This document shows positions 1 to 64,000 of a stretch of DNA of 64,000 nucleotides, piece after piece. The position numbers and the translations under genes are program-made. How positions within the stretch are numbered: the first letter of the stretch is position 1; every line of letters starts with the position of its first letter. The notes under the pieces are model-generated. The model was not told where the DNA came from, searched no databases, and saw only the letters and a list, made by a program, of their open reading frames with translations. The stretch covers positions 726,511 through 790,510 of the forward strand of contig CAYQOM010000002.1 in NCBI GenBank assembly GCA_964419145.1, written 5' to 3'. The stretch is from an uncultured Roseivirgaceae bacterium (GTDB lineage Bacteria; Bacteroidota; Bacteroidia; Cytophagales; Cyclobacteriaceae).

Positions 1-1522
1 GCAGAATAGCCGGTAAATCACTAATGCTTGCACTGATCTGAACATCTGAGTCACCTACTTTCAAATTGAAGTGGTCAATAACAGCTTTGTGTCCATCCAT
101 GCTGGCTTTAATATCCAGATCTTGTATGGGCAGGTGATAGGATGGTGTGGTGAAGCTCAGGTTTTTAACATCCAATTCAGTGAAGTAGGATTCGTTCAAT
201 CGTTCAATGCTTCTTTCAGGCCTGGATAAATCAACGATGTCATGAAAGTTCATGGTGAGTGCAACTTCACCCTTCAAATCCTGCAAATCGGTTATGTTCA
301 GGAATTGAGCCAGAAAATCAAGTTGAAATTCGGAACGAATTTGCATGTCAATTTCCGGTGAATTGAAATTCTTTACTTTCAGATTGCCGCTGAACGTTCC
401 TGCTTCGGGTTTTGCAGAGAAATCCAGTAAATGAAATTCCATTGTCTGTACCGTTCCCGAATCACCGGTAGTAAAGTGTCCTTTAAAGAATAGGTCATCC
501 AATCGCTTGCTTGAGATTTTATTATTGAAGAAGGCATCTTCACAACCGAAGTCGGCCGTAACCCGTGGGTTATAACCGTTAGCGGCTTTGCCTGTAATAG
601 ACGCATTGAAGAAAATCTTTCCGGCATTTTCATAGCGCTGAAAAACCGGATCAAGTTCTTCCGGTGCAAAGGCCAGGAACAAATCGAAGTTGGGCTTGTT
701 TCCTTCTATCCGGATGTCCAGGTTTAGATCATCATCCACATTCACAGAGCCATCCACTTTAAAATAAGCCCGTTCCAATCGAAGTTCAGAAGGCTGCACC
801 GTAAGGATATGCTTTACTTCATCATAGTCGAGTTGTGTGTGTACTTCAAAATGTTTATGCTTAACAAAAGTTGTGTCGCCCGCTGAAATAATGTTTAATA
901 GAAAGCGACTGTCAAGCGCTATAAGCATGTGATCCTCAACATCTTTGAATCTTGATTTTGCATCGTTGATAAAGAACTCCAATACCAGGTTGTTGGCTTC
1001 ATTGATTTTCAGAATATCAATATCGCTGAGTTGAATCATTTTCAAATCCATGTGAAACTCTTCACTGGCATCTTCAATTTCCTTGGTGGTGGTTAGCGCA
1101 TTTGAAATATTGAACGATCCATCGATATGCTGTATGAGTTTAATGGTTCCATTCGAAAGTTTTAACGACTTCACTTCAAACGTTCCCCGAAGCAAAGTCC
1201 AGATGTCGAAGCCGAGGTATATATCCTCAACTTCAACCAGGGGCTTATCCACTTTTTCTTTGTCTTCGTAAATGCGTACATGATCCAGGTCGATGGAGAT
1301 GTATGGAAAATTGGCAAACGGGGAAATGTGACTATCGTCAATTTCCAATGTTCCGGTAAAGTCTTCATTAAGTGTGGCGATTAATTCCTGTACTACGGTA
1401 TCTTGTTTCCAAAAAAGCAAACCGGTAAGGATACCAAACAGAAGTGCGGGTATCAGAATGACCAGGGCAATTAGTTGTTTAAGTCTTGTACGTGATAATT
1501 TTTTAGGATTCAACTCTGTCAT
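1..1522 (-). CDS. AsmA-like envelope biogenesis protein, N-terminal ~507 codons (C-terminus lies beyond the window edge)
   Basis: Absent from the ORF track because it runs off the window. The minus-strand ATG at 1520-1522 opens a frame that I translated without a stop down to base 1. The N-terminus MTELNPKKLSRTRLKQLIALVILIPALLFGILTGLLFW is a single TM anchor. It is followed by a long beta-rich region (…TLEIDDSHISPFANFPYISIDLDHVRIYED…). The family call is by resemblance only. Confidence 0.5.
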   Translation of the reverse strand, partial: MTELNPKKLSRTRLKQLIALVILIPALLFGILTGLLFWKQDTVVQELIATLNEDFTGTLEIDDSHISPFANFPYISIDLDHVRIYEDKEKVDKPLVEVEDIYLGFDIWTLLRGTFEVKSLKLSNGTIKLIQHIDGSFNISNALTTTKEIEDASEEFHMDLKMIQLSDIDILKINEANNLVLEFFINDAKSRFKDVEDHMLIALDSRFLLNIISAGDTTFVKHKHFEVHTQLDYDEVKHILTVQPSELRLERAYFKVDGSVNVDDDLNLDIRIEGNKPNFDLFLAFAPEELDPVFQRYENAGKIFFNASITGKAANGYNPRVTADFGCEDAFFNNKISSKRLDDLFFKGHFTTGDSGTVQTMEFHLLDFSAKPEAGTFSGNLKVKNFNSPEIDMQIRSEFQLDFLAQFLNITDLQDLKGEVALTMNFHDIVDLSRPERSIERLNESYFTELDVKNLSFTTPSYHLPIQDLDIKASMDGHKAVIDHFNLKVGDSDVQISASISDLPAIL

Positions 1523-1601
1523 CAACGATTAGGAATTCTGTTACACTTCGCTGACAAAGATATTGAAATGTGACTAAACTGACTTGTATCTTCTGTGAAG
1601 A

Positions 1602-2648
1602 TCAGGTTATTTCCGTATCGAGGCGTGTGGTTACAAAAGTTTGTTCTGTTTGGCCCAGTGTTGATGTTCGTTGTTTGGTTTCGGCTGTTGCAATGGCTAC
1701 GGATTCTGCTTCTTTGCAAATAAACTGATGTTCTGATATGCGTAGTAAGTTATCGTAAGGGCCGCTTTTTGAAATGAGCTTTACCATTATCGGGGCGGTT
1801 TCAACAATAATGAATAGGAGAATGATAAATACATTGGCCCACCAGATGGCGCTGCTTTGTTGGGTCAGGCGGCTGAGTGCTTCAAGCCTTGCAGCGGGAC
1901 CGTCACGTTTACTGCGTTCAAGGGTTAACAAGGTAGCATTTAGTATGGAATCCTGCTTGCCCAGATTGGCTTCAAGCATTTGGATGCGTGCAGCACTACG
2001 ATCAGTCAATTCGCGAAGTTCTGCTTCTGCTTTATCGGCATCGGCTTTTTTAAGTTTATAAATGGGACCAAGGTTTCTGCGTTTGCTTCCACCTGTTCCA
2101 TCAGCTTCTTGTTGTGCCGCCTTAACCAAAGCGTTTCGTTGTTGTTCTTTTTCAAGGATTTCCGTTTTCAAATCGTTGATCTGGTTTTGCATGGATAGTA
2201 GGGTAGGGTCGAAGCGATTGCGGGTTTCAGTTTCTTGTCGCTTAAATACTTCCTGCTCCATAATAACCAACTCGGGTTCAATCTCCTTTTCAAATATTTT
2301 TAATTCCAGAGGTTTTGCAATAATCAATGAAATGGCAATGGCCAGCACAATACGGGGTGTTGCCATTATCCATTCGCGTTTTGAGTTGTTTTCCTTGCGC
2401 ATGCTGGAAACGATGTACCGATCAAGATTAAAAATCATCAACCCCCAGATGAGGCCCAGAATTCCAGCAATCCAGTAACTGTTGAACACAGTGAATAGGG
2501 CATAACCGGAAGCCAATGCGGCAAACACACCTGTAAAAAATATGGTGGCTCCAATGCCAACGTACTTGCTTGTTTCGGTCGGACATTCTTCCAGTAGTTT
2601 TCTATCAACACCGGAAGCAAAAAGAAAGAAGGAAGTGATTCGCTGCAT
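1602..2648 (-). CDS. DUF4407-like membrane protein with central coiled coil
   Basis: 348 aa. The N-terminal motif is FLFASGVDRKLLEECPTETSKYVGIGATIFFTGVFAALASGYALFTVF. TM helices flank a long charged coiled-coil segment (…EKEQQRNALVKAAQQEADGTGGSKRRNLGPIYKLKKADADKAEAELREL…). This matches my recollection of the DUF4407 family. Confidence 0.6.
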   Translation of the reverse strand: MQRITSFFLFASGVDRKLLEECPTETSKYVGIGATIFFTGVFAALASGYALFTVFNSYWIAGILGLIWGLMIFNLDRYIVSSMRKENNSKREWIMATPRIVLAIAISLIIAKPLELKIFEKEIEPELVIMEQEVFKRQETETRNRFDPTLLSMQNQINDLKTEILEKEQQRNALVKAAQQEADGTGGSKRRNLGPIYKLKKADADKAEAELRELTDRSAARIQMLEANLGKQDSILNATLLTLERSKRDGPAARLEALSRLTQQSSAIWWANVFIILLFIIVETAPIMVKLISKSGPYDNLLRISEHQFICKEAESVAIATAETKQRTSTLGQTEQTFVTTRLDTEIT

Positions 2649-2782
2649 GCTTGAAGTAACGATTAGGTTTTGGTGATCGTATACATCAAACCCAATAAAT
2701 ATGCCATGAATAAAATCAAAGCATATTCACAAGCTCAGGTAGTAAAGGCGATCAACTTGTACGCGTGTGAACAGGTCAGTGT

Positions 2783-3925
2783 TCACTTTTTAACAAGCTG
2801 CTCGGTAATGGTTAGCGCAATCCGGTATAAACCAAGTTTTATAGTTTTAAAATCACTGCTATTGGTTTGGAGTGCCATGCACACATTATGTTCAGGGAAA
2901 TAGATGAGCTCGGTAAGGTACCCGGGAAAGAATCCGCTGTGGCCATACGCAACCCCCATTGGGGTTTGACGGATGATAACGCCCAGCCCGTATTTGGAGT
3001 TGGGTCCGAGTTTTGCGGGTACACCGTCCAACATCAGCGACATGGATTCTGAATTTAGCACCTGACCGCCATATAATAGTTTTCCCCAACGGGCAAGGTC
3101 TTCGGTGGTCGAGTAGATGCCGCCTCCCGTCCATTCAAATTGTGGATTAATAATAAAGTCACCATTATCCTTCACCACTCTATCCTGACCACCAAACGGA
3201 TTGTCTTTTCCGGCATAGGCTTGTGCCAATCCCGGTAAATTGATTTTATCAGAAGGGAATGTGTTTGATAAATTAAATGGCGTAAGAATTTCTTTTTGCA
3301 ACCTAGTATAATACGGTTGCCCGGTAATCTTCTCAAGGATCATTCCGAGCAGAATATAATTCGTATCTGAATATTCCCAGCCTTCCCCGGCTTTGAAAGA
3401 TGGTTGCTCATCCAATATGTATTGCAGCAGCTCTTCGGGTTTCCAGGTTTTGGTTGGAGCTTTTGTAAGATCGACTGCAAACTGTTCTTTGAATTCGTAC
3501 CGCATAATTCCGCTGGTGTGGTTCATGAGCATCTTTACGGTAACATCATTGGCATTGGGTATTCGCGCAAACCAGCTGTGATGAGCAAGATGGGCAGATA
3601 CCTTTTCTTCTAGCTTAAGTTTACCTGATTCAACCAGTTTTAAGGCAACAGCAGCCACATAGGTTTTGCCTACACTGCCTTGTAAAAATCTATCGGATGG
3701 TTTTAATGGAGCGTTGGCTTCCTTATCTGAAAAGCCGGATGAGAAATTGAGAGGGGCATTTTCTTCTGTAATAATCGATACACTTAGTCCGGGAAGATTT
3801 CCGACAATCCGTAAGGAATCGACAAGTGATTTGATTTTTGCAGGATCAACCTGTGCATGGGTTAGCGCTGGTACCAACAGCAGTGCCGCGCATAAGCAAG
3901 TAAGTTTGTACAATATAGATTTCAT
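2783..3925 (-). CDS. Secreted serine hydrolase, beta-lactamase/transpeptidase-like (class C-related) family
   Basis: 380 aa with a signal peptide (MKSILYKLTCLCAALLLVPALTHAQ). It has an SxxK motif (GSVGKT) and a Y-x-N motif (YSDTNY), and the overall length is typical of the family. Confidence 0.8.
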   Translation of the reverse strand: MKSILYKLTCLCAALLLVPALTHAQVDPAKIKSLVDSLRIVGNLPGLSVSIITEENAPLNFSSGFSDKEANAPLKPSDRFLQGSVGKTYVAAVALKLVESGKLKLEEKVSAHLAHHSWFARIPNANDVTVKMLMNHTSGIMRYEFKEQFAVDLTKAPTKTWKPEELLQYILDEQPSFKAGEGWEYSDTNYILLGMILEKITGQPYYTRLQKEILTPFNLSNTFPSDKINLPGLAQAYAGKDNPFGGQDRVVKDNGDFIINPQFEWTGGGIYSTTEDLARWGKLLYGGQVLNSESMSLMLDGVPAKLGPNSKYGLGVIIRQTPMGVAYGHSGFFPGYLTELIYFPEHNVCMALQTNSSDFKTIKLGLYRIALTITEQLVKK

Positions 3926-3984
3926 CCTGCCGAGATAGCCTGATTTTGACTAACTCACAAAAGGTATGTGTTAACCGGTATTTA

Positions 3985-4386
3985 TTATTTGTTAACCAGG
4001 TGTTTATCGATGAGGGCTTTAAGGGAAACCACGGTATCGGAAACCATGGGTTTAACAAAAAAGTCCAATACATAGGGGTTGGTGCCTACCGATTCCCGGT
4101 CGGTTTTGTCGGATGATGATGTGACAATGAAAACCATGGTATTCTCCGGACTGGCGAAAGTTTTCAATTCCTCCAAAAATTTCCATCCATCCATCACAGG
4201 CATATTTAAATCGAGCAGAATGATGTATTTTGTATGTCGTGTATAGTCCCTTTCAAGGTATTGAATGGCTTCAAGACCATTTTTGAATACCAACGGAGAA
4301 TCGCTAAGTTCATGTTTAATGATGAGGTGCTTCATCATCAACACAACAACGGGATCGTCATCTACTATTATTACCTGGTGGCTCAT
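3985..4386 (-). CDS. Single-domain response regulator (receiver only)
   Basis: 133 aa. It has the acidic pocket IIVDDDP, the phospho-acceptor context IILLDLNMPVMDG, T/S at FIVTSS and Lys at FFVKP. There is no output domain. Confidence 0.85.
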   Translation of the reverse strand: MSHQVIIVDDDPVVVLMMKHLIIKHELSDSPLVFKNGLEAIQYLERDYTRHTKYIILLDLNMPVMDGWKFLEELKTFASPENTMVFIVTSSSDKTDRESVGTNPYVLDFFVKPMVSDTVVSLKALIDKHLVNK

Positions 4387-4389
4387 GCG

Positions 4390-5394
4390 CTAGTCCTTAA
4401 TTACTGATTGCGATTTATCAACTATATCTTTAATGATTACATCCACTTCTTCTGCCGAAGAGACAACGTGGCCGAGATACATTTCTTTTTCTTGCTCGTT
4501 AAGCCCCCCCGTTTTAATCAGATCAATCAATCCGATTAATCGTGCAACGGGTGCGCGTACAATGTGGGATTGCGTCCAGGCGATGTCGCGTAACCTGTCG
4601 TTTTGGATTTCGATGGCCGTCATGTGCCGTAGTTTTTCGGTAACATCTGATGCCTGCACAATGGTGGCTTGCAGACCCTTAAAATGAATGGCATTGATGC
4701 TCAATTCAACAAAAATTTCATCTCCATTACTTTTCCGGTGCTTATAGGTGCCCGGCAAGGTGCGTGGTCCGGTGCCAGCATTCAATGCCGTTATAAATGT
4801 ATCGAGTCCATCATCAGCCCATAATTGATTAAGGGTAAACGACAGAAATTCATGTTGACTGTATCCATAATGTTGGATGGCGGATTCGTTTACATCTAAA
4901 AAGGCCAGGCTGCCCTGATCATACACCCAAAGTGGAGCAGGGCTTAAATGGAACAAATCCATGTAGCGCTTTTCTGATTCCTTCAGTGACTGAACAAACC
5001 GATGCCGCTCAATAGCGTAAAGAATACTCTTATAAAGTACCAACGCATTGATGGTGTCTTTCACCAGGTAATCGGAAACACCGAGCGAAAGTGCTTTTAT
5101 GGCAAAGTCCAGGTCGCCATAGCCGGTAAGAATGATAACCGGATTTGTTACGCTTAGTTTGCGGGCTTCTTCAATCAGGTTCTCGCGACTGATATCCGGC
5201 AAGGAAAGATCAAGCAGCACGATATTGAAATTGCCATTTTCATTTTGATACAGTTGCCTGAATTCTTTAAATGTGCTGGCCTTAAAAATACTGACCTTTA
5301 GCAGGTGCTCTTCCAGGTACTCTTCCACCAACAATTGATCTCCTGGGTTATCCTCTACGATCAGTATCCTATAGTGATTAGTATCGGGCTTCAT
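4390..5394 (-). CDS. REC-PAS protein ending in a DHp/HisKA-like helix, with no ATPase domain
   Basis: 334 aa. The receiver shows ILIVEDNPGD and NIVLLDLSLPD. The PAS module is KRYMDLFHLSPAPLWVYDQGSLAFLDVNESAIQHYGYSQHEFL. The C-terminus carries an H-box-like segment WTQSHIVRAPVARLIGLIDLI, and the protein ends about 60 aa later. No N/G1/G2 boxes are present. Confidence 0.75.
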   Translation of the reverse strand: MKPDTNHYRILIVEDNPGDQLLVEEYLEEHLLKVSIFKASTFKEFRQLYQNENGNFNIVLLDLSLPDISRENLIEEARKLSVTNPVIILTGYGDLDFAIKALSLGVSDYLVKDTINALVLYKSILYAIERHRFVQSLKESEKRYMDLFHLSPAPLWVYDQGSLAFLDVNESAIQHYGYSQHEFLSFTLNQLWADDGLDTFITALNAGTGPRTLPGTYKHRKSNGDEIFVELSINAIHFKGLQATIVQASDVTEKLRHMTAIEIQNDRLRDIAWTQSHIVRAPVARLIGLIDLIKTGGLNEQEKEMYLGHVVSSAEEVDVIIKDIVDKSQSVIKD

Positions 5395-5487
5395 TAAGGT
5401 TAAGGCTTTCGATGGTGCTGATTTTTATTCAATGTAAGGCAATTGGTCAGACTCCGCATTCGGTTTAATGAAGTAAGCTAACAATTT

Positions 5488-8400
5488 TTAAGATATCTTT
5501 TTCTCCACCGAAATATTATCCCCGACCTGCTTTTCACTAACCAGGCTATGGGGAAGGGTGAAGAAAAACGTACTTCCCTGATCCGGCTCTGACTCCACCC
5601 AAATACGCCCCCCGAAGTTTTTGATAATCTTTTTTACGATGGAAAGTCCGATACCGGTTCCACCATATTGATCGCGGGTGTGCAGGCGCTGAAAAATGAC
5701 AAAGATTTTGTCGTAGTATTCTTTGTCTATGCCAATACCATTATCCTGAACGGAGAACAACCAGTTATTCTCTTGTTTTTCGGCCTTAATGTTGATTTGA
5801 GGTGCAACATCTGGCTTCGCATACTTTAACGCGTTTCCAACCAGGTTTTGAAATACCTGTGTGATGGGTAACCGATGCACGTAAAGTGCCGGAAGTTCAT
5901 CCACCTGTATGTTGGCTCCTTTGGCTTCGATATTATCGCGTTGTATGGCTGTTAATTCCTTCACCAGTTCATTCAGGTCAATCCATTCGGGTACCCCGGT
6001 ATGGCGGCCAACGCGCGAAAACTCCAGCAGATCAAGAATGATTTGCCGCATGCGTTTGGCACCATCGACAGCAAAATGGATGTATTGGTGCGCCTTGTCA
6101 TCAAGCACGTCCCCATATCTGCGCTCCAATTGAGTAAGGAAGCTGCTAACCATGCGTAAGGGCTCCTGTAGATCGTGCGAAGCGATATAGGCGAACTGTT
6201 CCAGTTCGCGATTGGAGAGTTCCAGATCTTTCTTCTGTTTGGCCAGTTGCCTGTTTAATTGCTGAAGCGAATCCTCGTAATCTTTTCGATAGCTGATGTC
6301 GGTCATGGCTCCAACAACCCGTTTGGCTCTACCAAATTCATCGCGTATAAATACGGCCCGGTCAATGACGAACGCATAGTTACCATCGGCCATCATAAAC
6401 CGGTATTCTTCAAACCAGTTGGTGGTTTTCGGATCATTTAGTGCGCGATTAATTTTATCCAACGTTTTCTGTCGATCGTCAGGGTGTATCAAGCTGACCA
6501 ATAAATCGAATGAAGGTTTTATGGTTTGCAAGTCATAACCAAATTGTGTACTAAATCCCTTACCCCAGAACAATTCATTTTTTGAAGCGTCAAAATCCCA
6601 CACCGCATCGTTGGTGGCTTCTGCAATTTTTTCAAAGCGTTCGTTCGATTGTTGAACTTCCCGTTCTGCAATTTTACGGATGCTTACGTCTTTAAAGTAA
6701 ACGGATAATCCCTGTTCAGAAGGATAAGCACTCACTTCAAACCATTGATCAGTTGCCGGGTAATATTCATCAAATTGAACGTTTTCGCCTGTGTCCATCG
6801 CCCGATGGTATTCGGTGTAAAACTTCAACCCAATAGCATCAGCATATTCTTCCCATAAATTTTTACCAATGACGGCCTCCCGCTTTTTACCTAATACCTT
6901 TTCTGCTTCCTTGTTCCAATAGAGTACTGTCCAGTTCCGGTCTAACGCAAAAAATGCATCACCGATACTTTCAAGAATGGTATCTCTTTCGTGCAGTAAT
7001 TGCTGACGGGCCAGCTCCAGCGTTTTCTCTTTATGTATATCCTGGAAGCTGCCGAATAAGCGAATGACTTTTCCATTATGGAATTCGGCCTGGCCGATGC
7101 TACGAACCCAGCGTTCATTGCCTTTAGCGGTGATGATGGGAAGTTGAAAATCCCATGGTTTACCGGTACGCATCCCTTCTTCAACTTTTTCGCGAACAAG
7201 ATTGCGGGTGTCCTCTCGATAAAATCCTATACCGCTATTCAGATCAGGTATAAAATCATCTTCCACTTCATGAATTTCACGGGTTATTCTGGACCAATAC
7301 ACCGTGTCCTTGATCGTGTCAACTTCCCAGCTACCGATTCGGGCAAGTCGCGCAGCGTTTGCGAGCAATTGTTCCAGTTCTTTTACTTCGGTAATATCGC
7401 GTCCATAGGCAAAAACAAATCCATCTTCGCCAAAAACATCAGAAGAGCTCCATTCAATCCACCGGTATTGACCGGATTTTGTCAGATACCGGTTAGTAAA
7501 ATTATTGGCCTTGCGGTCACCGGTAATGGTTTCTTTATATTCCTTAACAGTATCACTTAAATCATCCGGGTGAATAAATTTACTAAAGAGTTGGCTGGTG
7601 ATCTCTTCTTCCGTATAGCCCAACAATTTACAAAAGGCAGGATTTACCTTAGCAAAGTGCCCGTGAGGAGAAGCTATGGCGAGAATGTCAGGCGAACTTT
7701 GAAACAAGTGGAGCATCTCTTCTTCCTGCTGTTTACGAACCACCTCGCTACCGAGGTAGCTGATTAGCGGATAGTACAGTTCCAGTTTTGGTTTGTCCCA
7801 GCTTAACGATTGATGTGAACAAAAGACCAGAACACCCACTACTTTGTTGTTGTGAAGTAAAGGCATTCCGAATGCAGCGCGTAATCCTAACTGTCGGGCA
7901 ATGCTATGCCGTAAAAATACGTTCTCCTTATCTACGTTGTCCCAAACCTTAGCTTCGCTGTCGCGCCAAACCACTCCAGGCAAACCTTCTCCTTTTTTTA
8001 ACTGCCCGAGTTTCCTGCTTTCTTCAACATAAGCTTCCAGTGATGCTTTTTCAACGTGTATGGATAGTAACTTGAGGTGACTTTCATCAGCACTGGTCAA
8101 CCAAAGCTCTGCTGTCTGATAATCATTAAACAGCGCCAGGTATTCGCACACCTGGTTTGAAATAGTTCGTAATGGATTGTGGGTGGCGAAAAATTCTGAA
8201 ACCTGTTGCTGAATTTGCTTTTGATGTAGCCGTTGTTGTTTTTCTGATACATCGCGCAACACGCCAATCATGCGTATGGGTTTGCCTTTCGCATCACGAA
8301 TCAGGTATCCAATTTCTTCAGTATAGGCGTATGTACCATCGGCCCGTTTAAACCGGAATTCCTTGTGCCATTTATTTTCTTTCGGATCGCTCATGAAGTG

Positions 8401-11400
8401 ATCCCAGGCGGGCTGGTTTGCTTTGGCATCTGCCTGATGCATCAATTTTACCCAGTCGGCCAACGTAAACGTTTTGTTATTAAACTGATGACCAAAGGTA
8501 CGCTCAAATCCATCACCCCAGGTATACACATCTGTTTCAATATCCCACTCGTAGATGGCATCGTTGGTTGCTTTGTTGATGTAGTTGAAGCGTTCGTTTG
8601 TTTCCTCCAGTTTCCGAAGCATACTCTCCCGCTCAGTTACATCGTGGGAGGCTATAATCAGGCACGGCCTGTTATTGTACGTGATTCTTCTTCCTAAGAT
8701 ATCCACCCGTATCAACTTACCGCTTTTAACCTGATGGGTAACCATTCCAAACTGAATCAAATCGCTTGTGCTGGTATGTACTTCTTTCAAAGCTTGATGA
8801 ACGACAGGAAGTTCATTTTTCGGACGAACATCCAAAATGGTCATATTCAGAAACTCTTCGCGTGAATAACCATAGGCCCTTATAGCAGACTCATTTACAT
8901 CCAGAAACTTCAAGGTTTCCAGATCGAATATCCATTTCGGTATCGGACTGGTGTTGAACAGGTCAATGTATTTCTTTTCAGATTCCTGAAGTTTTTGAAG
9001 GGCTTCAATGCGTTGGGTCACATCGCGGAAGTTGTCTACGATTCCGTTGATGCCCGGATCGTGAAGCATATTGGTGATGGTGGCCTCTAGCCAACGCCAG
9101 CTTCCATCTTTATGTTTTGTTCGGGATGTATAACCCTGGATGGGTATGCCGGGTTTCTGAAGTACTTCTTCCATTTTTGCAGCCACATGAGGCGCGTCAT
9201 CCGGGTGAAGTACCTCAAACAGATTTAAGTTAAGGGCTTCTTCTTCTGTATAGCCGAGCACACGCATTATAGAAGGGGATACATAGAAGGGCTTTCCGGT
9301 TATATCCAGAATAACAAGTGCATCCGCACCATTCTCAACCAAAGCCCTGAAGCGTCTTTCGCTTTGGATCAGTAAATTTTCTGTTTTTCTGCGTTCGGTA
9401 ATGTTTTGGGCTGTTCCATACAAGCGAACGACTTTTCCTTTTTCATCTTTTTCCGCATATCCATACTCTTCAATTATTCGTTTTTCGCCAGAAGGAGTAG
9501 TGATGCGATACTCGATATGAAACGGTTCACCGGTTTCCTGCGACCGTTTACTGGTTGTAACCACCAATTCGCGATCGGCTTCATCAACCAGGCCTACAAA
9601 GGAACCATGTGTTTCTTTAAAGACTCGTTCTTCATCGCCAAATACATCATACAATGCATCCGACCAGGTGAGTCTGTCAGTTCGAAAATCAAAATTCCAA
9701 TTTCCCATTTTCGCGACCCGTTGCGCTTCATTCATCAACGCCTCGCTTTCCTGAATCAACCTATTTGCTTCTAAAATCTCACTGGCATCGCGGGCAACAC
9801 AATAGATTAATTTTTCTTCATTATTGCGGCTGATTGACCAACTTAATGGAACAACATTTCCATTTTTATGAATGTACCGGTTTTCATAATGGTAGGTGGT
9901 TAATCCTTTTTCAGCAGCAGCTACTACCTCGGGTATTTTAGGCGCATCTTCCGGGTGAATGAAATCGGTATATGGCCGCCCGATAAATTCTTCAGGTTTG
10001 TAGCCAAGGATATGCTCAACAGCAGCACTTACTTTAATGAAAATGCCTTGCTCGTTTAATACACAAATCATATCCAGCGACTGATCCATGAGCTTTTGTA
10101 TCTCGGCATAGCTTTCCTCAAGTTGCTGCTGCTTTTGCTTGAGTTGATTGGCTACAGTAAGCTGATCAATAAATAAGGATAATGTAGTGGCAATGGATTC
10201 AATTAATTGGTTTTCTTCTGGAAGAAAGACAGTTCCATGCGGTCCTGTGCGTTGTTCGAGGTACGAGACTGCGATTTGTAAATTCTGTCCATCATTGGTT
10301 GTACGTTTTGTGGATTGAAACCACGGGGTTATTTCGCAAGCAGTTGAGGTAAATACTTCGGTGCCGTAGGTAATGGTGGCACAAGCAATATCATCATGTT
10401 GCCAACCTTGTGGAATAATGTCAACCGCTTGTTGCAACAACTCATCGATGGTGATGCCTGGCTTGTTCAGGTTAGAAATGGCCGATAAGCAAGCTTGTTC
10501 TTTTACACGTTCTTTTAAGGCGAGTAGGGTTGAGGCCAGTTCCAGTTCAACCGTTTTTCGTTCGCTGATTTCCGTGTGTGTACCCATCATCATCAACGGC
10601 TTGCCATCTTCTGTCCAGGTAACTATACGGCCACGGTCGTTCACCCACACGGCATGTCCGTCTTTGTGGATCATCCTACACTCAAGGTCATAATATTCAC
10701 GTTCCCGATTGAAACAAGCCTTTAATTGTTCATCAGAACGAGGAGCATCTTCCGGATGCACAAGCCTGTACCAGGTTTCAATGCTGATGGGTTTTAATTC
10801 GTTGAGTGTATAGCCAACAATTTCAGCCCAACGTTCATTGATCACCAATTCACCGGTTTGCACGTTCCATTCCCACGTGGCTACCCGTGTGGCTTCAATG
10901 ATGTTACCCAACCGTTCGGATTGATGCTGCCATTCGCGTTTATGCTTTTCAGCACGAAGTCGTGTTCTGCGAAGCTCCAGTAACTGCATTACCTGGCCGG
11001 CTAATGACTTCAATGCTTCTTGCTGCCCCTCATCCAACGACTTTGGTTTTGAGTCGATCACGCAAAGTGTTCCAATGGCTATACCTTCGGGCGTGACGAG
11101 CGGAGCTCCGGTATAAAAAACAATGTGGGGCTTTCCGGTAACCAACGGATTTTTAGCAAAACGTTTGTCCTTGCGTGCATCATTAACAATAAATAAATCA
11201 TGTCCATTGTTCAGCGCATGTGCACAAAACGATTGCTCAATGGGGGTTTCCTGAAGATCTAATCCATAATGCGATTTGAAAAATTGTCGTTTGTCGTCCA
11301 GTAACGTAATCAGGCTGATGGACGTATCGCACAGGTAAGCAGCCAAACGGGTAATGTTGTCAAATTCGGACTCGGGTAATGTGTCCAGAATCTGGTATGT

Positions 11401-11442
11401 TTCCAGTGCGTTGATTCGGTTAGTGGCGTCCGAGTTCGTCAT
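5488..11442 (-). CDS. Giant cytoplasmic multi-sensor histidine kinase (GAF - PAS repeats - GAF - PAS repeats - HisKA - HATPase_c)
   Basis: 1984 aa with an N-terminal GAF domain (…ITRLAAYLCDTSISLITLLDDKRQFFKSHYGL…). Many PAS/PAC repeats are recognisable from recurring W…W/…DITERK-type ends, and there is a second GAF around …GLPGVVWRDSEAKVWDNV…. The H-box is ASHDLQEPLRMV, the N-box is LVGNALKY, G1 is DNGIGI and G2 is GGTGIGLSI. Confidence 0.9.
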   Translation of the reverse strand: MTNSDATNRINALETYQILDTLPESEFDNITRLAAYLCDTSISLITLLDDKRQFFKSHYGLDLQETPIEQSFCAHALNNGHDLFIVNDARKDKRFAKNPLVTGKPHIVFYTGAPLVTPEGIAIGTLCVIDSKPKSLDEGQQEALKSLAGQVMQLLELRRTRLRAEKHKREWQHQSERLGNIIEATRVATWEWNVQTGELVINERWAEIVGYTLNELKPISIETWYRLVHPEDAPRSDEQLKACFNREREYYDLECRMIHKDGHAVWVNDRGRIVTWTEDGKPLMMMGTHTEISERKTVELELASTLLALKERVKEQACLSAISNLNKPGITIDELLQQAVDIIPQGWQHDDIACATITYGTEVFTSTACEITPWFQSTKRTTNDGQNLQIAVSYLEQRTGPHGTVFLPEENQLIESIATTLSLFIDQLTVANQLKQKQQQLEESYAEIQKLMDQSLDMICVLNEQGIFIKVSAAVEHILGYKPEEFIGRPYTDFIHPEDAPKIPEVVAAAEKGLTTYHYENRYIHKNGNVVPLSWSISRNNEEKLIYCVARDASEILEANRLIQESEALMNEAQRVAKMGNWNFDFRTDRLTWSDALYDVFGDEERVFKETHGSFVGLVDEADRELVVTTSKRSQETGEPFHIEYRITTPSGEKRIIEEYGYAEKDEKGKVVRLYGTAQNITERRKTENLLIQSERRFRALVENGADALVILDITGKPFYVSPSIMRVLGYTEEEALNLNLFEVLHPDDAPHVAAKMEEVLQKPGIPIQGYTSRTKHKDGSWRWLEATITNMLHDPGINGIVDNFRDVTQRIEALQKLQESEKKYIDLFNTSPIPKWIFDLETLKFLDVNESAIRAYGYSREEFLNMTILDVRPKNELPVVHQALKEVHTSTSDLIQFGMVTHQVKSGKLIRVDILGRRITYNNRPCLIIASHDVTERESMLRKLEETNERFNYINKATNDAIYEWDIETDVYTWGDGFERTFGHQFNNKTFTLADWVKLMHQADAKANQPAWDHFMSDPKENKWHKEFRFKRADGTYAYTEEIGYLIRDAKGKPIRMIGVLRDVSEKQQRLHQKQIQQQVSEFFATHNPLRTISNQVCEYLALFNDYQTAELWLTSADESHLKLLSIHVEKASLEAYVEESRKLGQLKKGEGLPGVVWRDSEAKVWDNVDKENVFLRHSIARQLGLRAAFGMPLLHNNKVVGVLVFCSHQSLSWDKPKLELYYPLISYLGSEVVRKQQEEEMLHLFQSSPDILAIASPHGHFAKVNPAFCKLLGYTEEEITSQLFSKFIHPDDLSDTVKEYKETITGDRKANNFTNRYLTKSGQYRWIEWSSSDVFGEDGFVFAYGRDITEVKELEQLLANAARLARIGSWEVDTIKDTVYWSRITREIHEVEDDFIPDLNSGIGFYREDTRNLVREKVEEGMRTGKPWDFQLPIITAKGNERWVRSIGQAEFHNGKVIRLFGSFQDIHKEKTLELARQQLLHERDTILESIGDAFFALDRNWTVLYWNKEAEKVLGKKREAVIGKNLWEEYADAIGLKFYTEYHRAMDTGENVQFDEYYPATDQWFEVSAYPSEQGLSVYFKDVSIRKIAEREVQQSNERFEKIAEATNDAVWDFDASKNELFWGKGFSTQFGYDLQTIKPSFDLLVSLIHPDDRQKTLDKINRALNDPKTTNWFEEYRFMMADGNYAFVIDRAVFIRDEFGRAKRVVGAMTDISYRKDYEDSLQQLNRQLAKQKKDLELSNRELEQFAYIASHDLQEPLRMVSSFLTQLERRYGDVLDDKAHQYIHFAVDGAKRMRQIILDLLEFSRVGRHTGVPEWIDLNELVKELTAIQRDNIEAKGANIQVDELPALYVHRLPITQVFQNLVGNALKYAKPDVAPQINIKAEKQENNWLFSVQDNGIGIDKEYYDKIFVIFQRLHTRDQYGGTGIGLSIVKKIIKNFGGRIWVESEPDQGSTFFFTLPHSLVSEKQVGDNISVEKKIS

Positions 11443-11511
11443 GAGCTACGAGGTGCTTCTTGCAGTTGATCTGTTAACTGGGTAGAGATTAAATTTACTA
11501 AAAAGTTTTAG

Positions 11512-11883
11512 TTATTGTTCACTATAATCAATGAATCGTTTTATCCGTAAAGCAAGTTCGGTCATACTAAAAGGTTTCAAAATATAGTCATCTACCCCCG
11601 ATCTGAATCCCTCCAATACTTTGTCTTCCTGATCAGCATTGGCTAACAGAATTACAGGAATTTGTTGTCCAAGATTTTCGCGTATATAGGCGACCATTTC
11701 AAGCGCAGAAAACTGCCCCGGTTCAAGTTCAGTAATTACCATGTTGAAGGATAATTTGCTCAGCATCACCATCGCTTCGCGGCCATTAGAGGCTATCACT
11801 ACTTCGCCTAATTGCTCCCGTGTAACGATGAACCGTATCAGGTTTGCTACTGCTGGGTCGCTATCGCACAGCAGTATTTTCAT
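11512..11883 (-). CDS. Atypical receiver-only response regulator (Glu at the phospho-acceptor position)
   Basis: 123 aa with a CheY-like fold pattern (ILLCDSDP … ILKPF). Where the phospho-acceptor Asp is expected the sequence reads MVITELEPG (E52, codon gaa at 11728-11730). The conserved Thr/Ser position reads VILLANAD. Confidence 0.75.
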   Translation of the reverse strand: MKILLCDSDPAVANLIRFIVTREQLGEVVIASNGREAMVMLSKLSFNMVITELEPGQFSALEMVAYIRENLGQQIPVILLANADQEDKVLEGFRSGVDDYILKPFSMTELALRIKRFIDYSEQ

Positions 11884-12221
11884 AGTATAATGTTGCGGCT
11901 GCTCAGCCGTTGTTTTAATTCTTCAATGGCTTCCATGCAATGCTGACTAAAGGTTTGTTGTGTGTGCTGGTTGATGTTTTCAATTCCCTCCGTTTTTATC
12001 CGGGCATTGATATCGTCAGCGAATTGCTTCAGCTTTTCCTGATCAATATAACCCAGTGTGGCTTTGGCCTGGTGATGTGACTTTATGTAAATCTGGCCAT
12101 CTTGTTGTTCAATAGCTTGCACAATGCTTATGCGCAGTGCCTGCAGGTTTACAATAAATGACCGCACAAGCTCGCGCGCGAATTCGACATCGGTCTCCAA
12201 AAAGCGTTGTAGTATGCTCAT
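11880..12221 (-). CDS. HPt-like phosphotransfer protein (putative)
   Basis: 113 aa and apparently all-helical. The candidate phospho-His motif is KSHHQAKATLGYI (compare HxxKGxxxxxG). Both neighbours overlap it by 4 nt: the hybrid kinase upstream and the receiver downstream. Confidence 0.4.
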   Translation of the reverse strand: MSILQRFLETDVEFARELVRSFIVNLQALRISIVQAIEQQDGQIYIKSHHQAKATLGYIDQEKLKQFADDINARIKTEGIENINQHTQQTFSQHCMEAIEELKQRLSSRNIIL

Positions 12222-13882
12222 CGTAAGGTGTGTTGATAAAGATATTTTTTAAGTTTAGTATGTAATTCAATCGGGCTAAAGGGTTTTGTAATCAGATCAT
12301 TCATTCCCACTTCTAAAGCCTGTTCGCGTTCCGTATGAATGGCAGATGCCGTTAGTGCAATAATGGGTAACTCAAATGGACTATGACCGGCTTTTCGGAT
12401 CAACGAGGTTGCCTCGTATCCATCCATCACGGGCATTTGTAAGTCCATCAATACCAGGTCAAAAGTTTTTCGTTGTACCAGATCAACGGCATCTTTGCCA
12501 TTGGTAACGTGTGTGATTCTGGCTCCCCAGTTTTTCAGAAATTTTTTGGCGATGAGGGTATTGGCCTCATTATCTTCTGCCAGCAAAATGGTGGCGCCTT
12601 CAAATGAATGCGGCTCGTCCGAAAGGGTGGTGGGTTTGCGGGCAGACATCTGTACGCCTTCTGGAATATCAAACGATAACACAAATGAAAATTCAGATCC
12701 TGCACCAGCTTCACTTTGCAGGTGTATGGCGCTGCCTTGCATTTCAAGTAAACGCTTGGTAATGGCCAGACCAAGGCCTGTTCCACCATACCTGCGTGTA
12801 ACCGATGAATCGACCTGGCAAAATTGTTCAAACAGCCTTTCTTGCTTTTCTTTTGGTATGCCGATGCCGGTGTCTTTAACAGAAAAGCGCACCTGTACAC
12901 GTGTGGTATCAAGTTGTTCTACCTGTGCGTCCATAACCACTTCTCCGCAGTCGGTGAATTTCACCGCATTATTTACCAGATTGTTCAATATTTGCGACAG
13001 TCGGACGGGATCTCCGGTTACAAATTCCGGAAGTTCATCGTCACGCTTCAGTTTTAGCTTGATCTGCTTATCCTGTGCGCGCAACAGGTTGGCATTTTTA
13101 ATTTCAGACAGTAGTTCCGACAGGTTAAAAGGAATGTTCTCAATAGCAATGCCACCAGCTTCAATTTTACTGAAATCAAGAATATCGTTTACGATAGCCA
13201 TCAGGTGGTTGGCGCTGAACTTTAATGTTCGGATGTACTCGGCCTGGTGGGAAAGGTGTTCTTCCTCCATTAGTATGTGGGCGATGCCGGAGATGCCATT
13301 CAGCGGAGTTCGAATTTCATGACTCATAGTAGAAAGAAAACTGGCCTTCGCTTTTCCGGCCTCTTCCGCTCTTTGCTTTTCTTCTATTAATTCGCGCTGG
13401 CGTTTTTTGAGTTCCAACAAGCGGATCACAGAATGACTTAATGTGGTGAGTGCTTCTCGCTGTTGCTCTGTTAGCTTGCCGGGTTTGGTATCAATTACAC
13501 ATAGGGATCCAATCTGAAGTCCATCGGGTGTAGTTAATGGTGCGCCCGCATAAAAGCGGATGAAAGGTTCACCCGTAACAAAGGGATTTGCACTGAACAT
13601 AACATCTGTCGCAGCGTTTTCAATTTCAAGAATTTCTTCCCCCTGAATAGTTTTGTTGCAGAAGGCCAGTTCGCGATCGGTACAGGTAGCTGAAAAACCC
13701 ATATCGGATTTTATCCATTGCGTTTTCTCATCCAAAAACGTTATTAGTGCAATGGGTTTATCGCATACGATGGCTGCCAGCTTGGTAATTTCGTCAAACT
13801 GCTTTTCGCGTAAACCATAGTCGATGGCATACTCATTCAACGCTGCAAGGCGCTGCTGTTCCAATTCATAGCTCAGTTTCAT
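12218..13882 (-). CDS. Hybrid histidine kinase (GAF - HisKA - HATPase_c - REC)
   Basis: 554 aa. The GAF N-terminus is paralogous to that of the giant kinase. The H-box is MSHEIRTPLNGI, the N-box is LVNNAVKF, G1 is DTGIGI and G2 is GGTGLGLAI. The C-terminal receiver shows ILLAEDNEAN and DLVLMDLQMPVMDG. Confidence 0.9.
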   Translation of the reverse strand: MKLSYELEQQRLAALNEYAIDYGLREKQFDEITKLAAIVCDKPIALITFLDEKTQWIKSDMGFSATCTDRELAFCNKTIQGEEILEIENAATDVMFSANPFVTGEPFIRFYAGAPLTTPDGLQIGSLCVIDTKPGKLTEQQREALTTLSHSVIRLLELKKRQRELIEEKQRAEEAGKAKASFLSTMSHEIRTPLNGISGIAHILMEEEHLSHQAEYIRTLKFSANHLMAIVNDILDFSKIEAGGIAIENIPFNLSELLSEIKNANLLRAQDKQIKLKLKRDDELPEFVTGDPVRLSQILNNLVNNAVKFTDCGEVVMDAQVEQLDTTRVQVRFSVKDTGIGIPKEKQERLFEQFCQVDSSVTRRYGGTGLGLAITKRLLEMQGSAIHLQSEAGAGSEFSFVLSFDIPEGVQMSARKPTTLSDEPHSFEGATILLAEDNEANTLIAKKFLKNWGARITHVTNGKDAVDLVQRKTFDLVLMDLQMPVMDGYEATSLIRKAGHSPFELPIIALTASAIHTEREQALEVGMNDLITKPFSPIELHTKLKKYLYQHTLR

Positions 13883-14579
13883 GTGCCGTATTTTCTTCTA
13901 CCGGAATGGTTACACTAAAAGTTGATCCTTCTTTTTCATTGGATATAAACAAAAGGTGCCCGCCTGCCTTTTCAACCAGTTTATCTACCTGGAACAACCC
14001 CATGCCTAAGCCGCTGGAGGATTCATGGCCACGGAAGAACGGTTGAAACAGTTTGGGTTGAAGTTCTTTGGGAATGCCCACGCCATTATCGCTTACCTGT
14101 AAGATGGTACAGCGGTGATTGGCCAGTACGTATATGCTTACTTCCTTGCTTGTTTTGGCTAAATCCTGATAGGCGATTGCATTGCTGACCAGGTGCTTTA
14201 AAATCAGTGAAAATGTATACCGATCTATTCGCCAGGGTTCGGTTACATCAATTTTTTTGGTAAGCTTAACACCCATCCGATCAATGGTGTTTTGGAATGG
14301 CTCCAATATCGAGTCTATCAATTCTTCGCAGTTCGCTTCTACAGCCTTTTTGATATAGTGACTCGTAACCAGGTATTCCTGAAACGACCGAAGCATTTTT
14401 TCCATTTTTTCAGCCGATTCGTAAATCATGTGCAGGCATTCGTCTATTTCCTGCGTATGCGGGTAATGTTCCGCGATGTTAACGAGTCCTTTAATTGAAG
14501 CTACGGGGGCACGCAAATCATGCGAACAACTCTCCATAAACCGATCTACCAGTTGATTTGCCGTGAAGTTGGTTGTCAT
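13866..14579 (-). CDS. Sensor-less histidine kinase core (HisKA + HATPase_c)
   Basis: 237 aa. The H-box is CSHDLRAPVASIKG, the N-box is LVSNAIAY, G1 is DNGVGI and G2 is SSGLGMGL. There is no TM segment and no recognisable sensor domain. Confidence 0.8.
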   Translation of the reverse strand: MTTNFTANQLVDRFMESCSHDLRAPVASIKGLVNIAEHYPHTQEIDECLHMIYESAEKMEKMLRSFQEYLVTSHYIKKAVEANCEELIDSILEPFQNTIDRMGVKLTKKIDVTEPWRIDRYTFSLILKHLVSNAIAYQDLAKTSKEVSIYVLANHRCTILQVSDNGVGIPKELQPKLFQPFFRGHESSSGLGMGLFQVDKLVEKAGGHLLFISNEKEGSTFSVTIPVEENTAHETEL

Positions 14580-14782
14580 TGTAAGGGTTTTTCTTGTTGA
14601 AGGGTATTTTTGTTTTCCGAAAGAAGGATTTTATTGCTCATGGTTTTTCGCGATAAATTCTTCTGCCATAGAGTTGGAGCATAAAGGCTACTGGCGTTTT
14701 GTGCATATAAGGTGTAACCAAACATCATCGCGGCCAGCGTAATCAGTAAAATCAGCAACAGTTGATTCGTCTTTGCTTTCAT
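14576..14782 (-). CDS. Small membrane-anchored or secreted protein (hypothetical)
   Basis: 68 aa with a hydrophobic N-terminus (QLLLILLITLAAMMFGYTLYAQ). Its stop overlaps the downstream kinase start by 4 nt, and it is the first ORF after a 223-nt intergenic gap. There are no family motifs. Confidence 0.35.
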   Translation of the reverse strand: MKAKTNQLLLILLITLAAMMFGYTLYAQNASSLYAPTLWQKNLSRKTMSNKILLSENKNTLQQEKPLQ

Positions 14783-15005
14783 GTTCTGCCTTTTAATTCC
14801 AATACAAAGGTGGACCGGTTATAGGGCCAATCCGACAGGGAAATACTGACTTTTATAAAATCAGGAGTACTGGTAAAAAGATGAATGAAATGGCCCGAAA
14901 AGGCCCTATGTAGTAGGAAGTTTACATTTCGTCAATTCTGAAGAAAATGAACTATCAGGAAAAACCCTGAGTGAGTGAGTAGGGGAAAACCCTGATTTTT
15001 TCAAG

Positions 15006-15404
15006 TTATCTGGCCAAATTAGTGGTAATGAGTGAACGCACCGTCTTCATGAGGTTATCAATGCTGCATGGCTTTTTCAGGTAGATGTTGGCTCCCGCTG
15101 CAAGCCCTTCAGCCTGATCTTCGGGTGTAGCCTTGGCCGAAAGAATGATGATGGGGATGGGTGAGGTGCTGGTTTGTTTTTCAGCAGCACGCACTTCACG
15201 AACAACCTCAAGTCCGTTCATCTGGGGCATCACAATATCGGTTACAATAAGGTCTGGATTGATTTCGCGGTAGGTAGTAAACCCTGCTTGGCCATCGCGT
15301 GCCCAAACCACATCAAAACCTTCCATGCGCAGTACATCCCTGATGTTTTCGCCAAGGTCTTCCGTGTCTTCAATCAGTAATATGCGCATGGCCATAACTT
15401 TCAA
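15006..15404 (-). CDS. Single-domain response regulator
   Basis: 132 aa with ILLIEDTED, DLIVTDIVMPQMNG, IIILSAK and YLKKP. There is no output domain. Confidence 0.85.
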   Translation of the reverse strand: MKVMAMRILLIEDTEDLGENIRDVLRMEGFDVVWARDGQAGFTTYREINPDLIVTDIVMPQMNGLEVVREVRAAEKQTSTSPIPIIILSAKATPEDQAEGLAAGANIYLKKPCSIDNLMKTVRSLITTNLAR

Positions 15405-16600
15405 TTATGATGATTTATTTCTGTTGTTGCTACCGGCAACTGTACTTCAACGGTGGTTCCTTCGTTAAGCCGGGATTGTAACCTGATGGATCCTTTTAAT
15501 AATTCTACAGCCTTTTTTACAATGGATAATCCAAGACCAGTTCCGGCAATAGAAGCGGCATTGCTGCCACGTTGGAAGGCCTCAAATAATTTTACCTGGT
15601 CTTCTTCAAGAATGCCAATACCCTGATCGGAAACGGTTATGATCAGCAGGTCGTTTTCCTCCACGATATTCAATAAAACTGAATCCTTTCTGGGCGAGTA
15701 CTTAATGGCATTGGTTAGCAGGTTGATGAAAATATTCCGGAATAACTTCTCGTCCGTGTCAATTTCCCTGGAGACCACCGCGTAGTTCAACTCAATGCGG
15801 TGTGTATTGCGTGTGCTGTTCTGTACATCTTCAATGATTTTATCAACCAGGTTACGCAATTCAATTTTTGATTTAACCACCAGTATCTTTTTGAGATCAG
15901 TTCGGCCGGCCATAATCACATCTTCAAGCAAGGCTGTCATATGTGTAACCTGTTTTTCGATTTTTTTGAGTTTACTTCTTATTTCGGCTTCTTCAATCTT
16001 TTCGAGGTAATCATGCAAATACTCAGCTGCAAAGCGAATGGTTGATAGGGGGGTTCGGAACTCGTGTGAGGCAATGGCAACAAACTGATTTTTCAGATCA
16101 ACCAACTGTTTTTCCTTTTTAATAGCCTCCTCCAGTTCGCGGGTTCTTTCCTGAACCAGTGCTTCCAGTTTTTTGCGGGAAATTTCCTCCGAACGCATAA
16201 TTAATTCCTGGTTGTGCTTTCGCTCCACGGAGTAGCGTATGGTTTTCTCCAACAACTTTTCATCGTATTCTCCTTTTATCAGGTAATCCTGTGCACCCTG
16301 TTGCAAGGTGCCCAAGGTTACTTCTTCATCCACCAACCCGGTAAGCACAATTACGGGAGCTTGCTTAGCCAGCGGATAAATTTTCATGAAGGTTTGAATG
16401 CCCTCACTGTCCGGGAGAAAAAGATCCATGAGGATCAGGTGAAACTCCTGGTCATTGAGCAGTTTTATGGCGTCCGACACGCGTTCGGTATGGTGGATTA
16501 CATAAGCCGGGAGCGAAGTGCGTTTTAGAAATTCCTTAATCAGGAAGAAGTCTCCAGGGTTATCTTCGAGTATGAGTACGTTGGGCTGCGGCTGGCTCAT
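15401..16600 (-). CDS. Hybrid kinase with N-terminal receiver (REC - coiled coil - HisKA - HATPase_c)
   Basis: 399 aa. The receiver shows LILEDNPGD and HLILMDLFLPDSEG. The H-box is ASHEFRTPLSTI, the N-box is LLTNAIKY, G1 is DQGIGI and G2 is GTGLGLSI. Confidence 0.9.
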   Translation of the reverse strand: MSQPQPNVLILEDNPGDFFLIKEFLKRTSLPAYVIHHTERVSDAIKLLNDQEFHLILMDLFLPDSEGIQTFMKIYPLAKQAPVIVLTGLVDEEVTLGTLQQGAQDYLIKGEYDEKLLEKTIRYSVERKHNQELIMRSEEISRKKLEALVQERTRELEEAIKKEKQLVDLKNQFVAIASHEFRTPLSTIRFAAEYLHDYLEKIEEAEIRSKLKKIEKQVTHMTALLEDVIMAGRTDLKKILVVKSKIELRNLVDKIIEDVQNSTRNTHRIELNYAVVSREIDTDEKLFRNIFINLLTNAIKYSPRKDSVLLNIVEENDLLIITVSDQGIGILEEDQVKLFEAFQRGSNAASIAGTGLGLSIVKKAVELLKGSIRLQSRLNEGTTVEVQLPVATTEINHHN

Positions 16601-16617
16601 GGTAATCGTGTAACGGG

Positions 16618-17055
16618 TTACACCGGCTTTGGTAACCGCACAATGCTGATCCAGTAATCTTCAATGGCATTAACAATCTCTAAAAATTTATCGAGGTCAA
16701 CAGGTTTGGTTATGTAGCAATTGGCGTGATTTTTATACGCGTTTATGATGTCCTTTTCTGATGAAGAGGTAGTGAGCATAACCACCGGTATGGATTTTAA
16801 TTCCGGGTCGTTTTTTATTTCGGTCAGTACTTCTATGCCATCTATTTTAGGGAGATTGATATCCAATAAAATAAGATCCGGCCGTTCATTGTCCCTATAC
16901 TCATCTTGGTTGCGAAGAATTTTTAAAGCTTCTTCGCCATCGCGGGCTACGGTTATTCGGTTGTTAATTTTCCCATTCGATAACGCCTCGCGTGTAAGCA
17001 CAATGTCTCCTTCATTATCCTCTACCAGTAAAATATGTACTTCCATTGGGGACAT
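16618..17055 (-). CDS. Single-domain response regulator (Rcp1-like)
   Basis: 145 aa with ILLVEDNEGD, DLILLDINLPKIDG, VVMLTTS and YITKP. Confidence 0.85.
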   Translation of the reverse strand: MSPMEVHILLVEDNEGDIVLTREALSNGKINNRITVARDGEEALKILRNQDEYRDNERPDLILLDINLPKIDGIEVLTEIKNDPELKSIPVVMLTTSSSEKDIINAYKNHANCYITKPVDLDKFLEIVNAIEDYWISIVRLPKPV

Positions 17056-17151
17056 TAGAAATTTTAATTTTGCGCAAACATAGGCACGTCCGTTTGGAAT
17101 ATCTTATACGATGTAAGATAAATCAAAAAAAAGAAAAAAGCATGACTTTCA

Positions 17152-19110
17152 TCATGGTTTTGTGTCCGCTATAAGGCTATCGGTCGCGTTTTTTGATAAT
17201 GTAAAGTGAAAAATACTACCCCTATCTTTTTCCGTCTCTACCCATATTTTTCCGCCATGGGCCTCTACGATTTTTTTACACACTGCCAGTCCGATTCCGC
17301 TTCCGGAATATTCTTTTGCCGTATGCAATCGCTTAAATACTTTGAAAATGTCCTGGTGGAATTCTGGTGCAATGCCAATACCATTATCGTGTACACTAAC
17401 CTGGTAATACTGTCCAAGATCAGCTCCGGTTATTTTTACTTCCGGGGTTTTATTTCCCCTATATTTTATGGCATTGCCGATCAGATTTTGAAACAGGCGC
17501 ATCAGGTTGGAGTGGTGCCCTTGTATTTCCGGAAGATCGGGTTGTACGGTAACGATGGCGTTGCTTTGTTCGATAACCGGTCCAAGATTCTCCACCGCCT
17601 CATTAATTATAATGTTCAGGTTGCAGGTAGCAAATTCTGTGCGCTGTGTTCCGGTTCTCGATAGTTCGAGTAAATCTTTCAACATGGCATCCATTCGTTT
17701 TGCTCCACCCAACGCAAAGTCCATATATTGGCGCGTGTCTTTATCCAACGCGTTGTGCAGCTTCTTCTCGGTTAGTTGCAGGAATCCGGTTACCATGCGC
17801 AAGGGTTCACTTAAATCGTGCGAAACGGCATAAACGAATTCTTCAACCTCATCATTTTTCGCCTGCAACTTTTTGTTCACCACTTCAATTTTATGCTGAT
17901 AGGCTTTCAGCGCGCTGATATCGCGCATAACCGATGAGTAATACCCGTCTTCCTCGTTCGTGCCTTCGTGATACAAAATAATGTGTGATATTTCCAGTTC
18001 GCGACCATCCGGCAATACCAATGTGCTTTCACCTTTCCAGGCTCCATCTTTTTTAGCCACCGGTAAGCCGGTCTGTTGAAATTCGTTGAGCGAATTTTCA
18101 ACGAACAGGTGCTTAATGTTTATGGTATTCAGCGAATGATTTGGTTGAAGTTTTAATAGAATAGCCAATGATTTATTAAAATAAAGGGGTGCGCCATGCG
18201 CATTGTATATCATCACCAGGTCAAGTGTGGCTTCAATAATGGAGAATAATCTTCGCTTTTCTGTTTCCACGCGATCTATCTGAGCGCTGATGAAACGCGA
18301 CAGGTACACGGTAACTAATGTTACCAGCACCATGGCACCAATAGCTACTGTGGAAATGATCAATGCTTCATTGGTGAAAAATCGGTTGCGCAAATAGATT
18401 TGAAATGCCCCACTGGATAGAACCAGAAAGGCTGTGAGGGGAAGAAAACCGCGAAGTAAACGCGCATAGGTTTTTTCACCATAAAAAAGAAGAAGGGGAA
18501 AGGAGTTGGTTCCGTTTGCAATGATCAGCGCCAGCGATAAAGCAAGAAACCCAATGCCGGTGGTTAGCGCAATGGGAATGGTGGTTTGTCCATATAATAA
18601 CGGTGTGTTGTATAAATAGCCCACCAACACAATTAACGTACTGGTGAAAGCAAGCACAGAAAAAATGCCGGACACGATTCGCGACCATTTTTGCTTGCGG
18701 GTAATCAGCAACAACGAAAAACAACAAAGTAAAAACAGGTAGGCTGTAATGGGCGACATACGGCCAAGAGGAACGAGGCCAAACATCTGATCTGATTCCT
18801 TAGGCAGCAGACCATCTTCGAGGGCAAAACCCGGAATGCCGGCAACCGTAAGCAAAACATTGATGGAAAACAATCCCAGTAAAGCCACAACTACTAAAAC
18901 CGCCCAATGATATTTGTGTGAACTGTAGTGGGTGATTAATCCTGCTGCCATCAGCAAAAAGCACGTGGCTGTGAGCGGAGCCATAGGAATATACGATTCC
19001 GATAAGCTGGCAAGCCATAACGTATCGGTAAGCCATGCGACCCAGGTTGCAAGTGACAACAAAGCGGTAACACCGATACAAATAAGAATAGTGGCGCGAA
19101 GCGAATTCAT
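17152..19110 (-). CDS. Polytopic membrane sensor histidine kinase (multi-TM N-domain - PAS - HisKA - HATPase_c)
   Basis: 652 aa. The first ~270 aa are a series of hydrophobic helices, followed by a PAS domain. The H-box is VSHDLSEPLRMV, the N-box is LIGNAIKY, G1 is DNGIGI and G2 is GSGIGLAV. Confidence 0.85.
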   Translation of the reverse strand: MNSLRATILICIGVTALLSLATWVAWLTDTLWLASLSESYIPMAPLTATCFLLMAAGLITHYSSHKYHWAVLVVVALLGLFSINVLLTVAGIPGFALEDGLLPKESDQMFGLVPLGRMSPITAYLFLLCCFSLLLITRKQKWSRIVSGIFSVLAFTSTLIVLVGYLYNTPLLYGQTTIPIALTTGIGFLALSLALIIANGTNSFPLLLFYGEKTYARLLRGFLPLTAFLVLSSGAFQIYLRNRFFTNEALIISTVAIGAMVLVTLVTVYLSRFISAQIDRVETEKRRLFSIIEATLDLVMIYNAHGAPLYFNKSLAILLKLQPNHSLNTINIKHLFVENSLNEFQQTGLPVAKKDGAWKGESTLVLPDGRELEISHIILYHEGTNEEDGYYSSVMRDISALKAYQHKIEVVNKKLQAKNDEVEEFVYAVSHDLSEPLRMVTGFLQLTEKKLHNALDKDTRQYMDFALGGAKRMDAMLKDLLELSRTGTQRTEFATCNLNIIINEAVENLGPVIEQSNAIVTVQPDLPEIQGHHSNLMRLFQNLIGNAIKYRGNKTPEVKITGADLGQYYQVSVHDNGIGIAPEFHQDIFKVFKRLHTAKEYSGSGIGLAVCKKIVEAHGGKIWVETEKDRGSIFHFTLSKNATDSLIADTKP

Positions 19111-19159
19111 TTAATGATGTGAGTTAAACGATAGGGTATGGGGCCTGCTCATCTATTTT

Positions 19160-22100
19160 TTAGCTTCTGAATTTGGGAATAGAAAAATAGAATATGCTTC
19201 CTTTACCTGGTTGTGAGTTAACACCAATGGAGCCGCCATGGCGCTCCACAATTTTTTTACAGATGGCCAGGCCAATCCCTGTGCCGCTGTGTTCAGATCG
19301 GTTGTGTAGCCGTTGGAATACGATAAAGATCTTATCATAGAATCGTTCATCAATACCAATGCCGTTATCTTCTATTTCCATATACCAGTATGCTGTGTTT
19401 TCACGGCTGCGGATATGAATTTGTGGAGTTTGATCGGGCTTGCGGTATTTAACGGCATTCGAAATCAGGTTTTGAAAAAGTTGGAACATCTGTGTGCGTA
19501 TGGCATGCACGGTTGGAAGTGTTTGCACATGGATGGTTACATGGTTCTCCTGAATAAGCGATTTCAATGATGCGCGAACATCTTCCAGGATGAGGTTCAG
19601 GTTTACCGATTCGAACGGCTGTGCCTGCGTTCCCAGTCGAGAGTAGGCGAGCAGATCAAGAATCAGTTGCTTCATGCGTTCAGCGCCATCCACGGCAAAA
19701 TGAATATAATGCTGTGCCTGCGCATCCAATTGGCGGTTGTATTTCTTTTCCAACAACTGTAGAAAACTGCTCACCATTCGCAAAGGCTCTTGTAGATCGT
19801 GGGATGCTACGTACGCAAACCGTTCCAGTTCCTGGTTGGAAGCAGCCAATTCTTCGGCTTGCTTTCGCAGATCTTCATTTAATTCACGCAAGGTTTCTTC
19901 TGTTTTTTTCAGGCTGCTGATGTCCTGCATGTAGCCATACCACATCACACCGCCATCGGGTTTGCGTTCAGGACGAGCTGAGGCTTGAATCCATTTTACC
20001 GGGCCAATTTTTTCGTTGGTGCGAAACTCAACTTCCCATTCGGTAAGGCTTTGGTATGATTCAATGATCGATCGTTTAAACTGCGCAGCATCATCATCGT
20101 GAATGAGTGTAAATTCAGTAATCGGATTTTTGATTATTTCGTCTGCTTTTACAGCAGGCCAAATCAATTCAATACCCTTGCTCATAAAAGGAAAGCGCAT
20201 GGTTCCAGAGGCATCCATTTCGAATTCATAAATTACAGCAGGAACTTTATTGGTGAGCTTGATCAAGCGTTGATGGCTCTCTTTCAAACGTTGTTCGGCC
20301 AGGTAACGCTCGGTAACATCAATACTTACAATAATCATGGCGCGTCTGCCTTCGTACTGCACCTCATGCCCGGCTAATGACACATAAATAATATCTCCGT
20401 TTTTCTTTACGTGTCGCCAGCGCCCCAAGCGTTGCGTTTCATTACGCGGTTGTTGTCGGTTTATTTTTTCGATCATGTACACATCTTCCGGAGGTCGGAT
20501 ATCCTTGATCGTCATGGAAAGGAACTCTTCTCGGCTGTATCCGTAGTGTTCAACTGCAGAATTGTTCACCTCCAGTATCTCCAGGGTTTCAACATCAAAA
20601 ATCCATTTCGGTAACGGACTGCTATCAAATAAAAATTTATACTTTTCCTCTGAGGCTTTCAGTGCCATTTCGGCTACTTTTGTTTCAGTTATATCGGAAA
20701 ACACATAAACGATTGAGCGAATACCCTCTTCATGAAGCAGGTTGGTGTAGTTGCCATTGACCCAGATGTATCTGCCATCACTGGCTTTTAATCGGTGAGT
20801 CTTGCGAACGGATGTTCCGGGTGCTGCAATCAGTTTGGAAAAAAATGCAATATCTTCAGATTTTTCATCTGGATGATTGAGGGAACCTAATGTTATCTCC
20901 TGCAAATTTTTTAAGGTGTAACCGGTAATCCGTTGTACGGAAGGACTTTGAAACCTGATTGTTCCATTTTGGTCAATCAACACAATGCCATCCGAAATAT
21001 TTTCAATAATCTTTCTGAAATACCGCTCACGTTTTTCAAGCGACTCTTTGGCTTTTTTTCTTTCGGTAATGTCCAGCCCAACACCAATCAGGTACGATTG
21101 ATCATTTAGGGTTACATGTATCCCGTTGAAGTAATAAGGTATTTTTAAACCACTTTTTGTAAAAAAGTGTGCGTCCACCTCATCCTTTCCGGATTTGAAA
21201 ACATTTTCAATTTTTTCACGAAGCAATTCTTTTTCATCTTCATCAAAAAAGTCGATCGGGCTCATGCCTGCCATTTCTTCAGCTGAATATCCGGAGACCA
21301 ATTCAAAATTCTTGTTCCAGCGAATGAACTTTCCATTGACATCATACAAATAGAAAATTCCCGGAAGACTGTTTATGATGAAATCGGATAATGTACGTTC
21401 GTTGGCCAGTTCAAGTTCGGTTTTCTTAGCTGCTGTATTGTCTTTATAAAATAACGTGAGTCCATCGGTGGATGGATAAATCTTTACAGAAAACCATTTG
21501 TCCATAGGAGGGTAGTAGCTCTCCGCTTCAACCACTTTACGGGTTTCCATGGCCTCGTGATACTTGTCCCAGAAAATGGTATCTTTCATACCGGGGTGCA
21601 CTTCCCATATGTTTTTTCCAATGGTTTCTTCACGTCCCAGCGGATGAGTGGCTAATGCGGCATCATTTAAAAACGTATAGCGCCAGTTGTTGTCAAGCGA
21701 CACTACGCCATCGGTAATTCGGTTCAATACGTTTTCCTTTTCCTTGTAGGCATTGAGAATGGCTTGTTCTGATTTTTTACGTTCCGTTGCATCTTTAAAA
21801 TAAATGGAAAGGCCGTCTGGAGATGGATAGATGTGATTTTCAAACCACAGGTCATAAGGTGGATAATATTCCTCCAGGTAAGTGTATTGCTGTTTCTCCA
21901 TCGCCTCGTAATAGGCTTTGTAAAAGGGTTGGCCGACACCTTCCGGAAATTCTGTCCAGATGTGTTTGCCGATCATTTTTTCAGGATTTCGATTGAAGAT
22001 TTTACCGGCTCGCTCGTTCATGTAGGTGTAACGCCAGTTTGTATCAAGTGCCACAAAGGCATCGCTCACCCGTTCAAGTGTAGCTTTGTAATTTTTCTGG

Positions 22101-22984
22101 GTTCTCTCCAACTCCTTTGTTCGATTGGCAACCAGATCAGTGAGTCGCGAAGGCTGAACCACCAGGGTATAGGTATAAAAACTTGCCACTACCGAAAACA
22201 ACAAGCCCAACAAAGCAAACCCCGCCACACTCTCCAGTCCAATAGGTTTAAGCGGAGCGACATAGATCTTCCAATCTCCCTGTGGAATGGTCATGCTTAG
22301 TGCACCTGCTGAGGCGGACGACAATGATGAATCGATAAAAAATTCCTCTTCGCCCGTGGTAGGATTGATCTTCGAAAATTGATAGCGAAAGCCTTCGGTT
22401 CCATTGTTAAGCCCGGCAGCTTCCAGTAAGGTAGAAAGCCTGATAATGACTACCGCAAATCCCTTAAAACTATCCCCATTAAATATGGGCAATCGGCCAA
22501 CGATGCCCTTTCCGCCCTGCTTCAATTCAAATGGACCGGCAAAGTAAAGCGAACGAAGGGAGATGGCGCGTTCGGCTTCGGGTCTTGTTTTCGGGTCTTC
22601 CAGAATATCATACCCAATTGTAGACTCATTTCCCGTTAAGGGGTAAACGTGTGTAATCACCCCACCTTGGGTAAGCTGCAGGGCATCAATAAAAAGATTA
22701 GTACTTAGAATAGTTCGGGCAACGGTATCAAAATGTTGAGGTACGCCATACTCGGTAACGATAAACGAAAGTGTTTTCGTTGCGCCCAGGCTATTACTAA
22801 GCGCTGTGGCTAATTTATTACGTACGGTACCCAATTCGGTTGATACTGACTCTTCTTCAGCTTTTTTATTAATGAGGTACTGCTGATAGGTAAGGCTTTG
22901 TGTAAGCAATAATGCTGCAATGAACACACCAAGGGCTGCCAGCAAAGGTTTTTCCAGCGGATTAAAGAGAATTTTTTTTTCCAT
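19160..22984 (-). CDS. CHASE-like extracytoplasmic sensor / multi-PAS histidine kinase
   Basis: 1274 aa. One TM helix is followed by a periplasmic domain with …VYPLTGNESTIGYDILEDPKTRPEAERAISLRSLYFAGPFELKQGGKGIVGRLPIF… (CHASE-like), then a second TM helix and at least 6 PAS repeats. The H-box is ASHDLQEPLRMV, the N-box is LISNAVKY, G1 is DNGIGI and G2 is GTGIGLAI. Confidence 0.85.
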   Translation of the reverse strand: MEKKILFNPLEKPLLAALGVFIAALLLTQSLTYQQYLINKKAEEESVSTELGTVRNKLATALSNSLGATKTLSFIVTEYGVPQHFDTVARTILSTNLFIDALQLTQGGVITHVYPLTGNESTIGYDILEDPKTRPEAERAISLRSLYFAGPFELKQGGKGIVGRLPIFNGDSFKGFAVVIIRLSTLLEAAGLNNGTEGFRYQFSKINPTTGEEEFFIDSSLSSASAGALSMTIPQGDWKIYVAPLKPIGLESVAGFALLGLLFSVVASFYTYTLVVQPSRLTDLVANRTKELERTQKNYKATLERVSDAFVALDTNWRYTYMNERAGKIFNRNPEKMIGKHIWTEFPEGVGQPFYKAYYEAMEKQQYTYLEEYYPPYDLWFENHIYPSPDGLSIYFKDATERKKSEQAILNAYKEKENVLNRITDGVVSLDNNWRYTFLNDAALATHPLGREETIGKNIWEVHPGMKDTIFWDKYHEAMETRKVVEAESYYPPMDKWFSVKIYPSTDGLTLFYKDNTAAKKTELELANERTLSDFIINSLPGIFYLYDVNGKFIRWNKNFELVSGYSAEEMAGMSPIDFFDEDEKELLREKIENVFKSGKDEVDAHFFTKSGLKIPYYFNGIHVTLNDQSYLIGVGLDITERKKAKESLEKRERYFRKIIENISDGIVLIDQNGTIRFQSPSVQRITGYTLKNLQEITLGSLNHPDEKSEDIAFFSKLIAAPGTSVRKTHRLKASDGRYIWVNGNYTNLLHEEGIRSIVYVFSDITETKVAEMALKASEEKYKFLFDSSPLPKWIFDVETLEILEVNNSAVEHYGYSREEFLSMTIKDIRPPEDVYMIEKINRQQPRNETQRLGRWRHVKKNGDIIYVSLAGHEVQYEGRRAMIIVSIDVTERYLAEQRLKESHQRLIKLTNKVPAVIYEFEMDASGTMRFPFMSKGIELIWPAVKADEIIKNPITEFTLIHDDDAAQFKRSIIESYQSLTEWEVEFRTNEKIGPVKWIQASARPERKPDGGVMWYGYMQDISSLKKTEETLRELNEDLRKQAEELAASNQELERFAYVASHDLQEPLRMVSSFLQLLEKKYNRQLDAQAQHYIHFAVDGAERMKQLILDLLAYSRLGTQAQPFESVNLNLILEDVRASLKSLIQENHVTIHVQTLPTVHAIRTQMFQLFQNLISNAVKYRKPDQTPQIHIRSRENTAYWYMEIEDNGIGIDERFYDKIFIVFQRLHNRSEHSGTGIGLAICKKIVERHGGSIGVNSQPGKGSIFYFSIPKFRS

Positions 22985-23115
22985 CAGGCAGCTTGAATAG
23001 TAGGAGGATTAATGCCTTCATAAGATAGCACAATGAAACGAGATAATCCTAATCTCAAGGATGTGCGGCAATGGATTGTTGGTGGTTTGACGAACTACTA
23101 ATCAAGGTAGGTTTT

Positions 23116-24912
23116 CTAGTTGCAGTTCTTCATAATTGCTTCTGTGGCGGGTTCGTATTGCATGTCTTTAGCCGTAGCCAGATCCAGGCAGCCATCCAGT
23201 TTGCGCGAGGTATGGATTTTGATCATGCCCCGTTTGTAAAATACGCTGGCATCATTTGGATAAACCCGAATGGATTCGCTGTAATCGGCTATGGCGCCTT
23301 CGTAATCTTCAATCATCTCTTTTGCTGCAGCCCGGTTATCGTAATAAACCGCCTCATTGTTTTTGAGCGCTATAGCTTTTGTAAAATCCTTGATGGCACC
23401 TTTGTAATTTTCCTCGTGATATTTGCACAACCCAATAAGGTTATGGATGTCGCTGTTATCGGCTTCTAATTTCAGGTAGCTGGCAAATTGTTCTGTTGCC
23501 AATGCATATTCATGCAATTCGTACAAAGCCCTTCCATGGTTTTCGATGTATTGTGTGTTTTCAGGATTAAGTTTTACAGCAATGGAGAAGCTGTTACGGG
23601 CGCTATCGTATTGCTCCAACCGGTATTCTGAAACGCCTTTATAATTGAACAATTCTCCGCTTCGCAGATTGAGCGATAATGCTTTGTTGTATGCCAGCAA
23701 GGCATCCTCAAACCTGTCTAACTGCGCCAGTGAAACGCCTCGCTTGTAATGTGCTTCCGCATCTTCCGCGTCAAGGGTCAGGGCTTTATCAAAATCAGCA
23801 ACCGCCTGCTCGTACTGGCTCATGTTCATGTTTGCTGTTCCTCTGTTTTTATACGTCACTACACCTGGGCTAAGGCTCAACGATTTGTCGTAGTCTTTAA
23901 TGGCTCCACCATTATCACCCAGGTAGTATTTCGCTAATCCACGATTATTGTAGGCGGTTGAATGGTAGGGATCAATTTCCAGTGCTTTGGAAAAATCAGC
24001 GATGGCATCGTAGTATTCCTGTTGTTGCAGCCTGGTAAAACCGCGCGAGTTGTGCGCGCGAAAATTGCCACCATCTTCAGTGATTATTTTGGTATAGTAA
24101 TGCACAGCGCTGTCATACTGCTTTGTTTTAAAAAATCCATCGGCTATGTCGAATAAGGAGTTTTGTTGATTTGTTTTGTTGGCTTTCATCGCCAACACAT
24201 GTGCAGGAACCTCAAAAAGTGAATCGGCAAGTGCTAAATTGGTTTCAATACTTGAAAATCGGGCTTCGTAAGGCTGATCACTTCCAGCGTCCCGTATGTA
24301 TTGTGGAAAAACAAATTCATCATAAATTTTATACTGGCTGAATATCCGTTCACCTCTCTCATCTACTATTTTGTAAAGCAGGTGATCGGTTGTGCCGATG
24401 TAATAACGTGATTTAACGCGTGGTTTTGTTTTAGTGAGCTCCAGTTCATAAGCTTCAATGGAATCCAGCTTCGTTTTCCCCAGCAACTTCAACCGATAGC
24501 CGAGTTCCTGGTACTGTAGAAGGGTTTTGTTGGCATAGTCAAAATTGTTGTCCTCGCCATTTTTATGACTTTCATCTTCGTCAACCGGGGTAACGCTATG
24601 CTTGTCCTCCAGGGCATTATATTCCCATTTTATGGAGTCATTTGTCATTAATATAAACGTCAGGTTTTGAAACTGCATCTCCATACGAAAGGTATTGGGA
24701 AGCCTGAAATACACGACCAGTGGAAATGAAAGTTTTTCCATGCTCATGGTGCCCTGCAGCTTGGTTGATTGATAGATGCTGTCGTTTAGTGTTTGCTTAA
24801 GTGCTGTGCGATAGTTATCTACAATTGACTTTTCAGTTTGTGAAAAACTGATTTCAGTGGAAAGAAAAATGATAAGGAAAAAAGCAATGGAATAATCAAT
24901 AGGGGACCTCAT
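23116..24912 (-). CDS. Secreted TPR-repeat protein with an N-terminal ~240-aa beta-rich (LolA-like?) domain
   Basis: 598 aa with a signal peptide (FFLIIFLSTEISFSQ). The C-terminal ~350 aa are tandem 34-aa TPR units (recurring …A…Y…AI…DP….AYNNRG… patterns). Confidence 0.75.
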   Translation of the reverse strand: MRSPIDYSIAFFLIIFLSTEISFSQTEKSIVDNYRTALKQTLNDSIYQSTKLQGTMSMEKLSFPLVVYFRLPNTFRMEMQFQNLTFILMTNDSIKWEYNALEDKHSVTPVDEDESHKNGEDNNFDYANKTLLQYQELGYRLKLLGKTKLDSIEAYELELTKTKPRVKSRYYIGTTDHLLYKIVDERGERIFSQYKIYDEFVFPQYIRDAGSDQPYEARFSSIETNLALADSLFEVPAHVLAMKANKTNQQNSLFDIADGFFKTKQYDSAVHYYTKIITEDGGNFRAHNSRGFTRLQQQEYYDAIADFSKALEIDPYHSTAYNNRGLAKYYLGDNGGAIKDYDKSLSLSPGVVTYKNRGTANMNMSQYEQAVADFDKALTLDAEDAEAHYKRGVSLAQLDRFEDALLAYNKALSLNLRSGELFNYKGVSEYRLEQYDSARNSFSIAVKLNPENTQYIENHGRALYELHEYALATEQFASYLKLEADNSDIHNLIGLCKYHEENYKGAIKDFTKAIALKNNEAVYYDNRAAAKEMIEDYEGAIADYSESIRVYPNDASVFYKRGMIKIHTSRKLDGCLDLATAKDMQYEPATEAIMKNCN

Positions 24913-25045
24913 AAAACTGGAGTAAATCTAAAGGCCTAAAAATACGATATGAACGTTAGATTCACCAAAATTTCGTTTTACCAAATCAAAATCACATGAT
25001 TTTTAGCGCATGATTTTGTATACTTGAAAGAACGTTACCTACAGC

Positions 25046-25618
25046 ATGCAACGTACTACTGTATCTGATGAACTCACTCAATACTTAATCCGAATTGGAG
25101 AAGGTGATGCGGAAGCTTCACGGTTAGCGTTTCCTTATATTTATACAGAGTTGCAACGGGTTGCGAGGAGCGTCCGTTTTCAGTTTCATGGTGTCGATAC
25201 ATTAAACACAACAGCCATTATTCATGAGGCTTATCTGAAATTATCGAACACTGATAATCGCTGGCAAAGCAGTTCTCATTTTTATTGTGTGGCAGCCAAA
25301 GCCATGCGCCAGGTATTACTGAATGCCGCACGAGCTAAAAATTCAGACAAGCGTGGCGGAGAGGTGCAACATACTTCATTGGATGGACTTCATGATCTCA
25401 TCACACTTTCTCCCGAAACAAGTGAAAAGTTAATCGACTTTGAAGATCTCCTTCAGCAACTCGAACAACAGGATATACTATATGGCCGGATAGTGGAATG
25501 CCGCTTTTTTGCCGGTATGAGTATTGATGATACTGCCGAAGCGTTGCGGGTTTCTCCGGCAACTATAAAACGTAAATGGCAACTCGCCAGAAACTGGCTT
25601 TACATTCATCTTTCCTGA
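25046..25618 (+). CDS. ECF-type RNA polymerase sigma factor (Ser/Thr-kinase-associated ECF family)
   Basis: 190 aa. The N-terminus ELTQYLIRIGEGDAEASRLAFPYIYTELQRVARSVRFQ is typical of the Sigma70_ECF/TIGR02999-like family as I recall it. The region-4 HTH is MSIDDTAEALRVSPATIKRKWQLARNWL. Confidence 0.85.
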   Translation: MQRTTVSDELTQYLIRIGEGDAEASRLAFPYIYTELQRVARSVRFQFHGVDTLNTTAIIHEAYLKLSNTDNRWQSSSHFYCVAAKAMRQVLLNAARAKNSDKRGGEVQHTSLDGLHDLITLSPETSEKLIDFEDLLQQLEQQDILYGRIVECRFFAGMSIDDTAEALRVSPATIKRKWQLARNWLYIHLS

Positions 25619-25632
25619 TTCAACCATATTTT

Positions 25633-28071
25633 ATGAGGTACTCATTTGAACTGCTCGAAAAGCTTTACGTTGAATGTCTTGACAAATCGGAAGGGGAGCG
25701 CCTGATATTCATTGAGGAATCTTGTTCTGATAATCCGGAATTAAAACAAACCCTTATCCGGATGTTAAGTGTGGATGAAGGCGCTGATGATTTTTTTGAT
25801 CTTTTTCAGAAAACAATAGCTGGTTCAATGCTTGGCACAAGAAACCCAGAGTTAGAGTCAGGAAGCCAGGTTGGCAAGTACACCATTAAAAAGTTAATTG
25901 GCAGGGGCGGCATGAGCAACGTGTACCTGGCTGAGCGATCGGATGGAGAATTTGAGCAGTTAGTTGCCGTAAAGTGTTTGCCACATGCTCAGAAACATAT
26001 CGCGCTGGATAAAGCGGAGCAGCAATTGCTTGCCAAGCTTCAGCATCCGGGTATTGCTACATTGTACGATGCCGGTAAAACAACAGCAGGAATTTCTTAT
26101 TTTGTTATGGAGTATATCGATGGCAAGCCCATCGATGATTACGTTGAACAACACGACCTGACAACCCGCGACAGGCTTGATTTATTTCTACAGGTTACCA
26201 AAGCTGTGTCGTATGCACATCGGCACCTTATTCTCCATCTTGACTTGAAGGCTTCAAATATTTTAGTCACAGAAACAGGTCAGGTTAAGTTGCTCGATTT
26301 TGGCATTGCCACAGCATTGCAAGAAGAAGTGCCTCAGGAAAATTTTTTTCTTGGAACGCCTCAAATTGCCGCGCCCGAGCAAATGTCCAATACACCGCTT
26401 ACCTTGGCAACCGATGTGTATCAGCTGGGCATATTGTTGCACAAACTACTAACCGGAAAATTTCCAGGTCAACCGGAAGAATCTGATCGGGGCATAACCC
26501 GGGCGGATTTATCTCACTGGGCTGATCAGGAACGAAGAGCGCTAGACTCCATTCAATTTGAACTTCGGGCCATTATTAACCGATGCCTTGAGAAAAATTC
26601 ATTGAACCGGTATGCCAATGTTGATGAATTAGCTGATGACATTGAGAATTTTGTGCATCACCAACCGGTAGCTGCGGTTAATGGTGGGCGAGGATATAGG
26701 TTTAATCGTTTTATAAAAAGAAATCGTGTAGCTGCACTAAGTGCCATGCTGGTGTGTATATCATTAGTAATTGGAACGATGGTCAGCTTATGGCAAGCCT
26801 ATGAAGCGCGTGAACAGCGCGATCTCGCCATTCGGAACGAACAAGTATCTGCAGCAACCAAAAATTTTCTTATTGATTTATTCATGGCTGCGCATCCCAG
26901 TAAATCGAAAGGTGATACCCTCACGGTTTTTCAATTTCTTGATTTGGGTTACGAACGTTCTTCGACTTATGATGGATCGCCCGAAATAAAGCTCGATATG
27001 CTGACCACGTTTGGTAAGCTTTACCGTTCGCTGGGTGATTATAAGAAATCAAGTGCTGTGTTAGACAGTGCATTTGATTTTGCCCGTGAAGCCAAATTGC
27101 CGGTTTCGGTTTCGTACATACAAGCCATAGAGCAGTTAGCACTTTACCAACGCGATGTGGGTAACTATGACTCAGCACAAACGCTGTTGAATCATGTGCT
27201 TCGCTTATATGATGAGATCCAGTATCCAAAGCAGGATAGTGTATACACCACTTCTTTAAAATACCTGGCTTTTGTAGTAAAACTAAAAGACGAACCGGAC
27301 AGTGCCATTAGACTAATTGAGCAAGTAATAGCGTTGGAAGAAAGCATCTGGCCTGAAGCCAACAATCTTAAGTTGGCCGAGAGCTATTACATACTTGGTA
27401 CTATCTATAAAGATCAGAAGGAGTACGAAAAATCGATTGCGCAAATTTCCCAATCGCTAGCCATATGCCAATCGGTAATGGGTGAATATTATCCGGGTAC
27501 GCTGGCCAATTTCAATTTACTGGCCACGCTTCATAATCAAGCTGGTCAGCACGATCAGGCCTTGCAATATGCGTTACGAACACCAGCAATTGCTGTAAAG
27601 CTTTTTGGTGAATGGCACAGTGAAACAGGCACCACTATGGCAAACCTCGGTAAATTGCTGTTGGATCTCGATCAATACGACAGTGCATACAAGTATCTAT
27701 CAAGGGCTCATCAGATCAGAGAGAAGATTTTTTCTAGCAAACCACATGTTCATACCATGATCTCTTTGAATAACCTGATTAATCTTTTCCATTTAACCGG
27801 ACAAATTGATTCAGCGAGTTTATACCTGGAAAAGGGACTGATGATGAGTCGTTCTGAACGCATACAGGACCGCCAGCGGGTAGTCACCTATCGGTTAGCT
27901 GGTGAAATTTTTAAGAGTCGCGGCCAGTATGATTCTGCGTTGCGGTACTACCAGCAATCATTAATGTTGAGCAAGGATAATATGATACAGGATGATGATC
28001 CGCGTCTGACCTACTTGCGTTCGAAAATACAGGAAACAGATTCCTTGCGTTCAACTGCGATTGCTCCATAA
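25633..28071 (+). CDS. Ser/Thr protein kinase - TM - TPR repeat protein
   Basis: The track ORF starts at 25576 and overlaps the sigma gene. I prefer the ATG at 25633 (MRYSFELLEKLY…), 15 nt after the sigma stop. Kinase motifs are GRGGMSNVY (G-loop), VAVK, HLDLKASNIL (catalytic loop) and LDFGIA (DFG). One TM helix (AALSAMLVCISLVIGTMVSLW) is followed by ~400 aa of TPR-like repeats. Confidence 0.85.
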   Translation: MRYSFELLEKLYVECLDKSEGERLIFIEESCSDNPELKQTLIRMLSVDEGADDFFDLFQKTIAGSMLGTRNPELESGSQVGKYTIKKLIGRGGMSNVYLAERSDGEFEQLVAVKCLPHAQKHIALDKAEQQLLAKLQHPGIATLYDAGKTTAGISYFVMEYIDGKPIDDYVEQHDLTTRDRLDLFLQVTKAVSYAHRHLILHLDLKASNILVTETGQVKLLDFGIATALQEEVPQENFFLGTPQIAAPEQMSNTPLTLATDVYQLGILLHKLLTGKFPGQPEESDRGITRADLSHWADQERRALDSIQFELRAIINRCLEKNSLNRYANVDELADDIENFVHHQPVAAVNGGRGYRFNRFIKRNRVAALSAMLVCISLVIGTMVSLWQAYEAREQRDLAIRNEQVSAATKNFLIDLFMAAHPSKSKGDTLTVFQFLDLGYERSSTYDGSPEIKLDMLTTFGKLYRSLGDYKKSSAVLDSAFDFAREAKLPVSVSYIQAIEQLALYQRDVGNYDSAQTLLNHVLRLYDEIQYPKQDSVYTTSLKYLAFVVKLKDEPDSAIRLIEQVIALEESIWPEANNLKLAESYYILGTIYKDQKEYEKSIAQISQSLAICQSVMGEYYPGTLANFNLLATLHNQAGQHDQALQYALRTPAIAVKLFGEWHSETGTTMANLGKLLLDLDQYDSAYKYLSRAHQIREKIFSSKPHVHTMISLNNLINLFHLTGQIDSASLYLEKGLMMSRSERIQDRQRVVTYRLAGEIFKSRGQYDSALRYYQQSLMLSKDNMIQDDDPRLTYLRSKIQETDSLRSTAIAP

Positions 28072-28076
28072 AAATA

Positions 28077-28101
28077 GGCAGGCTGCATTTTGCAGCCTGC
28101 C
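28077..28101. terminator. Bidirectional intrinsic terminator hairpin between convergent genes
   Basis: ggcaggctgc-atttt-gcagcctgcc forms a perfect 10-bp GC-rich stem with a 5-nt loop. On the minus strand it is followed by tattttta. It lies 6 nt after the kinase stop and 92 nt after the minus-strand lipoprotein stop. Confidence 0.7.
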
Positions 28102-28192
28102 AACAGAAGAAAACTACTACCCACGCTATGATACTATGTTCGTGTATCTATCCGTGGCAAATGTATTTCTTCTGTACCTGAAACATACTTAA

Positions 28193-29644
28193 TTAATTTT
28201 GCTGAATGTTGCCAGATGCATTGTTGCTGAAGGTATTCCCATTTTGTGTTAAGTTAATGGTGCCTGCAGCAGTCAATAGACCATACGTCTGACTGTTTGA
28301 TATGGTACTATTGGTAAGGGTTAATTGTGATCCTGCACCTGAACCAAACATGTAAATGTTGGCGCCCCGACCGGATGGATTTCCACCATACGATACAACA
28401 CCCTGATTGATTTTATTCAGGTTTGAGGGTGACGCAATTTCAATGCCTTCCCATGATCCGGCTGATTGCGTAAGCGCACTAAATGTGATTTTATTGGCGG
28501 CTGTACCGTCAGCGATTAAAGCACCCTCATCAGTTACCCATAATCGAAGTCCTGCATTGAATAGGGAAGTAGCGCCTGCTTCAAAGGTTACATTACTTCT
28601 TAGCTCAGCGCTGCTATACCAATGATATGGAATAGGGAGTGCCGGAATGGTTCCCCCATTCTCAAAACGTACATTCGTATTTCCTGCTGCTGCTACTTCA
28701 ATGGCTTGTGTACCATTATTGGCGTAGGTTGAATTTTTATCTAATGATGTAATTCCGCCAGCTCCCAGACGAATCGGGGCAGCATCATTGTTGCTAATGG
28801 TGTTGCCGCTGTATTCTGGAATCAAGCCACCGTTACCATCAATAAAGACTCCATATCCTGCCGTTTGAGTAATGGATGTTTGCTGGATAATGACTCTGGC
28901 TGTTACATTGCTTTGAATGTGTACCGCGGTTTTCTGGCCACCCATTACTGAACTTCCTGCATGCAGCAAGTTCACATGGATCAGTTTGTTATTTACATTG
29001 TTGGATGTAAACGAAAGGCCACGCCAGCTCCCTTTTACCTGATCGCTGCCACGTAAAATAATTTTTTTGGATGAAGTTCCTTCCGCATTCAGGTACGCGG
29101 CATTTCCATTCATCCAGAAGCGAACATCGGCCCCAAATTCAATAACAACGCCTGCGCCAAGCGTAACACCGGCAGTAGCTTGTATGCTGGATGGCGCGTA
29201 GTAATCGGGTATAAACTCTTCTTCAAACAGATCCGGATAGGTGGTGTTGGTGCTGATGGAGGTGGGAAGTACGCCACCGATGTAGAGTTTTTTAATGCCT
29301 GAAACTAGTGCGCCTCGCGAATCCTCAACTTCAATTTCAATTCTGTAAAGTCCCGCAATATTGGTGTTGAAGGCGGCATTGGTTGCACTTGTATTGGTGA
29401 GTACAGGTGCTGAACCTGCCGGTGATTCAATAATGGTCCAGGTGATGTCAAGTGGGTCGCCATCAGGGTCGGTAGCCGTAATAGTAATGTTGCTTGCCGT
29501 ACCCGTACGACCGATAATATCGTCACCAATCTGTAAGGTAGGTGCGTTATTTTCCGGAGCCGGTTCATCGTCCTTACAGGCGTTGAAAGTGATGAGCGCA
29601 ACCAGCATAATTGCACTAAAAAGATGTTTTGCATGTGTTTTCAT
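28193..29644 (-). CDS. Lipoprotein with a PKD/cadherin-like Ig domain and right-handed beta-helix repeats
   Basis: 483 aa with a lipobox (…LITFNAC). The Ig-like segment reads …ITITATDPDGDPLDITWTIIESPAGS…YRIEIEVEDSRG…. It is followed by Gly/Asn/Thr-rich repeats of ~22-25 aa typical of parallel beta-helices. Confidence 0.5.
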   Translation of the reverse strand: MKTHAKHLFSAIMLVALITFNACKDDEPAPENNAPTLQIGDDIIGRTGTASNITITATDPDGDPLDITWTIIESPAGSAPVLTNTSATNAAFNTNIAGLYRIEIEVEDSRGALVSGIKKLYIGGVLPTSISTNTTYPDLFEEEFIPDYYAPSSIQATAGVTLGAGVVIEFGADVRFWMNGNAAYLNAEGTSSKKIILRGSDQVKGSWRGLSFTSNNVNNKLIHVNLLHAGSSVMGGQKTAVHIQSNVTARVIIQQTSITQTAGYGVFIDGNGGLIPEYSGNTISNNDAAPIRLGAGGITSLDKNSTYANNGTQAIEVAAAGNTNVRFENGGTIPALPIPYHWYSSAELRSNVTFEAGATSLFNAGLRLWVTDEGALIADGTAANKITFSALTQSAGSWEGIEIASPSNLNKINQGVVSYGGNPSGRGANIYMFGSGAGSQLTLTNSTISNSQTYGLLTAAGTINLTQNGNTFSNNASGNIQQN

Positions 29645-29903
29645 AGGTTTTTTGGTTTTCTTCTACCGGTACACACACGGTTTTCAGGTAAACTGGCTCA
29701 ATGAATGTGACTTTTTTTTGAAGGCTGTCTGGGTTATAGTGCCTTGCATTACCTCTTTAACAATTGGGTAATTTGAATTTCGAGCATTGGTTCACTGCCC
29801 GTTTTTTATTGGTTGTCGATAAACTATTTTTATCTTCGTATGGGATTAACTCCTATTCGATTGGCAAGTCAAAGGTATCTACAGCTTGGCTTTGTTGGTA
29901 GGT

Positions 29904-30992
29904 ATGACATTGACATTCAACAACCTCACTTCTGATAAGGATTTTCTGGAACGAATTCTGGATTTTCTACCCTATCCGTTTATACTTTCTGAACTCAAAG
30001 CTGGCACATACAGGAATTTTTACCTCAACCGAAAGTTTTATCAAGAGATAGGGTATGGCCTGGAGGAAATTCCTACCATTGATGCATGGTTTCTTCATGC
30101 TTATCCAGACGAAAAGTATCGACAAGAAGTGATGAGCGGATGGTCGATCAAGCTTGCTGCGGCCCAGGAGGCGAGGGAAGATGCCGTCATGATGAAGGTA
30201 TTAATCCAGACAAAATTGAATGGTATGCGGTGGTATGAGGTTAAGGCCTCCATCATCGATAATATGCAGGTTGTGGCTTTTGTTAATATCCATGAAGAAG
30301 TACTTCAGCAACAAGAACTGAAAAAGTTAAACGAGAATAAAAACCAGGTGCTTTCAGTTCTTACACACGATTTGCGTTCACCTATTCAAAGTCTTCAGGG
30401 TATTATGAAGCTTGCTTTTCGCGATGATCTTTCGCAGGCTGAATTTATTAAACTTCTTCGCGATTTACATGAGCGAAGTCGAAATATACTAGACCTGCTG
30501 GATACCACCTTACTCTGGGCTAAGTCAAATTTCAACACCATTCAGTTTAAGCGTATACCCGTAGATGTAAAGCAGATTGCTCAGCAAGTACTTTTAGCAT
30601 ACGATAATTTTGTTCAAATTAAACAACTTCATGTGGCGTTGAATGTATCGGAGGACAGACCCATTTCAGATCCTGATGTTGTCAATATTGTTTTGAGGAA
30701 CCTGATATCCAATGCCATCAAGTTTACCCCAATGGGTGGAAGAATTGAAATCAGGGGTGCTGAGCGTAATGGAGTTTATGAACTTGTTGTTCAGGACTCA
30801 GGTATTGGAATGGATCCGGAAGTTGTTAGAAAGGTGATGGCCGAAACCGGCATTAGTTCACGCGGAACATTGAATGAGCACGGCATTGGTATTGGTATTT
30901 CACTGTGTTTGCAATTACTGTCACGAATAAACGGAGTGTTATCCATAGAGAGCGAGCCTGGACAAGGTACGCGGGTGCAGATTTGTTTTTAG
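29904..30992 (+). CDS. Cytoplasmic histidine kinase (PAS-like - HisKA - HATPase_c)
   Basis: The track start at 29886 is a TTG; the ATG at 29904 is preferred. The H-box is LTHDLRSPIQSLQG, the N-box is LISNAIKF, G1 is DSGIGM and G2 is HGIGIGISL. Confidence 0.8.
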   Translation: MTLTFNNLTSDKDFLERILDFLPYPFILSELKAGTYRNFYLNRKFYQEIGYGLEEIPTIDAWFLHAYPDEKYRQEVMSGWSIKLAAAQEAREDAVMMKVLIQTKLNGMRWYEVKASIIDNMQVVAFVNIHEEVLQQQELKKLNENKNQVLSVLTHDLRSPIQSLQGIMKLAFRDDLSQAEFIKLLRDLHERSRNILDLLDTTLLWAKSNFNTIQFKRIPVDVKQIAQQVLLAYDNFVQIKQLHVALNVSEDRPISDPDVVNIVLRNLISNAIKFTPMGGRIEIRGAERNGVYELVVQDSGIGMDPEVVRKVMAETGISSRGTLNEHGIGIGISLCLQLLSRINGVLSIESEPGQGTRVQICF

Positions 30993-31011
30993 AGAATATC
31001 GCCTGGTACCC

Positions 31012-31392
31012 TTATCGTTTATTTTCAGCTGTAAAAAATAACACGAGCAATACTGCCAAAATAAGTACACTGTATTCAACACCACCACTGCCATGGCCCA
31101 CCACAAACCAACCGTTTGGCAAGTGAACCATAAGCAATCCTGAAGCAATAATCAATGTGTGGAAAATTATACAATAGCGAACTTTAATTCCGAGTGCCAG
31201 TAAACCTCCACTGATAATCTCACCTATGGTGATCGCCCAGGCAATGGGTACACCAATCAGTAAACCTTTACTGTTTAAATAGGTTCCAAAATCAGCTACC
31301 GATTCGTGGTAAAGGCGTGCAATGCCATGGGTAATAAAGATGATGCCCATGGTAACCCGAAGCACCACTAAAGAATATTGGAATCGGTTCAT
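31012..31392 (-). CDS. DoxX-family membrane protein
   Basis: 126 aa with 4 TM helices. The N-terminus …LRVTMGIIFITHGIARL… is DoxX-like. Confidence 0.65.
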   Translation of the reverse strand: MNRFQYSLVVLRVTMGIIFITHGIARLYHESVADFGTYLNSKGLLIGVPIAWAITIGEIISGGLLALGIKVRYCIIFHTLIIASGLLMVHLPNGWFVVGHGSGGVEYSVLILAVLLVLFFTAENKR

Positions 31393-31418
31393 GCGTTCAA
31401 TATTTCGATACCTTTGAT

Positions 31419-33035
31419 ATGCTGCTGGTTGCGAATTTAAGAACCAATCTCAGTAAGAAACGTATGAAGAGCCATATGAATTGGTGCTATCCGCTGATAT
31501 TGGCTTTTGGGCTTAGTTTTCCGGCTTTTTCTCAACATCACACAAATGGCAATATTTCGCAAGCTGATTCTTTATTGGAGCTGGCCAAAAATTTTCAATG
31601 GATCGACTCCTATCAATCTTTGAAGTATGCTGAGCAGGCCCTGGCACTTTCCCGAAATCTTCAATATGAGCAAGGTATTGCCATAGCTAATAATCTTAAA
31701 GGATTTTGCTTTTGGTCGTTTGGTGATAACGACCTGGCTATTGAAGTTGCGTTGGAAGCCCTGGAAATCGTCAAAGCCATTGGTCACACACGTGCCGAAG
31801 CAGAAAGCTATTACATTCTCGCCCGCGCGTACATGGATTTGAACGAACAGGAGAAATCAAACGAGTACATTGCAAAGGCAGAACACACAGCCTTGAATGG
31901 TAGCGACTGGGAACAGCTCTGCAGCATTTATAACCTGCGCGGGGTAATCAAGTTTGTGCAAGGCCAGAAGGACAGCGCACTCTATTATTATACCAAAGCC
32001 TATGAAGTAGGAAAAACTCACGGAGTAGCACCAATTAATTTTCCCCGAATTATTTCAAACATCGGTGAGTGCTATGAAGATAACCCCGGGTTGGCTTTCA
32101 AACACTTTCATGAAGCACTACGACTGGCAAAGGAAACCAATAACCGGATTGCAGAAGCCTCTATCACAGATATCATCGGGCATGCTTCTTTAAGGGCGAA
32201 TGATTTAAAAAATGCTGAACTAAACTTACAAAGCGCGCTTGGATTGGCTCGGTCATTGGGGCTACGCAGGGTCATTCGCCATGCATATGCAGGTCTGGTG
32301 GATATAAAATTAAAACAGAATAGGGGAGATGAAGCGATAGTTTACCTGCAACAATACTATGCGGTTCGCGATAGTTTATTAAGCTCATCCAAAATCCGAC
32401 AGATTGTTGAACTGGAGTCGCGGCATGCCCTGCAACTCAAAGAGCAACAACTTCAATTGCTTAAAGCAGAAAATCGCATTCAAACGATCTGGAAAAACCT
32501 GATGATTGGAATGGTTGTGCTCCTGGCGTTCCTCTTAATTGCGCTGTATTTTCTTCAACGTTATCGCTATCGAAAAAATCGCGATATGCTTAACCTGGAA
32601 ATCGACTACCTCACCCGCCAACAGCAGGAAACGCTGACAAAGTTCAAAGATCAGTTGGTAAACGATTCAGCTGAAGCCCTGGAATCGCACGATCAAAAAT
32701 TATTAAAAAAGGCAATTGCCGTTGTTGAACACCACATCAGCGACTCTCAGTTTGGTGTGGAAGGCCTCGCAAATGAGCTGAACATGAGCCGAACTAACTT
32801 GCATCGAAAGATTAAATCGATAACGGGATTTCCTCCAAGTGAACTCATCCGAAGCATACGCCTGCGAAAAGCCGCCAAATTGATTGCCCGTAAGGTGGAT
32901 AGTGCCGCACAGGTTGCCCTGATGGTTGGCTTTGATGATTACTCTCATTTTTCAAAAGCCTTTAAAAAACATTTTGGGGTTTCACCTTCCGGTTATTTGC
33001 ATTACACCGAGGCATCCGAGCAGTTGCACGCTTAA
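31419..33035 (+). CDS. Membrane-anchored TPR sensor fused to an AraC-type HTH transcriptional regulator
   Basis: 538 aa. It has a signal/anchor segment (CYPLILAFGLSFPAFSQ; the true start may be the ATG at 31464), TPR-like repeats and a TM helix (MIGMVVLLAFLLIALYFL). The C-terminal AraC HTH reads …LANELNMSRTNLHRKIKSITGFPPSELIRSIRLRKAAKLI…GFDDYSHFSKAFKKHFGVSPS. Confidence 0.8.
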   Translation: MLLVANLRTNLSKKRMKSHMNWCYPLILAFGLSFPAFSQHHTNGNISQADSLLELAKNFQWIDSYQSLKYAEQALALSRNLQYEQGIAIANNLKGFCFWSFGDNDLAIEVALEALEIVKAIGHTRAEAESYYILARAYMDLNEQEKSNEYIAKAEHTALNGSDWEQLCSIYNLRGVIKFVQGQKDSALYYYTKAYEVGKTHGVAPINFPRIISNIGECYEDNPGLAFKHFHEALRLAKETNNRIAEASITDIIGHASLRANDLKNAELNLQSALGLARSLGLRRVIRHAYAGLVDIKLKQNRGDEAIVYLQQYYAVRDSLLSSSKIRQIVELESRHALQLKEQQLQLLKAENRIQTIWKNLMIGMVVLLAFLLIALYFLQRYRYRKNRDMLNLEIDYLTRQQQETLTKFKDQLVNDSAEALESHDQKLLKKAIAVVEHHISDSQFGVEGLANELNMSRTNLHRKIKSITGFPPSELIRSIRLRKAAKLIARKVDSAAQVALMVGFDDYSHFSKAFKKHFGVSPSGYLHYTEASEQLHA

Positions 33036-33221
33036 TCGGGCTTGGTTTTATGTTCCACCCTGTTGTGCTAAGGTTTCAAATTACGGCCACGCTACATGGT
33101 TGAAACATAAGACCATGCAAATGGGAGATTTTCACAACCCCACCATGCAGCCATCGGGGTAGTTTTGCCGTTCATTTAGGCAATTGGATTAAAATTAATC
33201 GCTAAACTTTTTTAACGTAAC

Positions 33222-33323
33222 ATGAATGCAACAAAGGGAAAACGAGTGTTAGCCTTATTAATGGGCATAGGTGTGGTGACTTTTATCGTAATGAAAATTC
33301 TGCAAGACGGTCTTGCTTTGTGA
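33222..33323 (+). CDS. Possible 33-aa small membrane protein (unannotated small ORF)
   Basis: An ATG…TGA frame that I translated by hand gives MNATKGKRVLALLMGIGVVTFIVMKILQDGLAL, a Lys/Arg-rich N-terminus followed by one TM helix. It ends 39 nt upstream of the methyltransferase start. There is no other support. Confidence 0.2.
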   Translation: MNATKGKRVLALLMGIGVVTFIVMKILQDGLAL

Positions 33324-33362
33324 AAATCTCTATCAACTATTAAAATAAAATCAAACAAATAC

Positions 33363-34217
33363 ATGACAACGACAACAGCAATCAACCCCAATCAGGCATT
33401 GTGGGAAAAAGGTGATTTTACACGCATTGCAGAAACCATGCGCACAAGTGGTGAAGCATTGGTTAAGCAGTTAGGTATCTTGAGGGATCATTTTGTTTTG
33501 GATATTGGCTGCGGAGATGGAACTACCGCAATACCAACTGCGCGACTTGGTGCACGAGTACTTGGCGTTGATATTGCCCGGAACCTTGTAGAAGCCGGAG
33601 CCATGCGCGCCAGGCAGGAGCGGTTACAGAACATCTCCTTCCAGCATGGTGATGCCTGCAGCCTTGACCTTCCTGATAAATCCTTTGACATGGTGATGAG
33701 TATTTTCGGAGCCATGTTTGCCCCCAAGCCAACCGAAGTGGCTAAAGAACTTGTTCGGGTTACTAAACCCGGTGGAAGAATTATTATGGGCAACTGGATT
33801 CCGGGCGACCCGACCTTGGTGGCACAAATTCTCAAGATCAGCTCCGTGTATACACCTCCGCCCCCCGAAGGATTTATCAGTCCGATGTTATGGGGCGTTG
33901 AGAGCCACGTAGTGGAACGCTTCGGAGCAGCTGGCATTGATCCAAAACAAATTTCCTTTCATCGCGACACCTATACCTTTCACTTTACCGGCACGCCACA
34001 GAAGTTGGTTGAAAACTTTCAAACCTATTATGGCCCAACCATGAATGCCTTTGAGGCCGCTGAAAAAAATGGAAAAGCACTTGAGCTACAGCGGGAACTT
34101 GAAGATCTGTTCAAGAGTCAGAATACAAGTAAAGTTGAGAACCAGACTATTATTCCTGCTACATTTTTACGGGTTACGGTTCAGGTACCGGATAAATCAC
34201 GTTCGGTTTTGATGTAA
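33363..34217 (+). CDS. Class I SAM-dependent methyltransferase
   Basis: 284 aa. Motif I is VLDIGCGDGT, the post-I acidic residue is in VLGVDIA, and motif II/III is FDMVMSIFGAMF…PGGRIIM. Confidence 0.8.
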   Translation: MTTTTAINPNQALWEKGDFTRIAETMRTSGEALVKQLGILRDHFVLDIGCGDGTTAIPTARLGARVLGVDIARNLVEAGAMRARQERLQNISFQHGDACSLDLPDKSFDMVMSIFGAMFAPKPTEVAKELVRVTKPGGRIIMGNWIPGDPTLVAQILKISSVYTPPPPEGFISPMLWGVESHVVERFGAAGIDPKQISFHRDTYTFHFTGTPQKLVENFQTYYGPTMNAFEAAEKNGKALELQRELEDLFKSQNTSKVENQTIIPATFLRVTVQVPDKSRSVLM

Positions 34218-34228
34218 ACTCATGCGTT

Positions 34229-36504
<2,276 letters not shown>

Positions 36505-36516
36505 AACACATACACC

Positions 36517-36903
36517 ATGACACAGTCCACTACAAAGCGCAACACCATCCTGTTTTGGATTTTTACGGTATTATTTTGTGCCTTCATGATGATGTCTACC
36601 ATTCCCAACATCCTTTCTGCACCGGAATGGGTTGAGGTTTTTAAAATGCTCGGGTATCCGTTGTACATGCTACCCTTTATTGGTGTAGCCAAATTGTTAG
36701 GTATCATCGCCTTGCTGATCCCTGGCTTTCCACGGCTAAAGGAGTGGGCTTATGCCGGTATGTTTTTTGACTTGACAGGAGCCGTTTATTCCGGCTTGAT
36801 GACGGGTGGATTCCATCCACAAATGCTGATCATGCTAGTGCCCTTTGTGTTGGGAGGATTATCGTATGTGTATCATCACAGAAGACTAGAATCAGTTAAG
36901 TAA
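36517..36903 (+). CDS. DoxX-like small membrane protein
   Basis: 128 aa with 4 TM helices. The family call is by general resemblance (…GYPLYMLPFIGVAKLLGIIALLIPGFPRLKEWAYAG…). Confidence 0.5.
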   Translation: MTQSTTKRNTILFWIFTVLFCAFMMMSTIPNILSAPEWVEVFKMLGYPLYMLPFIGVAKLLGIIALLIPGFPRLKEWAYAGMFFDLTGAVYSGLMTGGFHPQMLIMLVPFVLGGLSYVYHHRRLESVK

Positions 36904-36906
36904 AAA

Positions 36907-36931
36907 GGGCTACCCATAAAATAGGCAGCCC
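36907..36931. terminator. Terminator hairpin between convergent genes (best fits katG)
   Basis: gggctacc-cataaaata-ggcagccc forms an 8-bp stem with one mismatch. On the minus strand it is followed by ttttta. It lies 30 nt downstream of the katG stop. Confidence 0.55.
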
Positions 36932-36960
36932 TTAACTGGATCGGTTTTAATGTATTAGTA

Positions 36961-39171
<2,211 letters not shown>

Positions 39172-39319
39172 TTAGTATTTAAGCGTTTAATTATTTACGA
39201 ATGTTTATTCGACAACTGTGCAGTATACCAACTGCGCATCAGTTTGTCTATGACTAAAGTCAACCTTCAAGATTACATTCGATAGCGTAATAAATCAAAT
39301 TGATTATATTTATAGTCAT

Positions 39320-39334
39320 ATAGTTAATATCTAT
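39320..39334. promoter_or_regulatory. OxyR-type binding half-site (ATAGnTnnnAnCTAT) overlapping the oxyR start codon
   Basis: atagttaatatctat matches every fixed position of the ATAG-N7-CTAT OxyR element as I remember it. The oxyR ATG is at 39333. Further ATAG/CTAT tetrads and a 9-nt direct repeat tctatgact (39247-39255 and 39330-39338) lie in the 167-nt katG-oxyR divergent region. Confidence 0.5.
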
Positions 39335-40268
39335 GACTTTAACTCAGCTAGAATACGTAGTGGCGCTGGATACGCACCGCCATTTCTTGTTGGCCTCGGA
39401 AAAATGCTTTGTCACCCAGCCTACCTTAAGCATGCAAATTCAAAAATTGGAAGATGAGCTTGGTGTGAAACTATTCGACCGAACCAAGCAGCCCGTTATC
39501 CCAACAGAAATAGGAGTGAGCATTATTGCACAGGCTCGGATAGTATTACGAGAGGCCGGTATGATCCGGCAATTAATTACCGACCAGAAAGATGCACTTA
39601 CTGGCGAGTTGCGCATCGGCATCATCCCAACGTTGGCGCCCTACCTGTTGCCTCCTTTATATAAGGAGATGCGGGAAAAGTATCCACAGCTAAACCTGGT
39701 GATCAAGGAAACAATAACCGAAGAAGTGATTCACGAGCTGAAAAACAACCGGCTGGATTGCGGCCTGGTGGTAACGCCTTTAAAAGATCCTTCCATAAAG
39801 GAAGATGTTTTGTTTTATGAAGAGCTGTTTGTTTACGTATCAAGGAAAAACGCGTTAGTCGATAAAAAGTATGTGTTACCCAACGACATTGATCCGAACC
39901 AACTGTGGCTGTTGGAGGAAGGACATTGCTTTCGTTCGCAGGTTTTGAACTTATGTGAATTGCGAAAGCGAGGTGATTTTCATGTGAGGTACGAAACCGG
40001 CAATATTGAAACCCTTAAACGCATGGTGGATAAAAGTGACGGGATAACCATTTTACCTGAACTGGCCGTGATGGAATTCAGCAAACCCCAACTAAAACTC
40101 GTCAAGCGATTAAAAGAACCTAGCCCCGCACGCGAGGTAAGCCTGGTAACCCACCGCGATTACATCAAAAGCAAACTAATCAAAACCTTAAAAGAAGAAA
40201 TTCTGAACATTGTGCCCAAGCCGATGCAGAAGTTGCAGAGTAAGAAGGTGGTGGAGATTAATTATTAA
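39333..40268 (+). CDS. oxyR: LysR-family hydrogen-peroxide sensor OxyR
   Basis: 311 aa. The LysR HTH is MTLTQLEYVVALDTHRHFLLASEKCFVTQPTLSMQIQKLEDELG. The redox Cys pair in GHCFRSQVLNLC has the same 9-residue spacing as E. coli C199/C208. The gene is divergent from katG. Confidence 0.85.
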   Translation: MTLTQLEYVVALDTHRHFLLASEKCFVTQPTLSMQIQKLEDELGVKLFDRTKQPVIPTEIGVSIIAQARIVLREAGMIRQLITDQKDALTGELRIGIIPTLAPYLLPPLYKEMREKYPQLNLVIKETITEEVIHELKNNRLDCGLVVTPLKDPSIKEDVLFYEELFVYVSRKNALVDKKYVLPNDIDPNQLWLLEEGHCFRSQVLNLCELRKRGDFHVRYETGNIETLKRMVDKSDGITILPELAVMEFSKPQLKLVKRLKEPSPAREVSLVTHRDYIKSKLIKTLKEEILNIVPKPMQKLQSKKVVEINY

Positions 40269-40299
40269 TGCTGAACTTTTTGATTGATGATGCCGAATT

Positions 40300-41184
40300 C
40301 TACGCATTTTTATACCGCGTAATATCCAATGCTATGCCCATGTAGTTTCCATTAGGCAACATGGAGTTCGCCCAATTGAACCACAGCTTCTTTCCTTCGC
40401 GGTTGATGATACTCGTTTCCATGGATTCGATTTCTTTTGGCAGGATATTCGGGTAGTTCAAAATGTAATCCCGACTGATCCAACCTTCTCTTAGATTTTG
40501 TGAACGCCACCATCCATCTTTGATCAGCTCGCCCGGTTGGTAGCCCAGTACACTGTGCACCGAAGGACTTACAAATACAATTTCACCTGCTTTATTGGCT
40601 ACTATCGACATAACGTTTAGTTTTTCAAGGTGGGCGTGTGAGTGTTTGATGCCGGAAAGTAGCTTTAAGCGTACAGTGATCACAATCCCGAAAACACCAA
40701 GGGCCAGCATTAAATTGAAAAAGGCGATCAGGTTTTCGCTGCCTAAATCAAAGCCGGCATAGGCAACCTGGGCCGCCAGTAGAATGATAAAACACTGTAT
40801 TCCATAATAGAATAAACTATTAATAATGATGGAACTTGCACCCACCACCAGGATTAAAATAGTTACTGCGTTGGGATCGAATTTATTGATGACCACAAAC
40901 GCAATAACATAAAAAAGGGTGCACATGTATAAGAAGAACGAAAACCACGCGATGATGATACCTCGCTTAGACCGGAAAAAAGTAATGGTAAAAAATATAC
41001 ATCCCAGCGCAATGATCGCCCAACGAATCCCGTCAAGGTCTTTCAAGTCGGGTAAAAAACGGTCATACAATAGCTTGGTTATGGCCGCAGTAACAGTAAA
41101 TAGAGCGATGACCAATCGTACGGAGCCGATTGACTGGCGCAATAAGACTTTACTGACAAATGGGTTCTTCGTCTCTTGAAGCAT
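40300..41184 (-). CDS. Polytopic membrane protein with a C-terminal PAS domain (no output domain)
   Basis: 294 aa. About 6-7 hydrophobic helices are followed by …MSIVANKAGEIVFVSPSVHSVLGYQPGELIKDGWW…REGKKLWFNW…GIALDITRYK, a PAS/PAC signature. Confidence 0.6.
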   Translation of the reverse strand: MLQETKNPFVSKVLLRQSIGSVRLVIALFTVTAAITKLLYDRFLPDLKDLDGIRWAIIALGCIFFTITFFRSKRGIIIAWFSFFLYMCTLFYVIAFVVINKFDPNAVTILILVVGASSIIINSLFYYGIQCFIILLAAQVAYAGFDLGSENLIAFFNLMLALGVFGIVITVRLKLLSGIKHSHAHLEKLNVMSIVANKAGEIVFVSPSVHSVLGYQPGELIKDGWWRSQNLREGWISRDYILNYPNILPKEIESMETSIINREGKKLWFNWANSMLPNGNYMGIALDITRYKNA

Positions 41185-41394
41185 AAGGGTTTAGGTAAGG
41201 TTGAGGTAAGATTAGCAAGAGTCTATTCAACTAAAAAGTCAAAATTGAGGTAAATCTTACTCCCGGAGGCGGAATAAGGGATACTTTACTGGTTCTCTAT
41301 TAGGTAAGGTAATGTTGAAATTCGATACAAACACTTAACGATGGTTTGTTATTTTTACCGTTCGGTATATTTCTTTTCCATTAATTATAATAAG

Positions 41395-41913
41395 ATGAAT
41401 CGCATGAGATTATTTTTGTTCGTCCTTTCTGTAATTCTTTTTTCATGCAGCGAGGATGAAGATCCGATGCCCACCAGTGAGGCAATGTTGGGCACATGGT
41501 CAGTTACCGCCATCAGTTATAAAGGGTCAACCACCACAACAGTTTCAGGTGTAAGCATTAAAGCGGATTTCACCGGAACCGGTAAGGATATGGATTTGAC
41601 TACCACTTTTAGTGAAAACCCAAATACCGTTACCAGCGAAGGTAGTTATACGATTGTGTTGACTACCACCATGCTGGGACAAACCACTACAGAGGAGTAT
41701 CCTTTTGATGAAGCCGTTATTGATGGCACCTGGACATTGGAGGGAAGGACGTTGACTATAACCAACGGAGCAATCACTCAGGATGCAACAATAACCCGCC
41801 AAACCAGCACGGTATTAGAGGTAAAAATCAAACTTGAGGAAACAGAAAGCGATCCAAATTTTACAGTGACCACAAAGGTGGATGCGGTATATACTTTTGA
41901 AAAGCAGTTATAA
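41395..41913 (+). CDS. Small lipoprotein, lipocalin-like beta-barrel (hypothetical)
   Basis: The internal ATG at 41395 gives MNRMRLFLFVLSVILFSCSED (lipobox FSC). The Thr-rich beta-strand pattern with GTWSVTAISY…DGTWTLEGRTLTI resembles lipocalin-like domains. Confidence 0.45.
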   Translation: MNRMRLFLFVLSVILFSCSEDEDPMPTSEAMLGTWSVTAISYKGSTTTTVSGVSIKADFTGTGKDMDLTTTFSENPNTVTSEGSYTIVLTTTMLGQTTTEEYPFDEAVIDGTWTLEGRTLTITNGAITQDATITRQTSTVLEVKIKLEETESDPNFTVTTKVDAVYTFEKQL

Positions 41914-41936
41914 AGCGATATTGGGGTAGAACGTGT

Positions 41937-42278
41937 TTAGTCAATCATTACACCTATCGCGTACTCCCTTTTTAACCTGCGCTCCACCACAAACGGCACA
42001 ATCGGCAGGAGAGAGGCAATAAAATACCCCACCACACGACTAAAACTCCAGGCATATTCTTTCCAGCACAACACCAACCACAAGCCATAAAGCATAAACA
42101 AAACACCGTGGACCCAGCCCACAACGGTTACGGCTAAAGGAAAATCAAATAAATACTTTAAAGGCATGGCAATGCCTAACAATAAAACGTAGGAGATACC
42201 TTCCAGTAAGGCTATTGTAGCAAAGGTTTTAACTCGATTGTTCTGCATGCGAAATGATAAGCTTGATTCCGGCCGCAA
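41937..42278 (-). CDS. DUF3817-family integral membrane protein
   Basis: 113 aa. …FATIALLEGISYVLLLGIAMPLKYLFDFPLAVTVVGWVHGVLFMLYG… matches my recollection of the DUF3817 signature. Confidence 0.55.
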   Translation of the reverse strand: MRPESSLSFRMQNNRVKTFATIALLEGISYVLLLGIAMPLKYLFDFPLAVTVVGWVHGVLFMLYGLWLVLCWKEYAWSFSRVVGYFIASLLPIVPFVVERRLKREYAIGVMID

Positions 42279-42578
42279 AAATGTAACGGGGTGGTCAATA
42301 ATACAAATGTTTGTTTGATCAGCTTTGCGGCAAATGTATTAGCTAGCTGTTTCTATTTAAAGCCTGAAAATCAATTTGCTGGAACGTTTTAAATTATTGC
42401 TCCTGGCAGATTAGAATTCTGTACAAATTTTTTGTCATGACCGTTGTTATCAATCATCCAGATTTTTTACAGTGACATAAATTTTTATCGATCGCGATAA
42501 CGATCATTGATTGAGCATAATTGTGCATATAAAATTGTGCTCGTAAGTAGAGTTGCTTACCGATGTAAAAAAACTTTT

Positions 42579-43754
42579 ATGAAAATCTCAAAAATCACAA
42601 CGTGGCTGAGCCTGGTAGTGATCAGCGCGTTACTCATCACAGCGTGTGAAAATGATTTGTTTAATGAATTCCCTGTAGGAGAACAGGGGGGAGGTGGTGG
42701 TAGAGGAGGAAGCGTAGCCGCAGCCGAGACAACTGTTGCTACTAACCTTTCATTTCCGGTTATCTGGTCAGAAGGTGTTACTAAAACATTGCGCATACCA
42801 CCGGCTGGCTATACAACTGAGATGTATAAAATTGGTGGCGATTGGTGGTATGTGTGGGGTGAGGATCCTATAGATCCACAAGCGCCATTATACAGCTGCC
42901 ATCCAGCCACAATGGGTGAGGAGTGCTTTGGTCCAGTTCCACCTGCTGACTTGTTTAAGGCCTACGTACAGAAGGATGCCAATAATTACTGGCAAGCTTA
43001 TGCGGCCAATGCAACGGATTTGATGAATATCGACTTGATTGACTGGGGCGATAATCTGGAATCAGTTCCTTGGACGTTGACCTCCAGGGTGAGAACTGAA
43101 GTGGTATTGTATGAAAATCTGCTGGAGCCTGTACGCGAATATGCCATGCGGCATGTTTATGGCTGGGGAACAGATGAACTGCACGGACTTCAGGCAACTA
43201 CAGAACAAAATCCTGTGCCCATATATGGCCCAGGTACACAAGCTACCGTATTTTCACCGCACGCCAGATTGACAATTCAAAAACTTGTTAGTGAAAATCC
43301 TGCTATTAGCTGGAATGCAGCTGCTCATGCATGGTCAGGAACTGATGTATTGCCTCCCGTTTTCAATAAAGCTGTATGGGAAGCTAGTGATGGCCCAGGT
43401 TATTATAATGCTGAAATCAATATTAAAGGCAAATTAATTTATGGCTATACCTGGGACGTTAAAAAAACAAATAATGGAGCCGGTACTTATCGCATTACGT
43501 TCAGCTTCGATGCCACGGGACCAGCAACTACATTGAATACCTTCTTTGATGGAAATTCTCAGGTTCTTCTTCCAGAAGAAATTGTGATTGAAGCCGAAGA
43601 AAGCCAAGGAGGAACAGCCTATATTGATATTGCCAATAACCTCACCTATATAGATGTTGTTATTTTACCTGGTAAAAGTGGTGGAGCTAAAGGTGGCGGT
43701 AACAGTGGTGGCGGTGGTAAAGGTGTTAAAGGTGATGGAAAACCTGTTAAGTAG
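42579..43754 (+). CDS. Orphan lipoprotein with Gly-rich N- and C-terminal tracts (hypothetical)
   Basis: The ATG at 42579 gives MKISKITTWLSLVVISALLITACEND (lipobox). It is followed by EQGGGGGRGGS, a ~330-aa Trp/Tyr-rich globular region, and the tail GKSGGAKGGGNSGGGGKGVKGDGKPVK. Confidence 0.5.
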   Translation: MKISKITTWLSLVVISALLITACENDLFNEFPVGEQGGGGGRGGSVAAAETTVATNLSFPVIWSEGVTKTLRIPPAGYTTEMYKIGGDWWYVWGEDPIDPQAPLYSCHPATMGEECFGPVPPADLFKAYVQKDANNYWQAYAANATDLMNIDLIDWGDNLESVPWTLTSRVRTEVVLYENLLEPVREYAMRHVYGWGTDELHGLQATTEQNPVPIYGPGTQATVFSPHARLTIQKLVSENPAISWNAAAHAWSGTDVLPPVFNKAVWEASDGPGYYNAEINIKGKLIYGYTWDVKKTNNGAGTYRITFSFDATGPATTLNTFFDGNSQVLLPEEIVIEAEESQGGTAYIDIANNLTYIDVVILPGKSGGAKGGGNSGGGGKGVKGDGKPVK

Positions 43755-43780
43755 CTAATACCACACCTCACTAATAAAAT

Positions 43781-43814
43781 AGCCCATATCATTTTGATAT
43801 GGGCTTGTTTTTTT
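43781..43814. terminator. Strong intrinsic terminator, usable in both directions
   Basis: agcccatatc-atttt-gatatgggct forms a perfect 10-bp stem followed by tgttttttt on the plus strand. On the minus strand it is followed by tattttatt. It sits between the convergent lipoprotein gene and the end of the transport supercluster. Confidence 0.8.
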
Positions 43815-43935
43815 AACGTTCTCTCAGCTTTCCTTCACCTTCGGTATCTCATACAAAATAGGCTATGAACTGCACCCCAAACTCTGGAAATGCCTGTTGG
43901 TACCAGATTTTCAAGCAATTTACACTCCGGTTCGA

Positions 43936-44646
43936 TCACCCACTCACAAACTTCTCCCTGAACTGCAGGTTGAACATGCCATACAACAGGCAAAGCACGG
44001 TGAGTATCATAAGATAAAGCCTGTTCTTGTAAATAACCGTCAGCCAGATAAAGTCACTCATGCCCCGTGGTTCTGAGAAGGGGTTGAGAAAAACGTTGTA
44101 GGCGCTGTATTCCAGCAGCTCAAAAAAAATGAAAAATATGAACGACACGATCACCATCACGATAGCAGTCCCGTTGCCATTCTTGATCAAGGTAGATAGC
44201 ATAAAAGCCAGTGAGGATAGAAATGTGATGGGGAAGAGCACCTGACCGATCATGGGCAGAATGCTAAAGCGGTACAGCGTCAGGTCTGCCAGAACGCCCA
44301 GGATTACTAAAATGACAGCCGCGATTCCAATCGTCAAGAAAAACCGCACGAGCCATACTTTGTATCGGTAATTCGGAATACCAAAAATGGTTTCCAGCAT
44401 TTTGGAGTCATCGTCATTTTGAATACCATAAGCCATGGGGTAGAAGATGAGCAGCAATCCCGGGAAAACCAGGAAGCCGTATATCAGAGCTTCATTAAAG
44501 TCTGAATCACCTTCGAGGATTGTAATCAGGATGATGAATCCAAAGAATAAAAATGCTGCCACCACAAAGTAAACAAACTTGTTACCAAAAATTACTTTGA
44601 CGTTATAGGTTATCAACTTATATAACAGCAGGAGATAGCTCTTCAT
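43936..44646 (-). CDS. ABC-2-type transporter permease (6 TM), last gene of the supercluster
   Basis: 236 aa with six hydrophobic helices. Its start overlaps the stop of the RND::ABC fusion gene by 4 nt (ATGA). The family is inferred from topology and coupling to the NBD, not from a diagnostic motif. Confidence 0.6.
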   Translation of the reverse strand: MKSYLLLLYKLITYNVKVIFGNKFVYFVVAAFLFFGFIILITILEGDSDFNEALIYGFLVFPGLLLIFYPMAYGIQNDDDSKMLETIFGIPNYRYKVWLVRFFLTIGIAAVILVILGVLADLTLYRFSILPMIGQVLFPITFLSSLAFMLSTLIKNGNGTAIVMVIVSFIFFIFFELLEYSAYNVFLNPFSEPRGMSDFIWLTVIYKNRLYLMILTVLCLLYGMFNLQFREKFVSG

Positions 44647-47600
44647 ATTTTTTTCGTTTTACTTTTCATCAACCATAAGTAAGCATCCTCAAGATTTGCA
44701 CGCACGGAAACAGCATCGGCTCGTGGTATTTCATCAGATAAGCACTTCACCCGTATGCGATCACCTTCGCGCATATGATGAACGATCAGGTAGTTTTCTT
44801 TCTCCACTTCAAATTGTTCTGGAGTCAAATGGAACTCCCAAACTTTCTCATGCGCCAATTCGGCCATGGTTGTTGGGCTGCCAATATATTCGATATTGCC
44901 CGAGATGAGCACCGCCAGTTTGTTACAGCTGCTGGCAATGTCTTCAATGATGTGTGTAGAGAAGACCACGATCCGTTCACGACTAAGCTCCACAAGCAAA
45001 TTTCTGAATCGGATTCGTTCCAATGGATCAAGACCTGCAGTTGGCTCGTCCACCACCAATATCTTCGGTAGGTGAAGCAAGATTTGAGCAATGCCGATTC
45101 GTTGCTTCATACCACCAGAAAAGGAGCCGATCTTCTTATGCTGATGCTCATCCATGTGGACGGCTCTCAATACGTATTGCACACGCGCTTCGCGTTCCTT
45201 ATGATTGGATATCTTCCGTAAGATGGCCTGGTAATCCAGGAACTCATACGGTGTCATGTTTTCGTAGGTACCAAAAGCTTGAGGAAGATATCCGATGAGG
45301 CCCTGGAGTTCTTCTCTTCGTAACGTAGTGTCATGACCGTTAATCCAAATCTTACCGTAACTCTGATCCAGAATACCGCAGAGAATGCGCATCAGTGTTG
45401 TCTTGCCTGCGCCATTAGGTCCTAATAATCCGAACATGCCTTGTTCAATCGTGAGACTCGCACCTTTTAGTGCCTTGAACTCCGATTTCTTTGGTTTTAT
45501 AAAAGGAATGGCGAGCAATAGTGTATAGTATAGCCTTCTGATCTTCTTAAACCGCCCGGTGATCGCATTAACATCAACCGGTTTTTCCTTAAACCTTTCA
45601 GACACGCGCACGAAGTAAAGTCCCAGGAACCAAAGTAAGATCAGGATAATCCCGAATGCCTTGATCTGCACATCGCTGTATAAATAAACAGAGCTTACTA
45701 TTGGAAATCCCCAGTACAATAAAGTATAACTGATCCGCATCAACCTTTTTCTATAGGGAATCAATTGTTTGATGGTGTGGAAGATGGAGAGCGCCAGCAC
45801 ATGGAACAAGATCATAAAGACCAGTTGCCAGAATGCCTTATCCAAATGGAAATAAATAAAATAGACCAGGAAGGCGATCAAAGCACTTTGCCAGATCAAA
45901 TCTTGCAGAACCTTGCGCCATGTCACGGGTTCCTCACCGCGTGTTTCAAAGAGATTTTTGTTTCCTTTCCATTCCCTGATCCAACGCTTATCGCGACCGT
46001 ACACTTTTGTCAGGTTTTGGATCTTGATGTGCATGGCCTCACCGGGCGCAACCATTTTTGCATTCGCCTGGCGTAGGGAAGTCATAATGAAGTGTGTAGA
46101 ACCCGGAATTAGAATAATAGCGCCAATGAATGCGATCATCTGCAGGAGCAAGCCCTCCATGCGGAGTGATATAAAAACTCCTGCCGCAATCATGAGCGCG
46201 ATCTGGATGACCTTAATACTCGCTTTAAGATTCCTGAACCAGTGCAGCACACTTTCCAGCCCGGCACTCATTGTTGGGATATAGAAAAGAGTCAGTATCG
46301 TTGCAAAGGCAAGTCCGCCCATCACGGTAACGGCAAACGGCTGTCCAACGCTCACCACATACTCAGCTTCACCAAGGGCCAACGGCAGCATGGCAGTAAT
46401 CGTTGTGAGAGAGGTTATCATGATTGGCCGAACACGTGAAATGCCACTCATCATGAGCGCGCGATATTTCGAGTATCCTTCTCTTCGCAGGATGCGCGAA
46501 TAGTCGATGAGTATTATGCCATTGTTTACCACAACACCCAACAAAATCAGGAAACCGATCAAGGTGTTTGCACTTAACAATGAATTGCCGGTAAGCGTAA
46601 GACCCAAAAACGCGCCAATGGCGGCCAGGGGAATGGAGAACATGATCACAACGGGTAAGTACAACGACTCAAACACCGCAGCGAGGATCATGAAGATGAT
46701 AATGATGGCGGAAAAGATCAGAAAGTAGAATTCATCAAACAGTCCCTCATCATGAATCGCTTCAACTACGATGCCGGAAGGGATGTTGACACCAGCTACG
46801 ATCTGATCAATCTCTATTCGGGAGGCCTCGAGCAGGGATTCTGAATTCAAAACTTCATCAATAAAGGTATACGTGATTTGTATTCGTTTTTCCTGGTTTG
46901 AGCGGGTAATTGTGCTTTCACCGGATGAGTACAAGGCGTTACCAATTTCAGAAAATGAATGTGTAGCACCTGTTGTACTGCTCACTGGCATCTCACGCAA
47001 GTCGCGCATTTCCTTCGCGGTATTAACAACCTGATTTTGCGTGCGAATGGTTATTTCATAATCTTCGCCACCGCTGATAAAGTTGGAACCTGACTCGAAG
47101 GAAGGTTGAAAATCGTTAAGGGCCACCGCCACATTTTGTAACGTGATCTGATTCTCGCTCATTCGTTTTTGATCAAAGGCCAGGTGTGCCTCAGGACGCT
47201 CCGGACTCAGATTCATGGAATGCTGTTTGATGGACTGCAGACCACCAACCATCTTATTGATGTCGGTTGAGATAGACTGCATCAATTCAAAATCCTGACC
47301 TTTGATCACGATGCGCTCCGTAGGCGTTCCTATTCCCAACATCCGTTCAAAATCATTTTGGGCTGAACTACCGACACCACCTCCATCGCCACCACCATTT
47401 TGTACAGGAGGTCTATCGAGCGAGATGGTAACGTCATCAAAATCTTTGGAGATGCCTGTCAGTTGTTCGCGCACTTCGCCTACTGAAATAGTATCCAGGT
47501 CATTGAATCCGTCAACCAGTTTCACCGTTAGCACCGCATCCGTTTCGGAAACCTGACTGATCAATTCTTTAACCACTGGTATTCCCATCACCTTTTCTTC

Positions 47601-49352
47601 GATCTTCCTGATCCGCGCATCGCTCGATTTCAATGTGCTGCCTTGCGGCATGGTGACAAACATGTTCATCTCGGTAGATTCTACTTCAGAAGAACCCGCT
47701 ATACTGACCAAAAGACTAAGGCCGATTGAAACAAAAAACAAAACCAACCCAGCCATCACCGTAAACATGGGTCTGCGGAAGCAAGACTTCAGCAAAACCA
47801 TGTACATCTGGATAAGTCGCTGACGGATCGAGGCGTTCCGGATCAAAGGCGCTTTCTGTTGATCTTCTTTGCTTATGGCCGAGTCGGTCAACATGGGGAT
47901 GAGCACCAGGGCGACAACAAGTGAAACCAATAATGTGGCGATGATGGACACACCGATATGGGTGCCGATAAGCGTAACAAGAAAATTGGACGAGTAAATA
48001 AAAGGCAGAAACACAATTACGGTTGTGAGCGTACCCGCAATTACGGACCGCATGACCTCTTGTGTTCCCCGCACAACGGCTTCTTCGCGGTTCACTTTGT
48101 TCACCACATGACGATAAATGTTTTCGATGACCACCACACTGTTGTCTACCAACATGCCTATGGCCAGGGCCATTCCGATCAGCGTAAGGCTATTGATGGA
48201 GATGTCATATGCATAGAAGAAATTGAATGCAGCATAAACGGAGATCGGTATCGAGAGCGCTATGCTCAGGATGAATTTGATCCTGCGGAGAAATATCCAA
48301 AGAACAAATATGGCCAGCAGCCCACCCGTAATGGCCAGGTCTTTAATCGCATCAATATTGCGCGACATCATCTCGGCAGTATTATTTTGCACTACGATCT
48401 GTACATCCATGGGCTCCAGATCTTTGTTGATGACGTCAATAGCGTCAAGCGTTCTTTCCGATAGGGCAATCAGGTTAGCTTGCGGGTCTTTCGATATCCG
48501 GATCGAAACAGCATCTTTTCCATTAACCCGGCTCAGTGTAGTTTGCTCTTTTACTCCGAAGAATACATCGGCCACATCACTCAGCAGTAGCGGACCTTGC
48601 TCGGATACCACCAGGTTTTGAATGTTCTTAATGTCTTGTAATTCGGCTGTTACATGAACAAAAACTTTTTGTCCTTCCATGTGCACCTGCCCGGCAAAAG
48701 CACTCTTGTTCGCGTTCCGCGAGAGCACATTGCTGATCGTATTGGGTGTGATGCCGTTTGCCTCGCATATCGCATCATGCATGATGATCTCAACCGTCTT
48801 CTGCCGGCCGCCAAAAACTTCTACGCCACCCACACCGTCCACATCGTTTAATCGGTCAACTATGTATTGGTCAGCCATATTCCTGACGCGGTCAACTCCA
48901 CCGCTGCCCAGCACCTGAACATCCATAAATCCGTTGGTGAATTCTTCTGTATCGATCTTGATAATGTTCACCAGGAACTCAGGCGTAAGGCTCGACTTGA
49001 TCGCGCCAACCTTTTGCTCCAGTTTGAGGTAAGCGTATTTGATGTTAACGCCTTGCTGAAACGAAATGAAAATCATTCCCTGTTGGCTGTTGGCATTCGC
49101 GGTGATTTCAGCGACACCTTCAAGCGTACTGATGGCACTCTCCAGCGGCACGATAGCCTGACGTTCCATATACTTGGGGTCGACTTCCGTGGCTGATTGC
49201 ACCTGAACGATCAACACTGGCAATTCAACATTAGGGAACAGCTCAACGGCAAGCTTGGTATAGGAGATATAGCCCATGAAGGTCATACCGATGAACAACA
49301 TCGATACAAGCACTTTCCTCCGGATGATTGTCTTTAGCAAACTGTTACCCAT
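44643..49352 (-). CDS. RND efflux permease (AcrB-like, 12 TM) fused through extra TM helices to a complete ABC transporter ATP-binding domain
   Basis: A 1569-aa uninterrupted ORF.
- aa 1-~1032 are RND: the N-terminus is …IRRKVLVSMLFIGMTFMGYISYTKLAVELFPNVELP…, the TM4 motif is AIGMLVDNSVVVIENI and the TM10 motif is GVVVNNGIILIDY.
- aa ~1033-1106 are two extra TM helices.
- aa 1107-1122 read MHIKIQNLTKVYGRDK, the NBD strand 1.
- aa 1123-1291 are four more TM helices.
- aa 1292-1569 are the NBD core, with Walker A GPNGAGKT (45399-45422), Q-loop GYLPQ, signature FSGGMKQR, Walker B ILVVDEPTAGLD and H-loop FSTHI. Confidence 0.85.
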   Translation of the reverse strand: MGNSLLKTIIRRKVLVSMLFIGMTFMGYISYTKLAVELFPNVELPVLIVQVQSATEVDPKYMERQAIVPLESAISTLEGVAEITANANSQQGMIFISFQQGVNIKYAYLKLEQKVGAIKSSLTPEFLVNIIKIDTEEFTNGFMDVQVLGSGGVDRVRNMADQYIVDRLNDVDGVGGVEVFGGRQKTVEIIMHDAICEANGITPNTISNVLSRNANKSAFAGQVHMEGQKVFVHVTAELQDIKNIQNLVVSEQGPLLLSDVADVFFGVKEQTTLSRVNGKDAVSIRISKDPQANLIALSERTLDAIDVINKDLEPMDVQIVVQNNTAEMMSRNIDAIKDLAITGGLLAIFVLWIFLRRIKFILSIALSIPISVYAAFNFFYAYDISINSLTLIGMALAIGMLVDNSVVVIENIYRHVVNKVNREEAVVRGTQEVMRSVIAGTLTTVIVFLPFIYSSNFLVTLIGTHIGVSIIATLLVSLVVALVLIPMLTDSAISKEDQQKAPLIRNASIRQRLIQMYMVLLKSCFRRPMFTVMAGLVLFFVSIGLSLLVSIAGSSEVESTEMNMFVTMPQGSTLKSSDARIRKIEEKVMGIPVVKELISQVSETDAVLTVKLVDGFNDLDTISVGEVREQLTGISKDFDDVTISLDRPPVQNGGGDGGGVGSSAQNDFERMLGIGTPTERIVIKGQDFELMQSISTDINKMVGGLQSIKQHSMNLSPERPEAHLAFDQKRMSENQITLQNVAVALNDFQPSFESGSNFISGGEDYEITIRTQNQVVNTAKEMRDLREMPVSSTTGATHSFSEIGNALYSSGESTITRSNQEKRIQITYTFIDEVLNSESLLEASRIEIDQIVAGVNIPSGIVVEAIHDEGLFDEFYFLIFSAIIIIFMILAAVFESLYLPVVIMFSIPLAAIGAFLGLTLTGNSLLSANTLIGFLILLGVVVNNGIILIDYSRILRREGYSKYRALMMSGISRVRPIMITSLTTITAMLPLALGEAEYVVSVGQPFAVTVMGGLAFATILTLFYIPTMSAGLESVLHWFRNLKASIKVIQIALMIAAGVFISLRMEGLLLQMIAFIGAIILIPGSTHFIMTSLRQANAKMVAPGEAMHIKIQNLTKVYGRDKRWIREWKGNKNLFETRGEEPVTWRKVLQDLIWQSALIAFLVYFIYFHLDKAFWQLVFMILFHVLALSIFHTIKQLIPYRKRLMRISYTLLYWGFPIVSSVYLYSDVQIKAFGIILILLWFLGLYFVRVSERFKEKPVDVNAITGRFKKIRRLYYTLLLAIPFIKPKKSEFKALKGASLTIEQGMFGLLGPNGAGKTTLMRILCGILDQSYGKIWINGHDTTLRREELQGLIGYLPQAFGTYENMTPYEFLDYQAILRKISNHKEREARVQYVLRAVHMDEHQHKKIGSFSGGMKQRIGIAQILLHLPKILVVDEPTAGLDPLERIRFRNLLVELSRERIVVFSTHIIEDIASSCNKLAVLISGNIEYIGSPTTMAELAHEKVWEFHLTPEQFEVEKENYLIVHHMREGDRIRVKCLSDEIPRADAVSVRANLEDAYLWLMKSKTKKI

Positions 49353-52300
49353 GTGATACCGCTAACTTTTGTTTTTTCTTGCCACGGATCCGGCTGACAA
49401 TATTTTCTATGCTCTCGTAGTAGCAGGGGATGATCACGAGGGTCAAAAGTGTAGACGTAACCATGCCACCGATTACAGCAATAGCGATGGGTGCACGCAG
49501 TGCTGCGCTCTCTCCGAATCCCAACGTCAAGGGCAGCAGACCCAGAATGGTTGTCATGGTTGTCATCATGATCGGTCTGAGTCTGCGTTCTGCCGCGTCA
49601 AGAATGGCCTCGCGCAACGGCATGCCATTTTCCTTGTTCTGATTGATGCAATCCACAATCATAATGGAGTTGTTCACTGCAATGCCGCCCAACAAAATGA
49701 TGCCTATGAATCCCATCATGTTCAGCGGCATCCCCAGCACAAAGAAGGCGAGTATGGCACCTACTACTGCAAAGGGTATGGCCAGCAAAATGGTGAATGG
49801 ATGCAACAGCGATTCGAATTGAGAGGCAAGCACCATGTAAACCAATATGATGGATAGGATGAGTGCGAATGTTAAGTTCTGAACAGACTCCTGGCGTCTT
49901 ACTTCCTGGCCAGCTACTTTGATCTTGTATTGCGGGGGCACCGATAGTTTCGATAGCGAACTTTCAATTGATTTGACAACGCGATCATAGGGCTCGTCTT
50001 GATTCACACGGGCTCCGATCGTCACCGTTCGGGTTTGATCTTTTCTGTAAATGGAGTTGCTGGCATATTGAACATTTACCTGGGCGATCTCTGTTAAAGG
50101 AAATTCACGTTGGCCACTTTTGATCTTTATGTTTTGCAATCCTGCCAAAGAAACGCCAGGCACTTTTATTTTGATATCTTGTATTTCCCCACCGCGCTCA
50201 ATGGTTCCGGCTTGTTTGCCTTCCAGTTGGTCTTTAATCTGGGTAATGATTTCATCGATCGATAAATTGAAGATTCCGGCCCTGTATTTATCGATGTCAA
50301 CTTGAATCTGCGGCACGCCTTCCTCCAGGTTCGACACGGGATCAAACACGAGTTTGTTGGAAGTCATCGCGAGCATCACCGAATCGGAGAGGGGCTTTAG
50401 CTTTTCGAAATCTGCACCACTTACTTCAATTACCAGCGGCATTTGCTCGTCACCCATCACAGCGTAGAGTGCACTTTCATCATTGGAGAATGTAGCTTCC
50501 AGGCCAGGGATGGATTCAAAGTATGCTGAGAGTTTGGCCGTGACCGGGGCAATATCCAGTTCAATGTCTTCTTTGAATATCAGCTTGAGGTTAGCCTTGT
50601 TCTCATTGTATACGTTTTCATTCTTGATTCCCGATTGGCTTTGCTGAGGCCCGATGTGCGAATATATTTTGTCGATCTGTCCTTCAAACAATTGTTGAAG
50701 TTGCCCTTCGATCTGGCCAACCGTAGAAGAAGTTCGGGAAAGGGGAGTGCCGTTCGTCAACGTAATGTCCACAGAAATGGCACGTGTATCCGACTGGGGC
50801 ATGTATTCACTACCGATAATGGGAAGCAACAAAGCCGTACCCGCGATCATGACCAAGGATACCGTGATCCACGCTGTCTTGTGACCCAGCATTTTTTCGA
50901 GCAGTGACCGATACCATGGAAACCGTATATGTTTTTCATCAGCGAAAACTTTCTTCTCCTTGGCAAACACCTTGTCCTTTCTGAAAAATTGACTGAACAG
51001 CATCGGTATAACCAGGATGGCCACAAAGAGTGATGCGAACTGCGAGAACGCAACCGTCCACGCCTGATCTTTGAAGAGCTCACCGGAAGGGCCTTGCAGA
51101 TATACGATTGGCAAGAAAACAACAATACAGGTAAGCGTAGAAGCGGTGATCGCACCACTGACTTCACTTGTGCCTTCAATGGCAGCATCCATCACGCTCA
51201 ATCCTTCCTCTCGCTTTCGGAATATGTTCTCCACCACAACGATAGCGATGTCCACAAGCATACCTGCACTCAACGCCAATCCACCGAGTGTCATAACGTT
51301 CAGCGTGAGTCCATTGAAGTACATCAAATTGAATGTGGCAATGATGGAGATTGGGATCACCACACTGATGATGAGTGTAGAGCCAATTCTTCGCAGGAAA
51401 AGAAACAAGACAAGCACGGCAAAAAACACACCGAACAAACCGGATTCTTTCACCTCATCAATGGCGCCCTGGATAAACCTTCCCTGGTTTTGGATGATCA
51501 CAAACTCGTAACCGGGAACGGAAGTTTTTAACTTCTCCAGTGATGCCATCAGTTCATTGACCGCGTTAACGGTATTGTAATTGGTCTCTTTATAAATGGA
51601 CATTCCAATGCTTCGCTGCTGATTCACCCGAACAATACTGGTTGGCTCCTTATCTAAAGTCTTGATGGTGGCCACCTCCCGAAGTAAAACCGGAACCTGA
51701 TCGGATAAAGCAGGGGTGTTGTTGGTTGTAGTCGTAGTGGTTGTTGAAGGGAGTGCAGGTGAAGTGGTTGTTGCATTTTGACGACTGGTGTAGCCCACTA
51801 CTAACTCTTGCAAGTCTTCGGGCTTTGAAACAATGCCCAGGCCTTTGATCACATACTTTCTGCCCAACTCTTCAATAAACCCACCGGACACGCTTCGGTT
51901 ATAGTTTTGAATTTTAGTAACAAGGTCATTTACGGTCAGACCGTGAGCGGCCAGCAGGGCAGGATCGGTCTCCACCACCACTTCTTTCTCTAGCTCGCCT
52001 GACAAACGCACCTCAGCAATTCCCGGCAACTTGACCAACTCGTTCCTGAAATTATTCTCAGCCACACGTCTTAATGCATCGGTGTCATTAGACGCTGGAT
52101 TATATATCCCCAATATCATGACCGGAGCTGCATTCGGATCGAATTGCGAAATCACAAACTCCTCGATCTCATCGTTCAATGAAAATGCCGACAGTGATTT
52201 TTGAAGATCAAGGAATGCCTCGTCCATGTCCTTGCTCCAATCGTACTGTACGGTAACGCGGCCATAACCCGTTTGGCTCACCGAGCTTACTTCAACAGCA

Positions 52301-52530
52301 CCACTTTGCCGGATGGCAATGGATTCTATATTTTCAATAAACTGCTTCTCAACTTCCGAAGGTGGTTTGATACCCGCCTTGAGTTCAACGAATAACGTGG
52401 GATTCTTCATTTCCGGAACCAACTCAATGCCGAGTTTGTCGAATGAGATGAAACCCAATAGAATGACGGCCAAAACAAGCATCAGGATTGATACCGGGTA
52501 AGTGACCGCCAATGAGACTATCTTTTTCAC
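49345..52530 (-). CDS. RND efflux permease (AcrB/HAE-type), first of a tandem pair
   Basis: 1061 aa. The N-terminus is MKKIVSLAVTYPVSILMLVLAVILLGFISFDKLGIELVPE. The TM4 motif is SAGMLVDIAIVVVENI and the TM10 motif is GGIAVNNSIMIVDC. The two-fold repeat architecture is typical of the family. Its stop overlaps the RND::ABC start by 8 nt. Confidence 0.9.
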   Translation of the reverse strand: MKKIVSLAVTYPVSILMLVLAVILLGFISFDKLGIELVPEMKNPTLFVELKAGIKPPSEVEKQFIENIESIAIRQSGAVEVSSVSQTGYGRVTVQYDWSKDMDEAFLDLQKSLSAFSLNDEIEEFVISQFDPNAAPVMILGIYNPASNDTDALRRVAENNFRNELVKLPGIAEVRLSGELEKEVVVETDPALLAAHGLTVNDLVTKIQNYNRSVSGGFIEELGRKYVIKGLGIVSKPEDLQELVVGYTSRQNATTTSPALPSTTTTTTTNNTPALSDQVPVLLREVATIKTLDKEPTSIVRVNQQRSIGMSIYKETNYNTVNAVNELMASLEKLKTSVPGYEFVIIQNQGRFIQGAIDEVKESGLFGVFFAVLVLFLFLRRIGSTLIISVVIPISIIATFNLMYFNGLTLNVMTLGGLALSAGMLVDIAIVVVENIFRKREEGLSVMDAAIEGTSEVSGAITASTLTCIVVFLPIVYLQGPSGELFKDQAWTVAFSQFASLFVAILVIPMLFSQFFRKDKVFAKEKKVFADEKHIRFPWYRSLLEKMLGHKTAWITVSLVMIAGTALLLPIIGSEYMPQSDTRAISVDITLTNGTPLSRTSSTVGQIEGQLQQLFEGQIDKIYSHIGPQQSQSGIKNENVYNENKANLKLIFKEDIELDIAPVTAKLSAYFESIPGLEATFSNDESALYAVMGDEQMPLVIEVSGADFEKLKPLSDSVMLAMTSNKLVFDPVSNLEEGVPQIQVDIDKYRAGIFNLSIDEIITQIKDQLEGKQAGTIERGGEIQDIKIKVPGVSLAGLQNIKIKSGQREFPLTEIAQVNVQYASNSIYRKDQTRTVTIGARVNQDEPYDRVVKSIESSLSKLSVPPQYKIKVAGQEVRRQESVQNLTFALILSIILVYMVLASQFESLLHPFTILLAIPFAVVGAILAFFVLGMPLNMMGFIGIILLGGIAVNNSIMIVDCINQNKENGMPLREAILDAAERRLRPIMMTTMTTILGLLPLTLGFGESAALRAPIAIAVIGGMVTSTLLTLVIIPCYYESIENIVSRIRGKKKQKLAVSHG

Positions 52531-52548
52531 AAGAGACTTGTTTAGAAA

Positions 52549-53607
52549 TTATTGAATAACGCTGACTTTCGATTTGTTTCTCAGGGTTTCAAAACCTGCG
52601 ACCACGAGCCGGTCATTGACCTTCAGCCCGTTGGTAACTTCGATTACATCGGCATTCTCCAGTCCGGTAGTTATTTTCTTTTCAGTTGCTATACCATTTT
52701 CTACGGTAAACACCACCTTACCATCTTGACGGGAGATAATGGTTTGTTTTGGGATAACGATGGTATTGTCACGTTTCTCAGATAGAATGAATGCTTTGAT
52801 AAACATGCCAGGTCGCAACGATCGTTTTGCATTGTTTATCTCCAGCACACTTTGAAACGTTCGGGTATCCGCATTAATGGCTGGGGAGATCTGGCTGATC
52901 TTCCCATAAATGGTATCGTTCGCTACATTATAGTTAGCAATTTGAACGGTCTGGTCCATCGTTACTTCAGGCAAATGTTTCTCAGGGAGCTTTACATCCA
53001 TCAACAGTTTATCGTATTGCATGATTTTTAAAAGCATCTGCCCTTGATCGATTTTTACGCCATTCGTGTGATACGGTAATTCTACAATCACTCCATCAAA
53101 GGGAGCGCGTATGGTCATCTTAGCCTGTTGTATCTCCGCATTCTCAAACGCATACTTGGCATTGACGTATGATATCGCAGCATTTTTTAATTCGGTTTGT
53201 GTAACACCGCCTTTGTCATACAAGGACTGTTGCTTCTTTAGATTATTGTCGGCAAGCTCGAGGTTGAGTCTCTTACCTTCCGTCTGAAGGTTGTTTTCAA
53301 ATTCCTTGTCTTCCAGTCGGATCAACACTTGTCCGGCTTTAACTGCATCGCCCAACGCGAAAGGTTTTCCGGTTGATGGATTACGTTGCAGTTGGTAAAC
53401 ACCACCAATCTCGGATTTCATGGCACCTTCCTTAAAGGCATACACGGTGCCTGTAGTTTCAATGAATCGGGAGATGCTCTGTGGCTTGATGCTTATCACC
53501 GACACGGGGATCTTGATCTCCGTTTTAATGTTTGCGTCTTCCGAGTTGCAGCTTGCCAGTGCAATCAATACCAGCAGGGGAAGGATTTCTTTAATATGCT
53601 TTTTCAT
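52549..53607 (-). CDS. Efflux RND periplasmic adaptor (membrane fusion protein), lipoprotein
   Basis: 352 aa with a lipobox (LIALASC). It has a lipoyl/hairpin pattern (…AGQVLIRLEDKEFENNL…coiled coil…TIRAPFDGVIVEL…) and a C-terminal beta-barrel. Confidence 0.85.
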   Translation of the reverse strand: MKKHIKEILPLLVLIALASCNSEDANIKTEIKIPVSVISIKPQSISRFIETTGTVYAFKEGAMKSEIGGVYQLQRNPSTGKPFALGDAVKAGQVLIRLEDKEFENNLQTEGKRLNLELADNNLKKQQSLYDKGGVTQTELKNAAISYVNAKYAFENAEIQQAKMTIRAPFDGVIVELPYHTNGVKIDQGQMLLKIMQYDKLLMDVKLPEKHLPEVTMDQTVQIANYNVANDTIYGKISQISPAINADTRTFQSVLEINNAKRSLRPGMFIKAFILSEKRDNTIVIPKQTIISRQDGKVVFTVENGIATEKKITTGLENADVIEVTNGLKVNDRLVVAGFETLRNKSKVSVIQ

Positions 53608-53636
53608 TCTGTATGATGTTGGGTTCAGTTGGATGA

Positions 53637-55148
53637 TTAATTTTTAGGGATAAGCACAGGCTCTTGTGTTTCAAAATCGTAAAGGGATTGAATCTTTAGG
53701 TTGAGCAATTCAATTTTATAGTTAATCAACGCATCGGCCAGTGCGCTCTTCTTTTCCGAAAGCTGGCTTTGAAATCTATTGAGATCGATACTGGTCAGGT
53801 CGCCATTCTTGTATCGCTCAAGATTCAAGTCGTAGGTCAACGTGGCGTTCTTTACATTTTGTTGAGCGATGGTTATTTGATTTTCCAGATTTTGCAGGTT
53901 CCGGTAAATCTTCCTTATACTGATGATGATGTTATTTTTTTCTACATCCAGGTCAACTTTCCTTATCTCGAGTGAGGTGTTGGTTGCGTCCATTCGTGCC
54001 CTGTTCTCACCCCAGTCGAAGATGGGTATGCTAAAGGAAATGGCTACTCGCGGATTAACGGCAGGCGACTCATACACCATAGGCGCGCGCTCGTTATCAC
54101 CAAAAACAGCTAATGACAAGCTCACCGAACCTTTAAATTCATTCAACGCCTTCGTTCGAATTAATTCAAACTGCGATCGCTCAATGTCTATCGAACGCTG
54201 TCGCAATTCCATTCTGTTGTCCAGTCCAAACTGAAGTGCTTGGTTTAAGTCCACTTTCCGGGTAATAAAATCAATGTTCACCTCAACGGCTACTTGTTCA
54301 GTCAAGTCCATGCCGAGTAAAAGTTTGAAGTCATCGGCAGCATTATCGAGCAATACCTGATTGGTTTCCATGGTCGACTTGGATGTGGCCAGGTTGAGTT
54401 CGGCCTGATAAAGTTCTTCTTGCGCCAGCAGGTCAGCGTCTACTTTGTTCTTCGTGATTTCGTAACTGATTCTCTGATTCTCATATTCATCTTTCGAAAT
54501 CTGGAGCGTGTTCTGTCGCTGGTAAAAAGTATAAAACGACTGCGTAACGCTTTGTTCCAAGCTTAATAATTGCAATGAATTGCTGATGGTGGCATTCTCC
54601 AGGTTCAACTCCAGTTCCTTTAACTGAATCTTTGTTCGGTTGTATGTAAAGATGGGCTGGTCTAATTGAAGATATAAGTTGTTGCTGTACGTCTTGGTTC
54701 GGACATCCTGAAACTCGGAATAGTTATCTCTGTACCCAAACCGGTTGATTAACGATATGCGGCCATCGGTTGCCAAAATGGGCTGGCTCACTGAAAAATT
54801 GGCGAATGAATTATAGTCTCTGTTTGTGTTCCATAGCGAAAACAAATCGTTGAACATCCGGCTCTGGTTGAAATCGAACGGGGTAACGTCTAACGCGAAC
54901 TTTGACTTTAAAGCCGCGCGTTGAGCATCCAGGCTGCGCTGACTACCATACAGATTCAACATTGATTTTTTTATGTTTAGACTGCTCTGCTGTGCAATCT
55001 TAATCGCTTCGTTCAGCGTGAGTTTACGCTGCGCGTTCGCGCTCGTCCAGCTAAGTACGATGCATGCCAGCAAGAGAAATCCAGTTGTTAAACGCACGAA
55101 TCGTCTATTGTTCCATTTCATTGTTTTCCTTAAACCCATGTGATTCAA
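53637..55148 (-). CDS. TolC-family outer membrane efflux protein
   Basis: 503 aa with a signal peptide (…VLSWTSANAQ). The start LTLNEAIKIAQQSSLNIKKS is typical of the family. The internal duplication of long helical segments is consistent with an OEP/TolC fold. Confidence 0.8.
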   Translation of the reverse strand: MNHMGLRKTMKWNNRRFVRLTTGFLLLACIVLSWTSANAQRKLTLNEAIKIAQQSSLNIKKSMLNLYGSQRSLDAQRAALKSKFALDVTPFDFNQSRMFNDLFSLWNTNRDYNSFANFSVSQPILATDGRISLINRFGYRDNYSEFQDVRTKTYSNNLYLQLDQPIFTYNRTKIQLKELELNLENATISNSLQLLSLEQSVTQSFYTFYQRQNTLQISKDEYENQRISYEITKNKVDADLLAQEELYQAELNLATSKSTMETNQVLLDNAADDFKLLLGMDLTEQVAVEVNIDFITRKVDLNQALQFGLDNRMELRQRSIDIERSQFELIRTKALNEFKGSVSLSLAVFGDNERAPMVYESPAVNPRVAISFSIPIFDWGENRARMDATNTSLEIRKVDLDVEKNNIIISIRKIYRNLQNLENQITIAQQNVKNATLTYDLNLERYKNGDLTSIDLNRFQSQLSEKKSALADALINYKIELLNLKIQSLYDFETQEPVLIPKN

Positions 55149-55198
55149 ATTTTGAAGTTGGAGTTTGTCTTTTATTTAATGTTTTATCTATTATCTGC

Positions 55199-58100
55199 TC
55201 ATTGCTTAACCCACTTCACCGCATCCGCATACACAGTCCAGAGCTCGCACTCATCCGTCAACGAAACACTGCCACCGGTTTTATTGAAATAATACGAACC
55301 CAGATAATTCCAGCCCGGCTCTGCATTTGTGATATTGTACTTGAGGTTGTCCGTTCCATCGGCATTTTGAATGATATAGTTGTAATCGAATTGCTTGCCT
55401 TCAGCACTGCGACCCGTCCAGGTGTTTTGGTTTTTGCCGCGCATGTATACATACAAATCGTAGAAGCCAGCCTCTTTCAATTCAGCAGTCCACGTGGCGA
55501 CCTTTTCACCATTTCCCGACCTTGTGAAATGTGCCGAGCGGATAATACTACCAAAAAAATCAGATCCCGTGGTGGCCAGCCAACTCGAGTATGAGCTATC
55601 CCACTCGCCATAGTACTTCTGCTCGGTGGCTTTTCGGCTATCCATGTAGGCTTTCAACACCGTGGGCTTGATAGGACTGAAGCTGCTGAAACCGGAATCC
55701 TCATTGTCAACGATTACTTCATATTGAATCGGGACTTCTTCTTTGTCAACAACCCGTTCACCATCAAATAGAATTCCGCCCGCGCGGCTAGACAAAGTTC
55801 CCATAGATATGTTGATTACAGAGGGAATATTTCTTGAAATGATAGTATTGATAGTGAGTGAATTCGGTTTTTCATCGAGCAAAAAGCCAAGAAGCTTCGT
55901 CTCGCCTTGCTTGATTACCGAAAGTTTCCCCGGAGCTTCTTCTTCAACGTCCTCATTCACCTTGTTGTAATACTCATCATCATCCGTGTTTTGCTTGCTG
56001 TTGAACTTTACTTCCAGTACACCATCACTATCACCCGAATTTTTCACTTTCACCAGCACTTGATACCGTTTTCGGTCAACGTCTGTTACCTCATATTTCT
56101 GAATATCCAGAATTTCGAAAGCTGGTTGAGAAGTTTCTGAATACACTTCGCGGATAACCGGGTCAATATCAATTTGAAATCGCGAAAGCATCGCTTTCCG
56201 GAAATCCTGATAATCGCTTAGTTGATGTTGATGGTTGTTTACCCAATCGTATAAGAAAGTTTTGAATTGGGTTTCACCCATGGTGTTGCCCAGGTAGGAG
56301 AAGAGGTACTGGCTTTTCAGCGTTACCGCTTTGTTGATTTTGCTGAACTCTGCCTCCGTCAGGATTTTCGTCATTGAAGTAGTGTGCATCAGGTTGTTGC
56401 ATTCCTCCGTGAACGAGATTCCGTTCATGGACCGGGTATAGTCGTTCTGAACTTGTTTGTCATTTCTAAGGTAAGTGGCCATACTCCGGTTTAGCAGCGG
56501 CCAATCCCGACTCACTACACCTGAATTGAAATCATAATAAATAGGAAAGAGAGAATAGTCAGCATTGTCGAAATCCTGACCTTCATTCACCCATCTTTCT
56601 CCAATTTGTTTGGTGAAAACTTTCCGTACCAAATCGTTAAAGACATTGGCTTGTTTCTGTTTGTCTGTGAGCACTTGATTTGTTTTGGCAGCTTGCGTAT
56701 TCATGTCCAGGAGTTGCCGCCTGAAATCGAACTGCCGTATTTCACCACCTTCTTCCGGCCAGAAAACTGTTTCGGGTTGGATAAATGCCATGTGACTCTC
56801 GTATATTTTTCTGTAAGCCGTAAGCATCATGGGCACTTCAACAAACTGCATCCTTTTGAAAGGATACTTGAGTTGTTGCGCGTCTTCATATTCAGTGGCT
56901 ACATCGGTAATCAGGTAGCTGAGTGTATCGCCCAGTTGATTGAGTTGCTTCACGAAGAAATCATTCTTTGGATAATGAAATACTGAATAGGTGATGCTAT
57001 CCACTACGATCTCTTTTTTTGCATAAGCACCAATAACAAGTGAGATGTGCGGCAGCGGATATTCAGGCTTGAAGTGGTAGGTATCTCCCACGAGCACAAC
57101 TTCTCCTTGTGAAATAGGCGTTTGGCCGGCAGGAGCTTTAACCATCAATTCAAACGTGATGAAGGATTGTCTCTCTTTAGCTGCCGATTCTTTATTATAA
57201 CCAACTTCTGTGTCTGGATACCAAAGCACATCTTTGGTTAGCAATACATAATCATCCTCCAGAAAACCATACTTCTTGGGTAAGGAAAACATAAAGTGGT
57301 CATTCGCAGTTTCATAGCGTTTTTGATCAACTTCAAGATGCGCGACTGATTCCAATACCGAACCATGGTATTGAATCTGAACTTTTGTTTCAGCATCCGG
57401 TTCAAGGGCAACACCCTGGCTTATGGAAATAATTTGTAAGTCTCTTGTAAACTCGGTGGGTTTATCGTTCAGGAGTACGGCATCAACAGTAAGACCGGGA
57501 TTCAATGTGAAATAGATCGTATCAAGCCGCTCACTCGTATTATTTCTTACCCGCATGTTCGAATGGCTAACAATCTCATTGCCGACCCACTCCAATTCGA
57601 TGGTATGTGAGTTTATCTCAGCGTTTGGCTTATTTATCCACCGGCCGTTAACTGCTATCATCTCTTGCCGCATATCCATGGAGCTTTGCCGCATGTTCCA
57701 GAGATTGAACATGATAAAAGAGGATAGTAGAAGCAGCGCGGCACCCACTACAGCCGTAGCCCGATGTGAGGTCTTGTGGCCGGCCAATCGGTCCAGTAGA
57801 AATGCCGTGATGAAAAGAAACGCGATGCCTGTAATCAAATAGAATGTGCGTTGCCACAGCGCAAATTCAATATCGATGAAGCCCGTCATCTCGGAAGCCA
57901 GCATGGAAAGCCGAAACGAAGTGAAATCCAGGATGTTTGAAAACTTATCGAAATAATAAATCAACTGAACGCCAGCTAAACCAATAAGCAACACGATGGA
58001 GATCGGTTGATTTCGGATAACGGTTACCAACAGAAATGCTATACCTGTTGTAAATACAATACTGGGAACGCTCGTGAGCAACGGATAAATAAGGAAAGCC

Positions 58101-58531
58101 GTTGGGTTGATGGTAGCAAGCGGATTGGTCAGCCCCACAATCAATGGTATGCAAAGTAAAACGAGATTTAAAAGGAAGAAGAGTTTAAAGAGCGCCAATG
58201 CCTTCCCCAGAACGTAATCCAGGTTGGATATCGGTCGAACAAAAAAGACTTCATTGGTATCCAGTTTTTTATCTTTCTTCACTAACCCGGTTGCTAAAAA
58301 GATAACAGCAGCGGCCTGGGGTATGCTGATCATCAACAAGCTGGAATAGGGAAGCACCCAGCCGTTGGCCAACTCGCTCCACCGTGGCGTACCGATAGCA
58401 GAAAACACCGCTAAGTTGAAAATCGTGAGGAAGAAAATACCGGCCAAGGCAACAATCCTGAAAAACCAATTTCGCCACAACACCCTGGACTCGAATGCAG
58501 CAATCGTCAATATGTTTTTAACCGACATCAT
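55199..58531 (-). CDS. ABC-2-type permease (7 TM) fused to a large (~820 aa) periplasmic domain, possibly M1-aminopeptidase-like but lacking HExxH
   Basis: 1110 aa. The first ~290 aa contain seven hydrophobic helices, which should place the remainder outside the cytoplasm. The following region (…NSHTIELEWVGNEIVSHSNMRVRN…IYFTLNPGLTVDAV…) resembles the N-terminal beta domain of M1 peptidases. I found no HExxH anywhere in the translation. The C-terminal ~130 aa form a beta-rich module (…GFYDLYVYMRG…PGWNYLGSYYF…). The start overlaps the ATPase stop by 4 nt. Confidence 0.6.
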   Translation of the reverse strand: MMSVKNILTIAAFESRVLWRNWFFRIVALAGIFFLTIFNLAVFSAIGTPRWSELANGWVLPYSSLLMISIPQAAAVIFLATGLVKKDKKLDTNEVFFVRPISNLDYVLGKALALFKLFFLLNLVLLCIPLIVGLTNPLATINPTAFLIYPLLTSVPSIVFTTGIAFLLVTVIRNQPISIVLLIGLAGVQLIYYFDKFSNILDFTSFRLSMLASEMTGFIDIEFALWQRTFYLITGIAFLFITAFLLDRLAGHKTSHRATAVVGAALLLLSSFIMFNLWNMRQSSMDMRQEMIAVNGRWINKPNAEINSHTIELEWVGNEIVSHSNMRVRNNTSERLDTIYFTLNPGLTVDAVLLNDKPTEFTRDLQIISISQGVALEPDAETKVQIQYHGSVLESVAHLEVDQKRYETANDHFMFSLPKKYGFLEDDYVLLTKDVLWYPDTEVGYNKESAAKERQSFITFELMVKAPAGQTPISQGEVVLVGDTYHFKPEYPLPHISLVIGAYAKKEIVVDSITYSVFHYPKNDFFVKQLNQLGDTLSYLITDVATEYEDAQQLKYPFKRMQFVEVPMMLTAYRKIYESHMAFIQPETVFWPEEGGEIRQFDFRRQLLDMNTQAAKTNQVLTDKQKQANVFNDLVRKVFTKQIGERWVNEGQDFDNADYSLFPIYYDFNSGVVSRDWPLLNRSMATYLRNDKQVQNDYTRSMNGISFTEECNNLMHTTSMTKILTEAEFSKINKAVTLKSQYLFSYLGNTMGETQFKTFLYDWVNNHQHQLSDYQDFRKAMLSRFQIDIDPVIREVYSETSQPAFEILDIQKYEVTDVDRKRYQVLVKVKNSGDSDGVLEVKFNSKQNTDDDEYYNKVNEDVEEEAPGKLSVIKQGETKLLGFLLDEKPNSLTINTIISRNIPSVINISMGTLSSRAGGILFDGERVVDKEEVPIQYEVIVDNEDSGFSSFSPIKPTVLKAYMDSRKATEQKYYGEWDSSYSSWLATTGSDFFGSIIRSAHFTRSGNGEKVATWTAELKEAGFYDLYVYMRGKNQNTWTGRSAEGKQFDYNYIIQNADGTDNLKYNITNAEPGWNYLGSYYFNKTGGSVSLTDECELWTVYADAVKWVKQ

Positions 58532-59418
58532 ACCAGCGACACGCCAAATTCATTCTCCATGAAATATACATATGCGTGTTCCAGGTTTGGATTGGCTGCT
58601 TGCGCAACAGGATGGGGCCTTTCATGGGCAATCACCTGCACTTCCCAATTTCCTTCAACCGGAATGGTTGACACCACCGGATACTTTGCTTTGAGTGTAT
58701 CAAACTCTTCATCGTTCAATAATACCTGCCACACATGGCCCCGCACCCGGTCAATCATGCCTTCGGGCGAGCCTTTGAAAGCCACCTCACCTTTGTTAAG
58801 CATCGCCATGTTATGGCATGTACTGGAGATGTCGCCTACAATGTGTGTGGAGAGTATAATCGTAACGTCTTTCTGACTGAGATCGGAAAGGATGTTACGA
58901 AAGCGAATGCGCTCCTCCGGATCAAGACCGGTGGTGGGCTCATCAATCACCAACAAGCGTGGTTCACCAATGAGTGCCTGCGCAATCCCAAGCCTTCGTT
59001 TCATTCCACCAGAAAGTTTGTTGGCCATTCGATCACGCACATCCAGTAAACCCACCTGATCCAATAATTTATCAACTTTGGCGATTCGCTCTTTTCTTTT
59101 CAATGATGTGGCGAGTTGCGCGGCATAATCCAAAAACTCCCACGTTTTTAGTTTGGAAAAAAAGGTGAAGTCCTGAGGCAGATAACCCACCAGTCGCCTG
59201 ATTTCATGACGGTTTGTATTGATGTCCATGCCATCCATCAGCACTGTTCCCGAAGTTGCTTTCTGGGCCGTAACCAGTATCCGCATAAAGCTTGACTTCC
59301 CCGCTCCGTTTGGCCCGAGCAGCCCAAACATACCGCTCCCGATTTGCAGGTTGATATTCTTAATGGCAGCATGGCCATTGGGGTAAATTTTAGAAAGCCC
59401 GGATATCTCAATATTCAT
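58528..59418 (-). CDS. ABC transporter ATP-binding protein (ABC-2/DrrA-like) with a C-terminal ~75-aa extension
   Basis: 296 aa with Walker A GPNGAGKS, Q-loop GYLPQ, signature LSGGMKRR, Walker B LLVIDEPTTGLD and H-loop LSTHI. It is clearly paralogous to the NBD fused to RND-2. Confidence 0.92.
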   Translation of the reverse strand: MNIEISGLSKIYPNGHAAIKNINLQIGSGMFGLLGPNGAGKSSFMRILVTAQKATSGTVLMDGMDINTNRHEIRRLVGYLPQDFTFFSKLKTWEFLDYAAQLATSLKRKERIAKVDKLLDQVGLLDVRDRMANKLSGGMKRRLGIAQALIGEPRLLVIDEPTTGLDPEERIRFRNILSDLSQKDVTIILSTHIVGDISSTCHNMAMLNKGEVAFKGSPEGMIDRVRGHVWQVLLNDEEFDTLKAKYPVVSTIPVEGNWEVQVIAHERPHPVAQAANPNLEHAYVYFMENEFGVSLV

Positions 59419-59544
59419 GAAGTGGTGATTTCATATTGTTCGAATTGAGAATTGTATGGATGATTGAAAGCGCTCACAAAAGACTACGTTACAGAGAAGA
59501 AGATTTTGCTGATGCTTTGTTACAAATGCCCTTGATATTTAAAG

Positions 59545-60234
59545 CTAATACGATAACAATCGGCTGCTTTTGTCCTTCTTTAAGTGAATCTCTCCAATAT
59601 CACTCAGGCTCAAGGAAGCACTGTTTTTCATAGAACCTTGTAAGATGCCGACAGGGGAGAGGATGTTTACTCGTGATCGTTCAATCTGTGCTGATAAGGT
59701 ATCGAGCGTGGTGCCCGACACATCTAAATAAGACTGATCAAGGTCAACTTCCATTTTGGTTAGTTGACTATCCGTTACCCAGAGGCTTGCCGACTTTTGT
59801 GAAAGGTATAACCGATTTTGCTGTAGCCCATTCACGGTAGCATTAGCAGTGTTAATGGTAATTCCTTTCAGTTGTGACTGAGGTACGAATACAGCTATTT
59901 TGACTTTAGCATTTTCTTCATGAAAATCTGAGAGGGTAAGCGTATCACCAGAAACTGAATACTTTAATTTTGCTAGCCAGTTGCCCGTAAAACTGCGCAC
60001 CTCCAATCGCGGGCGATCCGATTCGATTACCTGCACATTTTTTTCTACGTCCTTTATAATGAGATGCGAAATGGCTGTGAGTTCCACCGTTTCGGCTATG
60101 CTGTTAGTATCATCAATAACGCTGGGTACGCCATTCAGCCTCAACTCAGCGAATGCCGCAGTTAGGTAAAGAAAGATGAATCCCAAAAATCCGATAAGTA
60201 TTTTATTGCTGAGTTTCATATTAGTTCCATTCAA
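59545..60234 (-). CDS. Membrane-anchored beta-rich protein (hypothetical; DUF2807/GIN-like?)
   Basis: 229 aa with an N-terminal TM helix (ILIGFLGFIFLYLTAAFA) followed by repetitive short beta-strand segments. The start overlaps the GntR stop by 4 nt. The family guess is weak. Confidence 0.4.
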   Translation of the reverse strand: MNGTNMKLSNKILIGFLGFIFLYLTAAFAELRLNGVPSVIDDTNSIAETVELTAISHLIIKDVEKNVQVIESDRPRLEVRSFTGNWLAKLKYSVSGDTLTLSDFHEENAKVKIAVFVPQSQLKGITINTANATVNGLQQNRLYLSQKSASLWVTDSQLTKMEVDLDQSYLDVSGTTLDTLSAQIERSRVNILSPVGILQGSMKNSASLSLSDIGEIHLKKDKSSRLLSY

Positions 60235-60581
60235 GATTCAAGATGTTTTTTTAACTCTTCGGCACTGATGCCGAGCAGGGCTGCCTGCCTGAGAAATTCG
60301 GGTAAGACTTTATTGAAGAATTCCTGCTTCTTGTCTTTGAGAATAATGGTTTTCGCTTCGGGATTTACGAAGTACCCGATGCCTCGTTGATTTTCAATAA
60401 TGTTCATTGCCTGAAGTTCACTATAGGTACGCATAACGGTATTCGGATTCACACCCATTTCAGCAGCCAGTTCCCTCACAGAAGGTATCTTTTCACCAGC
60501 AGGAAACTCGCCACTCACCACTTTCTCGGTAATGGTATCTGCTATCTGCAGAAAAATGCTTTTGCCTTCTTGAAAATGCAT
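60231..60581 (-). CDS. GntR-family transcriptional regulator, YtrA subfamily
   Basis: 116 aa. The winged HTH is …GEKIPSVRELAAEMGVNPNTVMRTYSELQAMNIIENQRGIGYFV…. The short helical C-terminus is typical of YtrA-type regulators. Confidence 0.85.
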   Translation of the reverse strand: MHFQEGKSIFLQIADTITEKVVSGEFPAGEKIPSVRELAAEMGVNPNTVMRTYSELQAMNIIENQRGIGYFVNPEAKTIILKDKKQEFFNKVLPEFLRQAALLGISAEELKKHLES

Positions 60582-60582
60582 A

Positions 60583-61371
60583 CTACACCTCCCGTTCTTT
60601 TAACTTCCTGTACGCCACAAAGAGCATTACTGCTGTGCCTGCAAAAAGCGCGATGGTCACTGCTTTCAAAGCACTATCCTCTTGCAATGGAATTAACCAC
60701 ATGTGTTCAGGCGGATTGTATTGTCCCACCCCCAGGTGCTCAATAACAATGTAACTATACCCAACAAAAAACATGACGACCATCGCCACAGCAAAAAGTG
60801 ATTTAACCAGGGGTTGTTTGGTGAACATGGCGGCACCCGTGAACGCTAACGAAAGCGCAAACAATACCGCACCTGTTACGAGAGAATAAATCAGGAACTG
60901 GTAATCGGGCGGCACATCATCAATCAGTACCAGGTTCTGTATGCCAATGGGATTGAATGTTTCCTCCGTAAATATGGAAAAGAAGTATCCCTGTACGTGG
61001 AAGGTTATCCAAAACAGCAAGGGTAATGATATCAGGATGATTCCGATCCGACTGACAAACTCAAAGGTGAATTTCTCCAAGACCGATGCAGGTATCATCA
61101 GGTAATGAATGGTACTCTCTTTCGACCGGAATGCCGGAAAGGCGTGACCGACATAGAGAATGCCAAACACCGTGACGAACCCAATCAGGAAACCCTGGAA
61201 GTTTTCTAAGCCATGAGGTCGAAGATCAATACCAATCTGCGTAAGAGACAATACAATAAAAATGACTCCCACATAAGCGCCTGTTGAAAGCAATAGCAAC
61301 TGTGCGTTGTGAATAAAATGCTGCTTGAAGAGCAACAAAAAACGTTTCCGGCTGAATATATTATTTGACAT
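60583..61371 (-). CDS. Polytopic membrane protein (putative permease partner of the YtrA-module ATPase)
   Basis: 262 aa with about six hydrophobic helices. It overlaps the upstream ATPase gene by 11 nt. There is no diagnostic motif. Confidence 0.55.
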   Translation of the reverse strand: MSNNIFSRKRFLLLFKQHFIHNAQLLLLSTGAYVGVIFIVLSLTQIGIDLRPHGLENFQGFLIGFVTVFGILYVGHAFPAFRSKESTIHYLMIPASVLEKFTFEFVSRIGIILISLPLLFWITFHVQGYFFSIFTEETFNPIGIQNLVLIDDVPPDYQFLIYSLVTGAVLFALSLAFTGAAMFTKQPLVKSLFAVAMVVMFFVGYSYIVIEHLGVGQYNPPEHMWLIPLQEDSALKAVTIALFAGTAVMLFVAYRKLKEREV

Positions 61372-62191
61372 ATTCTCTCATTTTTTCGGTTCCATTGGAA
61401 ATCGCATTGAATAACAACTCAATGTCAACAGAAGAACTTCCGTCTGTTTGCGGTGTGATCACTTTGTAGCCACCGGGCACCATCTCACGGTACAAAATAT
61501 GCTCACCTTCCGGTGATGCCGTGGTGGCAAAATGCAGTTTTGAAGCGATCTCATAGATGTTCTTTTGCATGATGAATTTCCCTTTTTCAAGCATGAGTAC
61601 CCGGTCGATCAGGTTTTCAACATCACGAACCTGATGCGTGGATATGATCACCAGTTGATCCGCATCCAACGAGCCCGCCATCACCCTTCGGAAAATTGAC
61701 TTGGATGGAATATCCAATCCGTTGGTAGGTTCATCTAAAACCAGTAGCCGGCATTTCGTGGAAAGTGCGAACGAGATCAGGAATTTCTTTTTCTGACCAT
61801 AGGAAAGTTCGTTGAGGCGTTTGTTTTCGGGCAGCTCAAAGTCGGTGATTAACCGATTCAGAAGCGCCAGATCAAAGCGTGGATAGAATCCGGAATTCGC
61901 TTTTACATATTGCTTGATGGTAACACTGGGATGATGAAATTCTTCGGGCAGGAAATACATATCCTGCAGCAGTGATGGCTCGCGTTCAGCCGGTTGCTGC
62001 TCCATAATGCGCACTGTTCCCTCCGTAGGGCGCAGCAATCCAATCATCAGTTTTAGCAAAGTTGTTTTGCCGGCTCCATTCTTACCCAACAGCCCCACAA
62101 TGCTACCGGAATGCAGTTCACAGTTAAGCTCCTGGAAAAGCGGCTGAATTTTTTTGGAGTACCTAAAACCTAAGTCGTTGATAATAACCAT
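61361..62191 (-). CDS. ABC transporter ATP-binding protein (YtrB-like, degenerate signature)
   Basis: 276 aa with Walker A GKNGAGKT, signature LSYGQKKK, Walker B LLVLDEPTNGLD and H-loop ISTHQ. Confidence 0.9.
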   Translation of the reverse strand: MVIINDLGFRYSKKIQPLFQELNCELHSGSIVGLLGKNGAGKTTLLKLMIGLLRPTEGTVRIMEQQPAEREPSLLQDMYFLPEEFHHPSVTIKQYVKANSGFYPRFDLALLNRLITDFELPENKRLNELSYGQKKKFLISFALSTKCRLLVLDEPTNGLDIPSKSIFRRVMAGSLDADQLVIISTHQVRDVENLIDRVLMLEKGKFIMQKNIYEIASKLHFATTASPEGEHILYREMVPGGYKVITPQTDGSSSVDIELLFNAISNGTEKMREYVK

Positions 62192-62202
62192 TATATCTGA
62201 TT

Positions 62203-62228
62203 TACTGTATTACTTAACTAATACAGTA
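62203..62228. promoter_or_regulatory. Candidate operator: perfect 10-bp inverted repeat upstream of the YtrA-module operon
   Basis: tactgtatta-cttaac-taatacagta has exactly reverse-complementary arms. It lies 12-37 nt upstream of the minus-strand ATG at 62191, in the divergent intergenic region. YtrA/GntR regulators typically bind such palindromes. Confidence 0.45.
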
Positions 62229-62362
62229 CAATAATGGAGTATTGTTTTTAGTTTTCCAAGTATGTGAGCATAGATTAACAAGTTTAATTTTTGGACGCAT
62301 GCCGCTATATTGGAGGTTTTGGGTAAATATGACTGAGAGTCAGTAGTTTAGCTCGAAAAGGT

Positions 62363-62887
62363 ATGACATCCCATTTCACACCGGAGCAAGAAGCGCAGCC
62401 TGATTTCTACACCATGCCTGCTGGCTTAGCCAGGTTAAAAAATATATCCGGGTTGGCACAAATGGTGTTTGCCGTATTGATGTTAATCATCGATCATTAC
62501 TTCATTCAGGAACAGGCCGTTGTGCTGGCCTGCGTGGCTATGTTTGCATTCGGATTTTTTTTAGTGGGCGTACGAAATCAAACCCTGATTTCTCCATCGC
62601 GTAAGTTGATTAAGATCACCCGTGGATTCTTCTTCATCACCTATACCGAAATGTTTGCACACTATGATGTGGAAAGGATACAAGTCATTTTGAAAACCCA
62701 TATCGGAACCGACTCCAACGGAATAGGCCCCACACAACAACAGAAAACTATTTTTACTTACTACGTTCAGGTGGTGTTAAAGAGAGGCACAATCAAAACC
62801 ATTCTTACGGGATCAGATAAAACTGAAATGGAAGCCTTTTCCCAGAAGGTGGCAACGGCATTAAACGTTCCTGCTCAAGGTGTTTAA
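62363..62887 (+). CDS. Hypothetical membrane protein (2 TM + small cytoplasmic beta domain)
   Basis: 174 aa with two hydrophobic helices (LAQMVFAVLMLIIDHYF and VVLACVAMFAFGFFLVGV). There are no family motifs. Confidence 0.4.
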   Translation: MTSHFTPEQEAQPDFYTMPAGLARLKNISGLAQMVFAVLMLIIDHYFIQEQAVVLACVAMFAFGFFLVGVRNQTLISPSRKLIKITRGFFFITYTEMFAHYDVERIQVILKTHIGTDSNGIGPTQQQKTIFTYYVQVVLKRGTIKTILTGSDKTEMEAFSQKVATALNVPAQGV

Positions 62888-63005
62888 TACTTTTTAAAGA
62901 GAGGGGAGCAGCAACTCTTTTTATCGGGCTTTGGAAGTGCGTACCTGACGGAGCATTAGCACAAGTAGGGGGTGAAACGTAGATTCGACAATGGGAATTG
63001 ATGCG

Positions 63006-63656
63006 TTAGGGTTGCTTCATAACCTGGATAACATCATATTTTATTAATTCCCAGTGCTTCCCTTTTAGACAAATCGGGTCAAAGTCGTCATCGGCCATTG
63101 TGAAGTTGGTAAAATTAGCCCGAATCAATCCCTCATCGTGGTTGTAAGGATATCGCATGCTATGCAACTCAATCATTTGGCTTGGAGAATACTGTTCTAA
63201 TAATTCATGTAAATCCCAGAAATCCTTTTTTCTGGCAACTCGCTGAACGAGGTCAATTTTCATGGCGATAATTTCTTCAATCGTTGCTAGTCGATAGGGT
63301 GCATATAACAATGCTGGTTGAATAAATGGCTCGGTATAGTACAAGTCAAGCTTGATGGATTCGCTTTCATTGTCACCAATTAAATACGAGACTCCCATTC
63401 CGATTACTCCTGGCTGTGGCTCCGAGACATATGCGAAGTTCTCTCTTAGAAAATTATCAATGCCGTTAAAATCAATGGAATCATAGGCAGCATCTGTAAA
63501 AAGATCAATGTCAACTGATGTGCGATGACCTAACTGAAGGCTAAGCGAAGTACCACCCACAAGTCTGAATTGCTCGAACGGATCATTGTCCATTATTTTA
63601 GTCAATGCAGATTTAAGCAGCGGAGTTACTGTATTCCAGAATAATCCGTCAGGCAT
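63006..63656 (-). CDS. Nucleotidyltransferase AbiEii/AbiGii-type toxin (type IV TA / abortive infection family)
   Basis: 216 aa. The N-terminal motif FRLVGGTSLSLQLGHRTSVDIDLFTD matches the AbiEii (former DUF1814) nucleotidyltransferase signature as I recall it. The gene sits 4 nt downstream of a small HTH-type ORF. Confidence 0.65.
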   Translation of the reverse strand: MPDGLFWNTVTPLLKSALTKIMDNDPFEQFRLVGGTSLSLQLGHRTSVDIDLFTDAAYDSIDFNGIDNFLRENFAYVSEPQPGVIGMGVSYLIGDNESESIKLDLYYTEPFIQPALLYAPYRLATIEEIIAMKIDLVQRVARKKDFWDLHELLEQYSPSQMIELHSMRYPYNHDEGLIRANFTNFTMADDDFDPICLKGKHWELIKYDVIQVMKQP

Positions 63657-63660
63657 GTGT

Positions 63661-64000
63661 TTAACCTGGTTTCTGCGTGAATCGTTTGATTTCTAAATCT
63701 CCGAAGAATCGGGTTATTTCCGCTTTCTCTTCACTGTTACCACGTTCAAAAACCCGTTGAATTACAGCTCGTTTTTGGCGATGCCAGTCAATTTTCTTCA
63801 TGTCAGTATCCCAAAACAATCCACTTCTTAATTTGGATAGATCAGGCTTCGTGTTTCCAAGCAGCTTGTGTTTCTCTTGCTTAATATCATAAAAGACTTG
63901 AAGCATCATAAAGAAGCCTTCCGTTAAATTGAGCTCTTGCTCAATTTTCAATGCAAGAGCGGTATTCATGCTTCGTTTGCCTTTCGTAATTGCTCCTAAA
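63661..64000 (-). CDS. Putative cognate antitoxin, partial (XRE-type HTH tail plus a C-terminal domain; N-terminus beyond the window)
   Basis: The track begins it at the ATG at 63969. The frame stays open to base 64000 (…LGAITKGKRSMNTALALKIEQELNL…). This reads like helix 3 onward of an XRE/HigA-type HTH (GKR-x-ALKLE), so the true start is probably outside the window. Confidence 0.45.
   Translation of the reverse strand, partial: LGAITKGKRSMNTALALKIEQELNLTEGFFMMLQVFYDIKQEKHKLLGNTKPDLSKLRSGLFWDTDMKKIDWHRQKRAVIQRVFERGNSEEKAEITRFFGDLEIKRFTQKPG

What the first reader, a model, noticed from the sequence alone, without database searches (positions are those of the whole stretch)
43936..59418. Candidate undescribed system: two ABC half-transporters bracketing and fused to a TolC-adaptor-RND-RND efflux core
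Seven co-directional minus-strand genes are packed tightly. In order:
- ABC ATPase (59418-58528)
- 4-nt overlap
- 7-TM permease with an ~820-aa periplasmic domain (58531-55199)
- 50-nt gap
- TolC (55148-53637)
- 29-nt gap
- adaptor lipoprotein (53607-52549)
- 18-nt gap
- RND-1 (52530-49345)
- 8-nt overlap
- RND-2 fused to an ABC ATPase (49352-44643)
- 4-nt overlap
- 6-TM ABC-2 permease (44646-43936)
- strong terminator (43781-43814)

Tandem RND genes with one adaptor recall the MdtABC-type heteromeric pumps. I know of no characterised case where the second RND subunit is covalently joined to an ABC nucleotide-binding domain, or where the operon supplies a second paralogous NBD and two dissimilar ABC-2 permeases.

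The parts list amounts to one heterodimeric ABC transporter (NBD-A+TMD-A, NBD-B+TMD-B) physically tethered to a PMF-type tripartite pump that shares a single adaptor and a single outer-membrane channel. Possible readings are an envelope-spanning exporter using both ATP and proton-motive force, an ATP-gated RND pump, or a processing-and-export machine that uses the large periplasmic domain.
Basis: partly seen in the sequence, partly recalled or inferred. Interest (0 to 1): 0.9.

Follow-up and report, generated by a model that had tools for sequence, protein, structure and literature searches.

The report
Conserved RND efflux pump fused to ABC ATPase
A seven-gene operon found in hundreds of Bacteroidota-type bacteria builds an outer-membrane-spanning efflux pump in which a proton-type (RND) transporter is covalently joined to an ATP-driven (ABC) transporter, a combination nobody has characterised.

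Summary
All seven minus-strand ORFs sit at the stated coordinates with the stated domains. The 1569-aa ORF really is a complete RND transporter followed by an ABC ATPase.

It is not chance adjacency or an assembly artefact:
- RND2+linker+NBD is one ORF in 79 of 80 species genomes examined.
- The order ATPase-A / big permease / TolC / adaptor / RND1 / RND2::ATPase-B / small permease recurs in every locus with enough flank, bar two rearranged ones.
- This holds down to 30-50% identity, in Cytophagales, Bacteroidales, Saprospirales and other MAGs.

1. Six extra TM helices follow the RND. ATPase-B is split: its first strand, with the invariant A-loop Tyr1118, is separated from the core by a conserved ~170-aa, four-TM insertion.
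2. Both RNDs lack two HAE-1 proton-relay residues (D408, K940) but keep D407, R971 and T978.
3. The ~680-aa periplasmic domain has an M1-aminopeptidase fold but no HExxH in 68/68 homologues, so it is not a protease. It is followed by a CBM-like Golvesin_C domain.
4. Both ATPases keep all catalytic motifs.

No literature was found. The mechanism (ABC-to-RND substrate relay versus ATP-driven or ATP-gated RND) remains inferred.

The parts
58528..59418 (-). NBD-A: stand-alone ABC ATPase, 296 aa. Key residues are A-loop Y12, Walker A K41, Walker B E160 and H-loop H192, followed by a C-terminal ~70-aa beta domain.
   Evidence: ABC_tran scores 1e-30, and the nearest NCBIfam families are DrrA, GldA and NodI, all below their cut-offs. 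The catalytic motifs are conserved in 63 homologues. The gene lies directly upstream of the big permease in 60 of 80 metagenome loci; the other loci are truncated.
57638..58531 (-). TMD-A membrane domain: aa 1-298 of the 1110-aa protein. It has an amphipathic N-helix and 7 TM helices. The first six are ABC-2-like, and the seventh carries the chain into the periplasm.
   Evidence: A hydropathy scan gave the TM helices, and AF2 models them at pLDDT about 75-90. Of 20 homologues, 12 hit ABC2_membrane_2 (best 1e-8); the window copy itself hits ABC2_membrane_4 only at 0.0027.
55592..57637 (-). TMD-A periplasmic domain with an M1-aminopeptidase-like fold and no catalytic motif (pseudo-peptidase), aa ~299-980.
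   Evidence: Peptidase_M1 hits weakly at 5e-4. Foldseek matches PepN, ERAP1 and IRAP at E about 1e-10 over about 655 columns, but the model confidence is low here. HExxH is absent in the window and in 68 of 68 homologues.
55199..55591 (-). TMD-A C-terminal Golvesin_C domain (Golvesin/Xly CBD-like beta-sandwich), aa ~981-1110. Coordinates include the stop codon.
   Evidence: PF25275 scores 7e-10, above its cut-off. Homologues are annotated as 'golvesin C-terminal-like domain-containing protein'. The motif (I/V)(V/L)DNEDxGF is conserved.
53637..55148 (-). TolC-family outer-membrane factor with a signal peptide ending ...SANA. The true start is probably an ATG slightly downstream of the TTG at 55148.
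   Evidence: OEP scores 2.6e-32 and TIGR01844 1e-20. The translation shows the N-terminus. The position is conserved.
52549..53607 (-). Periplasmic adaptor (membrane-fusion) lipoprotein of the RND type, with lipobox LASC.
   Evidence: TIGR01730 RND_mfp scores 203 bits against a cut-off of 94.9, and HlyD_D23 scores 4e-24. The lipobox is visible in the translation.
49345..52530 (-). RND-1, 1061 aa. Relay positions are D427 (AcrB D407 equivalent), I428 (D408), N953 (K940), R983 (R971) and T990 (T978). A Thr-rich insert lies at aa ~254-280.
   Evidence: ACR_tran scores 5.5e-206. The protein is below every NCBIfam RND cut-off.
46263..49352 (-). RND-2 portion of the fusion, aa 1-1030. It is 27% identical to RND-1. 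Relay positions are D403, N404, N943, R973 and T980.
   Evidence: ACR_tran covers aa 6-1028 at 2.7e-151. The best PDB sequence match is MdtB, and that alignment shows DN in place of DD and N in place of K.
46062..46223 (-). Two-TM hairpin after RND TM12 (aa ~1044-1097), which returns the chain to the cytoplasm.
   Evidence: AF2 models helices 14-34 and 38-67 of the submitted segment at pLDDT 86-91. Hydropathy agrees. The hairpin is conserved in homologues.
45993..46034 (-). First beta-strand of NBD-B, MHIKIQNLTKVYG, carrying the A-loop Tyr1118. It is separated from the rest of the NBD.
   Evidence: This segment aligns to NBD-A residues 1-12. I80, L85, K87, Y89 and R91 are invariant in alignment A1. 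AF2 models it as a strand, E79-90.
45495..45992 (-). Insertion of ~170 aa inside NBD-B: an amphipathic helix, four TM helices and a short helix (aa ~1121-1286). It is family-specific, with no Pfam or PDB match.
   Evidence: AF2 models helices 93-107, 115-139, 143-167, 172-197, 201-226 and 239-251. Pairwise alignment needs a 170-aa gap here. Pfam and PDB profile searches found nothing. The linker occurs in only 73 of 1.84 billion cluster representatives.
44643..45494 (-). NBD-B core: Walker A K1317, signature FSGGM, Walker B E1436 and H-loop H1467, followed by a C-terminal beta domain. Coordinates include the stop codon.
   Evidence: ABC_tran scores 8e-29. Foldseek matches TM_1403, NosF, LptB and ABCA NBDs. 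The core is 41% identical to NBD-A. The motifs are conserved in all homologues.
43936..44646 (-). TMD-B: 236-aa, 6-TM permease, a divergent ABC-2-like protein with a highly conserved cytoplasmic TM2-TM3 loop (Q76 D78 D80 E85 ... Y93 R94 Y95).
   Evidence: The window copy has no Pfam hit. Of 28 homologues, 3 hit ABC2_membrane_3, best 2.5e-5. It follows the fusion gene in 78 of 80 genome loci. Conservation is shown.
43781..43814 (-). Bidirectional intrinsic-terminator-like hairpin closing the operon.
   Evidence: The stem has 11 bp, of which 5 are GC, with a 3-nt loop and a T-run.
59545..62191 (-). Possibly associated upstream module; its membership in the system is uncertain. It encodes an ABC ATPase (276 aa), a 262-aa membrane protein, a short GntR/YtrA-like regulator (116 aa) and a DUF2807/DUF4097 'toastrack'-like protein (229 aa).
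   Evidence: Domains come from Pfam. The module is syntenic next to the cassette in Cytophagales relatives L083, L087, L091, L093 and L095, and in the distant L155 and partly L161. It is absent from most Bacteroidales-type loci.

Best explanation
**What it is.** The seven genes encode one composite, envelope-spanning exporter.

**The duct.** A TolC-family channel, a single RND-type adaptor lipoprotein and a heteromeric RND pump (RND-1 plus RND-2) form it.

**The tether.** RND-2 continues at its C-terminus into a 2-TM hairpin and an ABC ATPase (NBD-B). NBD-B's first strand and A-loop are separated from its core by a 4-TM insertion. This places an ATPase permanently under the RND membrane domain.

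**The ABC module.** NBD-B, its paralogue NBD-A and two dissimilar ABC-2-type permeases form an ATP-driven module tethered to the pump. TMD-A carries a periplasmic, catalytically dead M1-aminopeptidase-like domain plus a CBM-like domain. TMD-B is a small 6-TM protein.

**Most likely mode of action (inferred, not shown).** A two-step relay inside one machine:
1. The ABC-2 module uses ATP to extract or flip an amphiphilic substrate out of the inner membrane or cytoplasm. The substrate probably bears peptide or glycan.
2. The pseudo-peptidase/CBM domain holds the substrate in the periplasm.
3. The substrate is handed to the RND porter domains, which expel it through the adaptor and TolC.

**Shown versus inferred.**
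- Shown: the parts, the fusion, the split NBD, the conservation and the intact ATPase motifs.
- Inferred: complex formation, stoichiometry, direction of hand-over, substrate and energy coupling.

My confidence that ABC and RND parts work together physically is about 0.8. The 0.45 given as confidence is for the specific relay mechanism.
For: **Domains.**

**Fusion is real and conserved.**
- RND-2, linker and NBD-B are a single ORF in 79 of 80 species genomes, and 71 of these have full-length RND-2 in the same ORF.
- About 20 full-length cluster representatives are all 1550-1590 aa, with the linker at about residues 1025-1290.

**Whole cassette is conserved in order.**
- The order TMD-A...TMD-B is complete in 58 genome loci.
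- NBD-A lies directly before TMD-A in 60 metagenome loci, and NBD-A through RND-2 is complete in 41.
- This holds at identities down to 27-50%.
- No other conserved neighbours exist apart from a lineage-restricted upstream module. The cassette is therefore self-contained.

**Topology is coherent.** 12 RND TM plus 2 TM, then cytoplasmic strand 1, then 4 TM, then the cytoplasmic NBD core.

**ATPases look active.**
- Both NBDs keep Walker A, Walker B, signature and H-loop in all homologues.
- The A-loop Tyr is invariant.

**ABC-2 class.**
- The NBD fold matches the ABC-2/type V class: TM_1403, NosF, LptB and ABCA.
- The TMD-A membrane domain hits ABC2_membrane_2 in 12 of 20 homologues.
- TMD-B hits ABC2_membrane_3 weakly.

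**Periplasmic domain binds rather than cuts.** It has an M1 fold without HExxH, plus Golvesin_C.

**Operon structure.** The genes are tightly packed or overlapping, with one strong terminator at the 3' end.

**Established knowledge.** RND pumps take substrates from the periplasm or outer leaflet and cooperate with single-component pumps that move them across the inner membrane. ABC-2 systems can work with adaptors, as in YbhGFSR.
Against: - There is no experimental or multimer-model evidence that the ABC parts contact each other or the RND trimer.
- The substrate is unknown, and no biosynthetic genes are linked.
- The ABC-2 assignment of TMD-B is weak. The window copy has no hit, and TMD-A versus TMD-B is not significant by hhalign.
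- NBD-A/TMD-A and NBD-B/TMD-B are each translationally coupled pairs, so they could be two separate homodimeric transporters.
- Both RNDs lack the D408 and K940 equivalents. The RND part may therefore not be a normal PMF pump, which favours the ATP-driven rival.
- Two loci deviate. L051 has the fusion plus TMD-B without the upstream genes nearby. In L165 the cassette stops after the adaptor.
- The AF2 model of TMD-A is low confidence in much of the periplasmic part.
Confidence: 0.45

Rival explanations
1. ATP-powered or ATP-gated RND pump. The NBD-A/NBD-B dimer does not transport anything itself. Through the 2-TM hairpin and the 4-TM insertion packed against the RND-2 membrane domain, it drives or licenses the RND conformational cycle. 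This replaces or supplements a reduced proton relay. The ABC-2 permeases serve as stators or coupling elements.
For: - Both RNDs lack two canonical HAE-1 relay residues. D408 is replaced by N or I, and K940 is N in 110/112 RND-1 and 107/107 RND-2 sequences.
- RND-2, the fused subunit, never has a second acidic residue in TM10. RND-1 has Asp at the N941 position in 71 of 112 homologues.
- The NBD is anchored to the membrane at three points.
- The insertion begins right after the A-loop Tyr, an ideal place to couple TM movement to nucleotide binding.
- The fusion is invariant.
Against: - The D407, R971 and T978 equivalents are invariant, and E of the VEN motif is present. A one-Asp relay may still use PMF.
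- HME-type RNDs also deviate from the DD/K pattern (own knowledge).
- This reading does not explain why two full ABC-2 permeases, one with an ~810-aa periplasmic extension, are conserved.
- There is no precedent for an NBD driving an RND fold.
Confidence: 0.25
2. Two functionally independent transporters, an ABC-2 exporter and an RND tripartite pump, are merely co-expressed. The fusion serves only co-localisation, stoichiometry or stability, for example for substrates of a common pathway.
For: - Each NBD gene overlaps its own permease gene by 4 nt, the usual layout of self-sufficient ABC-2 pairs.
- The adaptor is of the RND type.
- Nothing measured here demonstrates coupling.
Against: - The covalent fusion is invariant across lineages that share only 30-50% identity. 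No unfused full-length version was found among 1.84 billion representatives.
- Gene order is strictly conserved, with ABC genes at both ends of the RND core.
- An NBD tied to one subunit of a trimeric pump is awkward for an independent dimeric ABC transporter.
Confidence: 0.15
3. Not primarily an exporter of small molecules. The ABC-2 module is a mechanotransducer of the NosDFY, FtsEX or LolCDE type. It uses ATP to move the large periplasmic pseudo-peptidase/CBM domain, for example to sense or remodel cell-wall or glycan material, or to assemble or regulate the pump as part of an envelope-stress response.
For: - NosF is among the best structural matches for NBD-B.
- The TMD-A membrane domain falls in the NosY/GldF-type Pfam family ABC2_membrane_2.
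- The periplasmic domain is a non-catalytic binding scaffold.
- In Cytophagales the cassette sits next to a YtrA-like GntR regulator, an ABC pair and a toastrack-like protein. Such a set is typical of envelope-stress modules.
Against: - A complete TolC, adaptor and two full-length RND transporters are conserved with it, which argues for export.
- The upstream module is missing in most lineages.
- No enzyme partner is conserved nearby.
Confidence: 0.1
4. Artefact or strain-specific accident: a lost stop codon or frameshift fused two genes, or ABC and RND operons lie side by side by chance.
For: None found. The single-window observation alone could not exclude it.
Against: - The same single ORF occurs in 79 of 80 species genomes, and the same seven-gene order in about 100 loci from independent assemblies.
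- The linker is itself a conserved domain, with 30-38% identity across orders and invariant residues.
Confidence: 0.01

Closest known systems
MdtABC-TolC (heteromeric HAE-1 RND pump of Enterobacteria)
   Same: - Two paralogous RND genes sit in tandem behind one adaptor gene.
- MdtB is the best PDB sequence match of RND-2 (2.7e-64).
- A heterotrimer with functionally specialised subunits is a plausible model.
   Different: - RND-1 and RND-2 are not MdtB/MdtC orthologues. Their scores are far below the NCBIfam cut-offs.
- The relay is D-N/N instead of D-D/K.
- The OMF is encoded in the operon.
- One RND subunit carries 6 extra TM helices and an ABC ATPase.
- Three further ABC genes belong to the unit.
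MacAB-TolC (ABC-driven tripartite pump, type VII ABC)
   Same: - An ATPase-containing inner-membrane component works with an adaptor and TolC.
- A large periplasmic domain sits on an ABC permease.
- The logic of mechanotransmission or substrate pick-up from the periplasmic side is similar.
   Different: - No FtsX/MacB-type 4-TM domain or MacB periplasmic domain was detected.
- The permeases are ABC-2-like.
- The adaptor is RND-type.
- An RND trimer is present.
YbhGFSR and other ABC-2 (type V) exporters such as DrrAB, NodIJ and LanFEG
   Same: - The NBD class matches: DrrA, NodI, GldA and lantibiotic-protection ATPases are the best NCBIfam neighbours.
- The system uses two different ABC-2 permeases.
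- It is associated with an adaptor protein, as in YbhG (own knowledge; YbhFSR paper PMC7190983 listed, not read).
   Different: - One NBD is fused to an RND transporter and split by a 4-TM insertion.
- One permease carries an ~810-aa periplasmic extension.
- All scores are below family cut-offs.
NosDFY(L) ABC complex
   Same: - NosF is among the top structural matches of NBD-B, including the C-terminal regulatory-type domain (PDB 7osf, 7o0y).
- The TMD-A membrane domain hits the NosY-type family ABC2_membrane_2.
- ATP hydrolysis there serves a large periplasmic partner domain.
   Different: - In Nos the periplasmic protein NosD is a separate beta-helix protein, and the system matures an enzyme.
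- Nos has no RND, adaptor or TolC.
M1 aminopeptidases (PepN, ERAP1, IRAP)
   Same: The overall multi-domain fold of TMD-A residues ~300-980 matches (Foldseek E ~1e-10 over ~655 columns). There is also a weak Pfam Peptidase_M1 hit.
   Different: - No HExxH zinc motif is present in the window or in 68/68 homologues.
- The domain is anchored to an ABC-2 membrane domain.
- It is followed by a Golvesin_C domain.
CFTR NBD1 regulatory insertion (own knowledge, not tested here)
   Same: An insertion sits between strand 1 and strand 2 of an ABC NBD, showing that this site tolerates extra sequence.
   Different: The CFTR insertion is a ~30-aa soluble, disordered segment. Here it is ~170 aa forming four TM helices.

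Membership tests
RND superfamily transporter (ACR_tran) | 12-TM protein with two large periplasmic loops matching PF00873 above its cut-off. | tested here: met
   RND-1 scores 686.9 bits and RND-2 505.9 bits against a cut-off of 28.
HAE-1 type RND (AcrB/MexB/MdtB/C) | Canonical proton relay: TM4 Asp-Asp (AcrB D407, D408), TM10 Lys (K940), TM11 Arg (R971) and Thr (T978). | tested here: not met
   - D407, R971 and T978 are kept.
- The D408 equivalent is I428 in RND-1 and N404 in RND-2.
- The K940 equivalent is N953 and N943 respectively.
- Family-wide, position 408 is N in 104/112 RND-1 and 103/107 RND-2. Position 940 is N in 110/112 and 107/107.
HAE-1 type RND (AcrB/MexB/MdtB/C) | Scores above the curated NCBIfam cut-offs (RND_permease_1/2, MdtB, MdtC, TIGR00915). 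| tested here: not met
   The best score is 577 bits for RND-1 and 436 bits for RND-2, against a cut-off of 1250. MdtB and MdtC models score 250-370 bits against cut-offs of 1584-1774.
Tripartite RND efflux system | Cognate periplasmic adaptor (RND_mfp) and outer-membrane factor (OEP) encoded with the transporter. | tested here: met
   TIGR01730 scores 203 bits against a cut-off of 94.9, and OEP scores 112.6 bits against 22. Both are syntenic in all loci with enough flank.
Tripartite RND efflux system | RND subunits assemble as a trimer (here a heterotrimer) that docks the adaptor hexamer and TolC. | not testable with these tools
   No multimer modelling or experiment was available.
ABC ATPase (both NBDs) | Walker A, Q-loop region, signature, Walker B Glu and H-loop present. 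| tested here: met
   - NBD-A has GPNGAGKS, LSGGM, LLVIDEP and STHI.
- NBD-B has GPNGAGKT, FSGGM, ILVVDEP and STHI.
- These are conserved in 63 and about 82 homologues respectively.
- ABC_tran scores above its cut-off for both.
ABC ATPase (NBD-B) | Contiguous NBD, with strand 1/A-loop directly followed by strand 2 and Walker A. | tested here: not met
   A 170-aa insertion with four TM helices lies between Y1118 and the core.
ABC-2 (type V) permeases | 6-TM membrane domain matching ABC2_membrane families. | tested here: inconclusive
   - For TMD-A, 12 of 20 homologues hit ABC2_membrane_2 (best 1e-8), but the window copy reaches only 0.0027, below the cut-off.
- For TMD-B, 3 of 28 homologues hit ABC2_membrane_3 (best 2.5e-5), and the window copy has no hit.
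- There is no PDB sequence match for either.
ABC-2 (type V) transporter complex | Two NBDs plus two TMDs form one transporter, here proposed as the heterodimer NBD-A/NBD-B with TMD-A/TMD-B. | not testable with these tools
   Only paralogy of the NBDs (41% identity) and gene pairing are known.
MacB-type (type VII) ABC tripartite pump | NBD fused to a 4-TM FtsX-type domain with a periplasmic domain between TM1 and TM2. | tested here: not met
   No FtsX or MacB_PCD hit appears in any product. The periplasmic domain of TMD-A follows TM7.
M1 metallo-aminopeptidase | Overall M1 fold. | tested here: met
   Foldseek matches PepN, ERAP1 and IRAP at E 7e-11 to 3e-9 over ~655 aligned columns. The model has only moderate to low confidence.
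M1 metallo-aminopeptidase | HExxH(x18)E zinc-binding and catalytic motif. | tested here: not met
   No HExxH is present in the window protein or in 68/68 homologues. The Pfam score is below its cut-off, 20.2 against 27.7 bits.

The most novel reading that the evidence does not exclude
This is the first transporter in which an RND pump is mechanically coupled to ATP hydrolysis.
- The NBD-A/NBD-B dimer is anchored by a family-specific six-TM bundle. That bundle splits NBD-B right after its adenine-stacking A-loop.
- The dimer drives or gates the conformational cycling of an RND heterotrimer whose canonical proton relay has been reduced.
- One tripartite machine would therefore run on ATP, or on ATP plus PMF.
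Probability: 0.27. Interest if true: 0.95.

Novelty: new variant of a known kind. Interest (0 to 1): 0.84.

Why it matters
Tripartite efflux pumps are classified by the single energy-coupling family at their base: RND, ABC or MFS. This system is conserved in hundreds of environmental and gut-associated Bacteroidota-type species, and it puts two of those families into one polypeptide and one operon.

If the modules cooperate, there are two possibilities:
- A hard-wired relay from the cytoplasm or inner membrane to outside the cell. This would settle, for one system, how substrates reach an RND pump.
- An ATP-driven or ATP-gated RND, which would be a new energy-coupling principle.

The NBD split by a four-helix membrane insertion is also a new way to wire an ABC ATPase to a membrane domain.

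In practical terms, this is an unannotated efflux system. Its parts are currently named 'hypothetical protein', 'efflux RND transporter permease subunit' and 'ABC transporter ATP-binding protein'. It could matter for antimicrobial tolerance or for surface-molecule export in these bacteria.

Tried and rejected
**Readings rejected.**
1. Artefactual fusion or chance adjacency: rejected.
2. Active periplasmic peptidase ('processing' reading): rejected, since no HExxH is present in 68/68 homologues.
3. MacB-type architecture: no FtsX or MacB domains.

**Tests that gave nothing useful.**
4. TMD-A and TMD-B as recognisable paralogues: hhalign probability 2% and E 0.02, not significant. The cytoplasmic TM2-TM3 loops show a similar D..D...E pattern, though.
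5. Sequence-profile searches of TMD-A TM domain, TMD-B and linker against PDB: no hits at E<=10. Pfam on the linker gave only noise.
6. Conserved neighbours that might reveal a substrate or pathway: none beyond the lineage-restricted upstream GntR/ABC module.
7. The sigma-70-type promoter and terminator scan gave counts equal to shuffled expectation. The Bacteroidota -7 motif TAnnTTTG is not enriched, and on the minus strand it occurs only once inside the cassette, at 59325-59332. Nothing informative came from this beyond the strong 3' terminator.
8. Seven full-text literature searches, and term look-ups in the 2021 Chem Rev review of tripartite pumps (only its first 300,000 characters are held), found no description.

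**Technical limitations.**
9. The first homologue search listed only fragments under 950 aa of the fusion. These come from fragmented or frameshifted assemblies such as L001 and L002. Full-length evidence had to come from the genome scan and the representative search.
10. The AF2 model of TMD-A is only moderate (pLDDT 61.5), so details of the periplasmic domain are not trusted.

Full report
**1.

- 59418-58528
- 58531-55199
- 55148-53637
- 53607-52549
- 52530-49345
- 49352-44643
- 44646-43936

Junctions and boundaries:
- The junction sequences show the ATGA-type 4-nt overlaps, the 8-nt RND-1/RND-2 overlap and short gaps.
- The only strong terminator-like hairpin in 17 kb is 43781-43805 followed by a T-run. 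Weak terminator-like and sigma-70-like matches are no more frequent than in shuffled sequence.
- The TolC ORF's TTG start is doubtful. An ATG 9 or 27 nt downstream precedes a normal signal peptide.
- The adaptor has a lipobox, LASC.

Domain assignments:

| Product | Assignment |
|---|---|
| ATPase-A | ABC_tran |
| 1110-aa protein | N-terminal TM helices, sub-threshold Peptidase_M1 match, Golvesin_C above cut-off |
| TolC | OEP |
| Adaptor | RND-type (TIGR01730, 203 bits, above cut-off) |
| RND-1 | ACR_tran, 687 bits |
| 1569-aa protein | ACR_tran over residues 6-1028, plus ABC_tran over 1295-1439 |
| 236-aa protein | six hydrophobic segments, no Pfam hit |

**2. The fusion and the cassette are conserved, not accidental**

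The junction region (aa 1031-1290) is itself a conserved domain. All 120 best database hits to the C-terminal 537 aa carry it, at 30-38% identity in distant lineages.

*Genome scan.* I scanned one genome per species with an alignment of this linker.
- The best 80 loci come from:
  - Cytophagales: Fulvivirgaceae, Marivirga, Cyclobacteriaceae and Roseivirgaceae.
  - Bacteroidales-type lineages: Prolixibacteraceae, Marinifilaceae, Porphyromonadaceae, Rikenellaceae and Odoribacter.
  - Flavilitoribacter.
  - A few MAGs labelled Calditrichaceae, Zhuqueibacterota and Deferribacteres.

*Layout in the genome loci.* Window proteins were blasted against all ORFs of these loci.
- RND-2, linker and NBD are one ORF in 79 of 80 loci. 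The 80th begins inside the linker.
- Full-length RND-2 is in that same ORF in 71.
- The small permease follows in 78.
- The complete order big-permease end / TolC / adaptor / RND-1 / fusion / small permease appears in 58. Nearly all the rest are cut by contig ends.

*Metagenome scan.* A second scan used the C-terminal part of the big permease and reached 10 kb upstream.
- At least 404 relatives were found.
- ATPase-A lies directly before the big permease in 60 of 80 loci.
- The order from ATPase-A to RND-2 is complete in 41.

Identities to the window in the distant loci:

| Component | Identity (%) |
|---|---|
| ATPase-A | 55-67 |
| Big permease | 25-40 |
| TolC | 38-55 |
| Adaptor | 43-52 |
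| RND-1 | 45-52 |
| RND-2 | 42-52 |
| Linker | 28-40 |
| ATPase-B | 58-81 |

*Family size.* An exhaustive HMMER search of 1.84 billion cluster representatives finds the linker in only 73 clusters. About 20 of these are full-length. All are 1550-1590 aa with the linker at residues ~1025-1290, and no complete unfused form turned up.

*Exceptions.*
- L051 has the fusion plus small permease without the upstream genes nearby.
- In L165 the cassette stops after the adaptor.
- L163 has an extra membrane-protein gene between the adaptor and RND-1.

*Neighbours.* Clustering of flanking ORFs found no other conserved neighbour except a four-gene upstream module in some lineages. The seven genes are therefore a self-contained unit.

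**3.

*(a) The fusion junction.*
- After RND TM12 come two TM helices.
- Next is a cytoplasmic segment MHIKIQNLTKVYG. It aligns to residues 1-12 of ATPase-A, the first beta-strand and the A-loop aromatic residue (Y1118 here, Y12 in ATPase-A).
- Then follows ~170 aa: an amphipathic helix, four TM helices and a short helix.
- Only after that comes the rest of the NBD (FKALKGASLTIEQGMFGLLGPNGAGKT...).
- A pairwise alignment with a cheap long gap places exactly this 170-aa gap. With the insertion removed, the two ATPases are 41% identical over 289 aa, including a shared C-terminal ~70-aa beta domain.
- I80, L85, K87, Y89 and R91 of the strand-1 segment are invariant in 12 diverse homologues.
- AlphaFold2 on aa 1031-1569 with 97 homologues gives mean pLDDT 84.9. 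It models helices at 14-34 and 38-67, a strand at 79-90, a helix at 93-107, four long helices spanning 115-226, and then a normal NBD.
- Foldseek places the NBD with the ABC-2/type V class: TM_1403, NosF, LptB and ABCA.
- The topology is self-consistent. Even numbers of TM helices separate every cytoplasmic element.
- The inserted membrane domain has no Pfam or PDB relative.

*(b) The ATPases.* Both keep Walker A, signature, Walker B Glu and H-loop in every homologue examined. There is no degenerate site to indicate an obligate asymmetric heterodimer, and both are presumably active.

*(c) The RND paralogues.*
- They are 27% identical to each other.
- Each is 42-52% identical to its orthologues in distant lineages. 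The duplication therefore predates the spread of the cassette.
- Relay positions, from alignment to MdtB and a 221-sequence alignment:

| AcrB position | RND-1 | RND-2 |
|---|---|---|
| D407 | D invariant | D invariant |
| D408 | N in 104/112; Ile in the window | N in 103/107 |
| K940 | N in 110/112 | N in 107/107 |
| R971 | R in 111/112 (one gap) | R in 107/107 |
| T978 | T in 111/112 (one gap) | T in 107/107 |
| N941 | D in 71/112 | never D |

- A low-identity sequence with the canonical Lys at this position is in the set. It is probably the unrelated RND gene in L054, which would serve as an internal control, but I did not trace it to that locus.
- These are therefore not canonical HAE-1 pumps. 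They also score below every curated RND cut-off.
- Whether a one-Asp relay still uses PMF cannot be decided from sequence.

*(d) The big permease.*
- It has an amphipathic N-helix and seven TM helices.
- Its membrane domain hits ABC2_membrane_2, the NosY/GldF-type family, in 12 of 20 homologues, best 1e-8.
- The periplasmic part matches M1 aminopeptidases by fold, at E ~1e-10 over ~655 columns. The model is only moderately confident, with mean pLDDT 61.5.
- It has no HExxH in the window or in 68/68 homologues. It is a binding scaffold, not a protease.
- It ends in a Golvesin/Xly CBD-like beta-sandwich.

*(e) The small permease.*
- It is a divergent ABC-2-like 6-TM protein: 3 of 28 homologues hit ABC2_membrane_3.
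- Its cytoplasmic TM2-TM3 loop is nearly invariant. That is the position of the NBD-coupling helix in type V ABC transporters (own knowledge).
- The two permeases are not recognisably related by hhalign.

**4. How it most likely works**

Shown:
- The parts list.
- The covalent tether.
- The split but catalytically complete NBD.
- The strict co-inheritance of all seven genes.

Inferred, best explanation:
- This is one supercomplex.
- The ABC-2 module is probably NBD-A/NBD-B with TMD-A/TMD-B. It uses ATP to extract or flip an amphiphilic substrate from the inner membrane.
- The pseudo-peptidase/CBM domain holds the substrate in the periplasm.
- The RND heterotrimer takes it over and expels it through the adaptor and TolC.

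This fits three pieces of established knowledge: RND pumps load from the periplasm or outer leaflet, ABC-2 exporters handle membrane-associated amphiphiles, and ABC-2 systems can use adaptors.

Hints about the substrate are weak:
- The NBDs resemble DrrA, NodI, GldA and lantibiotic-protection ATPases.
- The periplasmic domain combines a peptide-binding fold with a glycan-binding-type module.
- In Cytophagales the cassette adjoins a YtrA-like GntR/ABC/toastrack module reminiscent of envelope-stress units.

Rivals:
- ATP-powered or ATP-gated RND is the main rival. It is favoured by the reduced relay, by the absence of a second acidic residue specifically in the fused subunit, and by the insertion starting right after the A-loop.
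- Two independent transporters merely co-expressed is disfavoured by the invariant fusion.
- A NosDFY- or FtsEX-like mechanotransducer role is the remaining alternative.

I put about 0.8 on physical and functional cooperation of the modules, 0.45 on the relay and 0.25 on ATP-coupled RND.

**5. Comparison with known systems and novelty**

Similarities to known systems:
- The cassette resembles MdtABC in its tandem RND paralogues.
- It resembles MacAB-TolC and YbhGFSR in combining ABC with an adaptor.
- It resembles NosDFY in pairing ABC-2 with a periplasmic domain.

Defining features it fails:
- The HAE-1 relay and curated cut-offs are not met.
- No MacB/FtsX domain is present.
- NBD-B is not contiguous.
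- The M1 zinc motif is absent.

Literature and annotation:
- Seven full-text searches and a comprehensive 2021 review returned no description of an RND-ABC fusion or of this cassette.
- Database names for the parts are generic or 'hypothetical'.

I classify it as a new variant of a known kind: a tripartite efflux system with a covalently attached ABC-2 module. There is roughly a one-in-four chance that it is a categorically new energy-coupling arrangement.

**6. Limits**

- No multimer modelling, expression data or experiment was available.
- The substrate is unknown.
- TMD-B's family assignment is weak.
- The TMD-A model is of limited quality.
- Literature coverage is restricted to open-access text.

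Noticed in passing
window 59545-62191 (minus strand): A four-gene module lies directly upstream of the cassette: an ABC ATPase (276 aa), a 262-aa membrane protein, a short GntR/YtrA-like regulator (116 aa) and a DUF2807/DUF4097 toastrack-like protein (229 aa). It is syntenic with the cassette in Cytophagales relatives (L083, L087, L091, L093, L095) and in the distant L155 and partly L161. It is absent from most Bacteroidales-type loci. It may be a regulatory or sensing unit for the pump.
   Followed up: partly
window 49345-52530, RND-1 aa ~254-280: A Thr/Pro-rich low-complexity insert (TTTSPALPSTTTTTTTNNTPALS) sits in a periplasmic loop of RND-1. It has no counterpart in RND-2.
   Followed up: no
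RND-1 homologues in L003-L165 (alignment): The TM10 position after the K940 equivalent is dimorphic. It is Asp in 71 of 112 RND-1 sequences and Asn in 41, including the window. It is never Asp in RND-2. This suggests lineage-specific differences in how, or whether, RND-1 couples to protons.
   Followed up: partly
L010 (Marivirga tractuosa strain ac6, NZ_CP159478.1) 3729-6924: RND-1 is split into two ORFs, covering aa 1-479 and 481-1060. This is a frameshift or pseudogene in this complete genome, while the rest of the cassette is intact.
   Followed up: no
L051 1-13221; L165 13700-21089; L163 7607-8875: These are rare departures from the canonical cassette.
- L051 has the fusion plus small permease with unrelated opposite-strand genes upstream.
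- In L165 the cassette ends after the adaptor.
- L163 has a 422-aa multi-TM protein inserted between the adaptor and RND-1.
   Followed up: partly
window 63006-63969 (minus strand): An AbiEii-type nucleotidyltransferase toxin (PF08843, 9e-19) lies at 63006-63656, with a small 102-aa ORF immediately upstream at 63661-63969. This is a likely type IV toxin-antitoxin pair.
   Followed up: no
window 5488-11442, 19160-22984, 17152-19110, 12218-13882, 25576-28071: There is a dense cluster of signalling genes.
- A 1984-aa GAF plus multi-PAS histidine kinase.
- A 1274-aa CHASE-PAS histidine kinase.
- Further histidine kinases and a hybrid kinase.
- An 831-aa Ser/Thr protein kinase with TPR repeats.
   Followed up: no
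window 34288-36504 and 36961-39165: A GH97 glycoside hydrolase and a catalase-peroxidase-type (PF00141) 734-aa protein lie next to a LysR regulator at 39333-40268. They are unrelated to the cassette.
   Followed up: no
output; L001, L002: The 120 best database hits to the fusion's C-terminal part are all fragments under 950 aa. In L001 and L002 the RND genes are broken into many ORFs, which indicates frameshift-rich assemblies. Automatic annotation therefore mostly hides the fusion.
   Followed up: partly

Follow-up and report, generated by a model that had tools for sequence, protein, structure and literature searches.

Can an RND efflux pump and the ATPase of an ABC exporter be built into one polypeptide, and what would such a protein do in the cell envelope? 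RND pumps are ion-driven trimers that capture substrates from the periplasm or the outer leaflet. ABC exporters are ATP-driven dimers that capture substrates from the cytoplasm or the inner leaflet. The two are treated as separate solutions to efflux, and cooperation between them is usually described as kinetic, not physical. The question is raised by a 64,000-nucleotide stretch of DNA from an uncultured Roseivirgaceae bacterium (GCA_964419145.1, CAYQOM010000002.1:726511-790510; hereafter the window), in which the original prediction placed a single 1569-residue open reading frame encoding both an RND pump and an ABC ATPase. All genes and protein segments described below lie on the minus strand.

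The frame at 44643..49352 starts with ATG, ends with TGA and encodes 1569 residues. An 8-nt overlap joins its ATG to the stop codon of the RND gene upstream, and at the other end an ATGA combines its TGA with the start codon of the permease gene that follows. Both domains are found by Pfam: ACR_tran at residues 6-1028 (E 2.7e-151, model positions 2-1016 of 1021) and ABC_tran at residues 1295-1439 (E 7.9e-29). The RND body (residues 1-1032, 46257..49352) has the full-length architecture of 12 transmembrane (TM) segments and two large periplasmic loops, and ends with TLFYIPTMSAGL at residues 1021-1032. The NCBIfam model RND_permease_2 is covered from position 3 to 1004 of 1009, with 436 bits against a cut-off of 1250, and the closest solved structure is MdtB (9lyq, E 2.5e-64). 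Every predicted motif lies at its expected place in the translated frame: IKVIQIALMIAAGVFISL at residues 1046-1063, LLLQMIAFIGAIILIPGSTHFIM at 1068-1090, MHIKIQNLTKVYGRDK at 1107-1122 (with its ATG at 46032-46034), KQLIPYRKRLMR at 1195-1206 and RVSERFKEKP at 1249-1258, followed in the nucleotide-binding domain (NBD) by Walker A (GPNGAGKT, 1311-1318), the Q-loop (GYLPQ, 1354-1358), the signature (FSGGMKQR, 1411-1418), Walker B and the D-loop (ILVVDEPTAGLD, 1431-1442) and the H-loop (FSTHI, 1464-1468). The whole gene has the layout RND::2TM-β1-4TM-NBD.

The bulk of the NBD and its C-terminal domain, identified by Pfam, HMM and motif searches, occupy residues 1286-1569 (44646..45497). The key residues are K1317 (Walker A), Q1358, S1412 (signature), D1435/E1436 (Walker B) and H1467. 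Among NCBIfam models, GldA scores best with 167 bits (cut-off 402.6), ahead of DrrA with 155 bits (cut-off 312); the scores are below every curated equivalog cut-off, and the match is clear at the level of class. The nearest PDB sequences are the NBDs of ABCA3, ABCA1, ABCA7 and ABCA4, together with 4yer and 1vpl, and NosF is also near. Judged by sequence similarity, the fused NBD appears to be of the ABC-2 (DrrA/GldA/ABCA-like) class.

The first strand of this NBD was predicted to be split from the rest, and three kinds of evidence agree with this. The detached β1 and A-loop, MHIKIQNLTKVYG, are at residues 1107-1119 (45996..46034). When residues 1123-1284 were removed in a splice test, about 12 NBD HMMs extended to model position 1-2 and gained 3-9 bits. 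An AF2 model of residues 1033-1569 (the tail; pLDDT 86.6, pTM 0.74) contains an 11-residue β-strand at residues 1108-1118 (tail residues 76-86), between a group of two and a group of four TM helices. Because all other strands of the model are in the NBD, this strand must pair with an NBD strand; its docking onto the NBD rests on the DSSP assignment of the AF2 model. Among 48 family sequences, K1116 is invariant and the position of Y1118 is aromatic in all 48. Between β1, with its A-loop Tyr Y1118, and β2 lie ~165 residues, the four TM helices among them, so that the fused NBD is complete yet not contiguous.

The six extra TM helices, predicted as two plus four, appear in both hydropathy profiles and the AF2 tail model. 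The first two form a hairpin with a 3-residue periplasmic turn (residues 1044-1092, 46077..46223; AF2 helices at tail residues 12-32 and 36-60), which returns the chain to the cytoplasm. It is hydrophobic in 48 of 48 family members and has an ω of 0.01-0.12. The other four are inserted between NBD strands β1 and β2 (residues 1145-1256, 45585..45920; AF2 helices at tail residues 113-137, 141-165, 170-195 and 199-224), with an ω of 0.05-0.13 and hydrophobic helices in 44-48 of the 48 members. Of these four, the third is only of moderate hydrophobicity in this protein (best 19-residue Kyte-Doolittle window 1.1); it is predicted to be a helix and is kept in 46 of 48 members. The connecting loops obey the positive-inside rule, as had been proposed. 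Over the 48 sequences, the mean number of Lys plus Arg is 0.5, 0.6 and 1.1 for the three turns on the periplasmic side. On the cytoplasmic side it is 2.9 and 3.9 for the two short loops, and 13.0 and 11.3 for the two long ones. A shorter form of the fusion also exists, with a ~40-residue soluble insert at the β1-β2 site and none of the extra TM helices, and topological parity is therefore preserved there too.

The simplest objection is that the frame is an artefact, in which adjacent RND and ABC genes read as one through misassembly, the loss of a stop codon or decay into a pseudogene. The single observation in its favour is a low-coverage long-read contig (L070), which has the two parts in different frames. 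The change of frame falls on a GGG/GGGG run, and the contig is labelled 2x, so that the split fits an indel error. Elsewhere the fusion is intact. At least 120 close homologues of 1550-1585 residues carry both Pfam domains at 74-99% identity, complete genomes of Marivirga, Fulvivirga and Imperialibacter among them, and more than 120 protein clusters keep the fusion in one open frame. By tblastn, 54 species-level genomes show one in-frame segment across the RND, linker and NBD parts, and 39 loci, like the window, have an uninterrupted frame of 4500 nt or more. The dN/dS ratio is 0.01-0.13 in every segment of the fusion, and the linker is under purifying selection. An exhaustive search added 26 full-length long-form representatives (50% clusters) with RND identities down to 23-29%, all with the 2 + 4 TM layout; divergent members (23-50% identity) come from Bacteroidota, KSB1, Acidobacteriota and cultured Microbulbifer. 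The exhaustive search, which covered 1.84 billion representatives, found the long-form tail nowhere as an unfused orthologue. Apparent stand-alone tails were rejected as fragments or as a probable indel error. Given the evidence from 54 genomes, over 120 clusters and several phyla, and an ω of at most 0.13, an artefact is effectively refuted and we regard it as hardly credible. The protein is not a read-through, and the original proposal of a purposeful 18-TM fusion is supported; each refuting test set with that proposal came out on the side of the fusion. Jointly with the coupled-export explanation developed below, we lean moderately to the view that it is an authentic and ancient fused component of a multi-part export machine in the envelope.

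The neighbouring genes suggest what this machine may contain. Immediately upstream is a plain RND paralogue of 1061 residues (49345..52530), 25% identical to the fused RND by sequence comparison. In the locus surveys it always holds this position, with the exceptions L062 and L063. It is preceded by a periplasmic adaptor (MFP) of 352 residues (52549..53607; Pfam HlyD_D23, and 203 bits on TIGR01730 RND_mfp against a cut-off of 94.9) and by a TolC-like outer-membrane factor (OMF) of 503 residues (53637..55148; Pfam OEP, E 2.6e-32, with a TIGR01844 match below cut-off). The operon therefore contains the cognate MFP and OMF genes of a tripartite RND system and, as in heteromeric systems, two RND paralogues under one MFP; L062 and L063 are again the exceptions to the latter.

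The remaining partners resemble parts of an ABC-2 exporter. Translationally coupled to the fusion is a small 6-TM protein of 236 residues (43936..44646), which from its distant counterparts and fold matches appears to be a divergent ABC-2 (type V) permease. It has no Pfam match itself; its distant counterparts, when aligned, match ABC2_membrane_2 at E 1e-8 and ABC2_membrane_3/5 weakly. Fold matches are mostly to the TM domains of NosY, PmtD, ABCG and ABCA proteins, at E of 0.08 or higher and with a model pLDDT of 57.6. An N-terminal helix is predicted, as is a short cytoplasmic helix with an invariant Glu after TM2. This gene is always downstream of the fusion, though the short form at L063 stands alone. 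After it, a bidirectional intrinsic-terminator-like hairpin with an 11-bp stem (43781..43805) closes the operon. At the other end are a large partner of 1110 residues (55199..58531) with weak ABC2_membrane matches and a free ABC-2-class NBD of 296 residues (58528..59418), which has canonical motifs and no insertion. The large partner has seven N-terminal TM segments with weak similarity to ABC-2 permeases and an extracytoplasmic region of ~800 residues, in which a non-catalytic M1-peptidase-like part is followed by a Golvesin_C/CBM-like end. Pfam and NCBIfam matches of both permeases fall below curated cut-offs. The free NBD is a paralogue of the fused one (41% identity); free and fused NBDs share 33-45% identity, against 22-29% with another ABC-2 NBD in the window. 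Scans of the fusion, the small permease and upstream genes of the cassette gave no match to FtsX or MacB_PCD. The NBD is also C-terminal here, unlike the N-terminal NBD of MacB-type proteins, which is joined to a 4-TM FtsX-type TM domain.

This set of genes is stable. The order is free NBD, large ABC-2-like permease, (OMF), MFP, plain RND, fusion and small ABC-2-like permease. From OMF to small permease it is identical in 40 Cytophagales-type loci, and the free NBD and large permease are upstream in all 38 loci with sufficient flank. The six-gene core recurs in Acidobacteriota, Microbulbifer, Rikenellaceae and a very distant metagenomic member. The order of the fusion, plain RND, MFP, both permeases and free NBD is kept in at least three phyla at 20-50% identity, and the fusion with a fixed partner set is conserved in at least four bacterial phyla. 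A KSB1 locus has MFP, RND, fusion and permease, and upstream of them neither the free NBD nor the large permease. The full cassette is not obligatory, since L062 (fusion and ABC-2 permease only) and L063 (short form alone) have no plain RND or MFP nearby. At another short-form locus, L059, BLAST finds orthologues of the free NBD, plain RND, large protein and fusion; an MFP, an OEP protein and a small ABC-2 permease are also there, and the genes are ordered differently.

Is the fused RND still driven by ions? Its relay positions D403-N404 (TM4), N943 (TM10) and R975 (TM11) align with D407-D408, K940 and R971 of AcrB. The D407 and R971 equivalents are kept in all plain and fused members. The D408 equivalent is N404 and the K940 equivalent is N943, with the same pattern in the plain partner and all family members, and proton coupling is not assured because of these replacements. 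They could belong to a pump that has lost proton coupling and is cycled mechanically by its tethered NBDs through the membrane linker, by analogy with MacB mechanotransmission, the small permease being a mere scaffold for NBD dimerisation. The presence of Asn at both sites in every family member is in line with such an ATP-driven pump, as is the unusual and constrained wiring of the NBD into the membrane by six conserved helices, four of them within the NBD fold. However, the plain RND carries the replacements and has no NBD, and we therefore regard them as a subfamily trait unlinked to the NBD. The retained Asp and Arg also speak against the ATP-driven pump, as does a short form without any membrane linker. 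In addition, the cassette brings a second NBD and two ABC-2-like permeases of its own, the components that normally make up a separate ABC exporter. We consider an ATP-driven RND unlikely. From the conserved TM4 Asp and TM11 Arg, the fused RND is probably still ion-coupled, and the machine may use both energy sources, proton-driven and ATP-driven.

The ATPase could instead be purely regulatory, sensing ATP or binding a ligand to gate or assemble the RND pump and transporting nothing. Its ~100-residue C-terminal domain does resemble the regulatory domains of TM_1403, NosF and MetN-type NBDs, and the insertion separates strand 1 from strand 2 in the β-subdomain of the NBD, the equivalent of the site of the regulatory insertion in CFTR NBD1 (PMC2217481). 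The CFTR insertion is ~30 residues, soluble and disordered, whereas that of the fusion is ~165 residues with four TM helices. Against a regulatory role, Walker A, the Q-loop, the signature, Walker B with its catalytic Glu, the D-loop and the H-loop His are invariant in the 48 sequences, which span 28-88% identity, and a translationally coupled ABC-2-like permease always accompanies the fusion, except the solitary short form L063. A regulatory ATPase is thus highly improbable.

We believe, with slightly more confidence than doubt, that the cassette encodes a system for export in two stages, with an ABC-2 exporter tied by an inferred coupling to a tripartite RND pump of the heteromeric kind. The free and fused NBDs with the two permeases would form an ABC-2/type V exporter, and the fusion would hold it against an RND trimer of plain and fused protomers, like MdtB2C. 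An amphipathic substrate would leave the cytoplasm or the inner leaflet through the ATP-driven module, and the RND/MFP/OMF module would then expel it across the outer membrane. A mixed trimer would reconcile the three-fold symmetry of RND pumps with the two-fold symmetry of ABC exporters: the NBD of a single fused protomer could pair with the free one, or the NBDs of two fused protomers could pair with each other. Inner-membrane pumps that cooperate with tripartite pumps (PMC4338810) offer a precedent.

The tether might have no such role in transport. An independent RND pump and ABC-2 exporter could be fused only for co-expression, co-localisation or fixed stoichiometry, with neither substrate hand-over nor energetic coupling. 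Pathway partners are commonly fused as domains, each domain here appears self-sufficient, and the fusion occurs with the ABC-2 permease alone at L062 and solitary at L063. Such a passive tether fits poorly, however, with a six-component gene order kept across at least three phyla at 20-50% identity, with linker helices retained by purifying selection, and with the lack of unfused long-form tail orthologues among the 1.84 billion representatives; we consider it quite unlikely. It is also possible, though we hold this only tentatively as a whole, that the cassette forms one hybrid primary/secondary trans-envelope exporter, with a type V ABC heterodimer (fused and free NBD, small and large permease) integrated in the mixed RND trimer. 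Driven by ATP hydrolysis, substrate would pass from the cytoplasm or the inner leaflet straight into the ion-driven RND porter, and the four TM helices inside the NBD would relay its nucleotide state to the membrane domains. Such a hybrid, if real, would be the first known transporter with both energy sources in one assembly and would contain the first NBD with a membrane-embedded insertion.

The cassette shares features with several known systems. Like MdtABC-TolC and MuxABC-OpmB, it has two adjacent RND paralogues for a single MFP and, in Bacteroidota, an OMF as well; the solved RND nearest to the fused one is MdtB, and the MdtB2C1 heterotrimer is a precedent for a mixed RND trimer (PMC7015380). 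However, neither MdtB nor MdtC has an ATPase or extra TM helices, their relay is DD/K against D-N/N in the fusion family, the cassette paralogues are only 25% identical to each other, and any orthology to Mdt would be putative. By similarity, the NBD class is that of the ABC-2/type V exporters (DrrAB, NosFY, PmtCD, GldAFG, ABCG and ABCA), which also share a separate ~6-TM permease gene right after the NBD and include the fold matches of the small permease. In contrast to these exporters, the cassette NBD is covalently attached to an RND protein, its β1 is split off by a 4-TM insertion, and the permeases are too divergent for Pfam thresholds. MacAB-TolC and YbhGFSR, the latter of ABC-2 type, likewise combine an ABC ATPase with an MFP and an OMF in an envelope-spanning context, but they have no RND component, and MacB has its own FtsX-type TM domain and periplasmic domain, neither of which was found in the cassette genes scanned. 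ArsAB, a secondary carrier that becomes ATP-driven once bound by its ATPase, is a conceptual parallel for pairing a secondary-transporter membrane protein with an ATPase; its families are unrelated, its association is non-covalent and it forms no tripartite envelope assembly.

Our literature search found no paper describing an RND-ABC fusion, and databases name only "RND permease"; the fusion-based export machine is apparently undescribed so far. That a covalent RND-NBD fusion is conserved with fixed partners over at least four phyla implies that the modules form a physical super-complex. The questions that follow are how three-fold and two-fold symmetry are matched, whether one assembly can use both ATP and an ion gradient, and what an NBD gains from four TM helices between β1 and β2. 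As the family occurs in cultured and tractable Marivirga, Fulvivirga, Chryseotalea and Microbulbifer, with Marivirga tractuosa, Chryseotalea sanaruensis and Microbulbifer sp. TYP-18 among the carriers, these questions are directly testable. Present genome annotation names the fusion an 'efflux RND transporter permease subunit' and its small partner a 'hypothetical protein', so that surveys of efflux systems and resistomes miss both the ATPase and the system as a whole. In Microbulbifer, the cassette sits between NRPS genes, which hints at a peptide-like or lipopeptide metabolite as the substrate in that lineage.

The fusion gene is a single uninterrupted reading frame on the minus strand (44643..49352), running from ATG to TGA and encoding 1569 residues. 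Pfam places a full-length ACR_tran domain (residues 6-1028, E 2.7e-151) and an ABC_tran domain (residues 1295-1439, E 7.9e-29) in the same polypeptide, in agreement with the original prediction of one ORF joining an RND pump to an ABC ATPase. Every sequence element quoted in that prediction was found at the residue it named, including the methionine of MHIKIQNLTKVYGRDK at residue 1107 (nt 46032-46034). Homologues of at least 1400 residues with both domains, whose existence had been put forward as a check, were also found: the 120 matches listed in a full-length search are all 1516-1585 residues long (nearly all 1550-1585), contain both Pfam domains and are 74-99% identical, and some full-length matches sit on complete chromosomes of 4-6 Mb. 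When one genome per species was scanned for the tail, the part that follows the RND body (residues 1033-1569), it was detected in 54 species-level genomes at 69-91% identity (69-85% where the locus covers the whole tail), in genera that include Chryseotalea, Chryseolinea, Chryseosolibacter, Ohtaekwangia, Fulvivirga, Marivirga, Imperialibacter, Xanthovirga, Marinoscillum, and Ekhidna. In all 54, one in-frame tblastn segment passes through the RND, the linker, and the NBD, and a frame of 4500 nt or more stays open in 39 loci as well as in the window. Between closely related loci, dN/dS is 0.02-0.06 for the RND, 0.01-0.12 for the two-helix hairpin, 0.05-0.13 for the four-helix insert, and 0.02-0.04 for the NBD. 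The low values in the linker indicate that this is the frame in which it is translated, and that it is constrained. The claim of a designed fusion and not an accidental read-through is thus upheld by the single frame in 54 genomes, a linker dN/dS of at most 0.13, and distant full-length homologues. The RND–ABC fusion is genuine by several independent tests, and we consider an artefact extremely improbable.

Three apparent unfused orthologues were rejected. Two resemble stand-alone tails: P0134 (526 aa) comes from a contig of 2.4 kb and shares a cluster with a protein of 1567 aa, and P0183 (301 aa) comes from a contig of 979 nt and lacks strand β1. The third, P0212, belongs to L070 (300-3433), the sole locus where gene calling divides the RND and the tail between two overlapping genes; its break falls at a homopolymer run in a long-read contig labelled 2x. 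Since the two frames meet at a GGG/GGGG run at this coverage, the split is probably a sequencing indel. None of the three is a credible unfused orthologue, as they are contig-end fragments or a probable indel. We also rejected an internal start at M1107, which would give a separate TM-NBD protein, as a conserved feature; it is unlikely because this residue is methionine in only 22 of 48 homologues.

An AF2 model of the tail, built on a 48-sequence alignment (pLDDT 86.6, pTM 0.74), contains a hairpin of two extra TM helices (residues 1044-1064 and 1068-1092), a detached β-strand (1108-1118, as assigned by DSSP), a short amphipathic helix, four long helices joined by turns of 3-4 residues (1145-1169, 1173-1197, 1202-1227, and 1231-1256), and then a short helix leading into the NBD. 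Scored one by one across the alignment, the six long helices are each long and hydrophobic enough for a TM segment in 44-48 of the 48 sequences. The positive-inside bias predicted from the single sequence extends to the whole family, with mean K+R counts of 0.5, 0.6, and 1.1 in the three predicted periplasmic turns and 2.9, 13.0, 3.9, and 11.3 in the predicted cytoplasmic segments. The RND and the NBD are covalently fused through a linker of two plus four TM helices.

The same linker splits the NBD. In the intact fusion, models of contiguous NBDs begin matching only at model position 5-15. When residues 1123-1284 are removed in silico, the matches of about 12 independent NBD family models start at position 1-2 and score 3-9 bits higher; for GldA the score rises from 171.3 to 180.5 bits. 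In the detached strand K1116 is invariant, L1114 is kept in 44 of 48 sequences, and position 1118, which occupies the A-loop aromatic position of the NBD, is Tyr in 46 and Phe in two. Because all other strands of the model lie within the NBD, this predicted strand must pair with the NBD sheet. We know of no previous description of a four-helix transmembrane insertion at the β1-β2 site of an NBD. The β1-β2 site is where CFTR carries its regulatory insertion (PMC2217481); the CFTR insert has ~30 residues, whereas that of the fusion consists of four TM helices. The NBD is split yet complete, with canonical Walker A (K1317), Q-loop (Q1358), signature (S1412), Walker B (D1435/E1436), D-loop, and H-loop (H1467). 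With the ATPase motifs intact, we consider it very unlikely that this NBD is purely regulatory.

The tail was also searched exhaustively with HMMER against 1.84 billion cluster representatives. This search returned 26 further full-length representatives with this long linker (1550-1601 aa), reaching down to 23-29% RND identity and 41-50% NBD identity. It also returned a second class, in which the linker is short and the protein has 1389-1451 residues. Named members come from a Rikenellaceae MAG, candidate division KSB1, Acidobacteriota MAGs, and two cultured Microbulbifer strains (Gammaproteobacteria). The short-form relatives have a ~40-residue soluble insert at the β1-β2 site. As their RND TM12 is followed by nothing hydrophobic before the NBD, topology parity is kept there too.

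The fusion is part of a tightly packed minus-strand operon, with overlaps or gaps of at most 50 nt. The genes encode, in order, a free ABC-2-class NBD (296 aa, 58528..59418), a large protein of 1110 aa with seven N-terminal TM segments and a large extracytoplasmic region (55199..58531), an OMF (53637..55148), an MFP (52549..53607), a plain RND (49345..52530), the fusion, and a small permease of 236 aa with six TM helices (43936..44646). A strong bidirectional terminator-like hairpin of 11 bp (43781-43805) closes the operon; apart from it, promoter and terminator scans gave results at chance level. The order OMF-MFP-RND-fusion-permease is found in 40 related loci, and in each of the 38 close loci whose flank is long enough, the gene next upstream of the OMF encodes the large protein; the free NBD, too, precedes the RND genes in these loci. 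Six genes (free NBD, large protein, MFP, plain RND, fusion, and small permease) occur in identical order in an Acidobacteriota MAG, a cultured Microbulbifer, and a very distant metagenomic member, and in the Rikenellaceae MAG together with an OMF. The KSB1 locus has MFP-RND-fusion-permease. In the short-form locus L059, the free NBD, plain RND, large protein, and fusion all have orthologues; an MFP, an OEP, and a small ABC-2 permease are encoded there too, and the order is shuffled. This order (L059/L060, 586-16192) is MFP, free NBD, ABC-2 permease, plain RND, a 902-aa homologue of the large protein, fusion (1441 aa, with the soluble β1-β2 insert and no extra TM helices), and OEP. Among distant members, an ABC-2 permease is the sole companion of the fusion in L062, and the fusion stands alone in L063. 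In Marivirga, Fulvivirga, and relatives (L014-L020, L022, L024, and L027, ~11600-12530 in each), the overlap between fusion and small permease is absent and an apparently non-coding spacer of 170-930 nt separates them. The spacer of L019 contains a repeat in two copies, so the spacers may be inserted repetitive elements.

The best models for the fused NBD are GldA and DrrA, both with scores below their cut-offs; among solved structures, the sequences closest to it are those of the ABCA3/1/7/4 NBDs, 4yer, and 1vpl, and its fold matches 4yer, 1vpl, LptB, and NosF. By these similarities it is assigned to the ABC-2/type V class. The free and fused NBDs are paralogues (41% identity in the window, 33-45% across lineages), and a further ABC-2 NBD in the window shares only 22-29% identity with either. 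The NJ tree of these NBDs was built on raw p-distances, and it is used for its identity values and not for its topology. The small permease is annotated as hypothetical everywhere and matches no Pfam family, and a profile search against PDB sequences gave no match. Its alignment with distant counterparts covers the full length, and these counterparts match ABC2_membrane_2. Its structure model, from an alignment of near-identical sequences only, has low confidence (pLDDT 57.6) and matches, with weak E-values, almost only type V TMDs (NosY, PmtD, ABCG2/5/8/25, ABCA3/4/7, and CcmB), which is suggestive of such a fold. In the large protein and its homologues, the N-terminal TM region gives repeated ABC2_membrane matches below threshold, and the C-terminus is Golvesin_C/CBM-like; no NCBIfam model and no PDB sequence relative was found. 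This protein also has an M1-peptidase-like region, for which a catalytic role was rejected, as neither HExxH nor GxMEN is present in any of five homologues. The plain and fused RNDs are 25% identical. Between the window and the short-form locus, the plain RNDs are 35% identical, and cross comparisons of plain and fused give 25-27%. As each RND is nearer to its short-form counterpart than to the other paralogue, the duplication appears to predate the split of the two linker forms. The partner set is thus conserved, with NBD, permease, and RND each present as one plain and one special copy.

The RND proton relay was compared by aligning the family with E. coli AcrB, MdtB, and MdtC. The equivalents of AcrB D407 (D403) and R971 (R975) are kept in every plain and fused member; D408 is replaced in all members, mostly by Asn, and K940 always by Asn. 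An RND driven by ATP would fit these losses, but the unfused plain RND has the same substitutions, and we therefore rejected them as a signature of the fusion and regard them as a subfamily trait and not a consequence of the ATPase. Ion coupling of the RND part is plausible from the residues retained, and an ATP-driven RND seems unlikely. We lean slightly towards an arrangement in which the two NBDs and the two permeases would form one ABC-2 exporter, anchored to a mixed RND trimer as in MdtB2C1 (PMC7015380), that passes substrate from the cytoplasm or the inner leaflet to the RND/MFP/OMF conduit. The NBD of one fused protomer would pair with the free NBD, or two fused protomers would pair together, and the mixed trimer would resolve the mismatch between 3-fold and 2-fold symmetry. 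In L059 the free NBD adjoins the small permease and the large protein adjoins the fusion, an order that mildly favours one joint heterodimeric ABC module. That the fusion is a mere tether for co-assembly is also improbable in our view.

Each part of the cassette belongs to a known kind (RND permease, ABC-2 NBD and permease, MFP, OMF), but the assembly as a whole is unlike every system described so far. There is no ATPase in MdtABC and no RND in MacAB-TolC or YbhGFSR, and exporters of the DrrAB and NosFY types have free and contiguous NBDs, unlike the fusion. No description of an RND–ABC fusion was found in open-access papers and bioRxiv, and databases label the fusion 'efflux RND transporter permease subunit' (NCBI) or with two COG names (JGI). 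Cooperation of inner-membrane pumps with tripartite pumps is described in PMC4338810, and an anchored exporter, if correct, would make this cooperation physical. If the parts formed one dual-energy machine, which is possible yet doubtful, it would be close to a new category.

In Microbulbifer sp. TYP-18 (L067, 1-20075), NRPS genes lie on both sides of the six-gene cassette: a PP-binding/Condensation protein upstream, and a 1544-aa Condensation–AMP-binding–Pyridoxal_deC–PP-binding protein and then an esterase downstream. These neighbours suggest a peptide-like metabolite as the substrate there. Across Cytophagales genera, the OMF, MFP, two RNDs, and small permease are 65-88% identical and the large protein 51-80%, and these identities suggest that the cassette may have a housekeeping role in the envelope of Cytophagales.

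Low-complexity inserts are present in the periplasmic domains of both RNDs, a Thr/Ser/Pro-rich one in the plain RND (TTTSPALPSTTTTTTTNNTPALS, residues ~244-268, ~51730-51800) and a Gly-rich one in the fusion (PPVQNGGGDGGGVGSS, residues ~655-672, ~47340-47390). Upstream of the cassette, a separate ABC-2-like pair on the minus strand (59545-62191) consists of a 276-aa NBD, which shares only ~23% identity with the cassette NBDs, and a second protein of 262 aa without a Pfam match, and a DUF2807/DUF4097 protein is encoded between this pair and the cassette. On the other side, a plus-strand gene (42507-43754) converges with the cassette and shares its terminator; it encodes a predicted 415-aa lipoprotein (…LLITAC…) that matches no Pfam family and has Gly-rich low-complexity segments near both ends.

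What the first reader, a model, noticed from the sequence alone, without database searches (positions are those of the whole stretch)
45480..46034. ABC nucleotide-binding domain interrupted by a ~170-aa four-helix membrane insertion between strand beta-1 and Walker A
In ordinary NBDs only a few residues separate the first strand (…L.K.Y…, which carries the A-loop aromatic) from the strand that leads into Walker A. In the standalone paralogue the sequence is continuous: IEISGLSKIYPNGHAAIKNINLQIGSGMFGLLGPNGAGKS. In the fused copy, IKIQNLTKVYGRDK is followed by ~170 residues containing four hydrophobic helices (LIWQSALIAFLVYFIYFHL, FWQLVFMILFHVLALSIFHTI, ISYTLLYWGFPIVSSVYLY, IKAFGIILILLWFLGLYFV). 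Only then does the sequence resume with FKALKGASLTIEQGMFGLLGPNGAGKT. The ATPase would thus be stapled to the membrane at its beta-1/beta-2 hairpin. I have not seen this arrangement described. It could transmit conformational changes directly between the NBD and the RND transmembrane bundle.
Basis: seen in the sequence. Interest (0 to 1): 0.7.

Follow-up and report, generated by a model that had tools for sequence, protein, structure and literature searches.

The report
RND pump fused to split ATPase
A bacterial efflux-pump protein carries an ATP-driven motor domain at its tail, and that motor's first strand is separated from the rest of its fold by about 170 residues, most of them forming four predicted membrane-spanning helices; the arrangement is conserved in over a hundred related proteins and I found no description of it in the literature I could search.

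Summary
ORF 44643-49352 (-), 1569 aa, is a full RND permease followed by two extra hydrophobic helices, a true ABC beta-1 strand (aa 1107-1120, with the A-loop Tyr1118), a 169-aa insertion, and the rest of a catalytically complete NBD from aa 1290. The insertion has a conserved amphipathic helix, four predicted TM helices and a return helix. A beta-1 scoring matrix built only from ordinary NBDs picks aa 1108 as the single hit in the protein (25.0 bits; next best 4.9; no non-NBD position among ~565,000 reached 25). Splicing out the insertion restores alignment to NBD model position 1. AF2 (pLDDT 85) predicts the strand and helices. 132 relatives keep the layout. All 16 full-length representative hits to this region are RND fusions. 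A second fusion lineage (L003) has a ~42-aa soluble insertion at the same site; 91 unfused relatives have none. I read it as a membrane clamp that docks an ABC-2 exporter onto a two-RND tripartite pump. That function is inferred. I rate it a new variant of known kinds.

The parts
46257..49352 (-). RND permease part of the fusion protein (aa 1-1032), full length
   Evidence: Pfam ACR_tran 6-1028 matches model positions 2-1016 of 1021, E 2.7e-151. AcrB D407, R971 and T978 are kept; D408 is N and K940 is N.
46161..46223 (-). Extra hydrophobic helix 'TM13' (aa 1044-1064)
   Evidence: KD > 1.6. AF2 helix 12-32 of the model. Estimated dG 2.7, above the 1.7-2.1 of this protein's RND TM1 and TM2.
46077..46151 (-). 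Extra hydrophobic helix 'TM14' (aa 1068-1092)
   Evidence: KD > 1.6. AF2 helix 36-65. The 3-residue turn before it has 0.3 K+R.
45993..46034 (-). NBD strand beta-1 with the A-loop aromatic residue (aa 1107-1120, MHIKIQNLTKVYGR; Y1118)
   Evidence: Matrix score 25.0 bits, the only hit in the protein. Splice test gains 10-12 bits and reaches profile position 1. AF2 strand 1109-1120. K1116 and Y1118 invariant.
45486..45992 (-). The whole insertion between beta-1 and beta-2 (aa 1121-1289, 169 aa)
   Evidence: Beta-1 to Walker A is 203 residues, against 32-37 in 44 ordinary NBDs. No Pfam family. No profile similarity to ABC-2 TMDs.
45942..45992 (-). Conserved cytoplasmic amphipathic helix right after the A-loop (aa 1121-1137, DKRWIREWKGNKN...; family motif R..R[FW].REWK.G)
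   Evidence: AF2 helix 1123-1137. W1128 invariant and R1126 nearly invariant. Motif present in about 100 homologues and in Acidobacteria-type members.
45846..45920 (-). Inserted helix 'TM15' (aa 1145-1169)
   Evidence: KD 1.78. AF2 helix. Nearly invariant W1154, F1161, Y1164 and F1165. dG 1.9.
45762..45836 (-). Inserted helix 'TM16' (aa 1173-1197)
   Evidence: KD 2.15. AF2 helix. dG 0.4, family median -0.2.
45672..45749 (-). Inserted helix 'TM17' (aa 1202-1227), the weakest of the four
   Evidence: AF2 helix. Its N-terminal end carries the K/R cluster (2.9 K+R). dG 5.2, family median 3.8, so it is marginal and probably needs neighbouring helices to insert.
45585..45662 (-). Inserted helix 'TM18' (aa 1231-1256)
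   Evidence: KD 2.34. AF2 helix. dG -1.1.
45486..45584 (-). Basic return linker with a conserved helix (aa 1257-1289; ITGRFKKIRR, G1266 invariant)
   Evidence: AF2 helix 1269-1281. 9.1 K+R on average. G1266 and P1283 invariant; F1268, R1272 and G1286 nearly invariant.
44643..45485 (-). Rest of the NBD from beta-2 on, plus the C-terminal domain (aa 1290-1569 and stop). Motifs: Walker A 1311-1318, Q-loop Q1358, signature 1411-1418, Walker B/E1436, H1467.
   Evidence: Pfam ABC_tran 1295-1439. GldA and DrrA models. All motif residues invariant in 68 sequences. Foldseek top hits are 4yer, LptB, NosF and ABCA NBDs.
43936..44646 (-). Conserved 236-aa membrane protein, a divergent ABC-2 (type V) permease and the probable TMD partner of the fused NBD. 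Its start overlaps the fusion's stop by 4 nt (ATGA).
   Evidence: Found downstream of the fusion in L001, L002 and L012. hhalign against the TMD of large ABC-2 permeases: 89.9%, E 1.7e-6, 215 columns; three controls < 1%. Those TMDs match Pfam ABC2_membrane_2/3/4/5, several above threshold. No direct Pfam or NCBIfam hit.
49345..52530 (-). RND1, a second full-length RND permease; overlaps the fusion gene's start by 8 nt
   Evidence: Pfam ACR_tran, E 5.5e-206. Orthologues at 48-51% identity sit just upstream of the fusion in L001, L002 and L012.
52549..53607 (-). Periplasmic adaptor (MFP)
   Evidence: Pfam HlyD_D23 and HlyD_3. Syntenic orthologues.
53637..55148 (-). Outer-membrane factor
   Evidence: Pfam OEP, two stretches. 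Syntenic orthologues.
55199..58531 (-). 1110-aa ABC-2 permease with an M1-peptidase-like region and a Golvesin_C domain; partner of the standalone NBD
   Evidence: Pfam ABC2_membrane_4 (weak), Peptidase_M1 (weak) and Golvesin_C. Orthologues in L005 and L011.
58528..59418 (-). Standalone paralogous NBD (296 aa) with an uninterrupted beta-1/beta-2
   Evidence: The GldA model aligns 1-221 to profile 1-219. About 41-43% identical to the fused NBDs.

Best explanation
Shown in silico. This is a true, conserved domain insertion in an ABC ATPase that is itself fused to the C-terminus of an RND permease. The chain leaves RND TM12 in the cytoplasm and makes a two-helix membrane hairpin. It then forms NBD strand beta-1, which ends in the adenine-stacking Tyr1118. 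Next it runs through a conserved basic amphipathic helix and crosses the membrane four times. It returns through a basic linker and helix and completes the NBD from beta-2 on. Both hairpin sets have an even number of helices, so both NBD pieces stay cytoplasmic. The NBD has every catalytic motif.

Inferred. Its transport partner is the ABC-2 permease encoded by the overlapping next gene. The six accessory helices act as a membrane clamp and docking module. They hold the ABC-2 engine flat against the membrane beside the RND transmembrane domain. The ABC-2 unit would move a substrate out of the cytoplasm or inner leaflet. The RND1/RND2-adaptor-OMF pump would then expel it across the outer membrane. 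The insertion emerges next to the A-loop, so it may also let membrane or RND state tune ATP binding.

My confidence differs by layer: about 0.9 for the anatomy, about 0.6 for pairing with the 236-aa permease, and about 0.35-0.4 for the clamp-and-relay function.
For: Anatomy:
- Searches give the domain layout.
- Searches show beta-1 homology and the chance test.
- Searches show conservation in 132 members.
- One search is the AF2 model (pLDDT 85). DSSP assigns 'E' only to H-bonded ladders, and every other strand in this monomer model lies in the NBD, so beta-1 must pair with the NBD sheet in the model.
- One search shows the positive-inside pattern.
- Searches show invariant Walker A, Q-loop, signature, Walker B Glu and H-switch.

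Own TMD partner:
- Searches show conserved synteny.
- One search shows the 4-nt ATGA overlap.
- link the 236-aa protein to ABC-2 TMDs.

Link between the ABC-2 module and the RND pump:
- Searches show one co-oriented gene string (NBD, large permease, OMF, MFP, RND1, RND2-NBD, permease). The upstream five genes are syntenic in L005 and L011, and the stretch from OMF (cut at the locus start) to the small permease is syntenic in L001, L002 and L012.
- Searches show an independent fusion architecture in L003, again next to an ABC-2 permease, another RND and an OMF.

Insertion tied to fusion:
- all 16 full-length representative hits (1550-1590 aa) to aa 1033-1292 (extra helices, beta-1 and insertion) are fusions.
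- 91 unfused relatives have normal spacing, and only RND-linked ones have expanded loops.

Conserved aromatic residues within the inserted helices argue for specific packing, not a generic anchor.
Against: - No coordinates were returned, so beta-1/beta-2 pairing and the position of the helices relative to the NBD are deduced, not measured.
- TM17 is only marginally hydrophobic, and no dedicated TM predictor was available.
- The 236-aa protein has no direct Pfam or NCBIfam hit. Its HMM finds no ordinary permease. The link is one profile-profile match at 90% probability. Its AF2 model failed (pLDDT 51.8).
- An NBD dimer does not fit a three-fold RND trimer in any simple way. Stoichiometry is unknown.
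- Nothing here identifies a substrate or shows that the two modules share one.
Confidence: 0.55

Rival explanations
1. ATP-coupled RND. The NBD acts on the RND itself. ATP-driven NBD movements would be passed through TM13-18 into the RND2 transmembrane bundle, so that ATP replaces, supplements or gates the proton-driven cycle. This is.
For: - The NBD is covalently tied to RND TM12 and held at the membrane by six helices.
- The AcrB proton-relay set is incomplete in all eight RND1 and RND2 proteins examined: D408 is N (I in the window's RND1) and K940 is N.
- Expanded beta-1/beta-2 loops are seen only in RND-fused NBDs.
Against: - A dedicated ABC-2 permease is encoded right after the fusion, and in L003 as well. 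That gives the NBD a conventional job.
- The same VDN TM4 motif occurs in the unfused RND1 and in RND1 orthologues of L005 and L011, so it is not specific to the fused protein.
- D407, R971 and T978 are kept, so a proton path is not excluded.
- NBDs work as dimers and RNDs as trimers.
Confidence: 0.17
2. Regulatory insertion. The segment mainly controls the ATPase, in the way CFTR's regulatory insertion modulates NBD1. The conserved R..R[FW].REWK helix would sit by the adenine pocket, and the membrane helices would sense lipid, substrate or partner state.
For: - The insertion begins two residues after the invariant A-loop Tyr1118. The helix that follows is the best conserved part of the insertion.
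- A soluble insertion occupies the same site in L003-type fusions.
- CFTR has a 31-residue insertion (405-435) that ends 22 residues before its Walker A (PMC9160490).
Against: - The short insertions share no sequence similarity with the long one. The first tblastn matched only NBD residues 261-528 of L003.
- Regulation would not need four conserved membrane helices.
- No phosphorylation or ligand motif was identified.
- This reading is compatible with the best explanation and overlaps it.
Confidence: 0.15
3. Heterodimeric ABC-2 transporter. The fused NBD pairs with the standalone paralogous NBD (58528-59418), and the 236-aa permease pairs with the TMD of the 1110-aa permease. One ABC-2 heterodimer would then be tethered to one RND2 subunit. 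The insertion would be the anchor that positions the single fused NBD.
For: - Both NBDs and both permeases lie in one gene string.
- The two permease TMDs are remote homologues.
- The two NBDs are each other's closest type, at 41-43% identity.
- The upstream pair is syntenic with OMF-MFP-RND1 in L005 and L011.
- One fused NBD per complex would ease the dimer/trimer mismatch.
Against: - Both NBDs keep consensus catalytic motifs, so there is no asymmetric-site signature.
- L003 shows a fused NBD with one large permease and no standalone NBD within the 8 kb seen.
- No locus other than the window covers both ends of the string, so co-occurrence is shown only once.
Confidence: 0.1
4. No true interruption. 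The upstream beta-1-like peptide would be a relic or a chance match, the NBD would work N-terminally truncated, or the ORF would be an assembly or annotation artefact.
For: - Continuous profile alignments start at model position 15/16.
- Many database entries are fragments.
Against: - The matrix hit is unique at 25 bits, with no false background hit.
- K1116 and Y1118 are invariant, and beta-1 is better conserved than the helices around it.
- Spacing is fixed in 132 proteins.
- Intact 1567-1589-aa ORFs occur in three independent genomes, one of them a cultured strain.
- The short calls on long contigs are frameshift splits.
Confidence: 0.03

Closest known systems
CFTR NBD1 regulatory insertion (RI, residues 405-435)
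   Same: It is an extra segment in the N-terminal beta region of an ABC NBD, just before the strand that leads into Walker A. The RI ends 22 residues before G458 (PMC9160490). The insertion here ends 19 residues before G1311. NBD1 still folds with the RI deleted (PMC9160490, PMC7350234), which shows the site tolerates insertions. That it follows the A-loop aromatic W401 is from my own knowledge.
   Different: The RI is 31-32 residues long, soluble, disordered and phospho-regulated, and it occurs in a eukaryotic channel. This insertion is 169 residues with four predicted membrane helices and conserved flanking helices. There is no sequence relationship. My beta-1 matrix did not recognise CFTR's divergent beta-1, so the N-terminal boundary equivalence was not tested here.
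L003-type RND-NBD fusions (uncultured bacterium MAG; P0314-P0317)
   Same: A full RND permease is fused to a DrrA/GldA-type NBD. Beta-1 is separated from beta-2 at the same site. The neighbours are another RND, an ABC-2 permease and an OMF.
   Different: The insertion is only ~40-55 residues and has no hydrophobic helices. There is no TM13/14 pair. The partner permease is the large (922-aa) type, not a 236-aa one.
ABC-2 / type V exporters with DrrA-, GldA- or NosF-type ATPases
   Same: The NBD's best models are GldA and DrrA. The best structural matches include TM_1403 (4yer), NosF and ABCA NBDs. The downstream permease is a remote ABC-2 homologue.
   Different: In those systems the NBD is a free soluble subunit, or is fused only to its own TMD, and beta-1 and beta-2 are contiguous (32-37 residues to Walker A).
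MacAB-TolC (tripartite ABC efflux pump)
   Same: An ATPase-driven inner-membrane component works with a periplasmic adaptor and an outer-membrane factor. The NBD is fused to membrane helices (PMC8277102).
   Different: In MacB the NBD is N-terminal to its own four-helix TMD, which carries a large periplasmic domain. It has no RND component, and its NBD fold is not interrupted. Here the short turns between the inserted helices leave no room for a periplasmic domain.
Two-RND operons such as MdtABC (heteromeric RND pumps)
   Same: Two RND genes sit in tandem behind one adaptor gene. The fusion's RND part weakly matches the MdtC and MdtB/MuxB models. That Mdt pumps are heterotrimers is from my own knowledge.
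   Different: The scores are far below those models' cut-offs (251 against 1774 bits). Neither Mdt protein carries an ATPase. Whether RND1 and RND2 co-assemble here is untested.

Membership tests
ABC ATPase (nucleotide-binding domain, PF00005) | Walker A (GxxGxGK[ST]) | tested here: met
   GPNGAGKT at 1311-1318. G/K/T invariant in 68 sequences.
ABC ATPase (nucleotide-binding domain, PF00005) | ABC signature (LSGGQ-like), Q-loop, Walker B with catalytic Glu, H-switch | tested here: met
   FSGGMKQR at 1411-1418, Q1358, ILVVDE(1436)PTAGLD and H1467, all invariant. Pfam ABC_tran 101.4 bits against a cut-off of 25.
ABC ATPase (nucleotide-binding domain, PF00005) | A-loop aromatic residue at the end of strand beta-1, contiguous with beta-2 | tested here: inconclusive
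   The aromatic residue (Y1118, invariant) and beta-1 are present. They are 169 residues away from beta-2, so the element is present but not contiguous. Pairing in 3D is deduced from the DSSP assignment only.
ABC ATPase (nucleotide-binding domain, PF00005) | RecA-like plus helical subdomain fold | tested here: met
   Foldseek of the AF2 model: 4yer E 1e-20, 1vpl TM-score 0.81 (normalised to target), LptB, NosF, MacB NBD.
ABC ATPase (nucleotide-binding domain, PF00005) | ATP hydrolysis and nucleotide-dependent dimerisation | not testable with these tools
   Needs biochemistry.
RND permease (AcrB/AcrD/AcrF, PF00873) | Full-length match with 12 TM helices and two large periplasmic loops | tested here: met
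   ACR_tran 505.9 bits, residues 6-1028 on model positions 2-1016 of 1021. NCBIfam RND_permease_2 gives 436 bits but is below its 1250-bit cut-off.
RND permease (AcrB/AcrD/AcrF, PF00873) | AcrB-type proton relay (D407, D408, K940, R971, T978) | tested here: not met
   D407, R971 and T978 are kept. D408 is N and K940 is N in the fusion and in RND1 across four genomes. This argues against the narrow AcrB-type (HAE-1) mechanism, not against RND membership.
ABC-2 (type V) permease, for the 236-aa downstream protein | Significant match to an ABC2_membrane family model | tested here: not met
   No Pfam or NCBIfam hit, even at E <= 5.
ABC-2 (type V) permease, for the 236-aa downstream protein | Profile-level homology to proven ABC-2 TMDs, six helices, cytoplasmic motif between TM2 and TM3 | tested here: met
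   hhalign 89.9%, E 1.7e-6, over 215 columns against TMDs that match ABC2_membrane_2/3/4/5. Controls < 1%. The low-confidence AF2 secondary structure is consistent with this.
ABC-2 (type V) permease, for the 236-aa downstream protein | Type V fold | tested here: inconclusive
   AF2 pLDDT 51.8, because the alignment members are 83-89% identical. The model was not used for fold search.
CFTR-like regulatory insertion | Short, disordered, phospho-regulated soluble segment between beta-1 and beta-2 | tested here: not met
   The site is the same by position (PMC9160490). Here the segment is 169 aa, confidently helical and hydrophobic.

The most novel reading that the evidence does not exclude
The fusion is the core of a hard-wired hybrid machine in which an ATP-driven ABC-2 module and a proton-driven (or ATP-gated) RND pump are mechanically coupled in one complex. 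The four-helix insertion and the TM13/14 pair would form the interface that passes the nucleotide state of the NBD, through the A-loop strand, into the RND2 and/or ABC-2 transmembrane domains. That would make it the first known transporter to combine two primary/secondary energy-coupling systems in a single polypeptide, and the first ABC ATPase with a membrane domain built into its fold.
Probability: 0.2. Interest if true: 0.9.

Novelty: new variant of a known kind. Interest (0 to 1): 0.66.

Why it matters
ABC ATPases are among the best-studied protein folds. Their first two strands are normally a tight hairpin that carries the adenine-stacking residue. A conserved family with a four-helix membrane domain spliced into that hairpin shows the fold can be assembled from two pieces separated by membrane insertion. 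It also marks the site as an evolutionary hot spot: CFTR has its regulatory insertion there, and L003-type fusions have a soluble one.

The host protein joins an RND pump and an ABC engine in one chain. Textbooks treat these as alternative ways to energise tripartite efflux. If the two modules cooperate, this would be a natural, physically linked version of the proposed two-step efflux route, in which an inner-membrane transporter hands substrate to an RND pump. It could also show how ATP and proton motive force are combined.

The system occurs in a cultured strain (Labilibacter sediminis CG51, L012) and in many Bacteroidota and some Acidobacteria MAGs, so it can be tested by experiment.

Tried and rejected
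1. AF2 of the 236-aa partner, with Foldseek planned afterwards. The alignment held only sequences 83-89% identical to the query, pLDDT was 51.8, and I discarded the model.
2. A direct HMM search with the 236-aa family against 2,107 ORFs from 80 loci found only its own orthologues. Profile-profile comparison was needed.
It gave only three full-coverage loci, so a proper taxonomic census was not possible.
4. The tools return no model coordinates, so I could not measure beta-1/beta-2 hydrogen bonds or helix packing.
5. hhalign of the insertion against three ABC-2 TMD profiles and the 236-aa family scored <= 1.1%. I rejected the idea that the six extra helices are themselves a split ABC-2 TMD.
6. 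Pfam on the insertion alone found nothing.
7. The beta-1 matrix did not detect CFTR's beta-1, best score -1.1. The CFTR comparison therefore rests on position and on the literature.
8. I considered that the 785-931-aa family members on long contigs might be natural 'half-RND' fusions. I rejected this because L082 shows adjacent overlapping fragments (652 + 931 aa), which is typical of assembly frameshifts.
9. Five literature searches found no description of an RND-ABC fusion or of a membrane insertion in an NBD. The library lacks most subscription journals, so this is absence of evidence only.


Full report
**What is at the coordinates**

The finding lies in one long ORF, window 44643-49352 on the minus strand, 1569 aa. 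Window 45480-46034 is aa 1107-1291. Pfam finds a full-length RND permease domain (ACR_tran, residues 6-1028, E 2.7e-151) and an ABC ATPase domain (ABC_tran, 1295-1439). NCBIfam full-length NBD models (GldA, DrrA) align only from their position 15/16, starting at aa 1291. On the standalone paralogue (58528-59418) the same models align from position 1.

The layout after RND TM12 (which ends at about aa 1028) is as follows:
- two hydrophobic helices at 1044-1064 and 1068-1092;
- the peptide MHIKIQNLTKVYGR at 1107-1120;
- a basic helix at 1123-1137;
- four long helices at 1145-1169, 1173-1197, 1202-1227 and 1231-1256;
- a basic linker with a helix at 1269-1281;
- FKALKGASLTIEQGMFGLLGPNGAGKT from 1292.

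**Is the upstream peptide really strand beta-1?**

Four independent tests say yes.

1. *Chance test.* I built a position-specific scoring matrix from the beta-1 columns of 44 ordinary NBDs taken from unrelated loci. None of them came from this family. Scanning the whole 1569-aa protein gave one hit, aa 1108 HIKIQNLTKVYG at 25.0 bits. The runner-up scored 4.9, and the paralogue's true beta-1 scored 24.8. Ten of 565,347 background positions reached 25 bits. On inspection all ten were real NBD beta-1 strands that my filter had missed, each followed by Walker A at the normal distance. No non-NBD position reached the observed score.
2. *Splice test.* I removed the insertion in silico. The GldA-model score rose from 170.9 bits (profile 16-224) to 180.5-183.3 bits (profile 1-224). 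Scrambled, decoy and native upstream sequences gave 171.2-171.8 bits and did not reach the start of the profile. The DrrA, lantibiotic-protection, RbbA and PQQ-system NBD models behaved the same way.
3. *Conservation.* In 132 family members the best matrix hit lies 197-236 residues before Walker A, with a mode of 213. K1116 and the A-loop Tyr1118 are invariant. Beta-1 has a mean column identity of 0.76, higher than any of the surrounding helices at 0.41-0.62.
4. *Structure prediction.* AF2 with a 68-sequence alignment (mean pLDDT 85.1) predicts a 12-residue strand at 1109-1120. DSSP calls a residue 'E' only if it sits in a hydrogen-bonded ladder. Every other strand of this monomer model lies in the NBD. 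Beta-1 must therefore be paired with the NBD sheet in the model. This is a deduction, because no coordinates were returned.

Ordinary NBDs have 32-37 residues from the start of beta-1 to Walker A. The window protein has 203.

**Are the helices in the membrane?**

- Three of the four inserted helices and both upstream helices exceed Kyte-Doolittle 1.6 over 19 residues.
- Across 68 sequences, K+R averages 3.1, 7.3 and 9.1 in the three predicted cytoplasmic segments. It averages 0.3, 0.5 and 0.2 in the three 3-residue predicted periplasmic turns. The basic cluster KQLIPYRKRLMR sits at the cytoplasmic TM16/TM17 junction.
- An approximate insertion free energy, using the Hessa scale as I recall it, gives 0.4 and -1.1 kcal/mol for TM16 and TM18. 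TM13-15 score 1.9-2.7, within or slightly above the range of this protein's own RND TM1 and TM2 (1.7 and 2.1). TM17 scores 5.2. Soluble control segments score 12-20.
- TM17 is therefore marginal. The count of four also rests on parity, since both NBD pieces must be cytoplasmic, on the very short turns, and on AF2. No dedicated TM predictor was available.

**Is it a family feature?**

Yes. More than 100 database proteins cover at least 99% of aa 1033-1569 at about 50% identity. The conserved motif is I.I.[IV]..L.K[IV]Y.R..R[FW].REWK.G. Source names include Chryseosolibacter, Bacteroidales, Prolixibacteraceae, Draconibacterium, Odoribacter and one Spirochaetales MAG.

Intact ORFs of 1567-1589 aa occur in two Bacteroidales MAGs and in the cultured Labilibacter sediminis CG51. 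A later search added members from an Acidobacteria MAG (P0354) and relatives, with a distance of 203-207 and the GRF.REW motif.

I searched aa 1033-1292 (the extra-helix pair, beta-1 and the insertion) against 1.84 billion representatives and found only 73 hits. All 16 full-length ones (1550-1590 aa) place the match at about 1025-1295, so they are RND fusions. The rest are fragments. P0263 (526 aa, starting at TM13) is the only ambiguous case.

Members of 785-931 aa on long contigs are frameshift-split genes. L082 shows 652 + 931 aa pieces.

The closest matches to the window's own proteins are Cytophagales (Chryseosolibacter, Fulvivirgaceae, Cyclobacteriaceae).

The fusion's stop codon overlaps the start of a 236-aa multi-helix protein (43936-44646) in an ATGA overlap. 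This protein is present downstream of the fusion in L001, L002 and L012. It has no Pfam or NCBIfam hit, and its HMM finds no ordinary permease.

A profile-profile comparison does link it to known permeases. It aligns over its whole length (215 columns, 89.9% probability, E 1.7e-6) with the N-terminal membrane domain of the ~1100-1220-aa permeases that follow the closest unfused NBDs. Three controls scored below 1%. Those domains match Pfam ABC2_membrane_2/3/4/5, several above threshold. The fused NBD thus has a probable ABC-2 (type V) permease of its own. AF2 of this protein failed (pLDDT 51.8).

The window's gene string on the minus strand is:

| Gene | Coordinates |
|---|---|
| GntR-family regulator | 60231-60581 |
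| DUF2807-like protein | 59545-60234 |
| standalone NBD | 58528-59418 |
| 1110-aa ABC-2 permease with M1-like and Golvesin_C regions | 55199-58531 |
| outer-membrane factor (OMF) | 53637-55148 |
| periplasmic adaptor (MFP) | 52549-53607 |
| RND1 | 49345-52530 |
| RND2-NBD fusion | 44643-49352 |
| 236-aa permease | 43936-44646 |

Orthologues of the first five transport genes occur in the same order in L005 and L011. The stretch from the OMF (cut at the locus start) through MFP, RND1 and the fusion to the small permease occurs in the same order in L001, L002 and L012. Only the window spans the whole string.

**A second fusion architecture**

L003 (an uncultured-bacterium MAG) encodes a 1437-aa protein with ACR_tran at 4-1054 and ABC_tran at 1174-1307. 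Its beta-1 is at 1104 (19.6 bits) and Walker A at 1179. The insertion is about 42 aa, soluble, and at the same site. Its neighbours are another RND, a 922-aa ABC-2 permease (hhalign 96.5%) and an OMF. Relatives P0314-P0317 have distances of 73-88.

Among the proteins returned by that search, 91 unfused NBDs have spacing of 33 +/- 4. In this admittedly small and biased sample, an expanded beta-1/beta-2 loop is seen only when the NBD is fused to an RND.

**How it most likely works**

*Shown in silico.* The NBD keeps every catalytic motif, all invariant: Walker A K1317, Q1358, signature 1411-1418, Walker B E1436 and H1467. Its fold matches free ABC-2-type ATPases. Both halves of the NBD are placed in the cytoplasm by even-numbered helix sets.

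*Inferred.* The NBD powers the 236-aa ABC-2 permease. The six accessory helices clamp it to the membrane next to RND2. The composite machine would couple ATP-driven extraction across or out of the inner membrane to RND/adaptor/OMF-driven expulsion. The insertion starts two residues after the adenine-stacking Tyr, and its first helix is the most conserved part, so a regulatory link to ATP binding is plausible.

*Rivals.*
- The NBD acts directly on the RND. This is attractive because AcrB D408 and K940 are replaced by N in all eight RND proteins checked. It is weakened because the unfused RND1 shares the pattern, as do RND1 orthologues in L005 and L011 for the TM4 motif, and because a dedicated permease exists.
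- The insertion is mainly regulatory.
- The fused NBD forms a heterodimer with the standalone NBD and the large permease.

*Unresolved.* How an NBD dimer fits an RND trimer is not settled.

**Comparison with what is known**

The nearest precedent for the site is CFTR's regulatory insertion, residues 405-435 (PMC9160490, PMC7350234). I confirmed the CFTR sequence and numbering against the PDB. The RI ends 22 residues before Walker A G458, compared with 19 here. It is short, soluble and disordered, and my matrix did not recognise CFTR's beta-1.

MacB is an ABC component of a tripartite pump, but its NBD is not interrupted and it has no RND part (PMC8277102). Tandem-RND operons such as Mdt resemble the RND1/RND2 pair only loosely.

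I found no paper describing an RND-ABC fusion or a membrane domain inside an NBD. The library is incomplete.

**Verdict**

The mechanistic idea is untested and is made less direct by the newly recognised permease partner.

This is a new variant built from known parts. It should surprise specialists in ABC transporters and efflux pumps, and it can be tested in a cultured organism. Interest 0.66.

Noticed in passing
window 49345-52530 and 44643-49352 (also L001, L002, L012): Both RND proteins lack part of the AcrB proton-relay set in all four genomes. D408 is N (I in the window's RND1) and K940 is N, while D407, R971 and T978 are kept. RND1 orthologues in L005 and L011 share the VDN motif. I do not know whether this is typical of this Bacteroidota RND subfamily or tied to the ABC association.
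   Followed up: partly
L003:4521-8831 (+), with neighbours L003:11-1711, 1728-4493 and 9256-10920: A second RND-NBD fusion architecture (1437 aa). It has a ~42-aa soluble insertion at the same beta-1/beta-2 site and sits next to another RND, a 922-aa ABC-2 permease and an OMF. A few relatives exist (P0314-P0317).
   Followed up: partly
window 43936-61371 (-): One long co-oriented gene string holds two ABC-2 modules and a two-RND tripartite pump, headed by a short GntR-family regulator (60231-60581) and a DUF2807-like protein (59545-60234). Adjacent genes overlap by 4 nt (44643-44646) and 8 nt (49345-49352), which suggests translational coupling.
   Followed up: partly
window 55199-58531 (-): The 1110-aa partner of the standalone NBD joins an ABC-2-like membrane domain to a weak M1-peptidase-like region and a Golvesin_C domain. 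Permeases of this size (~1100-1220 aa) follow most of the closest unfused NBD relatives in other phyla. Their function is unknown.
   Followed up: partly
window 51703-51774 (-), RND1 aa 253-276: A Thr-rich low-complexity stretch (ATTTSPALPSTTTTTTTNNTPALS) sits inside the periplasmic part of RND1. The RND1 orthologues are 20-38 aa shorter overall (1023-1041 aa); I did not check whether they lack this stretch.
   Followed up: no
L082:494-7132: On a 613-kb contig both RND genes are split into overlapping fragments (463 + 176 aa, and 652 + 931 aa). The likely cause is frameshift errors in the assembly. This explains the many 'short' family members found on long contigs.
   Followed up: yes
P0263 (526 aa, from the representative search): This protein starts at the TM13-equivalent helix and carries beta-1, the insertion and the NBD without an RND part. 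It could be a rare unfused form or a mis-called fragment. Its contig context was not examined.
   Followed up: no
window 60583-61371 (-): A 262-aa multi-helix membrane protein with no Pfam match lies just upstream of the GntR-family regulator. Its relation to the cluster is unknown.
   Followed up: no
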